Below are positions 1 to 64,000 of a stretch of 64,000 nt of DNA, piece by piece. Origin of the DNA: Mustelus asterias. Its lineage: Eukaryota. Numbering within the stretch: the stretch's first letter is position 1; every line of letters starts with the position of its first letter. A program made the position numbers and the translations under genes. The notes beneath the pieces were generated by a model that was given only the letters and a program-made list of their open reading frames with translations, had not been told where the DNA came from and ran no database searches. Where the stretch lies: NCBI RefSeq assembly GCF_964213995.1, contig NW_027590186.1, positions 620,001 through 684,000 on the forward strand, in the 5' to 3' direction.

Positions 1-236
1 GGTGAACCAGACAGAACAGTCAGTGGCTGCATAAAGCAGGACGGCGTGGATGTTACACACGGGGACCCAGCGCAGGAAATAAAACTGTTCCCGATAAACT
101 ATGGGAATGTGTCTCAATATCAGGTCGAGGATAACGACCAGCAGATCCCCCACTGACATGGCCACCAGGTAACGAGTGACACATTTGGACAGACCACAGT
201 TTCTGCTCATCAGTGTCACAATTGTGATGATGTTCG
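1..236 (-). CDS. GPR139/GPR142-like class A GPCR, exon 2 (partial, continues beyond window start)
   Basis: Not in the ORF track. Minus strand after the acceptor ttccttcctgacag| reads (A)NIITIVTLMSRNCGLSKCVTRYLVAMSVGDLLVVILDLILRHIPIVYREQFYFLRWVPVCNIHAVLLYAATDCSVWFT with no stop, covering the end of TM1 (N1.50), TM2 (D2.50) and TM3. Phase 1 matches exon 1. Confidence 0.88.
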
Positions 237-379
237 CTGTCAGGAAGGAAATGAAGAAAGAAATTACATATGATTCAGGGGAAGAAATTACCATTTAGAC
301 TGAGGAAGGGTTAAAATTAAAAAAGAAAATGTACACACACATAGAAGAATAAAATCTATTATTTTTAAATCCAGCACGT

Positions 380-545
380 CTTTTATGGTGTGAGAGGAAA
401 GTGGAGCATCCGGAAGAAACCCACGCAGACACGGGGAGAAGGTCCAAACACCATACAGACAGTGATCCTAGCCTGGAACTGAACCAAGGTCCCTGATGCT
501 GAGAGTCAGCAGGGCTACCCACTGTGTCACCATGCTGCTCCATGG
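380..545 (-). mobile_element. HE1-type (V-SINE) tRNA-derived SINE fragment
   Basis: Reverse complement contains gtgtctgcgtgggtttcttccggatgctcc, the V-SINE core, plus a tRNA-like head. Confidence 0.75.
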
Positions 546-1179
546 TAGCGAAACAATGGTATACATTTGAGTGAGACTTTTCTGGGGAGTCCACAACGTT
601 GACCCTCACTCAGCTACAGGTAAATAGCCCCTCTACCTCGTGGGGGATTTGGAGGGTAAGAACGCAGTAAATGCGGAGTGGAATCATGTAGGTTGTCATC
701 TGTCATCTTTCAGACAGCTTACTGACAACACCTGCAGCAGAGCTGGTACCAAACAGTGCTGTTTTCACCCTTTGCTCTGGCCAATATTAACATTTGGCAG
801 AGGGAAGTCCTGATGCCTCAACAGTTCCAACACTATTATACTTGCACAGCACTGTGCCCTGGAGAGGAGACCATAGCATTGTGGTCACCATTCGCACAAC
901 ACAGGAAGAAATAGTAATCTCAAACTCGATTGGCACACAACACGAGTACCAGGGTTTGCATTTAACAGGGGGATAAAACTTCAGGGTTCAGTGCATAGCT
1001 ACCGTCCTCAGTGCCCAGTGCGTTTGCTGCTCTCCAACTATGGCCTACAGGACCACTGAAGCTTAGTGAGTCCTCTCTCAGTCGGAAAGCTGCTCATCTG
1101 AGCACGAGGTAATAAAAACGCAAACCAAGGCCGGTACCAAAAAAAAGCCAAGCAGGCTGCCTTAATGACTGTCGTCCAG

Positions 1180-2795
1180 TGATTCTGACATTTAGTATTA
1201 TGAAATGCATCAAAAAGTTAGTCATGGCATGAATCAATTCCAGCCTCCCAGATTGCCTGGTCCACTACAGTTCACCTACCTCGACAACAGGTCCACAGAC
1301 ACCATCTCCCTGGAACTACAGTTAACCCTGTTACACGGACTCCAGTTTATCGACTACAGCTCAGCATTTAACACCATTATTCCTACGGAAATCATGTGCA
1401 AAATCCGTGTCCGTGGGTTCGGCTCCTGCCTATGCAATTTGATCCTGAACTATCTGCAGCGCAGACAGCAATAAATAAGGGCAGTCAACAACACCTCCTC
1501 CACAATCATCCTCAACGGTGCCCCACAAGGCTGCGTCCTCAGCTCCTTACGATACTCCATATAAGCCAATGACTGTGTGGCCAAATTCCCCTCCAACTCG
1601 ATTTCCAAGTTCGCTGATGACACCACTGCAGTGGGTCGGATCTCAAACAACAATGAGATCGAGAACAGGGAAGAGATAGAGAATCTGCTGAACTGGCGCG
1701 CCCACAATAATCTCTTCCTCAATGTCAACAAAGCAAAGGAGATAGTCATCGACTTCAGGAAGCAGAGTGGAGTACATGCCCCTGTCTACAGCAATGGGAT
1801 GAAGTTGAAATGGTCGAGATCATCAAGTTTTCATGTGTCCAGATCACCAGCAACCTGTTCCGGCCCCTCCACGACGATCCTATAATGAAGAAAGCCGACC
1901 AACGCCTCTACTTCCTCAGAGGTCTGAGGACAATTGGCATGTCAGTTACGATTCTCCCCAACTTATAGGGATGCACCATAGAAAACATCATTTCTGGTTG
2001 TATCACAGCTTGGTATGACCCCTGCTCTGTTCAAAACCGCAAGAAACTTCAAAGCTTCATGAATGGAACACAGTCCATCACTCAAAACTCCAATTTGCAC
2101 TGTCTACATTTCCCGCTGCCTCGGAATAGCAGCCAGACTTATTAAGGACCCCACGCACCAGGAGATAAACACTTGCAACTTGTTCCATCGGAAACAAAGA
2201 TGAAAAATCTGAGGACGTATGCCAACTGACAGAGAAATATAGGAATATTACAGTGCATAAGAAGGCCATTCTGCCCATTGAGTCTGCACCAACAACTATC
2301 CCACACATGTCCTATCTCCTAATTCCCACATATGTACCCTGCTAATCCCTCTAACATATATATCCCGGGACCCTAATGGGCAATTTAGCATAGCCCATCA
2401 ACTTAACCTACATATCTTTGGACTGTGGTTGGAAACCAGAGCATCCAGAGGAAACCCACACAGACCGATGAAGAATGTACAAATTCCGCACAGACATTGA
2501 TCCAAGCTGGGAATAGAACTCAGGTCCCTGTGAGACAACAGTGCTAACCATTGTGCTATCATGCTGCCACATCAAGAATAGTTTCTTCTCTGCTGCCATC
2601 AGACGTTTGAATGGACCTACATCGCATCAAGATGATCTTTTTCTACACCATAGCTATGACTGCAACATGACATTCTGCACTCTCTTCTTCTCTCTGCACG
2701 GTATGCTTTTTCTGTATAGCACTCAAGGAACAACATTTTTCACTGTATGATAACACATGTGAAAATAATCAATCAAATCAAGTCAAATCAAATCA
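1180..2795 (+). mobile_element. Rex1/Babar-type LINE 3' half, degraded, interrupted by a SINE at ~2235-2567
   Basis: RT fragments [11 protein letters not shown] and KFADDTTAVGRISNN...LNVNKAKEIVIDFRK; (aaatc)n tail at ~2770-2795. Confidence 0.8.
2235..2567 (-). mobile_element. HE1-type SINE
   Basis: V-SINE core and a CR1-like 3' end on the minus strand. Confidence 0.75.
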
Positions 2796-3199
2796 GTCAT
2801 TCACATCACAAGCTGAAACATCAGCACGATGTGCCCTGGCCTTACCAATTACGTTATTGGTTGATGATGTACACGGGACTGCTGTGATCAAGAATGAATT
2901 TACAAGGCTCAATGTAGACACTGGGGAGCTGAGAGAAACTGGACTTACTCAAAATTGATTCTTTCCAGAGAAACACCCCATGTTCTTGTAACAGGAGACA
3001 TCCCAACAGGCAATATGTGAGAATGGAGCTGGTTTCAAAGTAAAAATAACTTCACTCGTGATGATGGAATCCCCAGGATTGAACCAGGGTTCCTGATTCT
3101 GTGAGGCAGCAGTGCTAACCATTGTGCCATGTGCCATAGTGACACCCAACAAGGTGTCCTGGAGACATCCAAGATCACGCCCAAGACATCATCATCACC

Positions 3200-4860
3200 A
3201 GATCCGTGGGAGGGAAATGAGCGGAAAACTATCTGAGGTACAGAATTCATCTCCACTTCGAGAGGTAAGGATTTATGAATAATAGTCAGCATGGCTTTGT
3301 CAGGGGGAGAGCACTTTTAACAATTTGCTGGAATATATTGACGACGTGACTGGATGAGAAGATCAGTGAAGTGCAGTCGACCTAGCCTCCATGGACTTCA
3401 GATAAGCGTTTGACTAATTCCAGATGGGAGAGTGAACAAGAAAGTGATAGCTGATGGGATCGAGGGCAATTTGGTAAATTACATTCCAAATTGAGTGGCA
3501 GGAGGCAGAGGGTAATGGTCGAAGTTTGCTTTTGTGATTGCAAGCTTGTGTCCACTGGGGTTCCACAGGGATCGATGCTGGGTCCCTTGCTGTTTGTGGT
3601 GCACATTGATGATCGATAGAGGAATGTTTGAGGTTTGATCAATAAGGTCGCAGATGAAATGAAAAATTGGTGGTATGGTAAATATTGAGGAGGAAAGCCT
3701 TAGATTACAGGAATCATAGAATCCTACAGTGCAGAAGGAGGCCATTCGGCCTATCGAGTCGGCTCCGAGCACAATCCCAACGAGGCCCTATCCCCAAAAC
3801 ACCATTCATTCACCCTAGCGAGTCTCCCTGACACTAATGCCTATTTAGCCTAGCCAATCCACCTGACCCAAATGTCTCTGGAATGTGGGAGGAAACTGGA
3901 GCACCCAGAGGAAACCCACGCAGACACGCGGAGAATGTGAAAACTCCACACAGACAGTGACCCAAGCCAAGAATCGACCACACGTCGCTGGCGCTGTGGG
4001 CGAGCAATGCTCACAACTATGCCACCGTGCCGATGAAACGGACAGGCTGGTCTGATGGGCAAATGGAATTTAAACCTGAAAAATGTGAGGCGATGCATTT
4101 GGGACGACTAACAGGGAAAGGAAATGCACAATGAACAGTAGAGTGTGAGGAAGTGAAGAATACCAGAATGAATTTGAGCTGCATATATGAAGATCACTGA
4201 AGGTAGCAAGACAGGTAGATGAGGTGGTTAAGACGACCTTTAGCAGCTGCAGCATAGAATATAACAGCTGGGAGGTTACGATGCAAGTGTTTAAAATGCT
4301 GGTTAGACCAGAGCAAGAGGACTGTGTGCAGCTCTGGTCATCAGACTACAGGAAGGATGTAATTTCACTGGAGACAGTGGAGAGGAGACTCACCAGGATG
4401 CTGCCTGGCCTGGAGAGTTTCAGCTATGAAGAGAGGCTGGTGAGGCTAAGTTTTTTACAGAGACGGCTGGAGGGGGAGCGGGTGCAGTGGGCGGTGGTGG
4501 GGAGTGCTTTCAGGTGGCGGGACCTGAGTGATATTTACAAAATTATGTGGCACCTAGTTAGGAAGAAAATTTCCCTTTAGTAGAGGTGTCAATAACCAGA
4601 GGGGCGTGGATTTAAGGTAAAGGGCAGATTTTTGTGTGGATTTGCAGAAAAGTGTTTCGATCCACAGGGTGCTGGGATCTGCAGCTCACGGCCTGAAAGG
4701 ATGGGAGAAGCGGGAACAACCACAAGAGGCATTTAGATCAGCAATTCAAATTCCAGAGCATACAAGGCTGTGGATCGAGTGCTCGACAATGGTGTTTCAT
4801 GACCATTCAGACATAATGGGCCGAAGGGCCTCATTTTGTGCTGTTAAAACTCGATGACTG
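3200..4860 (+). mobile_element. Old CR1 LINE RT/3' fragment, with an HE1-type SINE nested at ~3710-4032 (minus)
   Basis: Degraded GVPQGS.LGPLLF and LVRPEQEDCVQLWS motifs; SINE tail gaatcatagaatcc at 3711. Confidence 0.75.
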
Positions 4861-5129
4861 TGAGACCACACTCAGCAGTGGCCCCATCGCTTTTAGCTCT
4901 CATAGCGCTGGCTCGGATACCGACCACGCACCAAACCTATGTGGTTGCAAATGTGCAATTGCAGCCAGCAGTGAGCTGCCTGGTCTGAGAGAGACATCTG
5001 TCAGCTCTCTGCTGCTGCAGCTAGCTTCAACACAGCATCTGCTCCCAGATAGTCCGGGGGCCCGCAACTCTTCGTCAGCAACCCCCAACCGGATAGCCCC
5101 ACGCCACCACCTGGACCAATCACCCCCCT

Positions 5130-6560
5130 TCCTCCACACCAATTACATGCAGAGAGGCGAGAGCCCCTCCCTACCGCACTGTCCATGCAGAGAGACTGCG
5201 AGACCCCCCCCTTCTTAACATAAGAACATAAGAACATAAGAAATAGGAGCAGGAGTAGGCCATCTAGCCCCTCGAGCCTGCCCCGCCATTCAATAAGATC
5301 ATGGCTGATCTGACGTGGATCAGTACCACTTACCCGCCTGATCCCCATAACCCTTAATTCCCTTACCGATCAGGAATCCATCCATCCGCGCTTTAAACAT
5401 ATTCAGCGAGGTAGCCTCCACCACCTCAGTGGGCAGAGAATTCCAGAGATTCACCACCCTCTGGGAGAAGAAGTTCCTCCTCAACTCTGTCTTAAACCGA
5501 CCCCCCTTTATTTTGAGGCTGTGTCCTCTAGTTTTAACTTCCTTACTAAGTGGAAAGAATCTCTCCGCCTCCACCCTATCCAGCCCCCGCATTATCTTAT
5601 AAGTCTCCATAAGATCCCCCCTCATCCTTCTAAACTCCAACGAGTACAAACCCAATCTCCTCAGCCTCTCCTCATAATCCAAACCCCTCATCTCCGGTAT
5701 CAACCTGGTGAACCTTCTCTGCACTCCCTCCAATATATCCTTCCTCATATAAGGGGACCAATACTGCACACAGTATTCCAGCTGCGGCCTCACCAATGCC
5801 CTGTACAGGTGCATCAAGACATCCCTGCTTTTATATTCTATCCCCCTCGCAATATAGGCCAACATCCCATTTGCCTTCTTGATCACCTGTTGTACCTGCA
5901 GACTGGGCTTTTGCGTCTCATGCACAAGGACCCCCAGGTCCCTTTGCACGGTAGCATGTTTTAATTTGTTTCCATTGAGATAGTAATCCCATTTGTTATT
6001 ATTCCTCCAAAGTGTATAACCTCGCATTTATCAACGTTATACTCCATTTGCCATATCCTCGCCCACTCACTCAGCCTGTCCAAATCTTAACCCTTTGTCC
6101 ATGCAGAGAGGCACCGAGGCCCCCCTTCTAAACCCACTGTGCATGTAGAGAGGAAGCGAGGCCCACTGCCTAACCCACCGTGGATGCAGAGAGGCAGCGA
6201 GGCCCCCCTCCAAAACCCACTTTGCATACAGAGAGGCAGCGAGACCACCGTCCCTAACCCACTGTCCATGCAGAGAGGCAGTGAAACCCCGTCCTTAACC
6301 AACTATGCATGCAGAGAGGCAGCGAGAGCACCCTCCCTACCCCACTGTCGATGCAGATGAGGCAGCGAGACCCCCTCCTTAACCCACTGTGCATGCAGAG
6401 AGGCAGCGAGCACCCCCCTCCTTAAACCACTGTGCATGCAGAGAGGCAGCGAGGCCCCTCCCTAACCCACTGTCCATGCAAAGAGGCAGCGAGAGCCCCT
6501 CCCGACCCCACTGTGCATGCAGAGAGGCAGCGAGGCCCACTCCCTACAGCACTGAATGCG
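5130..6560. repeat. ~42-bp GC-rich minisatellite split by a CR1 insertion
   Basis: Units like cactgtgcatgcagagaggcagcgaggcccctccctaacc at 5135-5218 and 6087-6560. Confidence 0.85.
5219..6086 (-). mobile_element. Young 5'-truncated CR1 LINE
   Basis: Open ORF2 C-terminus at 5320-6027 (LYRALVRPQLEYCVQYWSP); (ttcttatg)n tail; probable target duplication tcttaac on both sides. Confidence 0.9.
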
Positions 6561-7809
6561 TGCAGAGTGGCTGTAGGACTCACCCCCCCCCCCCCACGTG
6601 CAGTTTGGCAGCGGGTACCACCCCACCCCACCCCACAGACAGCGTGCAGAGTGACAGCGGGACCCTCTCCTCCCAACAACCATGTAAGAGTGGCGTGGGG
6701 AACAACGTACCTCACCAACCGCGTGCAGAATGGAAGCTTGAGTGTGCAGAGTGGCACAGGGCCGCCCTCCCATTGCCACTGTTTACATACAGAGCGGCAG
6801 GGCCCCCTCTCCCCCGCCACCAATAACGCGCAGAGCGGCATTGGGCCACCCTCCTGACAGGATCTCCAAGGGCCAAGCTGCCGTCAGGCCCAGTCCCTTC
6901 AGGTCCCGCCCCTGCAGGTCCCGCCCCTGCAGGCCACGGCCTGCAGGCCCCGCAACCTTCAGGCCCCCTCCTGCAGACCCCACCACCTCAGGCCCCACCC
7001 CCTTGTACTGCCCAGTGGATACTGCCCAAGGAGCACATAACTTTGCCCTCGACGTTGCCTGGTGTCCTCAATGGACTTCGTTTCTACCGACGAGGTCCTC
7101 ACAACCGTTCTCATACCCTCATATCTCCTTGTTCTATAACTCTCCTCAACGTGTTACATGCCCCAATTCGATCTACCAAATCAATCATATCACATTGATC
7201 CAAATTAAACTCCATCTGCCATTCATCAGCGCACTGTCCCAATAGACCAAGACCCCATTGCAATCACAAATAGCCTTCTTCACTATCCACTATGCCACCA
7301 ATCATGGTGTCATATGCAAACTTCCTAATCATGGCTCCTAAATTTCTATCCAAATCATTCATACCAATGTTAAATTACAGTAGAACCAGCACTGATCCTT
7401 GAGGCACACCGCTCGTTACAGACACCAGACTGAAAAATAACCTACTACAAGCACCCACTCTCCTCTGTCATCAAGCCAATTTGGTATCCGATTAGCTACC
7501 TCACCCTGGATCCCGTTAGATCTACCCTTACGCAACAACCTACCACACGGTACCTTTTCAAACGTCTTGCTAAAGTCCAACATCAGCTGCACTGCCCTCT
7601 TCTACTTGGTTGGTTACTCCTTAAAATCGGTGGGAGCCGTCATTCAATGTTTTTAAGATGGCGGTGTGAATATTATCACGGGTTGGCAAGAATGTGGGAT
7701 TGACTTTACAATCAGACCTTGAATGTTTCGAATAGCAGAGCAGGCTTGAGGGGCTGAATGGCCTACTCCTGCTTGTAATATGCATGTGTGCAAACAGTAC
7801 AAGACAGCC

Positions 7810-8515
7810 TCAATTTTGCATGTGTCCAGATCACCAATAACCTGTCCTTGATCCTCCACGACGACACTATTATTAAGAAAGCCCACCAATGCCTCTACTT
7901 TCTCAGGAGGTTAAGGAAATTTGGCATGTCCGTTACCCCCTCACCAACTTTTACAGATGCAAAATAAAAAAACATCCTTTTTGGTTGTCTCACAACTTGG
8001 TGTGGCTCCTGTGCTGTCCAAGACCGCAAGCAACTGCAAAATCCATCGCACAATCCAACCTCCCATCCATTCAATCTGGCTACATTTCCCGCTGCCTTGG
8101 AAAAGCAGCCAGCATAATCAAGGACCACAATCACATTGCACGTACTCTCTTCCACCTTCCTCCGTCGGGAAAAAAGATACATAAGTCTGGGGCCATGCAT
8201 CAACCGACCCAAGAACATCATGGACCTACCATATATTATGTTGATCTTTCTCTATATCCAAGCTATGACGATAACACTGCATTCTGCACCCCCCATATAA
8301 AAGAAAATTACTGTGGATTCTGTAATCTGAAACCAATCAGCTTTGACAAAGGATCATCTGAACTCGAAACGTCAGCGCTTTTCGCTCCGTACAGATACCT
8401 CTCAATTCTGCAACCCAGCCTTTCCTTCTCTATGAACGGCATGCTTTGTATGTAAAGTGCAAAAAAAAACAATACTTTTCACTGTGTGCTAATACATGTG
8501 ACAATAATAAATCTG
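7810..8515 (+). mobile_element. Rex1/Babar-type LINE 3' fragment
   Basis: LTNFYRC and SRCLGKAASIIKD motifs; same 3' UTR as the other copies. Confidence 0.75.
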
Positions 8516-9179
8516 TTCAAAAGTAAGTTATGGTAAACAACAATAAAAGTCTACTTTAATCCCAATGTAATACTGTGCCCAATGTTGAGCTCCGCACTTT
8601 GGAAAGGATGGAGAGACTTTGGAGAGGGTACAGAAGAGATTCACGAGAATTGTTCAGTGAGGACGGAATATACAGTGACCTGGTTGGACTAGAGAAGCTG
8701 CTTTTGTTCTCCATAGAACGGAGAAGAATATTAGGAGAGTTGATCGAGGTATTGAATATTATAAAGTGTTTAAATAAATTATATAGTGACATGGGGGGAA
8801 TTTTTTCCGTCCTGCCCATCACAGGTATCGCTGTAGACGGGACACAGACCATGTAAAGGTCCTTTGAACTCAGGCGGGATTTTCCAGATGTGGGGTAATC
8901 CGCAGAAGCGCAAACATAATGTTTCCACTGCCATTACTCCTTAAGTGGCAAATTGGGTTGTTTGTGTTTACTCTGGGGTTAGTTTTACGATCCTGCATTG
9001 TTAGGAGCAAAGGTCACTTGTTTTTGGACAGTTTTTTCCAGTGAGTTTGAGGTTTAAGTTTTAAGAGTTCTGAGCCTGCAGTTTACTTTTTAGTTTTCGC
9101 AGGGGCATCAAGCAAAAGAGAAGCTGAGGTATCTGTCTCCCTGCTCTATATGGAAAATCTGCTGATTATCTCAATAAAA

Positions 9180-9372
9180 AGTCTCACATCACGAGGGTAA
9201 AGAATTTGGAATCACGAGCGTCCTCAGAGCTACTCTTTCATCAGGAGGCTGAGGAAGGAGCACGCTCCAAATGCTCATGATTTCAAATGACCCTCTTGGT
9301 CTTTGACTGGGTATTTTGAGATATCAAACGGTGCTCACCCCAATCCATCACCGGAATCTCCACATCATGGTT
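9180..9372. mobile_element. Old degenerate Penelope-like inverted terminal fragment
   Basis: Resembles the 39187 and 59428 elements (ctgaggaaggagc...ctcc; ends ccggaatctccacatcat). Confidence 0.55.
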
Positions 9373-10139
9373 ATCTCAGGGCAACATTTCGCCTTCCGAA
9401 AGGAAATGCAGGCATCGAAACAATGCATTGCATTCAAGTGAGATTTTAATTCATTCTGTGTGAAGCTTGTGAAAAGGGTTTTGACTATGGAAGATTTTGG
9501 TTTATTGGATCAGGTTTGGTATTCAATGAAGAGTTATTTCATTATTATGGTTGCTTGCTTTCTGTTGTTTTTGTTTGTAATTGATGAAAGGTATTGTTAC
9601 TTTTCTGTCTACACGTTAATTTTATTCTTAAGAAACTTAGTTTGATAAAAGCTCTCTGATCGATTGGTGAAGCATACCTGAAGTGAAACCTATCATGCTC
9701 ATCCTAGCCAAACTCCTGATCCATAACTTATGGTTCAGGCAGTCTCCAAAAAGTATTTTGGTGTTTTTTACCTGAAACATAACAAAAGGACATGAGGGAA
9801 CTCGATGGGTTCTTACATCAATCGACAATGGTTTCGTGGCCATCATTATTGAGACTAACTTTCAATAGTAGTTTAGGTTTGTGAATTTAAATTCAAACAG
9901 TTCCTGGGATGGGGTTTGAACCTGTGCTTCAGGGCATGAGCCTAGGGTTGAGGGTCCTCCTGGCTGGCGAATTGTGATCTTTGCAATGTAAGTACCAGCA
10001 CTTGTCATTGGTGATTGAGACATTGTTGTCCTGTGACAGTTGACCCATTAAGAAGCCTAATTTTCCCATGGAAACATAGGAAATAGGAGCGGGAGGAGGC
10101 CATTCTGCCCTTAGAGCCTGTTCCACCATTCATAAGGGA

Positions 10140-10775
10140 AAAGGAGAAGAGTACAATACAGGAACATGCCCTTCAGCCCTCCAGGCCTGCGCAAATCACG
10201 ATGTCTGTCTAAACTAAAACTGTATGCACTTACGTAGTCCGTTTCCTTTCTTCCCCATTCTATTCATGTAATCGCCTAGATGCCACTTAAATGTCACGAT
10301 CATACCTGCTCCCACCATCTCCCCAGGCAGCGCGATCCTGACATTCACCACACTCCATATAAAAAGACTTACCTCGCACATCTCCTCTAAACTTTTCCCC
10401 ACGCACCTTAAACCTATCTCCATTAGTACTTGACTTTCCTACCCTCAGAAGCAGGATCTGACTATCCACTCTGTCCATGCCACTCATAATATTGCAAACC
10501 TCCATCAGGTCGCCCCTCAACCATTGTCATTCTAGTGAGAACTAACCGAGTTTATCCAAACAATCCCCAGAGCTAATAGCCTCCAGAGCAGCAACATTCT
10601 GGGAAACTCCTTCTGTACCCCCACCAAAGCATCCCCATCCTTCTTGTAGTGCAAGAATCGGAAAAGTACACAGTCTTCCAAATCAGGCCTCACTAAGGTT
10701 CTGTACAGTTGCAGCATGGCCTGTCAATGTTTATACTCAATGCCCCGACCGATGAAGTCAAGCATGTTGTTCCCT
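10140..10775 (-). mobile_element. CR1 LINE 3' fragment
   Basis: MLQLYRTLVRPDLEDCV and RGDLMEVCNIM fragments. Confidence 0.8.
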
Positions 10776-10874
10776 TGTTTGAGAAATGAAGCAGGGGTAA
10801 TCCGGGAAAAAAAATATGATGTGGCGATGCCGGCGTTGAACTGAGGTAGGCACAGAAAGAAGTCCCACATCATT

Positions 10875-12160
10875 GTTCCAGAGGAGCAGCTACAGAGGGG
10901 ATTCAAGTGAGGAAAGCTGGTCGGAAAGAAGGATTTATCACTTAATTTTTTTCTTTTCTTCGGAGTCTTTGCAAGGCAGCCGGAAGTCTAAAACCGGAAG
11001 TAGGCCCCAGTGAGACCCGGGAAGTTGTTTTTTCTGATGTCAGCCAGTGGCGTGCGGGAGGTTTAAAAAGCAGGCCGCTCCATCCAGCGGGCAGCGTTGT
11101 GAGGGGGCGGCGAGTGAGAGGGAGCAGAGTGAGACGGCTTTGGTTCAAACAGGCTTGAGTGAGAGGGAGCAGAGTGGGATGGCTTTGGCTCAAACAGGCT
11201 TCGATGTGAACAGGCAGAGGCGAGGGTAGGTTCCGGCAAGTTGTTATTGTTTCTTCAGAGTATACATAATGCCAGGCAGGACGTTGGAATGCATCTCTTC
11301 CATGATGTGGGAAGTCAGGAAGACCTCCGGGGTCCCTGACAACGACACCTGCAGGAGGTGCATCCAGCTGCAGCTCCTAACAGACCGCGTTAGGGAACTG
11401 GAGCAGGAGCTGGATGACCTCCGAATCATTCGGGAGAATGAGGAGTTTATCGATGGTAGCTTCTGCGAGGCAGTTACGCCAAAGGCACAGAGCACAGGTA
11501 ATTGGGTTACGGTCAAGCGAGGGAAAGGGGAAGGGCAGGCAGAGCGGGGTTCCCCTGTGGCCATTCCCCTCCACAACAGGTATACCAATTTGGACACTGT
11601 TGAGGGGGATGCCTTACCTGGGACAAGCTGCGGCAGCCGGATCTCTGGCACTGAGTCTTGTTCTGCAGCACAAAAGGGAGGATGGAAGAAGAGGAGAGCG
11701 GTAGTGATAGGGGACTCGTCAGTCAGAGGTAGAGACAGGAGGTTGTGGTCGTGAAAGAGACTCCCAGATGGTTTGTTGCCTCCCGGGTGCCAGCGTCAGG
11801 GATGTCTCTGATCGCATGCACAGCATTCTGAAGGGGGAGGCTGATCGTAGCCAGATGTCATGGTACACATTGGTACCAATGACGTCGGAAGGAAGAGTGA
11901 GGAGGTCCTGATGTCTGAGTATACAGAACTTTGTAGGAAGTTAAAAAGCAGGACCCCGAGGGTAGTAATCTCAGGATTGCTACCTGTGGCACGTACCAGT
12001 GAGGGTAAGAGTCGGATGCTCGGGTAGATGAACACGTGGCTGCGGAACTGGTCTAGGGGGCAGGGTTTCAGATTTCTAATTCATTGGGACCTCTTCTGGG
12101 GCAGGTGGGACCTGTACAAGAGAAACAGGTTACACCTGAACAAAAAGGGGACCAATATAC
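10875..12160 (+). mobile_element. CR1 LINE 5' end with frameshifted ORF1 (zinc knuckle, coiled coil, SGNH esterase)
   Basis: ORF 11269-11754 with TCRRCIQLQLLTDRVRELEQELDDL and VIGDS; homologous to 22579-23499. Confidence 0.85.
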
Positions 12161-15100
12161 TTTTCTGCAAAAGTTTACCATGGGGAATCTTATCAAACGC
12201 TTAGCTGAAATCCATATACACCACATCGACCGCTTTACCATCATCCACCTCTTTGGTCACCTTCTCAAAGAACTCAATAAGGTTTACGAGGCACGACCTA
12301 CCCTTCACAAAACCGTGCTGACTACCCCTAATCAAATCATTCCTTTCTAGGTCATTATAAATCCTATCTCTTATAATCCTTTCCAAAACTTTCCCCACAA
12401 CATAAGTAAGGCTCGCCGGTCTATAATTACCAGGGTTGTCACTACTCCCCTTCTTGAACAAGGGGACAACATTTGCTATCCTCCATTCTTTTGGCATTGT
12501 TCCTGTCGACAACGACGACACAATGATCAAAGCCAAAGGCTCTGCAATTTCCTCTCTAGCCTCCCAGATAATCCTAGGATAAATCCCATCCTGCCCAGGG
12601 GACTTATCTATGTTTTCCCTTTCCCAAATTGCTAACACCTCCTCCTTATGAACCTCAATCCCGTCCAGTCCAATTTCTCAACATTTCTCAACCCCGATCT
12701 CCCTGCCTTTCCCGTCAACGTTGATCCCTTTACCATGCAAGAACATAGCTTTCTCTGCCTTTAATGCACTCAATGACCTGGCCTCCAAAGCCTTATGTAG
12801 CAAATCATTCTACAGACTCACCACCGTCTGGCTGAATAAATTCCTCTTTATCTCCGTTCTAAAGGTTCATCACTTCAATCTGAGGTTGTGCCCTTGGTTC
12901 CTAGTATCTCCAACTGATAGAATTATCTTTCCCACTTACTCTCTAATAAATGTTTTTCAGTATTCTGTCAGTTTTAATTCGAAACCACTCCCCACCCGCC
13001 ATCCCTCAAATTCTCCTCATACGTCAAGCCTTTCAATCCTGGGATATTTCTCGTGAACATGCTCTGGACCCTCTCCAAGACCAGCACATCCTTCCTTAGA
13101 AACGGAGTACATAATTGCCCACATATTCCAAATGTGGTCTGACCAGAGACTTATAAAGCCTTGGCAGTACACCCCTGCTTTTGTATTCTGTCCTCTCGAA
13201 ATGAATACCAATATTGCATTTGTCTTTCTAAAATACCAACTTAACTTGCAAGTTAACCGAATCAATTCCTCCACTATCTTTTGTCCCCCCTTACTGATTC
13301 TCCAGCGTCATTTCCTGCGGTCCAATGACCACTCGTGTCTCTCCATTTCCCTTTCTATATCTAAAGAAAAGCTTGCAATCTTATTTTATATTACTGGCTA
13401 GCACACACTCAGATTGTATCTTCTCTCTCCTTGTTTCGTTTTCCTCTGTTGGTCTGTAAAGGATTTCCACTCCGCTGGCTTCCCATTTGTCTTTGCGACA
13501 TTGTATGCTTTATCTGTTGCTTTTATGCTGTCCTTGTATATCCTCGTCAGCCATGGTTGCCTCGTCCTTCCCTAAGTATGCTTCTTCTTGTCATGACATT
13601 TTGCTGTGTCTCCCGAATTACGCCCAGCAATTCCTGCCATTACTGCTCCACCATCTTTCCTGCTCGGCTTCTCTCCCAATCAACCGCGGACAGCTCAAAG
13701 AACAAATCAAAGAGAAAAGAGCAGTACGGCACAGGAACAGGCCGTTTGGCACACCAAGCCTGCGCCGATCATGATGCCTGCAGAAACTAAAACCGTGTGA
13801 ACTAACAGAGCCCCTATCCTTGCATTCACATCAAATTCATGTATTCGCCGAGAGGCCCTAAAATGCCGCTACCGTACCTTCGCCCACCACCTGCCCGTGC
13901 AGTCCCCAGTAACGGGGACAAAAAGATAGCGGAGGAATCCATTATGTAAACCTGCAAGTGAAGTGGTCATTCACCACCCTCGGCGTAAAAAAACGTGCCT
14001 CACACGTCTCCTCTAAACTTTTCCCCATGCACCTTTAACATATGTTCTCTCGTACATGACTGTTCTACCGAAGGTAGGAGGATCTGTCTATCCACTTTGT
14101 CCATGCCACTCATAATCTTGTAAACCTCTATCAGGTCGCCCCTCAACCTCCGTCGTTCCAGTGAGAACAAATCGAGTTCATCCTATCTCTCCTCAGAGCT
14201 AACACTTTCCACACCAGGCAACATCCAGGAAAAAAACTCTTCTGTACTCCCTGCAAAGCATCCACATCCTTCTGGTTGTGTGGTGACCAGATTTGTACAC
14301 AATGTTCCAAATGAGGCCTAAATAACGTTCTGTACGGCTGCAGCATGACCTGCCATTTTTATACTCAATTCCCCGACCGATGAAGCCCAAAGAACAAAGA
14401 ACAAATAAAATTTCAGCACAGGACCAGGCCCTTCGGCGTTCCAGGTCGGCAACGACCATGCTGCCCGACTGAACTAAAGCACCCCACACTTGCGGGAACC
14501 ATATCCCTCTATTCCCATCCTATTCATGTATTTGTCAACATGCTCTATGCATTCTTGACTATCTTATTGACCTGCCTTACCAGTTTCAGTGATCGGTGGA
14601 CATGTTCGCCCAGATCTCTCTACCTGTCAATACTCCAAATGGTTCTACCATTTACTGTATAATTCCTACATGTTTGGACCTTCCAAAATGCATGATCTCA
14701 CATTTGTCCGGATTTAACTCTATCTGCCATTTCTCTGCCAATGTCTCCAACACATCTATATCTTCCTGTATCCTCTGAATCTGGTGAAAAAAAATCTCTC
14801 TCTCAATTTTAACAAAATGAAGGAGATTGTCATCGACTTCAGGAAGCATTGAGGCGACATGCCACTATCCACATCAACGGGGACGAAGTAGAAATAATCG
14901 AGAGATTCAGGTTTTTAGGTCTCCAGATCACCAACAGCATGTCCTATTCCCCCCATGCCTTAACTACAGTTAAGCCCACCTCTACTTTCTCAGAAGACTA
15001 TTTGGCATGTCAGCTACGAGTCACATCAATTTTTACAGATGCACCATCGAAAGCATTCTTTCCGATTGTATAACAGCTTGGTATGGTTCCTGCTCTGCCC

Positions 15101-16740
15101 AAAACCGCAAGAAACGACAAAACATCGTGAATGTAGCATTTCTGGGTGTCCGGATCATGGACAACCTGTCTTGATCCCTGCATGCCGATGCAATGGTTAA
15201 GAAAGAAGGCTAAGGAAATTTAGCATGTCCGCTACGACTCTTAACAATTTTTAAGAAGCAATCTTTCTAGTTGTATCACAGCTTGGCATGACTCCTACTC
15301 TGCCCAAATCCGCAAGAAACTACCAAAGCCCAATCCCTCCCGCAAACCAGCCTCCCATGCACTGACTCTGTCGACACTTCCCGCTGTCTCGGGAAAAGCA
15401 ACCAGCATAATCAAGGACCCCACGCACCCCGTACATACTCAATTTCAACTTCTTCCGTACACAAACGTCTGAGGTCACATACCAACTGACTCAGGAACAG
15501 GTCTTTCTCTGCTACTATCAGATTTTTGAATGAACCTACCTTGCATTAAGTTGATCTTTCTCTGCACCCGAGCTATAACTGTATCACAACATTTTGTAGT
15601 CTCTCGTTTCCTTCTCCATGAACGGTATGCTTTGTCTGTATAGCGTGCAAGAAACAATACTTTTCACAGTGTGCTAATACGTGCGACAATAATAAATCAA
15701 ATCAAATCAAATCAAATCAAAATGCATCTTCTTCACTATCTGCAAATCCACCAATTTTTGTGGACTTTTTGCAAACTTACGAAGAAGACCAGCTACATTT
15801 TCCTCCAAATCATTTATACATACTACGAACAACAAAGGTCCCGAAACTGATCTCTGTGACACACCGCTAGTCACAGCCTTCCATTCGGAAAAGCACCCCT
15901 CTACTGCGACCCTCTGCCTTCTATGACCATGCCAGTTATGAATCATTTGTGCCAGGTCCCATCTGATCCCGTGCGACTTCAACTTCAACCACGAGGTACC
16001 TTGTCAAAGCCTTCACTGAAGTCCACTGCATTTCCCTCATCTTTAATCTTGGTCACTTCCTCAAAAGCTCGATCAAGTTAATGCGGCACGACCTCCCCTT
16101 CACAAAAGCATGTTGCCTGTCACTAGTAGGTCCATTTTCTTTTCAAATGTGAGTAAATCCTGCTGCTTGGAATGTTTTCAAATAATTTCTGTACCGCTGA
16201 TGTAAGGTTCACAAGGCCTATAATTTCCTGGATTATCCCTGCTGCCATTCTTAAACAATGGAACAACATCGGCTATTCTCCAGTCCTCTGGAACTTCACA
16301 TGTAACCAATGAGGATACAAGATGTCTGTCAAGGCCCCTCCCCCCTCATGCTCTGTTGACTTGACTCCACTGAAATACCGTTACATCTGATTCCAGCTGC
16401 TCCCGCTCAAACTACAGGGTTAATTCTATCATAATATGAACACTGTCTCCTTAAGGTTCCTTCATCCTAAGCTCCCATCTCAAGACTGCCTCATTTCACA
16501 TCACCAAATCCAGTATTCCCTGTTTACTAGTGGGCTGCAACACAAGCTGCTCCAAAAATCCATCTTACAGACATTCCACAAATTTATTTTCTTGGGATCC
16601 ACGACCGACCTGATTTTCCCATGAACTCCCCCATGATCACTGTAACCTCGCCTTTCTTACACACCTTTTTTCTCTTCTGGTGTATTTTGTCCCCCACATT
16701 CTGACTGCTGCTCGGAGGCCTCTACATAACTCCCATCAGG
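12160..16740. mobile_element. Mosaic of degraded CR1 (mostly minus) and Rex1/Babar (plus, ~14780-15720) LINE fragments
   Basis: KSPGQDGIYPR...PGNYRP...VVYMDFS at 12201-12638; HLEHCVQIWSP at 14143-14346; (aaatc)n tail at ~15695-15720. Confidence 0.75.
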
Positions 16741-17669
16741 GTCTTTTTTACTTTTGAAGTTCTCCATCTTCAGCCACACCGATTCTATGGCCAGACTTTT
16801 TCTGACCTGCCTGCCACAGCAATCGCAGCGGGCAATGGGCGAATGAGGGAAAGATTGACCTCGGGCAGGATTTTACGGCTTTGGGGCAAGCGAGGCCGTA
16901 AAGTCCTGCCCTGTATCGTCTGACCCTGTATCCTTCCTTGTTGGCAAACTAATTTATTTTCTGCCGAACAAAGCAACGCCACCCCCTCTACCCACCCGCC
17001 TATCTGTTCAATAGGGTGTGTATTTTTGGATATTTAGTTCCCAGACTTGGCCCCCTTGCAGCCACTTCTCTGTGACGCCCACAACATTGTACGCTCAAAT
17101 TTCAATCTGCACTACAAGCTCATTCACTTTATTTTGTAAACTTCGTGCATTCAAATACAACACCATCATTCCTACTTTAACCACCACCTTCTCATTGTCC
17201 TTACGTTATCTGCTGTGCAGCCTACGGGTCATTACAATATCCTGGCGTTGTGCTGAAGACATAACTGTTGTGGTGGGTTTGGTGGTCTCTGTTGAAATGC
17301 CAACATAAAGAAGTATTTAGGAAAATCGATAGTGTGAGATCATCAGGTGAGCAAAGTCATGGAGGGATTAGATCAGGTGAGTGTGAAAATGAGAACTTTA
17401 CCAGATCAGCTGGTGACAGAGGTCAGTGAGCACAAGGATGATGGTAAATGGGACTTGGTGAAAGTTGGAATATGCACAGTGGATTTTGAGATGAGCTTTT
17501 ATTCTGCAGCTTTGTAACTCGGAGGCTGGTCAGCAGAAAACTGGAAAACTTGAGTCGGAAAATGTGACAGCTGGAGTGAGGCAAAGGATGTTTCTGGTGG
17601 TGACAGTAGACAGGATTCATGATGTGCTGGATAGCATAGGAACAGGCCCTCCAAGCCACTGACAATCAT

Positions 17670-18500
17670 GATTTACCAGGTTTTACAGGCTGATTTCGGG
17701 GATGGCGGGACTGCTGTATGAGGAGAGATTGATTAGGGTACGATCCCTTTCGCTGGAGTTCAGATGCATGAGTGGGGATTTCATAGAGACTCATAAAATT
17801 ATAACAGGACTGGACAGGGTAGATGCAGGGAGGATATCCCCGATGGTGGGAGAATCCAGAACCAGTGATCACAGTCTGAGGATTCAGGGTAGACCGTTTA
17901 GGACAAAGATGAGAAGATATTTCTTCACCCAAAGAGTGGTGAGTCTGTGGAATTCATTGGTGCAAGAAGTAGTTGATGCCAAAAATTGAAAGTATTCAAC
18001 TGGTAGCTAGATATAGCACATAGGGTGAATGGAATCAAAGTTTATGGGGACAAAGCAGGATTAGGCTATTGAGTTGGACAATCAGTCATGATCGTAATGA
18101 ATGGCAGAGCAGGTTCGAAGGGCTGATTGGCCTCCTTCAGCTCTTATCTTCTATATTTCTATGTTTCTATAATGCCCTAACTGAACAAAAAAAAAATATA
18201 CTGCTCTTTCTCTGACCGTATCTCTCTATTCCACCACATCCCCTGCCAGTACGTTCCAGGCACCCACCACACTCTGCATGGAAAACCTCTCCAGCACATC
18301 TCCCTTCAACATTCTCCCTCTCACCTTGAACCTGTGCCACCTCGTAATTGACACCTCCACCCTGGGAAATAAACCTTTGACTATCCACCCTGTTTTTTCC
18401 TTTCATCATTTTATAGACATCTATCAGGTCTCCCCTCAGCCACTGTCGTTCCAGTGAAAACAATTCTAGTTTACCCAGCCTCTCCTCTTAAACAACACCC
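17670..18500. mobile_element. Two tail-to-tail CR1 3' fragments (plus ~17670-18166; minus ~18170-18500)
   Basis: YEERL...FFTQRVV on the plus strand; FSLERQWLRGDLIDVYK on the minus strand. Confidence 0.75.
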
Positions 18501-18524
18501 ACGAGACCACGAAATATATTTTTT

Positions 18525-19170
18525 AATTCATTCATTGGGCATGGGCGTTGCTGGGTGACCAGCATTTTAAATTGCTCATTCGCAGTTGCCCTTGAGAAGG
18601 TGGTTGTGAGCCAGCGTCTTGAATCGTTGCAGTCCGTGTGCTGTGGGTTGACCACAATGCCATTTAGCAGGCATTTTCAGTATTTTAACACAGCAACTGC
18701 GATGAACCGATTATATATTTCCAAACCAGGACGTTGAGTGGCTTGGAGGGGAACTTGCAGGTGGTGGTGTCCCTATGTATCTGCTGCCCTTGCCCTTCCA
18801 GGTGGAAGTGGTCTTTGGTTTGGAAGGTGTTTTCTCAGAATCTTGGGTGAATTGCCACAGTGCATCTGGTAGATAGTGCACACTGCTCCTACTGAGCGTC
18901 GGTGGTGGAGGGAGTGGATGTTTGTGGATGTGGTGCCAATCAAGCGGGCTGCTTTGTCCTGGATGGTGTCGAGCTTCTTGAGTGTTGTTGGAGCGGCACC
19001 CATCCAGGCAAGTGGGGAGCATTCCATCACGTTCCTGACTTGTGCCTTGTAGATGGTGGACAGGCTTTGTGGAGTCAGGAGGTGGCTTACTCGCTGCAGT
19101 ATTGCTCGCCCCTGACCTGCTGTTGTCACCACTGTGATTATCTGGTGAGACTTGTTGAGTTCATGGTGAA
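18525..19170 (-). mobile_element. LINE 3' fragment of a distinct CR1/L2-group family
   Basis: LSTIYKAQVRNVMECSPLAW...LDTIQDKAARLI. Related 3' pieces at ~20080-20280, ~26760-27130 and ~36170-36300. Confidence 0.7.
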
Positions 19171-19515
19171 TGGTCGCATCCTGGTGAACCTAATTGCACT
19201 GCCCCCAAAGTTCACTCGTCCTTCAGGTAGTGTGGTGAACAACATTGCACACAATATCCGAAATGTGACCTAACCAATGTTTTATATGGCTGCATGGGAT
19301 ATGGGGTGAGTAATCAGCTCAAGGTGAAATGGTTAATGGCGGGTGTAATCAGTGTGGACCAGCTTCAGGTACAGGAATGGAGTAAATGGACAGGGAACAG
19401 AGATTAAGTGTGGAACTGAAGTCAATGGACTCCATGCTCCCAAAACTGAAATAAGATGGAGAGTAATACTCTGAAACATAGATGACAAATAGAACAAGTG
19501 GACACAGAGACTTAC

Positions 19516-19720
19516 CAGGCACACCAACAATAGCCAGGATTGGATAGTAAAACCCTTGAATAAACCAGAACACAAATTCAATGCGAATTGTTAACGGTAA
19601 CGAACCAAACCAATCTTGAGAAAGGAAGAACAGACCCTCAGCAAAATTCCTGTTCGGTGTTGTAACATTCCAATCCGTTGTTCCCAGATTCTGATCCATT
19701 GTTGGAAGATTCCAATCCAT
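19516..19720 (-). CDS. GPR139/GPR142-like class A GPCR, exon 1 (N-terminus and first part of TM1)
   Basis: MDWNLPTMDQNLGTTDWNVTT...FWFIQGFYYPILAIVGVP ending CCT G|gtaagt. Splicing to 236 gives VGVP-A-NIITIV, the split-TM1 junction of GPR139-family genes. The start is uncertain because the frame stays open up to an ATG at 19885. Confidence 0.85.
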
Positions 19721-20504
19721 TGTTCCCAGATTCTGATCTCTCCTCTCCCTCCCTCTCTCTCCACAGCCGCTGATCTCTGTTAGTGTCGGAGCTGTGGCTC
19801 CCGCTGACTCAATGGGATAACAGATTGAAGAGAATCCCTTATTAATGTAGAGAGAAAATTCTCCAGGCACACTAATCGGATCCATGGAGACTCACATCAA
19901 TTCCAGTCACGAAACAAACAGGTTCACTTAACCCTGTTCAATCCAACACTTTTCATAGCACAATGGAATAGAACATGTACCCAGCCTGGACAATGGTGGA
20001 TGTTCACTGAAAGCAGGACAAGTGGAAATAGTGGAGACATTAGCCATAAACTTTCAATCTTCCTATTTCTTTCAAAATTCATTTCATGGGATGCGGGTGT
20101 TGCTGGCTAATCCCAGCATTTATTGTCCATCCCCAGCAATCCTTAAGAAGGTGGTGGTGAGCTCCCTTTTTGAACCACTGCAGCGTGTCCAGTGGGTACA
20201 AACATAGAGCTGTTAGGGAGGGCATTCCAGGATTTGGACCCAGTGACAGTGAAGGAACAGCTGCCATATTTCGAAGTCAGGATGGTGCGTGCATTTTCCA
20301 ACTGCAGTATTGTGGCTCCTTCCAGGGAGAATTTCCTATGTGTTCGAGCCTGACCCTATGGAGTGTTGAGGTGGTACGAGGAGCCACTCGAGTGTGAGGG
20401 CGCATATTCCGAGCCAGGGGAGGATTGGCAATTGGGCCCAGGAAGGTGCAGTGTGCAGTTGCAGAGTTATGCTGCCTGACCATGTGATAAATATAGTTAT
20501 TTGT

Positions 20505-21160
20505 TTATTGGCAATAAAGCATTTAGAAAGCAGTGGAAGGATCAGACAGAGTCAGCATGGATTTATGAAGGGGAAATCATGCTTGCCAAATCTGTTCAAA
20601 TTATTTGCAGATGTAGCGAGTAAAGTTGGCAAGGGGGAGCCAGTCGATGTAGTATATTCGAACTTTCTGAAAGTGTTTAAGAAGTCCCGCAGAAGAGATT
20701 ATCGTGCACGTGGGTTTGGGGAAAGTGTATTAAAATGGATATTACGAAACAAAGAGTATGAATTACTGGGTTCTTTTTTAAATTGGCAGCTCGTAACTGG
20801 TAGGGTGCCAAAGGAATCGTTGCTGGGACCCCAGCTCTTCGCAATATTTCTTAATGATTTGAATGACGGAACAAAATGTAATATGTCAATGTTTACAGAT
20901 GATACCAAGTTGGGTGGGAGGGTGAGCTTTGACGAGGATGCAGAGATCCTTCAGAATGATCTGGACAGGTTGTGTAGTGGGCAAATCAATGGAAGATGCA
21001 GTATAATTTGGATAAATGTCAGATTATTCGCTTTGGAAGCAAAACAAGAAGGCAGAATACTATTTAAATGGCTGCAAATTGGGAGAGGGGAGTGTGCACC
21101 GAGGCCTGGGTCTCCTTGTGCACGAGTCACTGAAGGTAAGCATGCAGGTGCAGCAAACAG
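20505..21160 (+). mobile_element. Degraded CR1 RT fragment
   Basis: SQHGFMKGKSCL...LLGPQLF...FTDDTKLGG. Confidence 0.8.
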
Positions 21161-21164
21161 CAGT

Positions 21165-22190
21165 GTGTGAAAGTGTGTCTCTGTTCGTGAAAGTGTGTGT
21201 GTGTGTCTGTGTGTGTGAGAGAGGAGGGGCGGGGTGAGTGTGGTTGAGTAAGAAAATGGTTGCAATTTCGACAGAGTGGATCAGTGAGTGTGTGTGAGGT
21301 AACTGCTGAGAGAATGTGTGTCTGTGAAAGGCGGAGTGTTTAAGAGCGATACATTGTGCAGACATGTGTGTGCATGTGTGAGAGACTGTGTGCGAGATTG
21401 TGTGGGTGCCAGAGAGAGAGTTGTTGTGAGCGACATTGTTTGAGAGCAAGAGTGTGCATGTGTGAGATAATGTGCAATGGAGCGAGCGTGTGAAAGAGAG
21501 AGAGAGGGAAACATGTGCCTGTGTGAGACAATGCATGTTCAAGTGTGTCTATCAGAGAGATAGTGCATGTGAATGAGTGTGAGACAGAGTGAGCGTGCAT
21601 GGAAGAGGCAATGTGAGAGAGATAGTGCATGTGTGTGTGTGTGTGAGAGAGAGAGAGAATGTGTGCGCGAGAGTATGTGATTGTACTTATGTGAGAGACG
21701 ATGTCTGTGTGTAAGAGTGTGTGTTGGAGTGTGTGCACAAGTCTGTGTTTGTGAGACAATGTTTGTGAGAGAACCAGTGTGTGAGAGCAAGAATGTGAAT
21801 GTGTGAGATAGTGTGTGAAACAGAATGAAATATGTGCGTGCGTGTGAGAGAGAGAGATGCGTGTGCAAGAGGGATTGTGAGAGAACCTGTGTGAATAAAT
21901 GTGAGACAGCTTGAGTATGTGTGAGACGCCGAATGCATGTGAGTATGTGTGTAAGAGAATGTGAGACTGTACTTATGTGAGAGTGTGTGTCTGTGTGTAA
22001 GAGAGAATGTCCGTGGGGGTGTGTGTGCGTGTGAGTGTTTTTGGATATGGGGGTTTGAGAGATTGATTGGGAGAGCGAAAGTATGTATGTAATTGTGTTT
22101 AATAGAGTGTATGTGTAACGTGAGAGATAGATAATGTGTGTGGGTGCGTTAAAGAGAGCGTTTGAGAGATAAAGTAAGTGTGAGTACGTA
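21165..22190. repeat. ~1 kb degenerate (GT)n/(GA)n low-complexity tract; resumes at ~26480-26570 after the LINE
   Basis: Directly visible dinucleotide-rich sequence; it produces the His/Thr/Ser-rich spurious ORFs. Confidence 0.9.
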
Positions 22191-22578
22191 TCTCATTGTT
22201 CCACTGGAGCAAGCTGAGAGGGAGTGATTGGAGACAGCAGTGCTGGTGAGAGAAAAATTTAATTGTTTATTTATTTAATTAGTCAGGTAGTGTGTGTGTT
22301 TTTTTGGCCTTTACTTCTGCAGTAGAATTTTAAGTTTAAAGTGAAAACTGGAAGTGGGCTGCTAAGGAGTCTGGGAAGGGTTTTTTAAGCGCGTGAAGTA
22401 TAAAAGGTAGGCTGCAGTATACGGCGGGCAGCGGCGGGAGCGGGCAGGGAGTGCGTGGGAAGCAGAATGTGAGCTATAAGACTTTGGCTCACAGAGCTTG
22501 GGCAGAAAGGGCGAGCAGGGGTGAGTTTAAATTCATTTCTGCACTTTCTACCTGGTACTGGCAAGGTATCTAGAGGGG

Positions 22579-23499
22579 ATGGGTGTGCAGGCAGTGCTAT
22601 GTTCCTCTTGCACTATGTTTGAGGTGAGAGACGACGACAGTGTCCCTGCTGATTACACCTGTGGGAAGTGCACCCATCTGCAGCTCCTCCAAAACCGTGT
22701 TAGGGAACTGGAGCTGGAGTTGGATGAACCTAGGATCATTAGGGACGCAGAGGTGGCCATAGACAGAAGGAATACAGTTACTCCGAGGAATGAAAACAGA
22801 TGGGTGACGGTGAGAGGGGCTGGGAGGAAGCAGTCCGTGCAGGGATCCCCGGTGGTCGTTCCCCTTAGCAACAAGTATTCCGCTTTGGATACGGTTCAGG
22901 GGGATGACATACCAGTGGTGAGCCGCAGTGAGAGGATCTCCAGCACTGTGTCCGTCTCTGTGGCTCGGGAGGGTAAGGGGCAGAGCGGGAGGGCAATCGT
23001 TATTGGGGGCTCGTTAGTTAGAGGGATAGATAGGAGGTTCTGTGGCAGCAAAAGAGACTCACGGATGGTATGTTGCCTACCGGATGCCAAGGTCCGTGAC
23101 GTCTCAGACCGTGTTTTCCGGATTCTGAAGGGGGAGGGGAAACAGTCACAAGTCGTGGTACACATTGGTACCAACAACATAGGTAAGCGAAGGGACGGGG
23201 ATTTAAAGCAGGAATTTCTGGAGCTGGGCTGGAAGCTGAGAGCCAAGACAAAACATGTGGTCATCTCTGGTACGTTGCCGGTGCCACGTGATAGCGAGTT
23301 GAGGAACAGGGAGAGAGTGCAGTTAAACATGTGGTTGCAGGGATGGTGTAGGAGGGAGGGTTTCAGATACGTGGATAATTGGAACACATTCTGGGGAAGG
23401 TGGGACCTGTACAAACAGGACGGGGTGCACCTGAACCAGAGGGGCACCAATATCCTGGGAGGGAAATTTGTTACGGCTCTTCGGGGGGGTTTAAACTAA
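22579..23499 (+). CDS. CR1 ORF1p (CxxC/CxxC zinc knuckle, coiled coil, SGNH/GDSL esterase domain)
   Basis: 306-aa open frame with CSSC..CGKC, IGGS (GDS motif altered), HIGTNN and DGVH. Confidence 0.88.
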   Translation: MGVQAVLCSSCTMFEVRDDDSVPADYTCGKCTHLQLLQNRVRELELELDEPRIIRDAEVAIDRRNTVTPRNENRWVTVRGAGRKQSVQGSPVVVPLSNKYSALDTVQGDDIPVVSRSERISSTVSVSVAREGKGQSGRAIVIGGSLVRGIDRRFCGSKRDSRMVCCLPDAKVRDVSDRVFRILKGEGKQSQVVVHIGTNNIGKRRDGDLKQEFLELGWKLRAKTKHVVISGTLPVPRDSELRNRERVQLNMWLQGWCRREGFRYVDNWNTFWGRWDLYKQDGVHLNQRGTNILGGKFVTALRGGLN

Positions 23500-26393
23500 T
23501 TTGTCAGGGGAGTGGGAAAAGGAGTTGTAGTCCAGAAGTCAGTGAGGGTGGTGAGGTATTGGGGAAGGTATCAGGGTCAAGGGTGGGTACCGGTAGACAG
23601 GAAGGTGGGTTGAAGTGTGTCTACTTCAATGCAAGGAGCATCCGGAACAAGGTAGATGAACTTGAGGCATGGATTGGTACTTGGGACTACGATGTTGTGG
23701 CCATTACGGAGACGTGGGTAGAACAAGTACAGGAATGGTTGTTGGACGTTCCGGGGTATAGATGTTTCAGTAAGTGTAGGGAAGCTGGTAAAAGAGGTGG
23801 AGGAGTGGCATTGTTAATCAAGGATAGTTTAACGGCTGCGGAAAGGCACTTCGAGGGGGATCTGCACACTGAGGTAATATGGGCTGAGGTTAGAAATAGG
23901 AAAGGAACGGTCACGTTGTTAGGAGTTTACTATAGGCCCCCAAGTAGTGATAGAAATGTGGAGGAGGGGATTGCTAAGCAGATTATGGATATGTGTGGAG
24001 GTCGCAGGGTAGTGGTCATGGGGAACTTTAACTTTCCAAATATTGATTGGAACCTTTGTAGGTCAAATAGTTCGGATGGGGCAGTTTTTGTGCAGTGTGT
24101 GCAGGAGGGTTTCCTGACACAATATGTGGATAGGCCGACAAGAGGTGAGGCCACATTGGATTTGGTACTGGGAAATGAACCGGGCCAAGTGTTAGATTTG
24201 GTCGTGGGAGAGCACTTTGGAGATAGTGATCACAATTCGGTGTCTTTTGTTATTGCAATGGAGAGGGATAGGGCCGTACGGCAGGGCAAGGTTTACAATT
24301 GGGGGAGAGGTAATTATGATGCGATTAGGCAAGAATTAGGGGGCATAAGTTGGGAACAGAAACTGTCAGAGAAAGGAACTAATGAAAAGTGGAACTTTTT
24401 CAAGGAACAAATACTGGATGTCCTTGATAGGTATGTCCCTGTCAGGCAGGGAGGAAATGGCCGAGTGAGGGAACCATGGTTCACGAAAGAGGTGGAATGT
24501 CTTGTGAAAAGGAAGAGGGAAGCTTATGTAGGGACGAGGAAACAAGGTTCAGATGACTCGATTGAGGGTTACAAGTTAGCAAGGAATGAGCTGAAAAAGG
24601 GGCTTAGGAGAGCTAGGAGGGGACACGAGAAGTCCTTGGCGGGTCGGATCAAGGAAAACCCCAAGGCTTTTTACTCTTATGTGAGGAATAAAAGAATGAC
24701 CAGGGTGAGGTTAGGGCCGGTCAAGGACAGTAGTGGGAACTTGCGTATGGAGTCAGTAGAGATAGGCGAGGTGATGAATGAATACTTTTCTTCAGTGTTC
24801 ACCAAGGAGAGGGGCCCTGTTTTTGAGGAAGAGAAGGTGTTACAGGCTATTAGGCTGGAGGAAATAGATGTTTGGAGGGAGGATGTACTGGCAGTTTTGA
24901 ATAAACTGAAGGTCGATAAGTCCCCTGGGCCTGATGAAATGTATCCTAGGATTCTTTGGGAGGCAAGGGATGAGATTGCAGAGCCTTTGGCTTTGATCTT
25001 TGGGTCCTTACTCTCCACGGGGATGGTGCCAGAAGACTGGAGAATGGCGAATGTTGTTCCTCTGTTTAAGAAAGGGAATAGAAATGACCCTGGTAATTAT
25101 AGACCGGTTAGTCTTACTTCGGTGGTTGGTAAATTGATGGACAAGGTCCTTAGAGATGGGATTTCCGACCATTTAGAAAGATGCGGATTAATCCGGGATA
25201 GTCAGCACGGATTCGTGAAGGGCAAGTCGTGCCTCACAAATTTGATAGAATTTTTTGAGGATGTAACTCAGTGTGTGGATGAAGGTAGGGCAGTTGGTGT
25301 CATATACATGGATTTTAGTAAGGTGTTTGAGAAGGTCCCCCATGGTCGGCTTATGATGAAAGTGAGGAGGTGTGGGATAGAGGGAAAGTTGGCCGATTGG
25401 ATAGGTAACTGGCTGTCTGATCGAAGACAGAGGGTGGTGGTCGATGGAAAATTTTCGGATTGGAGGCAGGTTGCTCGCGGAGTGCCGCAGGGATCAGTGC
25501 TTGGTCCTCTGCTCTTTGTGATTTTTATTAATGACTTAGAGTAGGGGGCTGAAGGGTGGATCAGTAAATTTGCTGATGACACCAAGATTGGTGCAGTAGT
25601 GGATGAGGTGGAGGGCTGTTGTAGGCTGCAAAGAGACATAGATAGGATGCAAAGCTGGGCTGAAAAATGGCAAATGGAGTTTAACCCTGATAAATGTGAG
25701 GTGTTTCATTTTGGTAGGACTAATTTAAATGTGGATTACAGGGTCAAAGGTAGGGTTCTGAAGACTGTGGAGGAACAGACAGATCTTGGGGTTCATATCC
25801 ACAGATCCCTAAAGGTTGCCACTCAAGTGGATAGAGCTGTGAAGAAGGCCTATAGTGTGTTAGCTTTTATGAACAGGGGGTTGGAGTTTAAGAGCCGTGG
25901 GGTTATGCTGCAACTGTACAGGACCTTGGTGAGACCACATTTGGAATATTGTGTGCAGTTCTGGTCACCTCACTATAAGAAGGATGTGGAAGCGCTGGAA
26001 AGAGTGCAGAGGAGATTTACCAGGATGCTGCCTGGTTTGGAGGGTACGTCTTATGAGGAAAGGTTGAGGGAGCTCGGGCTGTTCTCTCTGGAGCGGAGGA
26101 GGCTGAGGGGAGACTTAATAGAGGTTTATAAAATGATGAAGGGGATAGATAGAGTGAACGTTTAAAGACTATTTCCTCGGGTGGATGGAGCTATTACAAG
26201 GGGGCATAACTATAGGGTTCGTGGTGGGAGATACAGGAAGGATATCAGAGGTAGGTTCTTTACGCAGAGAGTGGTTGGGGTGTGGAATGGACTGCCTGCA
26301 GTGATCGTGGAGTCAGACACTTTAGGAACATTTAAGCGGTTATTGGATAGGCACATGGCGCACACCAGGATGATAGGGAGTGGGATAGCTTGA
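23500..26393 (+). pseudogene. CR1 ORF2 (APE endonuclease and reverse transcriptase) with in-frame stops
   Basis: YFNARSI, ITETW, SDHN, PGPD, NYRPVSL, GVPQGSVLGP and FADDTK motifs in one frame; stops at 25542-25544 and 26163-26165. Start approximate. Confidence 0.9.
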
Positions 26394-27259
26394 TCTTGGT
26401 TTCAGATAAAGCTCGGCACAACATCGTGGGCCGAAGGGCCTGTTCTGTGCTGTACTGTTCTATGTTCTATGTTCTATGTATCTGTATATGTCTGTGTGTA
26501 TGTGCGTGTGCGCACGCGCGCATGTGTGAGAGAATATGAGAATGTGCATTTGTGTATTTATATGTGTGAGAGGTCTGATGTATTTAAGTCTCTATCTGAC
26601 TGATTCAGTTTCTAATATCAACCACACACTCCACACACATCCTCATCCACTCTCACAGTCAGTGACAAGCGAACACAAGACGGACAAGAATTTAAATCTT
26701 TCACAAATCAGTCTTAATTGAATAATTTCCATTTGCCTCAATCAGGGAAACTTGTAAAAACCTCAAGAAATTCGACAGAATCCAAGACAAAGCGACCCAC
26801 AAGATTACCTGCCCCTCATTTACCGCATTCCCTCTGTCCATCACGAACAAGCAGTGACAGCAGTGTGTATCATATAGAAGATGCACTGCAGCAACTCAGC
26901 AAGACTCCCTTGAAAGCATTGTCTAAACCCTCTGCCTTTACATCCTAACAGGGCAATGAGAACAGCGCATAGGAACACTACAACCTGCAAGCTCCCCTCC
27001 AAGACACACACCACCCTGACTTGAAACAATATCTCAGTTCCTTCACAGTCGCTGGGTCAAAATCCTGGAACTCCCTACGTAACAGCTCGGCAGATGCCTT
27101 CACCATATGGACTGCAGTTATTCAAGGATAATTCATGTCAATTCTTTCCCAAGGAACAATTAGGGACAGATTTAAAATTCCGGTTTGGCAAGCGACTCTC
27201 AATTGCCTTTCGAAATTAAAAATAAGATACAAACGTATTTGACCCTCGAACTGTCCTAC

Positions 27260-27400
27260 TGAACAGGTCAGGGACTGCTAGAGTATGGAGCACAATATAG
27301 TAAATCTCCCTTTGCATTTGCTCATCGAAACTTCCCAAGGCCGGTACATCACTGGTTAAAAATCAACCAAATCTCCCTCTACAGTCTGACGGTTCTGCTC
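27260..27400 (+). repeat. Degenerate copies of a ~65-bp satellite (same family as 43715-44370)
   Basis: Motifs such as cccaaggccggtacatcactggttaa and aaatctccctctacagt. Confidence 0.5.
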
Positions 27401-30400
27401 TCTCTAACGGTCACAATGTGCTTTAGGGATCTCATCTGTGAGACGCCGAGTCAAACACCAAGTCAACCTGTCACATTCCAAAAAGATACAAGTTTATTGA
27501 AGAAATAAATCAAATTTCACTCCCTGAAATACAGGAGAAGGAACCAGAAAGTTTATAACGAGTTAGGCAGATTCCTGGTCCCAACATGGCACCACGCCCA
27601 CAGAAACAGAACAAGCACAAACGATGCAACAATCGAGTTCCCAGCAGATAGATCTGTTCAATCTATCAATTTTATTCAAACTGTTGGATTCTGATAGTAA
27701 GTTAATCAACTTACAACAACAGAAAATCAATAACCTCCTTGAAATTAATCTGATATTCATTTCAAAACTCCTTTCGACTTTTAACTATTTCTCTCTTTCT
27801 GTCTAATTCTCAAAAACTATGTAAAAATGTAATTTCACTGAAAATGAGCACATCACGAATAACAGATTCAGGATAGTTCAATGTCCCTAACAGAGATGCA
27901 GTGACACAGTCACAATTAAAAGAACCAAGAAACATTTACATTCAAAATCATTACCTGTTTCAATCGAATTTCTTAATTAATCATAATCAACAAAATATTC
28001 GAGGCAAAACAGCTTAACGAGCTGGGCACAGCAGGGTAAAAAATGTTTTGCTTCTGAATTAATTTTGATACAATTAAATATTCTCTAAAACAGATGATAT
28101 TTTGCACGCCAGTGCACTATTCAAGGCCTTTTGTTCTGAATTATTTAGCACCAATATTATATTTTAACTTATTGTTAATTGCCAGTTAGTTCTCCTGTTA
28201 GCTGATTTGTACTCTGTAATAAAATCAATTTTCAATCATTCAAAACTTGATTCTGCCTCTATCATTGTTAAATAATTACGTTCCAATTAAATCTCAAACA
28301 CTGTTAAACAATAACATCAAATTATTGACTGGAAAGGTTCAGACACATGTAATTCATTTGCTTAAATCTAATCACATTGTAAAATTTTACTTTTTCACTT
28401 TTACTCCAAATGCCTTATTATCACCTACAAATGCGTCAAAAATGCATGCTTCTGAATTCGTATTTCCTATAACGGCCTGACATTTTGAAATCTATAAAAC
28501 TGCTTCCGAGAATTAATAATTTAGACCATCCATATAATTTAACTGCTTAATTATTTGTTTAATTAAAGAAGATCTGAATTAAATAGTGCAAAACACAATG
28601 AGGACAATTGATTCAAATCCTCTGCAACACTGAAACATGATGCACAATACAAGTCCAGACATTTTCTTCAGTATAATATTGATAAGAATTAAACATCAGG
28701 TTAATATAGGATCAATTATTCTATTCTGTCATTTGTGCAACACATTGTTCTATCCTGTGCTCAGCAGTAATGGGAGACAGGATGCTATTATTAAGTGCAG
28801 AGCAAACGTTATTTTTATAATACTTATAATATAAATATAATATTTTTATACAAATTAATCTTTTTGAATTTCAAGTATTAACTTCTCAATCTCTAGCCAG
28901 TTTCTGGTCACACCTTACGACAATTCAAACACGATTATGTGAACAATTACTTGAGTGGTAGTGAATTCCATCTGTCAGATAACTCTGTTCAATCTGTCAA
29001 ATTTATTCAACCTCTTTGATTTTAATTGCTCAATGGTCAAATTACAACGACAAAAAACAATAACTCATTTTAAATTGAACATATTAATTTCAAAACTCCC
29101 TTCGACTTTTAACTATCTCTCCCTGTCTGTCGCAAATCTGGAAAACTGGGCAAAAATGTAATTTTTCTGAAAATGAGCGCATCAAATATAACAGATTCAG
29201 GGCAGTGTAATGCCCCTAACAGCGATACAGTGTCACAGTAAGAATTGTAATTCATATTTTATTTTAACATGTAAGCATCAGTTAACATGAAGAAAATGCT
29301 CTAACATATATTTATTTTATTTTTCTGAAACCTGTTTGTTTTATCCCGACAAGAATTTTCAAAGGCAGTTTCTTTATTCATTTAGCCAGAAAACATGTAA
29401 CCGCTCAGTATCACTGAGATTTAAAAAATACAGAAACAATTGAAAAACGCCAAACCATTTCACAAATTTTAAGATTAGATTAGTGATTAATTATCTCGAT
29501 ATCCAAATACAAATTGCTTGGAAGGAATAATCTGGTTGCGCCTGCACAGGAAGAATGTGAAAACTGCATACATAAATTGCCAAATAGCAATGTCTTATTC
29601 CCCAAAACTCGTATTCCAGTGAATGCGGACTTAATCAGGGAGGTAACGATTAATGCAAAATATCTTGTTAAACTGAACGCTGCTTTGGAAACAGCACGTC
29701 ACTATTGAAACTGTTTCTGGAATTTCACAAAATATTCACGAAACTTTTCTGGTCATGTTAATTGAGTGCGTAGCACAGCAGAACTATTAACGGTGATTAA
29801 TGCTCAATTATATTAATGTAAAATAATCTTTGGTGTCACTATGGAGTTATATTACCGATTAATAATTGCTTGATTTACATTAATTTTACTCTCAAACTAT
29901 CAAACTTGTTAATGAGAAGCTTATGATTGCAGCAATGACTTAGTGTCCGAATGAGCGTTGTAAGCCGTGATTTATTTTAATTTGTAAGTGTTATTTAAAA
30001 TGTATAACAATGCTGTAATATCTTTATTTTATTTTTCCCAAACCTGCCTGTATTCTCCCTGCAAGGATTATCAAACTCATAGTTTGTATTCAGCCAGGAA
30101 ACGTGTAACCGCTCAATGCCACCGAGTTCAAACAATGCAGAAACATTGCCGAAACGCCAAACCATTTCACACATTTAAACATTCATCTTGACCTCGCCAC
30201 AGAATCTCCTCAACAGAAATACACCAATGCACATCACTGAGCGAGTGACTCCATTTCACGGAGAAGCAGCTCAATTCCACATTCAACAGAATTAAATGTA
30301 ACATTGCAAGAAAATCTCAATAACGCATCCAGCAAACCAGCTCCTGACCAAATGTATGAATTATTAAACTGAACAGAAATCTGGAATAATAGCAATAGCA

Positions 30401-31462
30401 TTGCGAGGAGGTGGAGCATGTCCAACCAATTAATGTTGAAACTTTATCAAATTTTTTTCATATTGGGTCATATTTCAAACAGAAGTAAACATATTTAAAC
30501 ATTTGGATGGTAAAAGCTGCAGCCATCATATGCCACCGAGGTTAAACATTGCATGTATCCCAAATCGTGATTGCAGTGGCAAGATTTGTTCTGAACGGAG
30601 TAAACCGTGGTTTAGTTTAACCTGCAATTATCATTTAAGATTGAAACAAAAATACAAATTGAATAAAGCCTGCCTGATTTCTGTCTGCAATCATGCGTCA
30701 AGCAGTTTAACGCCCGGAGACTGTATTAAATCACAACGCGTGCAACAGCTCAGTGTCGCCGAGTTTAAACAATGCAGAATCGCCGAACTATTTCACAAAT
30801 TTTACTTACTGGAACTCACCCAGACACACAATCTCCTCACCAGAGATTCACATCACTGAGGGACTAACCCTGTTTCATGCAGAAGTAGTTCAATTCCACA
30901 AACACTTCCAACAGAATCAAATGTAGCATTGCAAGAAAATCTCAATTTAAAATCCAGCCAATCCGACGACCACCAAACTAATCAATAATTAAAATGAACA
31001 GAAATATGTCATAACAACACCAGCATTTTGACTAAGCGGAACATGATCACTAAATTAATACAGAAAGTTTAACCCATTTTGTTAGTATTGGGTTAAATTT
31101 CAAATGCGTGTGCATTGGATGGTACAACCCGCAGCCACTAGATGTCCCCGAGTTTAAGCATTGCAGAAACGCCGGACTGGTAACCAGAAGTTGGGCATTC
31201 AAAGTAACCCAGCCACATAATGTCTTGGCAGATAAACACCAAAATACAACTACCAGGGACTGAATCACTCAGCATCACCTTTTGTCAATTAACAGTAGAA
31301 TTTCATAACCCCATTTTAAGCAGAATCACATGAAACATTGTGAAGATTTTCAGCACAGAATCCAGCAAACCTCATTGCATTGAACAAATTAGTAAAATCC
31401 ATTAAAAAATATAAAACAAAAACTCAAGTAAAACAGTTACTAAATAATTACATGGTTCTTAC

Positions 31463-31520
31463 CTGCAGTCACCGTCACCATGGTACCTTGTCCCCAGTAA
31501 TCCCAGTACCACTGATGTAT
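31463..31520 (-). other. Immunoglobulin heavy-chain germline-joined D(D)-JH segment
   Basis: Reads IHQWYWDYWGQGTMVTVTA then G|gtaag. It has the JH WGxG motif and a phase-1 donor, and begins immediately at a 12-RSS heptamer. Confidence 0.88.
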
Positions 31521-31548
31521 CACAGTAACACATACCCGCACAAAAACT
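31521..31548 (+). promoter_or_regulatory. 12-bp-spacer recombination signal sequence flanking the DJ segment
   Basis: CACAGTA + 12 nt (acacatacccgc) + ACAAAAACT. Confidence 0.92.
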
Positions 31549-31873
31549 GCACTCACTCTCCAGAACACATTTACTTCCGAACCAGTTTAGAATATATGCA
31601 GTACTTTTTCAAAATACAATGAACACAACCTTATCCAAAGTGTCAGATACATTAAAACGAGCGTTATATTCAGGTCTGTCGTTGCTGAAACTTTTAAAAG
31701 TATATACAGAGAAAATACCACATCCAATTACATGGGTATGCTTGTTAGGTTTTGTGTTGCAGTTTCGTTCTCTTAGGTTTGTGGGCCGGTTATGAACTCT
31801 GCTATTAATATCACATTTAAAACAAGTACTGACCTTCAGGTTACACTGGAAGCTGTTGCATTCCCTCCGGAGC

Positions 31874-31912
31874 TGTTCTTGTTCGGGTGCAGCCCTGGTT
31901 CCTCTCGCTGTG
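31874..31912 (-). promoter_or_regulatory. 23-bp-spacer RSS of the VH
   Basis: CACAGCG + 23 nt + ACAAGAACA directly after YYCSRH. Confidence 0.88.
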
Positions 31913-32383
31913 GTGTCTTGAACAGTAATAGATGGCGGTGTCTTCAGCCTTCAGGTTAGTAATTTCCAAAGCGAAGATGCTGTTAGAAGTGTCTTTCGAC
32001 GGAGTACATCGATTTTGAATTCCAGGCGCGGAGTAATTGCTGGATGAACCGTCGTACTGAAGCAGCCACTCCAGACCCTGTCCGGGAACCTGTCGGATCC
32101 ACCGCATGTAAGCGCTACCAAGGCTGAAGCCGCTGGTTTTACAGGTCAGTTTCAGGGAGCCTCCCGGACGTCCGGTCTCTGCCTCTGACTGAGTCAACAC
32201 GACCTGCGTCTAGACACCTGTAAAAATAGATTAAAAACGCCGAGGATTAATTCTGGTGAAGTGATTGCTGACTCTGGAATATTCCAGAGATAGACGAACA
32301 CTAACAGTTAGAGACTTGGACAATAAAAACTACTCACCGGATAAGAAAGTCAGCAACAAACTGAGAGAAATCGCCGACCTCAT
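31913..32383 (-). pseudogene. IGHV: IgM-type VH gene segment (leader exon 32338-32383, V exon 31913-32217) with one nonsense codon
   Basis: Leader MRSAISLSLLLTFLS G|gtgagt; acceptor ttttacag|; then [50 protein letters not shown]...[13 protein letters not shown] at 32210-32212 is the only stop. Confidence 0.93.
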
Positions 32384-32473
32384 CCTTCTGGTAAATTGGG
32401 GGAAATGGTTGTGTCAGGAACTCAGTGAACAAACCAGCTCCTCGACTGTTGGATTCCGGTCCCACTGAGCGGC

Positions 32474-32483
32474 ATTTAAATAC
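32474..32483 (-). promoter_or_regulatory. TATA-like box of the VH promoter
   Basis: gtatttaaat ~90 bp upstream of the leader ATG in a GC-rich patch. No ATGCAAAT octamer was seen nearby, as expected for shark VH promoters. Confidence 0.55.
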
Positions 32484-35400
32484 CCGGCAGCAGGGTGCGG
32501 CTTTCGAGGCGCCGCCTGTTGATTCCCTGCTGGAGGCGGCGACTGGATTCGTCCCACCTTCCACACCCCAACAGAATGGACTCCGAGATTTACAGTAGGT
32601 TAATATTAAAATTGGCATTTTATTTGTGTCGGGATATTTGTTTGGCTGAATATGTTCATTATATTGTCTCCATTATTTCTGATGGTGATATTGCAGTTCA
32701 TCATCCTTTATTTAAAAGAAAAAACGAATTCCATTGTAAGTATGGTGCTTTTATTACCACGCCCCTAACAAGAACATACATCTGAAAATGATGAAATAAC
32801 ATTTTCGGAAAATAAAGAGACAATCAGTCTATTTTGCAACAATCCCTGGTCTCTGTCACATTATAATAATAAAGCATAATTTATCAGAATAATTGTTATC
32901 GATTTCTGTTACTAAACGTGGGGGATGAACAAAGTGATTCTATTTACAGTGTGGATGGCTATCACTGGATAATTTGGAATTGGAGATGAGAAGAAACTCT
33001 CACACAATACAGTTTTTCTCCTTCTATTTGTCAAACTGCACAATCTCGAAGACAGCCCTTTGAAAATAATAAGAATCCCGCCCTCCGGATAATCGAATAG
33101 TGAGTTGACAGAGAGACATAAACTTAAATCGAATTTTGACAGAGAAGTTAATTAATGGAACGGACACGGAGATCATTAAAGTTCTCCTTCAGCATCCAAA
33201 TCATTGCAGCTCACTCTATTGGCCACCAGCTGTCGAACATTCACTGGTGTTGGGAACACAGGATATCAGGACTTTGCGGCACATTACACAAAATTACAAG
33301 AATAAATGTTTTATCTTCCATTGAATCAGGTTATGACCTGATCATTTCTCCACTCATTGGCAGCTATGAGAGGAACCCTTCAATAATGGAAATCAGATTA
33401 TACTGTACAATAGAATAGGGTATTAATCACGTACAAGAGACGCTGCTGTTTAAATGCGATACAGAATTTTCAGAATATTCCAGGAATCCCCGCTGTTCAT
33501 GTCAGTTTTATGATGTGCTTTTAATATTATTTCGATGCATTTTTGGCCATTGCTCTGATCTCAATTGACTGGGGAATTGGGACCATCAACGTCTCTCTGT
33601 CGCATTTTATGAAGTGGTTAATAAACAGACTTTAATTATTGGAATGGCATTTACTTGGAAGTTATACAAATGAAAAAGCATCTGGTCACTTTATTGTTTT
33701 GCGATACTATTTACTCACATAATGAACAGGACACTGAATGAAAATATTTGATTTGAATGATTACGATTTAAAATGTGTCTTTCTTTTGCGAATGAAACAT
33801 TTATTGTTTAAATGTCTGAATCCCATCTTGTCCATTCAGGTTCACGCGAATCTGTCCCACACAGTATTTCGCAGCAATCCAGCCTTCTGCCAAATGCTCA
33901 AAGTTATTGACAGGAAGCATCTGGCTTTGTTTGTGCAGTAAATCAAAGATCTCTTTCCTCAGTAGTGACTGCTTGGCTGCAAGCCAACTTAAAACCCTTC
34001 ACATTGTCAATGGGGCCCATTTGTAAACACATCTACCGAGCAACAGTACTGGAGGCACTTTAATTTTTTTCAGTTGTAAATCTGGATGAGTTTTTCCCAT
34101 CTCTCATGAAAGGAAAGTTATGCAGGTTCTCCGGCACCCTGTTCGAAACAATGATGATTTTTCCAACACATCATGATATTGTGATGGATGGGTAGAAAGA
34201 ATTACAGGCAGACTCTGAGAGATGAGTCAGAGTGAGGACACATGTTGTAATACATTAACATGTATGTTTGTGTTTTCTTTCCCTTTACCTTTCCATGGGA
34301 TGCTTGAGTTGGTGGAAAGACCAGCACTTTTTGCCTGTCCCAAATTCCCTTGAACTGCCTGGTTTTCTAGGCCACCTCTGAAGATATTAAAGAGTCAGCC
34401 ATTTTGTTGTCCATCGGGAGTCACATCCTTGTGAGTCCAGGTAGCCATGGCAGATTTATTTCATTGGGGAATTAGAGAGGTTCCTATGGTCACCAATAGT
34501 ATCTATTCCAGATTTATTAATTGAATTCAAATTCCACCAGGGGCAATGGTCCGATTTAAATCCGTGCCCTCACATCATTGTCCTGGGCCTCTGGATCACT
34601 GGCCTAAATAAAGTAATATTACGTCACCATCTATGCAAACAATAAATGCATGACTGTGTTGATGCAGGAATGAATGATAGTTGAATGAATGATAGTTGGA
34701 TGAAGGACAGTTTGATGGCTGAATATTTTGATTGAGGAATCAGTGAATGGATTGATAGATGCATTGGTAGATGGTACTGAAAGATTCTGTTCTACATTCC
34801 CATATTTGTGCTTGGCTGCTTCAGAAATTGAAGAAGCTCCTTTATTCCATTTGTGTCAGGCTAATACCTCCAATTCTTCCAGAGTGTCTGGGTGAAATAC
34901 GTTCCGATTTGCTCGGGAGTTAGCAAGTTGATCCTCACGAAGAGAAGGACATTTTCCTGCGGCTCGGATGGTTCATTTCTCTGCTGATGCTGAATCTTCA
35001 TACCCAAGATAGAAAGAGGGAACGTGATTAGGTTGAGGAGCAAGGATTGTAGTATTTCAAACATGTGGTTCTATCTGTGCAACAAATCACTCAACATGCC
35101 CTCACCCAAATTTGTGAAGGTAACAGGCTGAAAAGTAAATAATCTGGCAACAGAGATATTGTGAAACTCACTGGACAACTACAAGTGTGACCTCATTTCC
35201 CAAAACAGAGTCATAAAGAATCGGGATTTAAAGCTTCAGTAACTGCACATGAGGTACAGATAGTTTCATTTATCTCATCTCTTTGAAAATCATCACACAC
35301 TCCAGTTACGTAGCAGCAGTTTCTGTGTGATGATGAGGTGATTAATTGTTAATAAAGCACAGAGGCTGCGAGAGAGCTGCTCATTATCGTCGGTCTGAAT

Positions 35401-35539
35401 CAATTCCATTTCCCACTGAATTCTGGGACAGATTATATTCCTTGGTGACAAAAAGGCCAATACAATGTCAATAAATGTTCATATCAATAAATCATACGAA
35501 GCAAAGTACAATTATATGTTGAATAGAATGAAATACCGA

Positions 35540-36045
35540 AAACAAACAAAATGCTGGAAAATCTCAGCAAGTCTGACAACCACTGTGGAGACAGAATAGA
35601 GCCAACGTTTCGAGTCTGGATGACGCTTCGGCAGAGTATTCCTGATGCGTTGGAGAGATCATCATTGTTTCTAATAATGTGTCAGAGAAGCTGCATAACT
35701 TTCCTGTGAAATGGGAATAGTTCAAATCGATACTGTTTAATTATATACACTATTTAGAGTCACACACAAGTTGTATCAATTCAAATACCGATTCCAAATA
35801 TCATAATCAACTTCTCCATCCGAGCTAACCTAATCAACGCCTCAATCATTAACTATATCCTAAAAAAACTTCCTTCGCACTATCCACCCTCAACATTTCT
35901 CAATTTCATCACCCTCTTCAATTTTCTCCAAATAAAAAATGGTCATCCTGACTCAAAACGTTGGCTCTATTCTCTCTCCACAGATGCTATCAGACCCGTT
36001 GAGATTTTCCAGCATTTATTATTTTTGTTTCAGTTTCCAGAATTT
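35540..36045. mobile_element. Inverted pair of Penelope-like terminal-repeat fragments (35540-35637 minus; 35940-36045 plus)
   Basis: aaaatgctggaaaatctcagc...gccaacgtttcgagtctggatgac and its reverse complement gtcatcctgactcaaaacgttggc...gagattttccagcattt. Confidence 0.6.
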
Positions 36046-36361
36046 GCTTTTATCAAAATACTGAATATATTTGGTGAAATAATTGTTTATCTCTATGAAT
36101 TGATGATAATTGGGGAATTGGAACAAACCCGCCTGGAAATTCCACTCCAATACACTCATAAACATGACTTGGCCATATATTGCCGTTCATTTACTGTCGC
36201 TGCGTCGGAATCCAGGAGCACCCTCCCTAACAGCACTGTGGGTGTGCCTACACTGCAGGTTGTGCAGCGGTTCAAGAAGGCGGCTAACCACTAGTTTACT
36301 GAATGCAAAGAGCAATGGAGAATAAATGATGGCCATGACAACATCGCCTGCCTTCCATAAA

Positions 36362-38041
36362 ACATAGAACATAGAACATAGAACATTACAGCGCAGAACA
36401 GGCCCTTCGGCCCACGATGTTGCACCGACCAGTTAAAAAAAAACTGTGACCCTCCAACCTAAACCAATTTCTTTTCGTCCATGAACCTATCTACGGATCT
36501 CTTAAACGCCCCCAAACTAGGCGCATTTACTACTGATGCTGGCAGGGCATTCCAATCCCTCACCACCCTCTGGGTAAAGAACCTACCCCTGACATCGGTT
36601 CTATAACTACCCCCCCTCAATTTAAAGCCATGCCCCCTCGTGCTGGATTTCTCCATCAGAGGAAAAAGGCTATCACTATCCACCCTATCTAAACTTCTAA
36701 TCATCTTATATGTTTCAATAAGATCCCCTCTTAGCCGCCGCCTTTCCAGCGAAAACAATCCCAAATCCCTCAGCCTCTCCTCATAGGATCTCCCCTCCAT
36801 ACCAGGCAACATCCTGGTAAACCTCCTCTGCACCCTCTCCAAAGCCTCCACATCCTTCCTGTAATGTGGGGACCAGAACTGCACACAGTACTCCAAGTGC
36901 GGCCGCACCAGAGTTGTGTACAGTTGCAACATAACGCTACGACTCCTAAATTCAATCCCCCTACCAATAAACGCCAAGACACCATATGCCTTCTTAACAA
37001 CCTTATCTACTTGATTCCCAACTTTCAGGGATCTATGCACACATACACCTAGATCCCTCTGCTCCTCCACACTATTCAAAGTCCTCCCGTTAGCCCTATA
37101 CTCAACACATCTGTTATTCCTACCAAAGTGAATTACCTCACACTTCTCCGCATTAAACTCCATCCGCCACCTCTCGGCCCAACTTTGCAACCTGTCTAAG
37201 TCTTCCTGTAAACTACGACACCCTTCCTCACTGTCTACCACACCACCGACTTTGGTGTCATCAGCAAATTTGCTAATCCACCCAACTATACCCTCATCCA
37301 GATCATTAATAAATATTACAAACAGCAGTGGCCCCAAAACAGATCCCTGAGGTACACCACTTGTAACCGCACTCCATGATGAATATTTACTATCAACCAC
37401 CACCCTCTGTTTCCTATCCGCTAGCCAATTCCTGATCCAATTTCCTAGATCACCCCCAATCCCATACATCTGCATTTTCTGCAGAAGCCTACCATGGTGA
37501 ACCTTATCAAACGCCTTACTAAAATCCATATATACCACGTCCACTGCCTTGCCCCCATCCACCTCCTTGGTCACTTTCTCAAAAAACTCAATAAGGTTAG
37601 TAAGGCACGACCTACCTGCCACAAAACCATGCTGACTATCACCTATCAATTCATTACTCTCCAAATAACTATAAATCCTATCCCTTATAATTTTTTCCAA
37701 CATCTTGCCGACAACAGAAGTGAGACTCACCGGTCTATAATTCCCGGGGAAGTCTCTGTTCCCCTTCTTAAACAATGGGACAACATTCGCTAACCTCCAA
37801 TCTTCTGGTACTATACCAGAGCCAACGACGACCTGAAGATCAGAGCCAGAGGCTCTGCAATCACTTCTCTTGCCTCCCAGAGAATCCTTGGATAAATCCC
37901 ATCCGGACCAGGGGATTTATCTATTTTCAGACCCTCCAGAATATCCTGCACATCCTCCTTATCAACTGTAATACTGTCTATTCTACTCCCTTGCAACCCA
38001 GTGTCCTCCTCAGCTATATTCATGTCCCCTTGCGTGAACAC
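36362..38041 (-). mobile_element. Young 5'-truncated CR1 LINE
   Basis: 438-aa open RT ORF at 36459-37775; (ttctatg)n tail. Confidence 0.92.
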
Positions 38042-39186
38042 CGGAAAGTAATTTTTAATATGCTAATCATTATGAATGATTGAGAACTGCTGAATGAATT
38101 ATTAAATTGTGAATGAACAACAAAGAACAAAGAACAATACAGCACAGGAACAGGCCCTTCGGCCCTCCAAGCCCGCGCCGCTCCCTGGTCCAAACTAGAC
38201 CATTCTTTTGTATCCCTCCATTCCCACTCCGTTCATATGGCTGTCTAGATAAGTCTCAAACGTTTCCAGTGTGTCGGCCTCCACCACCTTGCCTGGCAGC
38301 GCATTCCAGGCCCCCACCACCCTCTGTGTAAAATATGTCCTTCTGATATCTGTGTTAAACCTCCCCCCCTTCACCTTGAACCTATGACCCCTCGTGAACG
38401 TCACCACCGACCTGGGGAAAAGCTTCCCACCGTTCACCCTATCTATGCCGTTCATAATTTTATACACCTCTATTAAGTCTCCCCTCATCCTCCGTCTTTC
38501 CAGGGAGAACAACCCCAGTTTACCCAATCTCTCCTCATAACTAAGCCCCTCCATACCAGGCAACATCCTGGTAAACCTCCTCTGTACTCCCTCCAAAGCC
38601 TCAACGTCCTTCTGGTAGTGTGCCGACCAGAACTGGACGCAGTATTCCAAATGCGGCCGAACCAACGTTCTATACATCTGCAACATCAGACCCCAACTTT
38701 TATACTCTATGCTCCGTCCTATAAAGGCAAGCATGCCATATGCCTTCTTCACCACCTTCTCCACCTGTGACGCCACCTTCAAGGATCTGTGGACTTGCAC
38801 ACCCAGGTCCCTCTGCGTATCTACACCCTTTATGGTTCTGCTCCTCCCTACATTATTTATAGCTCCTCCCTACATTATTTCTACCAAAATGCATCACTTC
38901 GCATTCATCAGGATTGAACTCCATCTGCCATTTCTTTGCCCAAATTTCCAGCCTATCTATATCCTTCTGTAGCTTCTGACAAGGCTCCTCACTATCTGCA
39001 AGTCCTGCCAATTTTGTGTCGTCCGCAAACTTACTGATCACCCCAGTTACACCTTCTTCCAGATCATTTAAATAAATCACAAACAACAGAGGTCCCAATA
39101 CAGAGCCCTGCGGAACACCACGAGTCACAGGCCTCCAGCCGGAAAAAAGACCCTTCCACTACCACCCTCTGTCTTCTGTGACCAAG

Positions 39187-39422
39187 TAAGAAGTTTAACA
39201 ACACCAGGTTAAAGTCCAACAGGTTTATTTGGTAGCAAAAGCCACACAAGCTTTCGGAGCTGCAAGCCCCTTCTTCAGGTGGACTCACCTGAAGAAGGGG
39301 CTTGCAGCTCCGAAAGCTTGTGTGGCTTTTGCTACCAAATAAACCTGTTGGACTTTAACCTGGTGTTGTTAAACTTCTTACTGTGTTCACCCCAGTCCAA
39401 CGCCGGCATCTCCACATCATGA
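39187..39422. mobile_element. Palindromic Penelope-like terminal element with a 14-bp target duplication
   Basis: ~95-bp perfect inverted arms centred near 39283; flanked by cttctgtgaccaag at 39173-39186 and 39423-39436. Confidence 0.8.
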
Positions 39423-40152
39423 CTTCTGTGACCAAGCCAGTTCTCCACCCATCTAGCCACCTCCCCCTTTATCCCATGAGATCCAACCTTTTTCACCAGC
39501 CTACCATGAGGGACTTTGTCAAACGCTTTACTAAAGTCCATATAGACGACATCCACGGCCCTTCCCTCGTCAACCATTCTGGCCACTTCTTCAAAAATCT
39601 CCACCAGGTTAGTGAGGCATGACCTCCCTCTCACAAAACCATGCTGACTATCGTTAATGAGTTTATTCCTTTCTAAATGCGCATACATCCTATCTCTAAG
39701 AATCTTCTCCGACAACTTTCCCACCATGGACGTCAAGCTCACCGACCTATAATTACCCGGGTTATCCTTCCTTCCCTTCTTAAATAACGGGACCACATTA
39801 GCTATCCTCCAATCCTCTGGGACCCCACCTGCATCCAGTGACGAGACAAAGATTTGCGTCAGAGGCCCAGCGATTTCATCTCTCGTCTCCCTGAACAGGC
39901 TTGGATAGGTTCCATCAGGCCCTGGGGATTTGTCAGTCTTTATATTCTCGAACAAACCTAACACTTCCTCCTTTGTAATGGAGATTTTCTCCAACGGTTC
40001 AAAACTCCCCTCCGAGACACTCCCAGTCAACACATCCCTCTCCTTTGTGAATAGCGACGCAAAGTATTCATTTAGGATCTCCCCTACTTCTTTGGGCTCC
40101 AAGCATAATTCCCCACTTTTGTCCCTGAGAGGTCCGATCTTTTCCCTGACAA

Positions 40153-41347
40153 CCATAAGACCATAAGACCATAAGACATAGGAGCGGAAGTAAGGCCATT
40201 CGGCCCATCGAGTCCACTCCACCATTCAATCATGGTTGATTTCAACTCCATTTACCCGCTCTCTCCCCATAGCCCTTAATTCCTCGAGAAATCAAGAATT
40301 TATCAATTTCTGTCTTGAAGACGCTCAACGTCTCGGCCTCCACAGCCCTCTGTGGCAATGAATTCCACAGACCCACCACTCTCTGGCTGAAGAAATTTCT
40401 CCTCATCTCTGTTCTAAAGTGACTCCCTTTTATTCTAAGGCTGTGCCCCCGCGTCCTAGTCTCCCCTGTTAATGGAAACAACTTCCCTACGTCCATCCTA
40501 TCTAAGCCGTTCATTATCTTGTAAGTTTCTATCAGATCTCCCCTCAACCTCCTAAACTCCAATGAATATAATCCCACGATCCTCAGACGTTCATCGTATG
40601 TCAGGCCTACCATTCCTGGGATCATCCGTGTGAATCTCCGCTGGACCCGCTCCAGTGCCAGTATGTCCTTCCTGAGGTGTGGGGCACAAAATTGCTCACA
40701 GTACTCCAAATGGGGCCTAACCAGTGCTTTATAAAGCCTCAGAAGTACATCCCTGCTTTTGTATTCCAAGCCTCTTGAGATAAATGACAACATTACATTT
40801 GCTTTCTTAATTACGGACTCAACCTGCAAGTTTACCTTTAGAGAATCCTGGACTAGGACTCCCAAGTCCCTTTGCACTTTAGCATTATGAATTTTGTCAC
40901 CGTTTAGAAAATAGTCCATGCCTCTATTCTTTTTTCCAAAGTGTACGACCTCGCACTTGCCCACGTTGAATTTCATCAGCCACTTCTTGGACCACTCTCC
41001 TAAACTGTCTAAATCTTTCTGCAGCCTCCCCACCTCCTCAATACTACCTGCCCCTCCACCTATCTTTGTATCATCGGCAAACTTGGCCAGAATGCTCCCA
41101 GTCCCGTCATCTAGATCGTTAATATATAAAGAGAAGAGCTGTGGCCCCAACACTGAACCCTGCGGGACACCACTTGTCACCGGTTGCCATTCTGAGAAAG
41201 AACCTTTTATCCCAACTCTCTGCCTTCTGTCTGACAGCCAATCGTCAATCCATGTTAGTACCTTGCCTCGAATACCATGGGCCCTTATTTTACTCAGCAG
41301 TCTCCCGTGAGGCACCTTGTCAAAGGCCTTTTGGAAGTCAAGATACA
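40153..41347 (-). mobile_element. Young 5'-truncated CR1 LINE nested in an older CR1
   Basis: 368-aa open ORF at 40242-41348; (tcttatgg)n tail. Confidence 0.9.
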
Positions 41348-42199
41348 TTGTTCCTAATGTATGAATAAAATGCCTTGGGATTCTCCTTAATCCTTAATCC
41401 TGTCTGCCAAGAACATTTCGTGACCCCTTTTTGCTCTGCTAATTCCCCGTTTGAGTTCTTTCCTACTTTCTTTGTACTCCTCCAGAGCTCCCTCCGTTTT
41501 TAGCTGCCTGGACCTAACATACGCATCTCTTTTCTTTTTGACCAGTCCCTCAATTTCCCTGGTTATCCACGGTTCTCGAATCCTACCCTTCCTATCCTTT
41601 TTTACAGGCACATGCCTGTCCTGTATCGTCATTGGATCGTCATTGTTGAAAATAATTACTTTCTTTCTGAACATTTATGACATTCTCCTTATCTGCTGGA
41701 AGATTTTAAGTTGTAAGTTTGTTTATTCGTGTTATAAGTAGGCTTACTTTCACACATCAATGAAGTTGCTGTGAAAATCCCCCAGGCGCCACACTCCAGC
41801 GCCTGTTCGGGTACATTGAGGGAAAATTTAGCCTGGCCAGTGCATCGAGTCTAGGTAAACTTATCAGTAATTATTACTAACACACTGGACTCTGTCTCAG
41901 TTTATATCTGTCTCAGTCCTGTATCAGTAATTATTACTGACGCACTTGTCTCTATCTCAGTTTATCTAATGTTAGGTCCAGTATCATTAATTACTGGGTT
42001 CTCTCTCAGTTCACATCGTACAAACTCCTATATCCAGTAAAATTGCACGAGACACTGTCTCGGTTTTCTTTTCCTCGACAATGTCATATATATTTTTAAT
42101 GTTTCTTTCATGGGATGTGGGTGTTACTGGAAAGAGCAGCATTTGGCCTTTGACCATCCCCGCATGGCACTCGGAAGTAACTTATTTCCGTTTTGTTGG

Positions 42200-42815
42200 G
42201 TCAGGCGAGGTTATATCGCATCTGTATAAGGTGCTGGTGAGGCCACACCTCGAGTACTGTGTACTGTTTTGATCTCCTTACTTGAGAAAGGATATACTGG
42301 CATTGGAGGGGGTGCAGAGGAGATTCACTAGGTTGATTCTGGAGTTGAGAGGGTTTGCTTATAAGGAGAGACTGAGTAGACTGGGGCTATACTCATTGGA
42401 ATTCAGAAGAATGAGTGGAGGTCTTATAGAAACATAGAAGATTATGAAGGAAGTAGACAAGATAGAAGCAGAGAAGTTGCTTCCACTGGCGGGTGAAATT
42501 AGAACTCGGGGGCATAGCCTCAAAATAAGGAGAAGCAGATTTAGGACTGAGTTGAGGGGGAATTTCTTCACACAAAGCGTTGTGAATCTGTAGAATGGCC
42601 TGCCCAGTAAGCAGTTGAGACTACCTCATTCAATGTCTTTCAGGCAAGGATAGATACATTTTTGAACAGTAACGGAATTAAGGATTATGGTGAGCGGGCG
42701 GGTAACTGGAGCTGAGTCCACAAAAAGATCAGCCATGATCTTATTGAATGGCAGAGCAGGCTCGAGGGGCCAAATGGCCTACTCCTGCTCCTAGTTCTTA
42801 TGTTCTTATGTTCTA
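42200..42815 (+). mobile_element. CR1 LINE 3' fragment
   Basis: LYKVLVRPHLEYCV; (ttcttatg)n tail. Confidence 0.85.
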
Positions 42816-43394
42816 GGCCCCTGTGCAGATTAGAATAGAGTCCGTCTCTGTTAATACTTTGTTGGACCAGAACTCAGTTTATATAGCACTAGACACACTC
42901 TCTGGTTATGTAATATTTGATCCTGACCCTCCGCATATTTGACTAGACTGTGTCAGTGTCATTCCTGCACTTAGCTATGCCTATGTTTGAATTATATTTA
43001 CAATACTCCTCGTTATGCAAGAAGAAGAGATAAAATGTTGGGATAAAAACATTGGTGTCTGGCAGGATCCTGAAATGGGCAGTATTGGATCGACAATATT
43101 TGGTCAGTGCAAGATTGGAGGGCCGAAGGGCCTGTCCCTTTGCTGTAATTTTCTTTGTTCTTTGTTGACAGTGCATGCTATACAGACAGAGTTGTCCAGC
43201 GCAATATAAACTCATTTCTGATCCAGCAGAGTATTAACAGAGACAGACACTATCCACTTCCAATGCAGTCAGCAGAAGTAGATATCAGACATCGCTTCTG
43301 CTTTTCCATTGCCCAAGACCTCGTAGAATTCAAATGTTTAGGAGGATGCGGAGAATTGTGCTCCCCCATCCACTTTCCTCGGTACTGGCATTAT

Positions 43395-43700
43395 CCAGTG
43401 CAATAAAAACTGAGACCATGTCAAATGCAATATAAACGTGGACAGGGTCAAGTGCAGAAATAAGACTGCATCTAGTTTAATACAAAGAGAGACAGGTCAA
43501 AATTAATATAAACAGACACAGCGTCTAATGTAATAAAACAGGGAAAGCATCTCGATTGATATGAGTAGAGGTAGGGTGTAGTGCAATACAAAAATAGATC
43601 GGGTCTAGTGCAACATAACCAGAGGCATGGCCTTATATAATATAAGCTGACACAGGGTACATTTACTGTAATATAAAGAGACTTGTTCATTCCCCATGCA
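43395..43700. repeat. Degenerate ~26-27-bp tandem repeat
   Basis: Recurring agtgcaata.aaac.gagaca.ggtc-like units. Confidence 0.55.
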
Positions 43701-43714
43701 ATTTGGATAGACGG

Positions 43715-44370
43715 CCTGCTGCCCCATCAAAACCTCACAGGGCAGGACTAACATGGGGTTAGCTACAGAATGTAAAGCTCACTCTACATTGCCAAATTAA
43801 ACACTCCCAAGGCAGGAATAGCATGAGTTAGAGACAAAGTAAACCTTCCACGACACGTTCCAAATCAAACATTCCCAGACAGGTGGACTGCCTAGAAACA
43901 GAGTGAAGCTCCCTCTACAAAGTCTGCTCAAATTCAATGAAAGCATAAAGACCAGGGACTCTCTTCTCTGTAAAACCTGTTCTGCACTCTTCCTTCAGAG
44001 ATTCGGGAGGTAGGTTTGAATTGGTGTTAGGTACAGGGGAAACAGCCCTCTACACAGTCCCATAAACAGACCCAGGTCAGGTAAACAGAGATTAAAAACG
44101 GATAAAATCTCCCTTTACAAAATCATATCAAACATTCAAAGCGCAGGTACAGTGAGTTAAGATGCAGAGTTAATATTCCTCTACTCTGTCAAGTCAAACA
44201 TTCCAAGGATAGGGACAGCACAGGCTAAATACAGGAAAAGATCCTTCGGTACTGCCACATCGAATCCTTATCACAAGGTACAACTGAGGTTAGATATGGT
44301 GGAAAATGTATCAAACACTCCATAATCATTGCATAGCTCAATAGATCTTTTAGAGTAAAGCTCCCTCGCG
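43715..44370 (+). repeat. Degenerate ~65-bp tandem satellite
   Basis: Recurring tcaaacactccca.ggcaggtacagca.gggttagatacagagtaaagctccctctacac-like units. Confidence 0.75.
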
Positions 44371-45214
44371 GATTTCAGTTCATTGAATTGCATTATTTCA
44401 TAAGCCTATAACTCTGGCTGAGAGAATACATTGGGCAGACATTGACTCCAATGTTGTAGAGTCAAGCGATGAAACATCTTGGAGAGACAAGACACAGAAA
44501 CAGACATGAGAAAGACACAGGGAGAGATGAAACACAGGAAATTTCCAGGTACACATTTGCCGTGTCGTTACATTTCGGGATCAGAGGGTTTTTTTCCTAA
44601 TTCTGAACGTAGATATCATCATATCTTATTTCCTCACATAATTTATGAAGAAATAATGTCAAAAAACAATCATGACTGGAATCCGTTGATTGATTTCCAT
44701 ATTTGTCTCTATTTCTGTGCTGCGTTGGTGGGGAAATATTTGTTGTGTTTTTGTCAGTCAACAATCTAATCTGGGATTTCTATTTCTGTGTATTTACATA
44801 AGCAACTCACTGTTTACATCGAAATGTTCATGGCAGCAAAACCAGATAAACCGTCACTTATTGATTAGTTTCAATTTGAAATAGTGGTTATTATAAGAAT
44901 ATTAACAGTTGGTTCAAAATGAATAGAAACCTTTTTAACACACATTACACTAGATGCCATTTAATTAAAATAAAATAATACGTTATATTTGAGAATTTGT
45001 TCTGAAAGATCTGATGTCACAATAAATAAAATATCTGTGAACAGGCTGGTATTCCACTGAATGATAATTTGATTGTTGATTTAACTTGCTTCAAGTAGAC
45101 AAGTTTAAAAAAAACAGATCTGATGTGTGAAATCTTCCTGTCACAAATAGTGATCACACTCACACGGGAAGAATGAAACATCCAGTGTGGTTATCACTTA
45201 CAGATGCAATTAGC

Positions 45215-45680
45215 ATTGCTGGGTCACAGCGGCAGGGAAGCGGGTTCGATTCCAATCTTGGGTGACTCTCTGTGTGTGGTTTTCACATTCTACCCATGTC
45301 CATATGAGTTTCCTCCGGGTGCTCCGGTTTCCTTCCACAATCCAAGGATGTGCAGATTAGGTGGATTGGCTATGATAAATTGCCCCTCATCGTCCATTGA
45401 TGTGCAACGCAGAATCATAGAATCTCTACATTGCAGAAGCCGATCATTCGGTTCATCAAGTCTGCACCATCTATCCAGCAGAGCATCCTTCCAAAGCCCA
45501 AGGTGGATTGGCTATGGTAAATTGTCGCTTAGTGTCCAACGATGCATAGGTTAGCGGGATTCGCCTGTGAATATGTGTGGTTGTCGGGATAGGGTCAAGG
45601 CTGGGCCTGGGTAGGATGCTCTGCTGGAGAGCCGCTGCAGACTTGATGGACCGAATGTCCTCCATCTGCACTGTAGGGAT
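45215..45680 (+). mobile_element. HE1-type SINE with an internal rearrangement
   Basis: gggttcgattcc B-box, tttcctccgggtgctccggtttcc core and tctgcactgtagggatt 3' end. Confidence 0.75.
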
Positions 45681-46377
45681 TATATCCTGCTATAATCAGG
45701 CAGAGGAATGACTATATTCGCATTAATCTCAGCACTTCCAATTTATTACATTTATTTTGGTACAGCTTGCATTTATCGAACGCTTTGCCCGACCTCATGT
45801 CGTTCCGATGTTCTTAAAACTCACTGATGTTCATTTGCTGATTTTAGTCACTTCTGAAATGTTGGAAATACAGCAGGTAATTTGCGTAAAACAAGCTCCA
45901 CACAAACCGAGATGTGATAAATGGCCAGTAAATTTGCGATTTTGTTTGAAGAATGTGCATTAGGGTAGGATATTGAGGAGAACAGCTTGCTCTTCAGAAT
46001 TATATCAATGAGATTTTGCATCCTGGTTTCGATCTGAAATTTGAATCTGCTTCTCTCTCTCTGCTGATGCCCACTGACCTGCTGAGTAGCATTTGTGTTG
46101 CTTTCGTTTTAGATTTACAGAATCTGCAACACTTTACACTTTGTTATTGATCCTCTAGATGTGAACATCACTGACAAAGTCAAATTTAGTTGTCCCTGCT
46201 GAGAATGCGGTTGTGAACCATCTTGTTGAAACCTGCCCTCTGGATGATTTTATTATTTGATTTTCCATAGCAGCGTAGATACAACTGACTGGCTTGCTCG
46301 GCAATTCCAATAGTGGCTAAGAGTCATTTTCGTCACAGTGGAACTGGAGTCTATGTAGGACAGACAGGGGAAATATA

Positions 46378-46899
46378 GGAATCTTCGGTTTTCAGTTATT
46401 TCCAAAGAGAAGATGTCGTTTGAAGGATAAAATCAAATTACTGCATATTCTGGAATTGAAACCAAAAGAGAAAATGCTGGAAAATCTCATCAGACCTGGC
46501 AATATTTGTGAGGAGAGAAAAAATCTGACGTTTCGAGTCCAGATGACCTTTTGACAAAGCTTTGACAAAGGGTCATCTGGACTCGAAAAGTCAGCTCTTC
46601 TCTCTCCTTACAGGTGCTGCCAGACTTGCTGAGATTTTCCAGCATTTTCTCTTTCCGTTGTTTGAAGTGTCTTTGGGCTGAGTAAATTGATTCTGAATCC
46701 TGGGGCGGAGGAATTGTAGGTTGACCAAGACTATCGTACTGAGTAAGACACTATAAACACTGTTCAGGAACCTGTCGCACCAAGACCAGCCAGTTGCTGC
46801 CACTACTGAACGCTTTGGCTTTACAGGTCAGTCTCAAAGATCCTCAGGGACGCCCGGCTTCTGCCTCTGGCTGAGTCAACACAACCTCCGATTCGACAC
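46378..46899 (-). pseudogene. IGHV: Second IgM-type VH pseudogene, paralogue of 31913-32217
   Basis: [53 protein letters not shown]...APGIQNQFTQPKDTSNN, an insertion, then IFSLEI..KTED. Stops and frameshifts present; YYC, RSS and leader exon absent. Intron and upstream homology to 32225-32980 is seen at ~47250-47660. Confidence 0.88.
46426..46656. mobile_element. Palindromic Penelope-like terminal element inserted in VH framework 3
   Basis: Inverted arms centred on acaaagctttg (~46560); target duplication gt(c/t)gtttgaag at 46415-46425 and 46657-46667. Confidence 0.75.
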
Positions 46900-46934
46900 T
46901 CGTAAACATGTCTAAAATCCTATGAAAACAAAAC

Positions 46935-47245
46935 GCCACGCACCCCGGACATACTCTCTCACCTTTTTCCCATCGGGAACAAAACCCAAAAATCTGAGGA
47001 CACGTACAAACCGTCTGGAAAACAACTTCTTTCCTGCTGCAATCAGACTTTTGAATGGACCTACCTCGCATCAAGTTGATCTTTCTCTACACCCTAGCTA
47101 TGACTGGAACACTACATTATTCACTCTTTCCCTTCCTTCCCTATGTACGTTATGTTCTGACTGTACAATGCGCAAGAAACAATAATCTTCACTGTGTACT
47201 AATATGTGCGATAATAATAAATCAAATGAAATGAAATCAAATCAA
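46935..47245 (+). mobile_element. Rex1/Babar 3' fragment inserted in the VH pseudogene leader intron
   Basis: RTRTNRLENNFFPAAIRLLN; (aaatc)n tail. Confidence 0.8.
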
Positions 47246-48844
47246 ACATAATATATCAAAACCACCAAGGATTATTCCCGGTGAATTGATTGCTGACACT
47301 GGAACATTCCAGAGACAGACGAACACTGAGGCAGTAACAGTGAGATCCATTGTCACGTCTTTGCTAGTCCAAGAGGTGAAATGCATTTGAACATCTGTTA
47401 TAGAAAATAAACAATTTCACTGTAAATTAAGTGCCTTTATTTCTGCACCCCTTCACAAGGGAATGGACATACACAAGATGAGATTACCTTATCAGGGTCA
47501 ACACGTCAGTCTGATTTGCAGTAATTCTGTGTCTCTAACATATTGCAGCAAAAATATAATTCATTACAGGAACTATTATCGATTTATGTAACTTAATGCT
47601 GGAATGATTGTATTTCAGGTGTGGATAGCTATCACTGTAATTTGGGAGTGGATCGAAGAAGGGAAGAAGTGGCTCAAAACAACCTCAAGTCCCTCAGCCT
47701 TTCCTCATAAGACCTTCCCACCAAACCTCTGCACCCTTTCCAATGCATCCACATCCTTCCTATAATGCGGTGACCAGAACTGTACGCAATACTCCAAGTG
47801 CGGCCGCACCAGAGTTTTGTACAGCTGCAACATGACCTCCTGGCTCCGAAACTCAATCCCTCTATTCTCGCGAGACAATTAATCCACAAACTCAACTAAT
47901 GTTCTCAGGACCCGGTTTCGAATCCTGCCATGGCAGATGGTGGAATTTAAATTCAGTAAAAAACATCTGGAATTAAGTAGCTACTTATGACCATGATATC
48001 ATTGTCGATTGTGTACAAACCTATCTGGTTCATTAATGTCCTTTAGAGAAGCAAATATGCCGTCCTTACCTCATCGAGCCGACATGTGATTGCAGAGCCA
48101 CAGCAATATGATTGGCTCTCAACCGCAGTTGGCACCTGATCAGGTGGAGGGGCTGAAACCACAAGGGCATCTCAGGGTCGTGACCTGGGGATATGAAGCC
48201 AAGTTGGGTCTGAGTGGTTTCTGAGGAAGTTGAAGGGCTGCTTTGTGCTGAGGAGTTCAGTGAGGGGTAAAAGAGACGTGAAAAACCCTGGGTTGGGAAG
48301 TTTTGTGTTGGTGCCACATCCCCGGATCGGTGTGCGGTGGCCTCCGCAGGAGAGGCGGGCTGGCCCGACTTGCCTCCTACTCGAGCCCCCGGCTCCCCGC
48401 GTGGCCTCTGCTGCTGCCATTCAGGTTGTGCTCGAGGGTCCACTTGTGCCAGCGCGCGTGGTTGGCATGCCCCTCCCCTGCAGCCATGGCAACGCCGCAG
48501 ACCGTTAACCGTCCCCTCTTTCAAATCTGATTCCGATCCGGGTAAGAACCCGCGCGAGTCCATCAACAAACCACACCCGCTGCAATGCGCATGTGCGACC
48601 CCAACCTCCTCAGCATTCTGCGTACACCGCCCATTGGCCCGCCCCCACATCGCCGCCATCTTTGTTAAGGGCACATTGTTTCTTCATCTTCTGTCCAAAC
48701 GGAGCACGTCTGCCCCACACAAAGATACACATCACTTAATATCAGAGATATTTAAAATATTGTTTTTATCGCCTCAACCGTAACGCCGCATAAAACGTCA
48801 ATAAAACCGACAGGACCTTGTCTCCTCATTCAGCAACCAAAATC

Positions 48845-50160
48845 ATAGAACATAGAACATTACAGCAGAGTACAGGCCCTTCGGCCCTCGATGTTGCGCC
48901 GACCTGAGAAACCAATCTAAAGCCCATCTAACCTACACTATTCCAATATCATCCATATGTTTATCCAATGACCATTTAAATGCCGTTAATGTTGGCGAGT
49001 CCAGTACTGTTGCAGGCAGGGCATTCCACGCCCTTACCACTCTTTGAGTGAAGAACATAACTCTGACATCTGTCCTATATCTACCACCCCCCAATTTAAA
49101 GCTATGTCCCCTCGTGCTAGCTATCACCATCCGAGGAAAAAGGCTCTCACTATCCACCCTATCTAATCCTCTGATCATCTTATATGCCTCTATTAAGCCT
49201 CCTCTTGACCATCTTCTCTCTAACGAAAACAACCTCAAGTCCCTCAGCCTTTCCTCATAAGACCTTCCCACCAAACCTCGGCACCCTTTCCAATGCATCC
49301 ACATCCTTCCGATAATGTGGTGACCAGAACTGTACGCAATACTCCAAGTGCGGCCGCCCCAGAGTTTTGTACAGCTGCAACATGACCTCCTGGCTCCGAA
49401 ACTCAATTCCTCTACCAATAAAAGCTAACACTCTGTACGCCTTCTTAACAACCCTATCAACCTGGATGCCACCTTTCAGGGATCTCTGCACATGGACACC
49501 GAGATCTCTCTGTTCAGCCACACTACCAAGTATCTTACCATTAGCCCAGTACTCTGTAATCCTGTTACTCCTTCCAAAGTGAATCATCTCACACTTTTCC
49601 GCATTGAACTTCATTTGCCACTTCTCAGCCCAGCACTGCAGCTTATCTATGACCCTCTGTAACCTGAACCAACCTTCCGCACTGTCCACAACTCCACCGA
49701 CCTTATCCACAAATTTACTAACCCATCCTTTTACGCCCTCATCCAGGTCAATAATAAAAATGACAAACAGCAGTGGCCCCAAACAGATCCTTGAGGTACA
49801 CCACGAGTAACTGAACTCCAGGATGAACATTTCCCATCAACCACCACCCTCTGCTTTCTTACAGCTAGCCAATTCCTGATCCAAACCACTAAATCACCCT
49901 CAATCCCATGCCTCTGTATCTTCTGCAATAGATTACCGTGGGGAACCTTATGAAACGCTTTACTGAAATCCATATACACTACATCAACTGCTTTACCCTC
50001 ATCCACCTCTTTGGTCACCTTCTCAAAGAACTCAATAAGTTTTGTGAGGCACGACTTACCTTTCACAAAACCATGTTGACCATCCCTCATCAAATTATTC
50101 CTTTCTAGATGATTATAAATCCTATCTCTTATAATACTTTCCAAAACTTTGCCCACAAAA
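48845..50160 (-). mobile_element. 5'-truncated CR1 LINE
   Basis: Frameshifted RT ORFs across 48933-50174; tail catagaacatagaac. Confidence 0.88.
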
Positions 50161-50379
50161 TCATAAGAATCCATTGTTAATAGGTTTCTCCACAGATGCC
50201 GCCAGGTCTGCTGAGTTTATCCAGTATTTTCAGTTTAAATTTCCCAATTCCAACATCCGCAATATTTTACTTTTCATTCCGGGTGGAACAGTGGTTAGCG
50301 CTGCTGCCTTACACTGCTCGGGACCTGGGTTTGATTCTTGCCTTGGATGACTGCCTGTGCGGAGTCCACCCACTGTGGT

Positions 50380-51395
50380 TGACAGGACTCTTGACCGTGT
50401 CCAACCCATCCCCCAGGCCACTGCTCGCACCCCCTCCCCTCCCTCCCAGAAAGAGGACAGGGTTCCGCTTGTCCTCACTTTTTACCAGACCAGCCTCTGT
50501 GTTCAAAGTATCATCCTCCGCCATTGCTGCCAACTCCAGTATGAAGCCACTCCGCAACACATCATTACCTCACCCCCCACACCCATCAGCATTCCACAAG
50601 GAAAGTTCTCTCTGGGACACGCTGGTCCACGCCTCCATCCCACCCAACATCCCATCCCATGCCCACAGCATCTTCCCGTGCAATGGTAGAAGGTGCAACA
50701 CCTGTCCCTTTACCTCCTCCCTGCTCAGCATCCCAGGTCCTAAACACCCCTTTCAGGTGAAGCAGCGCTTCACATGCATCTCCTTCAATCTGGTCTTTTG
50801 CATTCGCTCCTCCCAATGAAGTCTACTCTACTACATTGGAGAAACCAAACACAAACTGGATGATCACTTTGCTGAACACCTTCAGTCCGTCTGCAAGCAG
50901 GACCCAGAACTTCCAGTTCTTGCCACTTCAACAAACCCCACCCTGCTCTCCTGTCCACATGTCTGTCCTTGGCATTTTGCAATGTTCGAGTGAACCCCAA
51001 CGCAAGCTGGAGGAACAGCACCTCATCTTCCGATTGGGCACTTTACAGCCTTCCGGCCAAAACATTGAGTTCAACAACTTCAGAGCATGAACTCTCCCCT
51101 CAACTTTTATCCACTTTCCATTTATTTTATTTCATTCTGTTTCTTCTTTTCAGCTCATTCACCCATTTTTATCATATTTCTTTCTCACTTCCATTTTTCC
51201 ACCTCTTCATTCCTGCTCTCCTTCTTGCCCCTCCCCCCAACTCCCCCCGCCCCCACTCCTCTTTGAGGACAACTGCCTTAACCACCTTTACCTCTGCTCT
51301 GCTATTCTGATCGCTTAATGGATATTTCTAGCATCTCTCTCAGCCGTCTTTATCCTCATTTGTATTCCCTTTGTCCAATTAGAGCACCCGCCATT
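50380..51395 (+). mobile_element. Penelope-like retroelement 3' body with GIY-YIG endonuclease remnant; terminal repeat resumes at ~53880-53945
   Basis: DRVPLVLTF; CNGRRCNTCPF; FTCISFNLVFCIR; YIGETKHKLDDHFAEHL; RKLEEQHLIFRLGTLQPSGQNIEF. Confidence 0.85.
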
Positions 51396-51397
51396 CC

Positions 51398-53870
51398 AAA
51401 GAACAAAGAACAAAGAACAGTACAGCACAGGAAACAGGCCCTTCGGCCCTCCAAGCCTGTGCCACTCCTTGGTCCAACTAGACCAATCGTTTGCATCCCT
51501 CCATTCCCAGGCTGCTCATGTGAATATCCAGATAAGTCTTAAACGATGTCAGCCTGCCTCCACCACCGTACTTGGCAGCGCATTACAGGCCCCCACCACC
51601 CTCTGTGTAAAAAACATCCCTCTAATATCTGAGTTATACTTCGCCCCTCTCACCTTGAGCCCGTGACCCCTCGTGAACGTCACTTCTGATCTGGGAAAAA
51701 GCTTCCCACCGTTCATCCTATCTATCCCCTTCATAATCTTGTACACCTCTATTAGGTCTCCCCTCATTCTCCGTCTTTCCAGGGAGAACAACCCCAGTTT
51801 ACCCAATCACTCCTCATAGCTAAGACCCTCCATACCAGGCAACATCCTGGTAAACCTTCTCTGCACTCTCTCTAACGCCTCCACGTCCTTCTGGTAGTGC
51901 GGCGACCAGAACTGGACGCAGTACTCCAAATGTGGCCTAACCAGCGTTCTATACAGCTGCATCATCAGACTCCAGCTTTTATACTCTATACCTCGTCGTA
52001 TAAAGGCAAGCATACCATATGCCTTCTTCACCACCTTCTCCACCTATGTTGCCACCTTCAAGGATTTGTGGACTTGCACACCTAGGTCCCTCTGTGTTTC
52101 TATACTCCTGATGACTCTGCCATTTATTGTATAACTCCTCCCTTCATTATTTCTTCCAAAATGCATCACTTCGCATTCATCCAGATTAAACTCCATCTGC
52201 CATCTCTCCGCCCAATTTTCCAGCCTATCTATATCCTGCTGTATTGCCCGACAATGCTCTTCGCTATCCGCAAGTCCAGCCATCTTCGTGTCATCCGCAA
52301 ACTTGCTGATTACACCAGTTACACCTTCTTCCAAATCATTTATATATATCACAAATAGCAGAGGTCCCAGTACAGAGCCCTGCGGAACACCGCTGGTCAC
52401 AGACCTCCAGCCGGAAAAAGACCCTTCGACCACTACCCTCTGTCTCCTATGGCCAAACCAGTTCTCCACCCATCTAGCCACTTCTGCTTGTATCCCATGA
52501 GCCTTAACCTTCTTAACCAACCTGCCATGTGGGACTTTGTCAAATGCCTTACTGAAATCCATATAGACGACATCCACGGCCCTTCCTTCATCAACCGTTT
52601 TTGTCACTTCCTCAAAAAACTCCACCAAATTTGTAAGGCACGACCTCCCTCTTACAAAACCATGCTGTCTGTCACTAATGAGATTGTTCCGTTCTAAATG
52701 CACATACATCCTGTCTCTAAGAATCCTTTCCAACAACTTCCCTACCACGGACGTCAAGCTCACCGGCCTATAATTTCCTGGGTTATCCCTGCTACCGTTC
52801 TTAAACAACGGGACCACATTCGCTATCCTCCAATCCTCAGAGACCTCACCCGTGTCCAAAGAAGCGACAAAGATTTCCGTCAGAGGCCCAGCAATTTCAT
52901 CTCTCGTCTCCTTGAGCAGTCGAGGATAGATGCCATCAGGCCCTGGGGCTTTGTCAGTTTTAATGTTCCCTAAAAAACCTAACAATTGCTCTCTTGTAAT
53001 GGAGATTTTCTCTAACGGGTCAACACCATCCTCCGAGACACTCCCGGTAAACACACACCTCTCCGATGCAAAGTATTCATTTAGGATCTCCCCTATTCCC
53101 TTGGGTTCTAAGCATAATTCCCCTCCTTTGTCCCTGAGAGGTCCGATTTTCTCCCTGACAACTCTTTTGTTCCTAACGTATGAATAGAATGCCTTAGGAT
53201 TCTCCTTAATCCTGCCTGCCAAGAACATCTCGTGACCTCCTTTTGCCCTTCTAACTCCCCGTTTGAGTTCTTTCCTACTCTCTCTGTATTCCTCCAGAGC
53301 TCCATCTGTTTTCTGTTGCCTGGACTTAACGTACGCCTCCCTTTTCATTTTAATCAGATCCTCAATTTCCCTGGTTATCCACGGCTCTCGAATCCTACCT
53401 TTCCTATCTTTCCTTTTTACAGGCACATGCCTATCCTGCAGCCTTATCAATACTTCCTTAAAAGACTCCCACATGCCAGAAGCGGACTCACCCTCGAACA
53501 TCCTCTACCAATCAACATCCACCAATTCCTGCCTAATCCGGCTATAGTTAGCCTTCCCCCAATTTTGCACCCTGCCCGTAGGACAGCACTCATCCTTGTC
53601 CATTACTATCCTAAAGTTAACAGAGTTGTGGTCACTATTTGCCACATATTCCCCTACCGAAACTTTGACGACCTGACCGGGCTCATTTCCCAGAACTCGG
53701 TCCAGTATAGCCCCCTCTCTAGTCGGGCTATCTTACATACTGTTCCAAAGAACCTTCCAGCACGCATTTTACAAATTCCTCCCCGTCCGGACCCCAGCTC
53801 TCAGCACTTTCCAGTCTGTGCCAGCGAAATTAAAGTCCCCCACTACAACAACCCTATTTTTTCCAACCTC
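51398..53870 (-). mobile_element. 5'-truncated CR1 LINE inserted in the Penelope-like element
   Basis: ORF2 frame 51549-53501 with two stops; (ttctttg)n tail. Confidence 0.9.
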
Positions 53871-54700
53871 ATAATTTAAATCTTTTCTGCTTTTCTTTGC
53901 TCTTCGCTCTGATGAAGGGTCATCCAGACTTGAATCGTTGGCTCGTTACTCAATATTTGTTTCGTTATTCGATATTAAATATTAATACATGTATTTAATA
54001 CATACATCTTCATTCTGAATTGAATATCTCGGGAATATGCAACATTGCATTGCAAACATGATTGACAAATAAAATAAATCGAGTCACTGGGTAACACACA
54101 TCCCATGGTGCCTATTTGAGACAGTCAGCTTTTAAACAAAATCAAGTATCTTTAAAGGGAAAAGATTTAAGAATGATTTGCTCGTTATACTTGATCCCTC
54201 TTGATTCTGCATGTGAAACATTCTGGCGCCTAAATCCCGTTCACCAGTCGGAAAGTCCAGCAGATCTACGCTGAGTTTCGATTTACTCATCTGCCTGAGT
54301 GATTTTTTTCCCATTTCTTTATTATGAGGAACAATTTTAAAAATATGCTTCCGGGAAATGTGCGTCATTTCCTTTAGTTCAGTTACAGTTTCACTTGTGT
54401 CTGTCTTTATGAGCACACACTACTATTACACATGTTTCAGATGATGATTAACTATGTTAGTCTGCATTTATAAAACCATTAAATTCTGTTATGGACTGAA
54501 CAATTTGCTCAGATGCGCACGGTGTCAAAGTACAAACATTTATTTCCTCACTGCGTCTTAAATTACAGCATTTCTGATTTTGCTGAAAGCATTTGTGGCC
54601 GAGTTCAGAGCAAAGATAACATGGCTGCAACATGGAGAATCGGATAATGTTCAGCAAACAACTACCATGCAAAACTTGCCTCACACTGAATGACGATGAA

Positions 54701-54773
54701 TATTGCTGCCCGGTTTCGAACCGGGGACTTTTCGCGTGTGAAGCGAACGTGATAACCACTACACTACAGAAAC
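54701..54773 (-). tRNA. tRNA-Val(CAC), near-intact with an acceptor-stem mismatch
   Basis: GTTTCTGTAGTGTAGTGGTTATCACGTTCGCTTCACACGCGAAAAGTCCCCGGTTCGAAACCGGGCAGCAATA, 73 nt; intact A and B boxes; anticodon CAC. Confidence 0.85.
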
Positions 54774-55802
54774 AACTGTTTGTATTGCGCCGCCAATTGG
54801 CCTGGCCACAGTGTTCAACTCCACTGTGTTGCTGCAGGTTCGAATGGTTATCCGGAGAGCCCATGTCACTGAATACAAGACAAAAATCGTTTCTTTCAAC
54901 CTGATTTCTCAAGTTATCTTGAACTTCAACCTTTAAAAGCGGTCGTCGGGCAAATATCGAAGGAAGCAATGATTTCTGCTCAATCATTAATGCATCATTC
55001 TCATCTTCCTTCGAATAATTTCAACCAGTTCTACCCAGTATTTGTTCGTTGTTCAATGTTTAATATTAATATATTTTTATTAATTACATATCTCCTCATT
55101 CTGAATGACATATCTCCGAAATAGACAACATTCAATTTCAAACATGACTGACCAACGAAAGGAATCGAATCACTGGGTAATACACATGTCACGGTGCTTC
55201 ATTGAGATTGACCACAATCAGCTTTTAAACAAAATCAAATATCTTTAAAGGGAATAGATTTAAGAATGACTTGTTAGTTATACTTGATCCCTCTTTATTC
55301 TGTGTGTGAAACACTCAGGCATCTAAATCCTGTTCAGCTGTGGGAAAGTCCAGTAGATCCGCACTGATTCTCGATTTCCTCAACTGTCTGAGTGGTTTTC
55401 CCTCTTTGTTTCCTCTGAAGAATGATGTTAAAATAATGGTTCCGCGCAATGTGCGTCATTTCCTCTAGTTCAGTTACAGTTTCACTTGTCTCTGCCTTTT
55501 TGAGCACACAATACTATTAGACATGGTTCAGATGATGATTAACTTTGTTAGTCTGCATCAACAAAGCCATTAAATTCTGTTGTGGACTGAATGAGTTGCT
55601 GATATGTCCACGGTGTCAAAACAGCAACATCTATTTCCTCTCATTAAGTCATAAAAATACAAGATCTCTGATTTTGCTGAAAGATTTTGAGGCCGAGGAC
55701 AGAGCAAAGATAACATGGCTTTAATATTGAGTTTCGGATAATGTTCAGCAACAAATTTCAATCATGTAAACTTCCCTCACTCTTAATGAACAAATGTTAA
55801 TA

Positions 55803-55875
55803 ATATTTCGGCATGGTTTTGAACTAGGGACTTTTGTGTGTGAGGCGAATGCAACCACCATTACACTACAGAAAC
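55803..55875 (-). pseudogene. tRNA-Val(CAC) pseudogene
   Basis: GTTTCTGTAGTGTAATGGTGGTTGCATTCGCCTCACACACAAAAGTCCCTAGTTCAAAACC..., with many CpG-type transitions breaking the stems. Confidence 0.8.
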
Positions 55876-55965
55876 TGCTGGCGTCTGTAGGACACAATGG
55901 AACTCTCTTGAAATGTTGCAACATTCATTGGGACTGCTGTAGACATCTTGATCCAAGAATGACTT

Positions 55966-57350
55966 TGATTTGATTTGATTTATTATTGTCACATGTATTA
56001 ACATACAGTGAAAAATATTGTTCCTTGCGCTCTACAGACAAAACATACCGTTCATAGAGAAGGAAATGAGAGTGTGCAGAATGCAGTGTTACAGTCATAG
56101 CGAGGGTGAAGAGAAAGATCAACTTAATGCAAGGTAAATCTATTTAAAAGTTTGGCAGCAGCAGGGAAGAAGCTATTCTTGAGTCGGTTGGTACGTGACC
56201 TCAGACTTTTGTATCTTTTTCCCGAAGGAAGAAGGTGAAGGAGAGAATGTCCGGGGTGCATGGGGTCCTTAATTATGCTGGCTGTTTTGCCCAGGAAGCG
56301 GGAAGTGTAGACAGAGTCAATGGATGGGAGGCTGGTTTGTGTGATAGATTGGGCACATTCATGACCTTTTATAGTTCCTTGCAGTCTTGGGTAGAACAGG
56401 AGCCATACCAAGCTATGATACAACCAGAAAAAATGCTTTCTATGGTGCATCTGTAAAAGTTGGTGAGAGTCGTAGCTGACATGCCAAATTTCCTTCGTCT
56501 TCTGAGAAAGTAGAGGTGTTGGTGGGCTTTCTTAACTATACTGTCGGCATGGGGGGGACCAGGACAGATAGTTGGTGATCTGGACACCTAAAAACCTGAA
56601 GCTCTCGACCTTTTCTACTTCGTCCCGTTGATGTAGACAGGGGCATGTTCTCCTTTACGCTTCCTGAAGTCGATGAGAATCTCCTTCGTTTTGTTGACAT
56701 TGAGGGAGAGATTATTGTTGTCGCACCAGTTCACCAGATTCTCTACCTCATTCCTGAACTCTGTCTCATCATTGTTTGAGATCCGACCCACTACGGTGGT
56801 GTCGTCAGCAAACGTGAAAATCGAATTGGAGAGGCATTTGGCCACACAGTCATACGTATATTAGGAGTGTAGTAGGGGGCTGAGAACACAGCCTTGTGGG
56901 CCACCAGTGTTGAGGACGATCGTGGAGGAGGTGTGATTGCCTATCCTTACAGATTGTGGTTTGTGAGTTAGGAAGTTTAGGATCCAGTCACAGAGGAGGT
57001 GCTGAGGCACAGGCCACGGAGTTTGGAGATGAGTTTCGTGGGAATAATAGTGTTGAAGGCTGAGCTGTATTCAACAAATATGAGTCTGTCCTTGTTATCT
57101 AGGTGATCCAGGGTTGAGTGCAAGGCCAGGGAAATGCCGTCTGCTGTGGACCTGTTGCGGTGGTAGGCAACTGTAGTGGATCCAGGTAGTCCGGGAGGCT
57201 GTAATTGATTCGTACCGTGACAAACCTTTCAAAGCACTTCATCATGATGGATGTCAGAGCCACCGGCCGATAGTCATTAAGACACGCTGCTTGATTTTTC
57301 TTAGGTACCGGGATGATGGTCATCTTCTTGAAGAAGATAGGGACCTCAGA
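55966..57350 (-). mobile_element. Rex1/Babar-type LINE, 5'-truncated
   Basis: IIPVPKK..CLNDYRPVALTS, FADDTTVVGRI and RTNRLKNSFFP; (aaatc)n tail. Confidence 0.88.
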
Positions 57351-57950
57351 TTGTTGTAATGATTGAAAATGGTTGACAATGGCAGAGAACAATAAGAGTC
57401 CCTTCGACCCACCATGCCTATGCCAGTTATTTTATGACGAGCTACCAAACTGACGTGTCGGTGCGGGCTTGGTGGGCCGAAGGGCCTGTTCCTGTGTTGC
57501 ACTGTTCTTTGCTCTCATTTCAGTTTCCTCCTCTCATTCCATGAAGCTGATTTTTCTCCCTTTCAAGTCATTGGCCAATCCCCATTTGAAGAAGGAGTTT
57601 CTGTGGAATCCATGTACAGTTTGCTTTAAGTTACAACGTTTCACTGACCCAATGGCATGAAGTATTGGATATAGCTTCCCAATATAGTTTTCAATGTAAA
57701 CATATATTTACAAATTTACAAAATTTACAAAACGAGTTTAATCGGATGAAGCATCTCCCCATTATTTCTGAATTATATATAATATAACTAATTAACTCCA
57801 CAACTTTCCAGAGTATGGAATATAACAGAGGAGAATGAATCACCTATACCTGAAGCAGTCTCCTTGTGTTGTCCTCCTGTGTCCCGAACATCCGATCTGG
57901 CAACCTCGAGAATGGGTGGGGAATCTGTCTTACCGACACTGACCTCACAC

Positions 57951-58240
57951 GGGGTGGCACGGTAGCACAGTGGCACACTGCTGCCTCACAGCGACAGGGA
58001 CTCGGGTTCGATTCCTGGCTTGGGTCTGAGTGGAGTTTGCACGTCCTTCCTGTGTCTGTGTGGATTTGCTCCAGTTTCCTTCCACAGTCCGAAAGATGTG
58101 CTGGTTAGGTGCATTCCCACGCTAAATTTCTCCCTTCGTGTACCCGAACAGTTGGCGAAGTGTGGCGACTAGGGGATTTTCACAGTAACTTCATTGCAGT
58201 ATTAATGTAATCCAGTTGTGACATTAATAAATAAACTTTA
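57951..58240 (+). mobile_element. HE1/V-SINE-type SINE
   Basis: ggggtggcacggtagcacagtgg...gggttcgattcc head followed by the V-SINE core. Confidence 0.8.
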
Positions 58241-58864
58241 AACATGATACGGACACATGCAGATATGTTTGGCTGTAAAAATAAATACATCCATTATTGC
58301 CTATTCTCCAAAAGTGTCCACTGTTGAGTCATCAATCAATGATCACCATTGATGAGAAATAGATTTCTGGCTGTTCCTTGTTGCTAAAATGGGCAGTTCC
58401 ATCGCAATGAATATCTAACACGGTATTGCCGCACTGACACGACCCCAGGGAATTCCAGTTCAGGAAGTTTACTCTGGAACTAGTACGTTTTTGACATTGT
58501 CCATGGGTGAACTTCTCTTGAGTGTGTCAGTGGATGTGTTAATCTGTTTGTTTATTTTCCTCAGTGATTGTCTGTGTGTCTATGTTTGAGTCGATCAGTT
58601 TGAGAATCGATCACTGTGTTTACTTGTCCCTGTGTCTATGCTTTTGTTGATTCTGTGCGGTATACGAGGCTTCTAGTGAACACGGAGTTGGAGTTATTCA
58701 TGTATTTTCATAGTTAGCAACTCAGACTAATGTGTCAGAAATCTACAGAATAATTCTGGATTTATAACGAGGGACATTGGAATTGATGTCTGTGTCTGGG
58801 CTTTTATCGATATGTTTATATATCCTGACACGTGTTGGTCTTTGCACGTGGCCGTGTGTGTATC

Positions 58865-59110
58865 TGCTCTCCCCGTGTCTGCGTGGGTTTCCTCCGTGTG
58901 CTCCAGTTTCCTCCAACAGTCCGAAAAGATGTGCAGGTTAGTTTGACTGGCCATGATAAACTGACCCTAGTGTCAGGGGGATTAGCGGGGTTAATGTATG
59001 AGGTTACGGGAAGAGGGCCTGGGTAGGTTTGTGATCGGTACAGACTCGTTGGGCCGAATGGCATTTTTCTGTACTGTACAAATTCTATGATTCTATGATT
59101 CTATGATTCT
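58865..59110 (+). mobile_element. HE1-type SINE 3' part
   Basis: ccccgtgtctgcgtgggtttcctcc core; (attctatg)n tail. Confidence 0.85.
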
Positions 59111-59388
59111 ATTATCTGGATATGTATCTATCAGCCTTTACAGGTGACCGTGTGTGTATCTGTTTCCAATATGCGGCATTGCTGTCCACGGGAGGGCGCT
59201 CTCTGATCACTTATGAAAAATCACGATTCCCTTCGAGAGGAAGCGTCTGTTTGAAGATGTAAAAATGGGCGGAGAGACGAAGTGACTTTCGGCCTCATAC
59301 CATTCCACTGACTGTTTCAACTTCTCCATTTCCAGGTCTTATGCAGACAGTGATCACTGCCTCTGTTTCTGGTGTTCAGACTGGAACT

Positions 59389-60105
59389 ATGGGGGTGAAA
59401 GTCTGTCTGTCTCTGGTTATTGTCCTGATGATGTGGAGATGCCGGCGTTGGACTGGGGTAAACACAATAAGAAGTTTAACAACACCAGCTTAAAGTCCAA
59501 CAGGTTTATTTGGTAGCAAAAGCCACACAAGCTGTCGGAGCTCCAAGCCCCTTCACTCACCTGAAGAAGGGGCTTGGAGCTCCGAAAGCTTGTGTGGCTT
59601 TTGCTACCAAATAAACCTGTTGGACTTTAACCTGGTGTTGTGAAACTTCTTATTGTCCTGCTCACAGGACGGTCATTTTGAACCTTTGACTGAAATCCGC
59701 CAATCACCATATTAATTGCCCATTTCCATTTCTAGGCGATTATTCCGTTGTTGTTACTCCTTCTAAACCGCTGCGCGTCTGTTGTCTATTTTCAGAGATG
59801 AGTAACGGCGACTCAGTGTCCCAGTCAGAACCAAGAGTTGAAGCAGCAGAGGGTGAAGATTCAGCAATACCCTGCAGTTACTCTGTATCGAGTTTAGCTA
59901 CAGTCTATGTCCTGTTCTGGTATCGCCAGTATCCACACCGAGCTCCTCAGTATCTGCTCAGAGCCGAGAGTTATGGATTTACCGATACGGCTCCCGGCTT
60001 TAAACATTTCAGCTGGAATCTCAGCGAGACACAAAGCACTTTTCACTTGTCCATGAAAGATTTGAAGATGACAGATAACGCCCTGTATTACTGTGCACTG
60101 AGACC
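59389..60105 (+). pseudogene. TCR alpha/delta V segment 1: intact V exon (59796-60105), disrupted leader exon (59389-59667)
   Basis: Leader MGVKVCLSLVIVL[insert]LT G|gacggt (donor GA, not GT). V exon MSNGDSVSQSEPRVEAAEGEDSAIPCSYS...WYRQYPHRAPQYLL...TDNALYYCALRP. Confidence 0.88.
59428..59649. mobile_element. Palindromic Penelope-like terminal element inserted in a TCR V leader exon
   Basis: Near-identical to 39187-39422 in the opposite orientation; target duplication ttattgtcctg at 59417-59427 and 59650-59660. Confidence 0.82.
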
Positions 60106-60144
60106 CACACTGAATGAGGATCCCGCGGGCTTCGTACAAAAACT
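60106..60144 (+). promoter_or_regulatory. 23-RSS of TCR V1
   Basis: CACACTG + 23 nt + ACAAAAACT. Confidence 0.9.
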
Positions 60145-61070
60145 GGCGCAGGTCCTCAATCAATGGTTCCTTGTCCGCAAAACACATTGCATTGAATTTC
60201 AGAGAAAATGTACAGATGATGAACCTGACAATGCTGCCCCAGCTGAGTGGCTTTCCCTCCCTAACGTCAGTGATTGTCACTGTTGGGGAAATGTGACATT
60301 TGGCGCTCAGATTATTCCTGGATAAATCCAATCATTTCCTGATCCCAATCACAAAACCCACAGATGTCCCGAGTGAATAACTTAATAAATCAGTACTTCC
60401 CATCTTTCTGTATCAGATGCCTATCTGTCAGGGGAACCTGTTAAATGTGATCCAATATTAAAGGCACACTGAGAGTTGTCACATTCTGAAGTTTCTGGAC
60501 AGAAATCATGACTGATTGAATCAGTACTTTCCCAGTATAAGAGTAATCCCAGTGGAAATGCAAGTCAATGTGGACTTGGGTGATTACTTATCCCCGGTAT
60601 AAATAAAGCAGTAGCTACTATTATGTTCATGCAGTGGATGCACTCATTAATACCCGCAGAGTAAATGAGGGTAAATTATTTATTTCACTTTTAACTTTAT
60701 TTAGAAAGAAAAATCTATCTATAAAAAGGGGGACATTGAGTTCGAATGAAAGAGGGTTAACCGAGAAAGAGACAGTGTAACTGATAATGTTATTCACCTC
60801 TCATGGAGAGAGAAAGAGCGTGAGAAAAACACACACAGCCCGGGATGGAATGTGTTTGGAGGGAGCCAGCTGTGTTTAGTCCTCCACTAACAGTGTTTGG
60901 TCCACAGCTGACGTTATCTCAAGGGGACCAGCCAATTGCAACACTGGGAAAACCCCCCAATTTGCCAATTATTGAAGCTGCCTCTGGTCTGAGTTTACTC
61001 CGTGATATAAGACTAGAAGCAACAACATATTTTAAACAGTGTCGCTGTTTACTGTCCATTCAGGAACCAC

Positions 61071-61510
61071 ATGTTCCCTGCGTGTTCTACTGATAATAAT
61101 GGACATGCTGCCCCGTGAGTCTGAGCTCAAATCCTCAGTGTGTGTTCAATGGGTTATATTCACTCACAGATTTCTCACACAGTCTATATGTTGTTACAGG
61201 AACCAATGGCCAAACTTCAGTTTCCCAGGAGCCGCCTGAATTAACGGTTCAGGAAGTACAGACGGTAATTTTGAACTGCAGTTATAAAGCTAAATACATT
61301 GACCAAACTCTATTCTGGTACATCCTGTATCCCGGAGAAGCTCCGAGATATTTATTGAAAAGTTACGGCCAGGGGAAGGGGGATAAGTCTCCTGATTTTT
61401 CGGACCAGTTTTCTGCTAATTTGGACAGAGACAAGAAAACAGCTCCATTAAATATCACCGGGGTCCGTGTCTCTGACTCTGCCGTGTATCTGTAACAGTG
61501 TGCGCTGAAC
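61071..61510 (+). pseudogene. TCR alpha/delta V segment 2 pseudogene (leader 61071-61114, V exon from 61200)
   Basis: Leader M(+1 frameshift)SLRVLLIIMDMLP C|gtgagt; V exon TNGQTSVSQEPPELTVQEVQTVILNCSYK...WYILYPGEAPRYLL...SDSAVYL*QCALN with a stop at 61493-61495. Confidence 0.88.
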
Positions 61511-61547
61511 CGCAGTTACAGAGTCACAGTTAGTCCGTACAAAAACC
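61511..61547 (+). promoter_or_regulatory. Degenerate 23-type RSS of TCR V2
   Basis: CGCAGTT + 21 nt + consensus ACAAAAACC; the heptamer CAC is broken and the spacer is short. Confidence 0.65.
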
Positions 61548-62912
61548 AGCAAAGGCATTCTCACCTCCTCTCACTGAATCCGATCTCTGAGCTGGATTGT
61601 GAACAGTTAATAGAAACAAAATCATCTCATTAAAACCAATTAAACCGAATGATCAGGTTCTTTGTGCTGAATGTCTGTCAGTGTATGTAAAATCCCTCTT
61701 TATAGTAGTTTCTGTCGTTTACGAGCAACTCTGAATAGGAGACTCTGGTGCTGTTATTACAACATGAAATAAAACTCATCAGAGTCATATCTCAAAAATC
61801 ATCTCAGTCAAAAACCATACATTCGCTTTAATGCACTCTATGTGTCAAAGAGAGCAATGATTGTACAGTCGTTTGATTTCTTGAAGGCAGTTGATAGATT
61901 TGTGGATATTCAGGGAAATAACGGATATGGAAGTAGTCAGAGAGTCATTGAGGTTTACAGCATGGAAACAGACCCTTCTGCCCAACTTGTCCATGCTACC
62001 CTCTTCTAACCACTATGCAAGTCCCAATTGCCCGCGTTTGGCCCATATCCCAACAAAATATTTGCCTGAGCATGAAGACTTATCCCGCGGTTTCGATTTC
62101 CCAAAGCACTTCTGGTGATTACAGCAGACTTTTAAAGAAAGACTTTCGGGCATGTGGGCGTCGCGGGCTCGGCCGCTATTTATTGCCCATCCCTAGTTGT
62201 CCTTCAGGAACTTTCTGACGCTCTTCTCAATTAGATTTCTGCATTCAGTCGATTTTCTTACCAAATGTTCCAGTGTCTAGAGTACACCAAACCTGTTCTT
62301 AGAGATTATTAATAGAGATATTAATCATTGTTCATTGGATTCTAAGCATGTATTGAAATAAACATTTGTACCTTTACTGTTAAGAATTCTTAGTTTTAAC
62401 ATGTGTCAAGTGTTCATTGTGTTAATATGAGTCACATTCTTCCGAACTCTTTCCAATGAAGTTTCTCTTCGATTCCCAGTTGATATTTTTATTTCATTAC
62501 TGTAACATTGAGAGATGTTTAATCAGGCTGATGTGATTATGAGGATTTGCCTCAGCAGGCGGGCATCAGTTTACACTATTGACTGACATATCAAACCGAA
62601 CAGTATTGGTTTCTTTGCCCCGAGTGTTCTTTGAAACATCTGAACAAGGGTACAACTAGTTCAAGGCTACCTGCAGCATTTTGAATTCTCAATATTAGTG
62701 CCGATTTCCCGGTGATTCCAAATAAACAACAGCTAATTCTTCCCTCGCACAGTGAATGTAATAATCAGACGGAATCTGTGAACGATTTTAGATGATGTTT
62801 GTGTGAATTGTGGTCTGGTTTGCGTTCACGGAATGTATTGACGTGTTAGTGTATAACCCGCTGTTAGAAACAGCACTCGACAGACAGCAGCTGTGACTCA
62901 GAAACCTGCGGC

Positions 62913-62951
62913 AGTTTTTGTACGAGGATTTCACTCGTTCTCATCACTGTG
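62913..62951 (-). promoter_or_regulatory. 23-RSS of TCR V3
   Basis: Consensus CACAGTG + 23 nt + ACAAAAACT. Confidence 0.93.
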
Positions 62952-63253
62952 AGACTCTGTGCACAGTAATAGACCGCAGTGTCAAACAGCCGCAGCTCCG
63001 AAATAGTCACTCGGTACAAATTGTCTGACTGCTGGACCGAATCAGAAAACCGGGTCCGAGCGAAATCCGCCTTTAATTCAAAACCGCCGTTTTTGTCTCT
63101 CCGGACTGCAAACTCGGGCTGTTTTCCTGGGTATTGACGATACCAGAATAAATAATAAGCATAGTCGGTGAAGGTGCAGTTTAAAGTGACATCTTCTCCC
63201 TCTGTCCGTGTGTGAGGATTCCCGCTGAGTAACAGAATCTCCATCGCTCAGAT
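62952..63253 (-). pseudogene. TCR alpha/delta (delta-like) V segment 3 with an apparent 2-bp deletion in framework 1; leader exon not found
   Basis: Acceptor gtgtttcag| then LSDGDSVTQRESSH(T), frameshift, RTEGEDVTLNCTFTDYAYYLFWYRQYPGKQPEF...RTRFS...DTAVYYCAQS. Confidence 0.87.
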
Positions 63254-64000
63254 CTGAAACACACGGTTAAAGAAAGGAAAAAAACATTGATTAAAAGTTC
63301 AATTGAACTAAGGGAGAACATTCACTGACAGTGTAACGTAAAAATATGTATTGAATGTACTGAATCATACCACATTCTCTCCAACTGATCTATGCTCCCG
63401 TTTACAATCCCCTGGAGATTCTTCCCTCTCGCCTCTTCTCAATGCATTTGTCCCTTTCTTCCTCAGCTGTTTAGCTGAGTTTACCTTTAAATTAGTCTTT
63501 GCTCCTCTCCTCAAGTGTTCACTGTGTTAATATGAGTCACATTCTACCCAACTCTTTCTAAAGCTGTTTCTCTCCGATTCCCAGTTGATCTCATTGTTTC
63601 ATTGGAATTGTGGGACATATGTTTGGAATCCTCCCACAAGTGGAATCATCCCCTCCCCGTCCACCACACCAATCCTCGTTATCATTATAAATAGATCAGT
63701 CAGATTTGCGTTAGTTTCTTTGGTCAGTCGAGAAAGTAATCATAATCTTGCATTCTGATAGCTCTCATCTCCCAATCCGAGTACCATTTCTCGAAATCGC
63801 CTTTTCAGTGTGCTTTTCGAATCTATTTTCAAAAGACTAAAACCACTCGCAAGAATTCATTTGTGTTCTACAGCATGTCCAATACCTGTATAACATGAAT
63901 GTCCTGCTTTTCAACTTTATTCCTCCAGAAAATAACTCATTTTTAAAGTGTTAAACTCACCAACAATGAATGTCACCCAGATCAGAGTGAAAACGGGGAG

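Follow-up and report, generated by a model that had tools for sequence, protein, structure and literature searches.

A dead IgM cluster remnant beside one of 19 TCR-delta units, and probable germline joints at D-delta elsewhere in the genome

The window (the whole stretch of 64,000 nucleotides that was analysed) contains the remnant of a dead IgM cluster, which flanks one copy of a TCR-delta unit on its downstream side. One of 19 in the assembly, this unit probably arose by duplication, and it is probable that joints fixed in the germline occur elsewhere among the copies, including one on contig C138 in which an IgM VH is fused to D-delta. The initial annotation had reported antibody and TCR gene segments in the window. 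Their presence is real, with Pfam V-set E-values of 7.6e-15, 1.6e-14 and 3.9e-13 for the three V exons tested, far beyond chance, but they are not working genes, all five V segments being broken. A VH adjoining TCR V segments is a layout already published (PMC12227049), and the VH of the window itself offers nothing new.

The window is contiguous. It is without any N, and contig C123 matches positions 46708-67016 in one block at 98.2% identity, which rules out a misjoin between 47 and 59 kb. As anticipated, TCR D, J and C segments were found to the right, 31-56 kb beyond the window end on the same contig (C154), which also rules out that the TCR V segments are an isolated orphon. This neighbouring unit (C-delta, J, D and 5' V; loci L004-L009) occupies C154:714545-773270 on the minus strand. 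The three TCR V segments (58700..64000) form the 3' flank of the unit and not, as had been proposed, the edge of one TCR V array; in 13 of the 19 units this V cassette is located 26-34 kb 3' of C-delta. The first segment, V59 (59389..60144, plus strand), has an open V exon (59796-60105) and an intact 23-RSS and is inverted relative to the C-delta on its right; its leader exon appears to be interrupted by an insertion of 222 bp, and 11 bp are duplicated there (59417-59427 and 59650-59660). V61 (61070..61550, plus strand; V exon ~61200-61510) is a pseudogene with a decayed RSS, in which TAA at 61493-61495 replaces the second Cys. V63 (62913..63253, minus strand; V exon 63253-62952) has an intact 23-RSS and a frame shifted by a 2-nt deletion near 63213 that is not present in the C123 or C138 copies. 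A protein search with V63 as the query gave no match.

The IgM leader and VH with 23-RSS (32383-31874, minus strand) were confirmed. Following the leader exon (32338..32383), the VH exon (31913..32217; V-set E-value 7.6e-15) is a pseudogene with an in-frame TAG at 32212-32210, and its 23-RSS (31874..31912) has a heptamer and nonamer identical to those of intact clusters. The adjacent element (31548-31463, minus strand) consists of the 12-RSS of IgM D1, which faces the VH (31521..31548, plus strand), and a pre-joined block (31463..31520, minus strand) whose J frame is open to WGQGTMVTVTA and whose GT donor is intact. It had been called a DJ cassette; the pre-joined block is real, but D1+D2+J is a better reading, with D2 having probably contributed ~6 nt. 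In the C123 copy, the junction of the block has 2 nt fewer. The cassette is thus of the partly germline-joined IgH type, with D/J coding ends fused and inner RSSs lost, and as an IgM minicluster it has an IgM-lineage VH and 23-RSS but no open leader-V frame. What is left of the IgM J-C intron, interrupted by a LINE insertion (ORFs at 22531-26165), extends over 21159..31462 (minus strand) and resembles cluster C194 (82.5% over 26493-31503 and 79.8% over 21159-22191); the similarity ends ~4.7 kb before the CH1 position of an intact cluster. C-mu has been lost, as had been claimed: no CH1-CH4 exon was detected in C154:580001-816751 or C123:530001-710000, nor in the 71 kb downstream of J, where the exons were expected after ~10-15 kb, whereas those of the control cluster C194 were detected. 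The second VH of the initial annotation is VH-related sequence but not an intact gene; it is a broken fragment (46385..47327, minus strand) with stops and insertions, and an RSS was looked for at 46.7 kb and not found. Comparable broken VH copies are located ~11-30 kb upstream of many IgM VH genes in this genome.

It had also been proposed that an IgM cluster was captured where a TCR V array ends and that the window VH, derived from it, is an intermediate toward a VH-delta segment. This proposal is now largely refuted and we consider it extremely improbable. The physical linkage and the loss of C-mu are real, the VH 23-RSS is intact, and D-delta and J-delta 12-RSSs are present on the same contig. 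However, these RSSs face away from that of the VH. Because the VH shares the strand of C-delta and lies 62 kb 3' of it, it can form no chromosomal VH-delta join, and from the RSS orientation a coding joint would be expected to end on an excised circle; no second C-delta was found on C154 or C123. The in-frame stop is carried by both the window and the C123 copy. In addition, the window VH belongs to an ordinary IgM-cluster clade (98/96) and is separate from the VH-like segments 5' of D-delta in a V tree where the latter and catshark P0012 stood in for nurse-shark TAILV sequences; its identity to the intact VH-like V segments of the units is 46-52%. Neither its position relative to D-delta nor its lineage is that of a VH-delta or TAILV segment.

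The compact TCR-delta unit consists of a NAR-TCR cassette, a VH-like V, D, 5 J and C-delta. The neighbouring unit has this layout, with a D flanked by 12- and 23-RSSs, a few J with 12-RSS and a NAR-TCR cassette upstream. In a tree of constant regions, with delta and alpha labels taken from PMC12227049 Table S1, the unit C fell with the delta models of catshark, skate and stingray (97/98), and the two C genes of the J arrays fell with the alpha models of catshark and white shark (99/99). Judged by its sequence, the constant gene of the neighbouring unit is of the delta lineage; automatic names had suggested C-alpha for the amplified gene, which position and tree reject. Comparison with PDB did not separate alpha from delta for the unit C. 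The C-delta exon was missed by the pattern scan and came to light through a weak CH4 match, and C-delta was not listed by a genome search with Pfam C1-set in which 150 of 793 candidates were scored. A canonical TRA/TRD translocon has one C-delta immediately before its J-alpha array. No J-alpha array follows C-delta on C154, and no C-delta was found within 60 kb upstream of the J array on C71. On C546, the J array comes after two D-delta-like relics and a 200-N gap (at C546:129550), in which a C-delta could be missing.

Of the 18 units in which D-delta was seen, 7 have it already joined to a segment upstream. On C138, the partner fused to D-delta is an intact IgM leader-VH-D1, and J-delta and C-delta follow; the junction, within C138:217690-217740, retains IgM D1 in full (17 nt) and, of the 18-nt D-delta, its last 10 nt. 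Leader, VH, RSSs, four J and C-delta are all open, the VH is in cis with D-delta, J-delta and C-delta in rearranging orientation, and it is one residue from the VH of a current IgM cluster. The idea that TCR-delta captures an IgM VH in cis, claimed for the window VH and not upheld there, holds good on C138, and it is this locus that corresponds to the proposed VH-delta intermediate. From its sequence the C138 joint resembles a coding joint that RAG made and that became fixed in the germline, and the fusion likely sits in inherited DNA. C119, C436 and C96 share another layout, in which a NAR V-D-J is followed by a joined V-D and this in turn by J and C. On C401, CC precedes an untrimmed D that starts with GGGG, as P nucleotides would. 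Other IgH clusters in this genome include V-DD-J and V-D-DJ forms.

It is very unlikely that the C-delta copies are mostly haplotigs or false duplications of one or two loci. The assembly (G000) has 19 C-delta genes, all open. For the C1 exon, 19 of 25 candidates were accepted and none has a stop; of 21 transmembrane exons, 19 are at 97-100% identity, and the hinge was found for 19 of 19 copies. Redundancy would be consistent with the location of 16 of the 19 copies on short contigs, with one pair that is 99.98% identical and with seven pairs above 99.5%, and several copies more than 99.4% alike may be haplotypes. However, the units range from 83.2 to 99.98% identity over 4.2 kb and form 9 groups at 99%, and three copies that differ mutually by 1.5-3.2% reside on one scaffold (C71). 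In run X1, the contigs carrying RAG1, for which only one match was found, had depths of 28.3 and 32.0, whereas single C-delta contigs reached ~6 times this value; depths of 179.3, 141, 120.5, 90.7 and 48.3 corresponded to 7, 7, 5, 3 and 2 assembly copies, or ~24 per assembled copy. This suggests ~15 C-delta copies per haploid genome, although contig depth is a poor copy measure according to the depth tool's own warning and X1 may be the sample from which the assembly was made. In runs X3 and X4 (same study), the C-delta exon had a depth of 7-20, whereas RAG1 had any depth in only 6/30 and 7/30 bins, with pieces at 2-4; run X5, from another organism, is uninformative, a single 39-bp piece close to the C-delta exon being all it gave. 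It is likely that the 19 copies arose by repeated segmental duplication of blocks carrying IgM clusters and TCR-delta together. A serious possibility, though not one we would call probable, is that the units, though real and germline, were for the most part carried along as passengers when the IgM-cluster blocks duplicated, and that no more than one or two of them are expressed. Many unit V segments are broken, J RSS quality varies and the purifying signal in C1 is weak; because pN and pS are similar in this exon in most of 7 pairs, we do not claim purifying selection for every copy. On the other hand, the C1 and transmembrane exons are open in 19 of 19 units, and the transmembrane protein sequence is 97-100% identical even where the flanking DNA is 84% identical. 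The passenger reading is compatible with the structural part of our preferred explanation.

If the amplification is real, the joined D-delta segments, including that on C138, might still be somatic T-cell rearrangements or chimeric contigs, which we regard as unlikely. Somatic IgM-V/TCR-delta rearrangement is known in sharks (available part of PMC3457774), and C850 resembles two known units joined at a V-D junction: its part downstream of D shares 99.98% identity with the unit at C71:12.27 Mb, which is unjoined, and its upstream part 99.4% with C154. C850 could thus be a somatic or allelic form. However, a single V-D junction is common to C119, C436 and C96, and it was inherited through duplication, since the C regions of these copies differ by 1.1-3.7%. 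For C138, no identical unjoined parent was found among the 19 C regions (nearest 99.4%) or the 11 D-J regions compared (at most 97.2%), and its 3.2-kb insertion is lacking in the four nearest IgM clusters. Moreover, a polyclonal somatic joint would be expected in only a small minority of reads.

Returning to germline joining in duplicated units, the preferred reading, duplication by unequal crossing-over could have brought IgM clusters onto the strand of D-delta and 55-85 kb upstream of it, where they lie on C71 (7.06-7.14 Mb) and C123. RAG active in germ cells would then generate coding joints. On C138, IgM D1 (22-RSS) would have been joined to D-delta (12-RSS) with deletion of the intervening DNA, giving leader-VH-23 / 12-D1D-delta-23 / 12-J-delta / C-delta, from which two ordinary in-cluster joins in a T cell are predicted to yield an IgM-VH TCR-delta chain. 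We tentatively suggest, as a reading that may or may not prove correct, that TCR-delta has turned from a translocon into a multi-cluster system of ~15 loci like the antibodies of this animal, and that germline RAG keeps building receptor genes, C138 being an inherited, expressed IgM-VH/TCR-delta hybrid and others TCR-mu-like NAR-TCR clusters with a pre-joined supporting V. How VH genes entered the TCR-delta loci of sharks, frogs, birds and platypus is a standing question on which C138 bears. The published model is VH insertion or translocation, with no captured intermediate named in the available part of PMC3457774; the C138 junction offers a concrete route, a germline D-to-D join of an already linked IgM cluster to TCR-delta. 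If inherited, this fusion would show how antibody domains enter T-cell receptors, and if germline and expressed, it would be a VH-delta gene observed at the moment of its birth. The many intact C-delta loci pose a further question, how one T cell keeps to one delta chain.

In the elasmobranch complex, as the available parts of Flajnik et al. 2025 (PMC12227049) describe it, TCR alpha/delta is a translocon and its V segments are interspersed with IgM clusters, lone IgM V and NAR-TCR cassettes; the text also mentions a V that lies inverted after C-delta, and in white shark an IgM V is ~7 kb from a TCR V (Table S1). The same interleaving is present here, whereas G000 has 19 C-delta genes and Table S1 at most one per species (one each in catshark and stingray, none listed for white and epaulette shark). 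Protein models of other sharks include at least two delta-type C in Heptranchias and at least one in each other species among the matches listed. The available text of PMC12227049 describes no germline joint of an IgM D to D-delta, and our literature search, over the portions of papers available, found no report of such a joint or of multi-copy shark C-delta. Shark IgM/IgW-TCR-delta joins are made somatically in the accounts available (Criscitiello 2010 and Deiss 2019, as cited in PMC12227049, PMC5931798 and PMC3457774). As in IgHV-TCR-delta and TAILV chains, an Ig VH is used here on TCR-delta D-J-C, and the units have their own VH-like V upstream of D-delta; the first join, somatic in the cited sharks, is on C138 already in the assembled genome.

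Elasmobranch IgH clusters have VD-J, VD-DJ and VDJ germline forms, and the parts of PMC5192425 and PMC2193156 available call such joining peculiar to Ig genes. RAG-type joints fixed in the germline are common to these clusters and our loci, but the window has V-DDJ without C, and the sister units are joined at a TCR D-delta, one of them Ig to TCR. In newts, galliform birds and flounder, TRD lies apart from TRA or has a second copy, with one or two TRD genes in the available account (PMC12698447) versus 19 here. Mammalian TCR-mu, a chain whose V domains are VH-related, derives from TCR-delta and, in the available parts of PMC7615758 and PMC3457774, is organised in repeated [V-D-J]-[V]-C clusters that number 8-9 in marsupials and have a pre-joined supporting V. 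C119, C436 and C96 resemble this cluster layout with its pre-joined segment. However, the units are of independent origin, their supporting V is joined to D only, they are located among IgM clusters, and their outer V is NAR-type and groups in the tree with basking-shark NAR-type V; they are not TCR-mu members and the likeness is one of layout. In this respect, the many C-delta loci are a shark parallel to the clustered TCR-mu locus.

The window, positions 620001-684000 of contig C154, flanks a TCR-delta unit on its 3' side; the unit itself occupies the minus strand of the same contig (714545-773270; L004:545-4181, L005-L006 and L008-L009). In window coordinates continued rightward, this unit has its NAR-TCR V-D-J cassette at 153 kb, followed by V segments at 147.9 kb (a supporting V-delta) and 141 kb, two VH-like V segments, both broken, at 138.8 and 136.6 kb, a single D carrying 12- and 23-RSS at 120026-120041, five J (one with a stop) between 119.8 and 105.6 kb, and a constant gene at 98181-94545. 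The assignment is based on the constant gene, which grouped with a catshark TCRD-labelled model and with models from skate and stingray named 'delta constant' (support 97/98); two other constant genes, each located behind a large J array, grouped with alpha-labelled models (99/99). The catshark label was taken from Table S1 of PMC12227049, and proteins were linked to this table by gene symbol (white shark) or by matching description and species (catshark and stingray). The C154 constant exon matched Mustelus asterias proteins at 85–100%. The supporting V-delta has its 23-RSS in tandem copies on a 61-bp repeat unit, two of them on C154 (L009:3500-3610) and four on contig C123 (L021, C123:567431-567650).

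The initial annotation proposed that an IgM cluster had been captured at the edge of a TCR V array and had lost its constant region, as an intermediate toward VH-delta segments. Several parts of this proposal were borne out. The window contains no N and is contiguous, with no misjoin, as C123 repeats window positions 46708-67016 in one block at 98.2%; TCR D, J and C are present rightward; and no C-mu exons were found in C154:580001-816751 or C123:530001-710000, with those of the intact reference cluster on C194 detected as a positive control. The role of an intermediate did not hold, however. The VH exon has an in-frame TAG two codons in (the same stop occurs in a 99% copy on C123), and it sits 62 kb past C-delta in the same orientation, with its RSS and the D/J RSSs pointing apart, so that a coding joint would be expected to end on the excised circle. 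Moreover, in phylogenetic analysis it fell with IgM-cluster VH (98/96), separate from the VH-like V of the TCR-delta units. The layout is an already known neighbourhood with dead parts.

The VH leader (32383-32338) and the VH exon (32217-31913) with its 23-RSS were read from the sequence on the minus strand, followed 390 bp beyond, on the same strand, by a 12-RSS and a D-J block ending in WGQGTMVTVTA. The C194 cluster has the order V-23, 12-D1-22, 12-D2-12, 23-J and four C-mu exons. Compared with it, the window block has kept the D1 RSS and none of the inner RSSs, and can be read as the larger part of D1, ~6 nt probably contributed by D2, and J. Partial joins are common in this genome, as V-DD-J or V-D-DJ forms were seen in 4 of 10 IgM V-D-J regions examined. 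A 2-nt difference at the junction separates the window block (31463-31520) from its copy at C123:677053-677110, so the two have different D frames in line with J. About 6 kb of the IgM J-C intron is recognisable, ending before CH1 and split by a near full-length plus-strand LINE (22531-26165) with an esterase-type ORF1 and an ORF2 (endonuclease and RT) interrupted by a single stop; further RT fragments lie at 36.5-41.4 and 52-53.5 kb. The VH at 46.7 kb is a fragment carrying stops and insertions, and broken VH copies 5' of IgM VH recur genome-wide.

Near the right end, three TCR V segments (V59, V61 and V63) form a cassette. V61 has a stop codon in place of its second Cys, V63 has lost 2 nt, and the V59 leader carries a hairpin-like 222-bp insertion with an 11-bp duplication (59428-59660). 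This insertion occurred in 8 of the 31 scored cassette copies and marks one subgroup. V59 is the sole inverted segment among those with an intact RSS and is positioned for joining by inversion. Judged by their sequences, the antigen-receptor segments of the window are dead.

The unit itself is amplified. Of 25 candidates for the C-delta C1 exon, 19 matched, all of them free of stops, and the transmembrane exon gave 19 near-identical matches among 21, the remaining two being alpha genes. The three-V cassette matched at 93–98% in all 31 scored places (of 13,902 candidates) and in 13 of 19 units was located 26-34 kb downstream of C-delta; among the exceptions, two contigs end too early and three units had no scored match there, and the unit at C71 11.04 Mb lacks the cassette within 36 kb. 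The C-delta copies, three of them on scaffold C71, are 83.2–99.98% identical over 4.2 kb and form 9 groups at 99%. In sequencing run X1, depth was 28.3 and 32.0 for RAG1 contigs and 179.3, 141, 120.5, 90.7 and 48.3 for C-delta contigs, corresponding to classes of 7, 7, 5, 3 and 2 assembly copies (for the class of five, either of two). This suggests ~24 per copy and roughly 15 copies per haploid genome, although contig depth is a poor measure of copy number and X1 may derive from the sample used for the assembly. In runs X3 and X4, from other samples of the same study, C-delta exon depth was 7–20 and RAG1 was mostly uncovered. We regard the multi-copy unit as very probably real. The amplification reading is limited by pN being close to pS in the C1 exon for most of 7 pairs. 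Two delta-type C models in Heptranchias perlo (P0009 and P0157), on contigs listed with equal length, indicate that duplication is not confined to this lineage.

D-delta was visible in 18 of the 19 units (contig C3311 ends before D), unjoined in 11 and joined in 7. RAG joints trim coding ends and remove both RSSs; here, 0–9 nt were trimmed from comparable coding ends and both RSSs were gone. A single V-D junction is common to C119 (L111:5650-5990), C436 (L114, 213414-213760) and C96 (L123, 1455090-1455420), all compact clusters of NAR V-D-J, joined V-D, J and C-delta. Three different V-D junctions were found on C850, C401 and C71 (11.02 Mb). The joint for which a somatic or allelic origin is most plausible is that on C850 (L119, C850:35972-36330); its upstream side is 99.4% identical to C154 and its downstream side 99.9% to C71:12.25 Mb, and it is possible that it reflects recombination between two different units. 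At C71:10.999-11.024 Mb (L037-L040), an IgM VDJ that is completely joined and has C-mu exons is found 25 kb 5' of a TCR V pseudogene-D-delta joint.

On the minus strand of C138 (217690-218470; L115:5690-6470), an IgM leader-VH-D1 is joined to TCR D-delta, with J-delta and C-delta further downstream. The leader and VH are open, and the VH differs by one residue from that of the C140 cluster. Next come the IgM V-D1 spacer and the D1 12-RSS, then the full 17-nt D1 joined to the last 10 of the 18 nt of D-delta (3' heptamer at 217701). Beyond the D-delta 23-RSS are four J-delta and a C-delta that is likewise open, and none of the three frames of the fused D contains a stop. The joined sides would have been the D1 22-RSS and the D-delta 12-RSS, respecting the 12/23 rule. 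The parent layout was likely an IgM cluster 55-85 kb 5' of D-delta on the same strand, such as is present on C71 (7.06-7.14 Mb) and C123. No identical unjoined parent was found for the C region (nearest 99.4% among 18 others), the D-J side (≤97.2% among 11 compared) or the VH side, which near the gene is 99.1–99.9% identical to four IgM clusters and has a private 3.2-kb insertion. This favours a germline joint without proving it. From these comparisons, this candidate IgM-VH/TCR-delta gene is probably germline.

J-alpha arrays with C-alpha were found at C71:18.37-18.43 Mb (L079-L085) and C546:138-242 kb (L168-L172 and L087-L093), with ~32 and ~136 J with RSS, respectively, by our own count. 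Their C-alpha genes are ~70% identical in the C1 exon, and TRA is probably duplicated here. Upstream of the second array are two relics resembling D-delta, with the 3' RSS shortened (L166-L167, C546:113600-113690 and 120790-120870), and a 200-N gap (C546:129550) lies between them and the array, so that TRD may still be linked to TRA there. A divergent IgH cluster (L105, C185:393500-396300), 54% identical to the window VH and with VD-DJ pre-joined, is possibly IgW.

The multi-copy TCR-delta unit is a variation on known kinds of system. Interleaving of IgM and TCR V in elasmobranchs is already published (PMC12227049), partly joined IgH clusters have long been known (PMC5192425, PMC2193156, PMC6795676), somatic IgHV-TCR-delta joins are cited (PMC5931798, PMC3457774) and Ig-TCR linkage is described (PMC3964593). 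The literature searched held no report of many shark C-delta genes or of a germline IgM-D/D-delta joint, a point on which primary shark papers may bear. In other animals, one or two extra TRD loci are described (PMC12698447), versus 19 C-delta copies here. The nearest layout is the clustered TCR-mu of marsupials (PMC7615758), which the compact clusters on C119, C436 and C96 resemble.

Follow-up and report, generated by a model that had tools for sequence, protein, structure and literature searches.

For the action of RAG in germ cells, where it has cut and rejoined DNA and reshaped antigen-receptor loci, the chief natural evidence is the set of shark antibody genes that are joined in the germ line. 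Such joining, with trimming of the segment ends, is established for shark Ig genes (PMC2193156, PMC2193153). The forms that result are listed in one review as VD-J, VD-DJ, and VDJ (PMC5192425) and in another as VD-J, VDJ, and VJ (PMC4279169), and for horned shark and little skate VDD-J, VDJ, and VD1-D2J are given (PMC2193153). A germ-line join of D2 to J is already in print, in clusters whose V is joined too. An earlier reading of the present locus, made from its letters alone (hereafter the sequence-only reading), held that the commonly described joined forms include the V. This statement was only partly right, as the join of D2 to J has been printed as well (VD1-D2J; PMC2193153, PMC5192425). 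No germ-line V-DDJ or V-DJ form was found in the accessible literature that was searched.

Two further systems bear on what follows. In the nurse shark, V-DDJ is a somatic intermediate of rearrangement and is prominent for one gene group (PMC2435157). Ig-like V segments known as TAILV are found inside the TCR delta locus of sharks, and VH genes occur in or near TCR alpha/delta (PMC12227049).

The locus described here lies within a window (the whole stretch of DNA analyzed) of 64,000 nucleotides, and all of its elements are on the minus strand, in the order leader, VH exon, 23-RSS, 325-bp gap, one 12-RSS, 58-nt coding block, and GT donor. It is probably an orphan and decaying IgM-type minicluster in which D1, probably D2, and JH were joined by RAG in the germ line while V stayed free. 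The leader exon (32338-32383, 46 nt) opens with an ATG at 32383-32381, and its 15 codons and one additional nucleotide, MRSAISLSLLLTFLS, precede a GTGAGT donor; this leader peptide is also present in two of the relatives considered below (P0006 and P0009). An intron of 120 nt (32218-32337, GT...AG, with the acceptor end at 32218) leads to the VH exon (31913-32217, 305 nt), which encodes an IgM-type V-set domain with the C-terminal end ...AIYYCSRH. The 23-RSS of V occupies 31874-31912 and comprises CACAGCG, a 23-nt spacer, and ACAAGAACA, with 3 mismatches to the consensus. Beyond the gap (31549-31873, 325 bp, without an additional RSS) lies the 12-RSS (31521-31548), made up of AGTTTTTGT, a 12-nt spacer, and TACTGTG, and read here as the original 5′ RSS of D1. 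The fused coding block (31463-31520) is 58 nt long, IHQWYWDYWGQGTMVTVTA plus 1 nt, and the GT splice donor behind J is at 31461-31462, with GTAAG reading from 31462. The sequence-only reading had described this series, from the V and its 23-RSS through to the GT donor, correctly to the base, and all of its numbers were right.

When the 12-RSS consensus was searched over both strands of the window with up to 3 mismatches, the only match was the site at 31548-31521, which has 2. As a count this is no excess, 0.87 matches being expected and at least 1 being found in 54 of 100 shuffles; the weight of the match comes from its abutting J in the right orientation and not from the window-wide count. 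The 23-RSS consensus gave 4 matches against 0.81 expected, a number reached by none of 100 shuffles. One of these lies directly behind the minus-strand VH; two others, at 60.1 and 62.9 kb, follow further V segments. Positions 28000-34000 were also scanned under looser terms, which demanded CAC and agreement at 11 or more of 16 consensus positions and allowed spacers of 11-13 and 22-24 nt. This returned no other RSS wholly inside the V-to-DJ gap and none inside or behind the fused block. Extra rows at 31510 share the nonamer of the 12-RSS at 31548-31521, and downstream of J there were only matches of 11-12 of 16. The J motif WG.G[TA] occurs 3 times in the six frames of the window, and only the occurrence at 31482-31496 continues into TMVTVTA and a donor. 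The 23-RSS of V and the 12-RSS of DJ, in both of which the CAC of the heptamer is kept, face each other in deletional orientation, and a single V-to-DJ join between them is legal by the 12/23 rule.

Related copies were sought in public sequencing runs, of which 21 match the stretch. Logan contigs of four were placed on 30400-33000 at 90% likeness, giving 166 contigs for X1, 106 for X3, 97 for X4, and 3 for X5. The first three are samples of organism A from one study and X5 is from organism B; all four locus-holding runs come from one study and may derive from the same animal as the assembly. In X1, X3, and X4, the bins over J, the V exon, and the region upstream of V are about 15-35 times as deep as single-copy sequence, the J bin of X1 standing at about 30 times. 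Such depths mean that tens of related VH and JH copies exist in the organism and that the unit is derived from an ordinary IgM-type cluster. The X5 contigs include two of 151 nt, over the gap (31653-31803) and the V exon (31949-32099), with 1 difference each. Behind J, at positions 31444 and 31447, the sole X1 and X3 contigs (depths 45.8 and 9.63) read T,T rather than A,A, and X4 agrees with the letters of the window at a depth of 44.

Both D1 and JH occur unjoined among these copies. An X3 contig on 31509-31560 spans the 12-RSS together with 12 nt on its upstream side and 12 coding letters, the first of the block, on the other. Past 31509 the gene strand of this contig reads GT, as 2 more coding letters, then the heptamer CACAGTG and at least 21 nt in which no nonamer is recognizable, and it represents a free D1. 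In the 3′ flank of this free D1, 11 letters agree exactly with the nurse shark primer RSS-D1, in the same orientation, both being antisense to the gene; that primer detects sequence 3′ of D1 (PMC2435157). An X4 contig matches the window up to 31499 and then carries 11 other coding letters and the heptamer CACTGTG, and it represents a free JH. Of the RSS of the free JH, 12 spacer letters are visible, which is compatible with a spacer of either 12 or 23 nt.

Judged by these matches, letters 1-12 of the fused block (31509-31520), together with the 12-RSS, are D1 with 2 nt lost. Letters 22-58 (31463-31499; 37 nt, YWGQGTMVTVTA plus 1 nt) are, on the same comparison, JH, trimmed by 11 nt, or by 8 nt if the GAT among the nine letters that intervene corresponds, with one change, to the GAC of the free J. 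We conclude that the 5′ part of D1 and a trimmed JH have been fused here because both are present in paralogues as free segments with heptamers of their own. Two marks of germ-line-joined genes are present at this locus. The fused segments are separate in sister copies for D1 and JH, with no D2 seen, and of the RSSs only the outer one, the 12-RSS of D1, remains, with trimming where the segments meet (2 nt from D1 and 8-11 nt from J). The proposal of the sequence-only reading that the 12-RSS is the 5′ RSS of D1 has been borne out, the same RSS and first 12 letters fronting the free D1 of a paralogue. It had suggested a check against unrearranged segments of other clusters of the species; contigs of the same organism show both a free D1 and a free JH. 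It had allowed that the 5′ part of the block might match no D core; the first 12 letters match the free D1.

Tetrapod JH lengths include 24 nt before the Trp codon. As this is the length found here, and as the neighboring V segments have TCR-like look-alikes, one might suppose that there was no fusion at all and that the block is a native long J that normally carries a 12-RSS, in the manner of TCR J segments. This is hardly credible. A paralogue has this RSS and these first 12 letters before a separate 3′ heptamer, that of the free D1, and the own heptamer of the free J lies 11 nt from the start of its match to the window. We have rejected the native long J as contradicted by the contigs of free D1 and free JH.

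Of the joined form itself, one junction is shared by the assembly and an X4 contig whose depth is that of single copy (with 24 letters on the J side; the tissues and individuals of the runs are not specified). This contig, at 31476-31707, is 232 nt long with 0 differences; it starts in the J part and reaches the gap by way of both junctions and the RSS. Its depth is 3.6, that of other listed X4 pieces with 0-1 differences being 5.7 and 8.4. It has 33 letters to the left of the D1 junction and only 24 to the left of the J junction, the latter being fewer than the 31 of the bridging rule.

A contig of X1, 846 nt long and at a depth of 42, is of a different kind. It follows the window over 31502-31914, across the gap, the RSS, and the D1 junction, with 0 differences, whereas its remaining 433 nt do not resemble what the window has below 31502. 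Departure occurs after D1 and TACTGGG, inside the fused block. The contigs being built of 31-letter words, there is therefore a second place in the genome that shares at least 31502-31531. The D1 junction exists in a second context, be it an allele or a paralogue.

Between the D1-derived and JH-derived letters lie nine others, TACTGGGAT (31500-31508), for which the candidates are a remnant of D2, added letters, and sequence that belongs partly to J. They are probably D2. The 3′ RSS of the free D1 looks to be of the 23 type, so that the 12/23 rule demands a partner with a 12-RSS, and shark germ-line joins show trimming and P letters, not long insertions. The alternative is a fusion of D1 directly to J without D2, the nine letters having been added or having arisen by local duplication of the TACTGGG of J. 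That TACTGGG is present twice in tandem inside the fused block would fit such an origin, as would the finding that no free D2 is seen among the contigs of the four runs placed on 30400-33000. Shark JH segments carry a 23-RSS. Given such a JH, joining it directly to D1 would violate the 12/23 rule, with at least 21 nt behind the heptamer of the free D1 and no nonamer among them. Moreover, the X1 contig keeps D1 and TACTGGG before it diverges, which is the behavior expected of a DD block in other surroundings, and the germ-line joins of nurse shark light-chain genes are marked by trimming and P letters rather than by long insertions (PMC2193153). We regard a direct D1-to-J fusion as unlikely. 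The claim of the sequence-only reading that D1, probably D2, and a trimmed JH were fused stands for D1 and JH, each with a free copy (in X3 and X4, respectively), and is plausible for D2, of which no free copy was seen.

The presence of the D1 junction in a second context suggests an order of events, in which D1 and D2 were joined first and DD was joined to J later. For an IgM-type minicluster joined in the germ line, the path would then lead from V-D1-D2-J through V-DD-J (or V-D-DJ) to V-DDJ, each step of which would be legal by the 12/23 rule. The X1 contig is either a switch of the assembly graph into a paralogous cluster with a fused DD or an allele in which DD and J are unjoined. Its 433 nt of divergent sequence are close to the length of a D-J spacer. 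There is a small chance that the locus is polymorphic for the last join, with DD separate from J in X1 and DDJ fused in the window and the X4 contig. If true, this would mean that RAG has acted recently, or still acts, in germ cells of sharks, and if both forms segregate, the time and the rate of such activity would be measurable. In nurse sharks sampled for light-chain genes, no polymorphism of joined and unjoined forms was found (PMC2193153).

The same X1 contig could be enlisted for a different explanation, namely that the fused block of the reference is a somatic rearrangement captured from lymphocytes, or an assembly error, and that the germ line is V-DD-J or V-D-D-J. V-DDJ is indeed a somatic intermediate in the B cells and thymocytes of the nurse shark (PMC2435157), the contig leaves the window inside the fused block, and the tissue of origin is not specified. 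Somatic junctions, however, vary from cell to cell, and one of them should not reach the consensus of an assembly; the same junction is moreover present at single-copy depth in a second sample, in the X4 contig (31476-31707, depth 3.6, 0 differences). Nor would clonal selection account for it, the V being a pseudogene without a constant region. We consider this explanation very unlikely, and germ-line joining the probable one.

The V exon matches Pfam V-set with an E value of 8.9e-15, and 17 of 17 candidate relatives pass E 1e-10. The closest are IgM-type VH sequences of Heterodontus francisci (68% identity), Chiloscyllium punctatum (67-70%), and Scyliorhinus torazame (70%), and the matches of the exon in the PDB are heavy-chain V domains of antibodies. 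Cys23, Trp37, and Cys96 are kept, and the frame is open except for one stop, missed by the sequence-only reading: the codon that precedes the last leader residue, at 32212-32210, is TAG, and this leader portion of the exon reads G-V-stop-T. At this position Gln is found in 10 of 10 aligned relatives, and in two of them the leader ends identically, in GVQS. An open frame through leader and V is lacking on account of this TAG. In FR3, the V has RCTPS where 7 of 10 relatives have RFTAS, the remaining 3 having L, V, or I in place of F; Pro8 has been replaced by Ser. Contigs of X1 over 31891-32155 and 32130-32293, at depths of 48.6 and 61.2, confirm the V exon and the TAG with 0 differences, and their depth equals that of other listed X1 pieces with 0-1 differences (42-61), that is, single copy. 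Rescue by another acceptor was considered and rejected, since each of the two AG sites that closely follow the acceptor would put V out of frame. The V is a pseudogene as assembled, yet not an old one.

Constant exons were sought downstream of the donor in 87 stop-to-stop open reading frames of at least 65 amino acids, on the minus strand of 1-31462, by comparison with Pfam at E values up to 0.1. Over these 31.4 kb, none of the 87 matched an Ig family; 2 match reverse transcriptase and 1 (1-294) gives a weak match to 7tm_1. By this test the unit has no constant exons of its own within 1-31462, as the V-(D)-J-C plan of a minicluster would require, and the downstream stretch (1-31460) is occupied by LINE open reading frames for reverse transcriptase and endonuclease and by AT-rich sequence. 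In the nurse shark, J and Cmu1 are 6.3-6.8 kb apart, with segments about 400 bp from one another (PMC2435157), and clusters of Heterodontus span 18-20 kb (PMC2191167). Constant exons could lie past the start of the window or persist as degraded remnants of fewer than 65 amino acids. As to a promoter, the perfect octamer ATGCAAAT is absent from the window, and TATTTAAAT occurs about 100 nt upstream of the leader ATG.

Some features of this downstream region may be recorded in their own right. A LINE with endonuclease and reverse-transcriptase domains occupies 20-26 kb, and LINEs account for the blocks of GC skew. Behind J, where a switch-like region or a tandem repeat had been considered, only a 68% diverged duplication was found, with copies of about 430-450 nt that lie about 620 nt apart, and no tandem array.

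These results allow the function proposed by the sequence-only reading to be weighed. It saw a working cassette in which a single light-chain-like join of V to DJ yields heavy chains with a largely fixed, aromatic CDR3. Several features are as such a cassette would have them: the 23-RSS and the 12-RSS can pair and are oriented for a deletional join, each with the CAC of its heptamer, the V frame is open but for the stop and retains its two Cys and Trp landmarks, and a good splice donor lies behind J. Shark Ig genes joined in the germ line can, furthermore, be expressed early in life (PMC4279169). Against this stand the TAG that interrupts the leader portion of the V exon, seen in a single-copy contig and escaped through neither of the frame-shifting AG sites nearby, the absence of any Ig family match among the 87 downstream open reading frames over 31.4 kb, a window without a perfect octamer, and conserved FR3 residues that have been replaced by Cys and Pro. 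None of the 21 matching runs is recorded as RNA, although such an absence is not proof of silence. That the locus is a working cassette is highly improbable, and a heavy chain cannot be made from it as assembled. Of the earlier one-step claim, the mechanism holds, being legal by the 12/23 rule and deletional, but the working cassette does not, in view of the TAG, the lack of an Ig match in all 87 open reading frames, and the lack of a perfect octamer. RAG in lymphocytes may still join the 23-RSS of V to the 12-RSS of DJ, which would delete about 0.4 kb.

The surroundings of the unit contain other V segments. At about 46.4-47.3 kb the strand of the unit carries a second VH, badly decayed. Three more V-set segments are found at 59.8-63.2 kb, and good 23-RSSs accompany two of these. 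Their look-alikes in the atlas are V genes of TCR alpha, alpha/delta, beta, and gamma, which is to be taken as a lead only; a sequence search of the PDB was dominated by multi-domain antibody chains, and the names in the protein database were uninformative. The segments at 59.8-61.5 kb are on the plus strand, and the VH-DJ unit points away from them. For the orphan minicluster favored here, constant exons might have been lost, or never owned, when the cluster came to lie beside these V segments with their TCR-like look-alikes.

With its V broken and no constant region, the locus informs on history and not on present immunity. The history that may be read from it is one of stepwise joining and of an IgH minicluster stranded beside other V segments. 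To the known forms it adds one that unites D with J and leaves V free, which is the intermediate that the B cells of tetrapods make first, and it allows direct comparison with free copies of D1 and JH from the same organism. Its main value is as a marker of stepwise joining in the germ line and, if the X1 contig is allelic, of recent RAG activity in germ cells.

The nearest counterparts are the germ-line-joined IgH clusters of cartilaginous fish. With these the locus shares the fusion of segments that are separate in sister copies, the loss of the inner RSSs, and the trimming of the ends. It differs in that V alone is free (V-DDJ), a form absent from the published lists of such clusters cited above, and in that the V is broken and constant exons are missing. 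The likeness to TAILV lies in a VH-type V placed among V segments with TCR V look-alikes, again as a lead only; TAILVs, however, use the D, J, and C segments of the TCR, whereas the present V, a pseudogene, brings its own JH-type DJ and donor and points away from V segments on the plus strand.

The somatic V-DDJ of the nurse shark has the same layout as the locus, with D1, D2, and J joined, V and the gap intact, and the 5′ RSS of D1 kept (PMC2435157). Its junctions vary from cell to cell, whereas here one junction is found in the assembly and in the contig of a second sample. In the DJ intermediate of tetrapod IgH, likewise, a DJ with a 5′ 12-RSS awaits a VH with a 23-RSS (PMC2435157). In tetrapods, however, this is a transient step of somatic cells, whereas here it is written into genomic DNA.

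Contigs assembled from the public runs X1, X3 and X4, three samples of one organism from a single study, were aligned to the region of the VH-DJ unit, in which an unrearranged minus-strand VH lies upstream of a fused DJ block (31520-31463). One X1 contig of 846 nt is identical to the window over 31502-31914; its remaining 433 nt do not resemble the window, and the point of departure falls inside the fused block. This contig may represent either an allele of DD-J form, in which a joined D1-D2 block is still separate from J, or a paralogue. Just beyond the J donor, the only X1 and X3 contigs that cover positions 31444 and 31447 carry T,T at these sites, whereas the window has A,A, and they do so at about single-copy depth. 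X4 has the letters of the window at both positions, at a depth about ten times single-copy.

Read depth also bears on the flanks of the unit. The 450 nt 5' of the V leader (32314-32750, minus strand) is covered in X1 at about 25-35 times single-copy depth, and is therefore common to many VH clusters. The sequence TATTTAAAT lies ~100 nt upstream of the ATG of the unit, on the minus strand; a perfect octamer occurs nowhere in the window, where 4.2 would be expected by chance. Downstream of J is a diverged duplication (30102-30553 and 30739-31165; 68% over 461 aligned columns), the two copies starting ~620 nt apart. Because X1 depth reaches 3-10 times single-copy in several bins over this region (30102-31165), its sequence may be common to the J-C introns of other clusters. 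On the same strand, 31 kb downstream of J, an open frame runs off the start of the window (1-294, minus) with a weak match to the rhodopsin-type receptor family 7tm_1, at an E value of 0.015, below Pfam's cut-off.

A second VH-like pseudogene lies at 46380-47330 on the strand of the VH-DJ unit. Likeness is 72% over its V exon fragment (46659-46909) and 85% over a leader-intron piece (47250-47327). The pseudogene has frame breaks, its FR3 is interrupted by a ~260-nt insertion, and CACTGTG follows its 3' end in place of the normal V heptamer.

The strongly GC-skewed blocks of the window correspond to LINE elements (20370-26162, plus; 36462-41393 and 49258-53504, minus) that carry ORFs for endonuclease and reverse transcriptase. 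The CA/TG-rich low-complexity stretch at 21000-22200 contains long minus-strand ORFs, His/Thr/Ser-rich and up to 217 aa, and does not look like coding sequence.

Three V-set gene segments lie at 59690-60322 (plus), 61100-61492 (plus) and, in the opposite orientation to these two, 62867-63247 (minus); the first and third have good 23-RSSs, at 60106-60144 and 62913-62951. Among the atlas look-alikes of the three segments are V clusters of TCR alpha and TCR alpha/delta.
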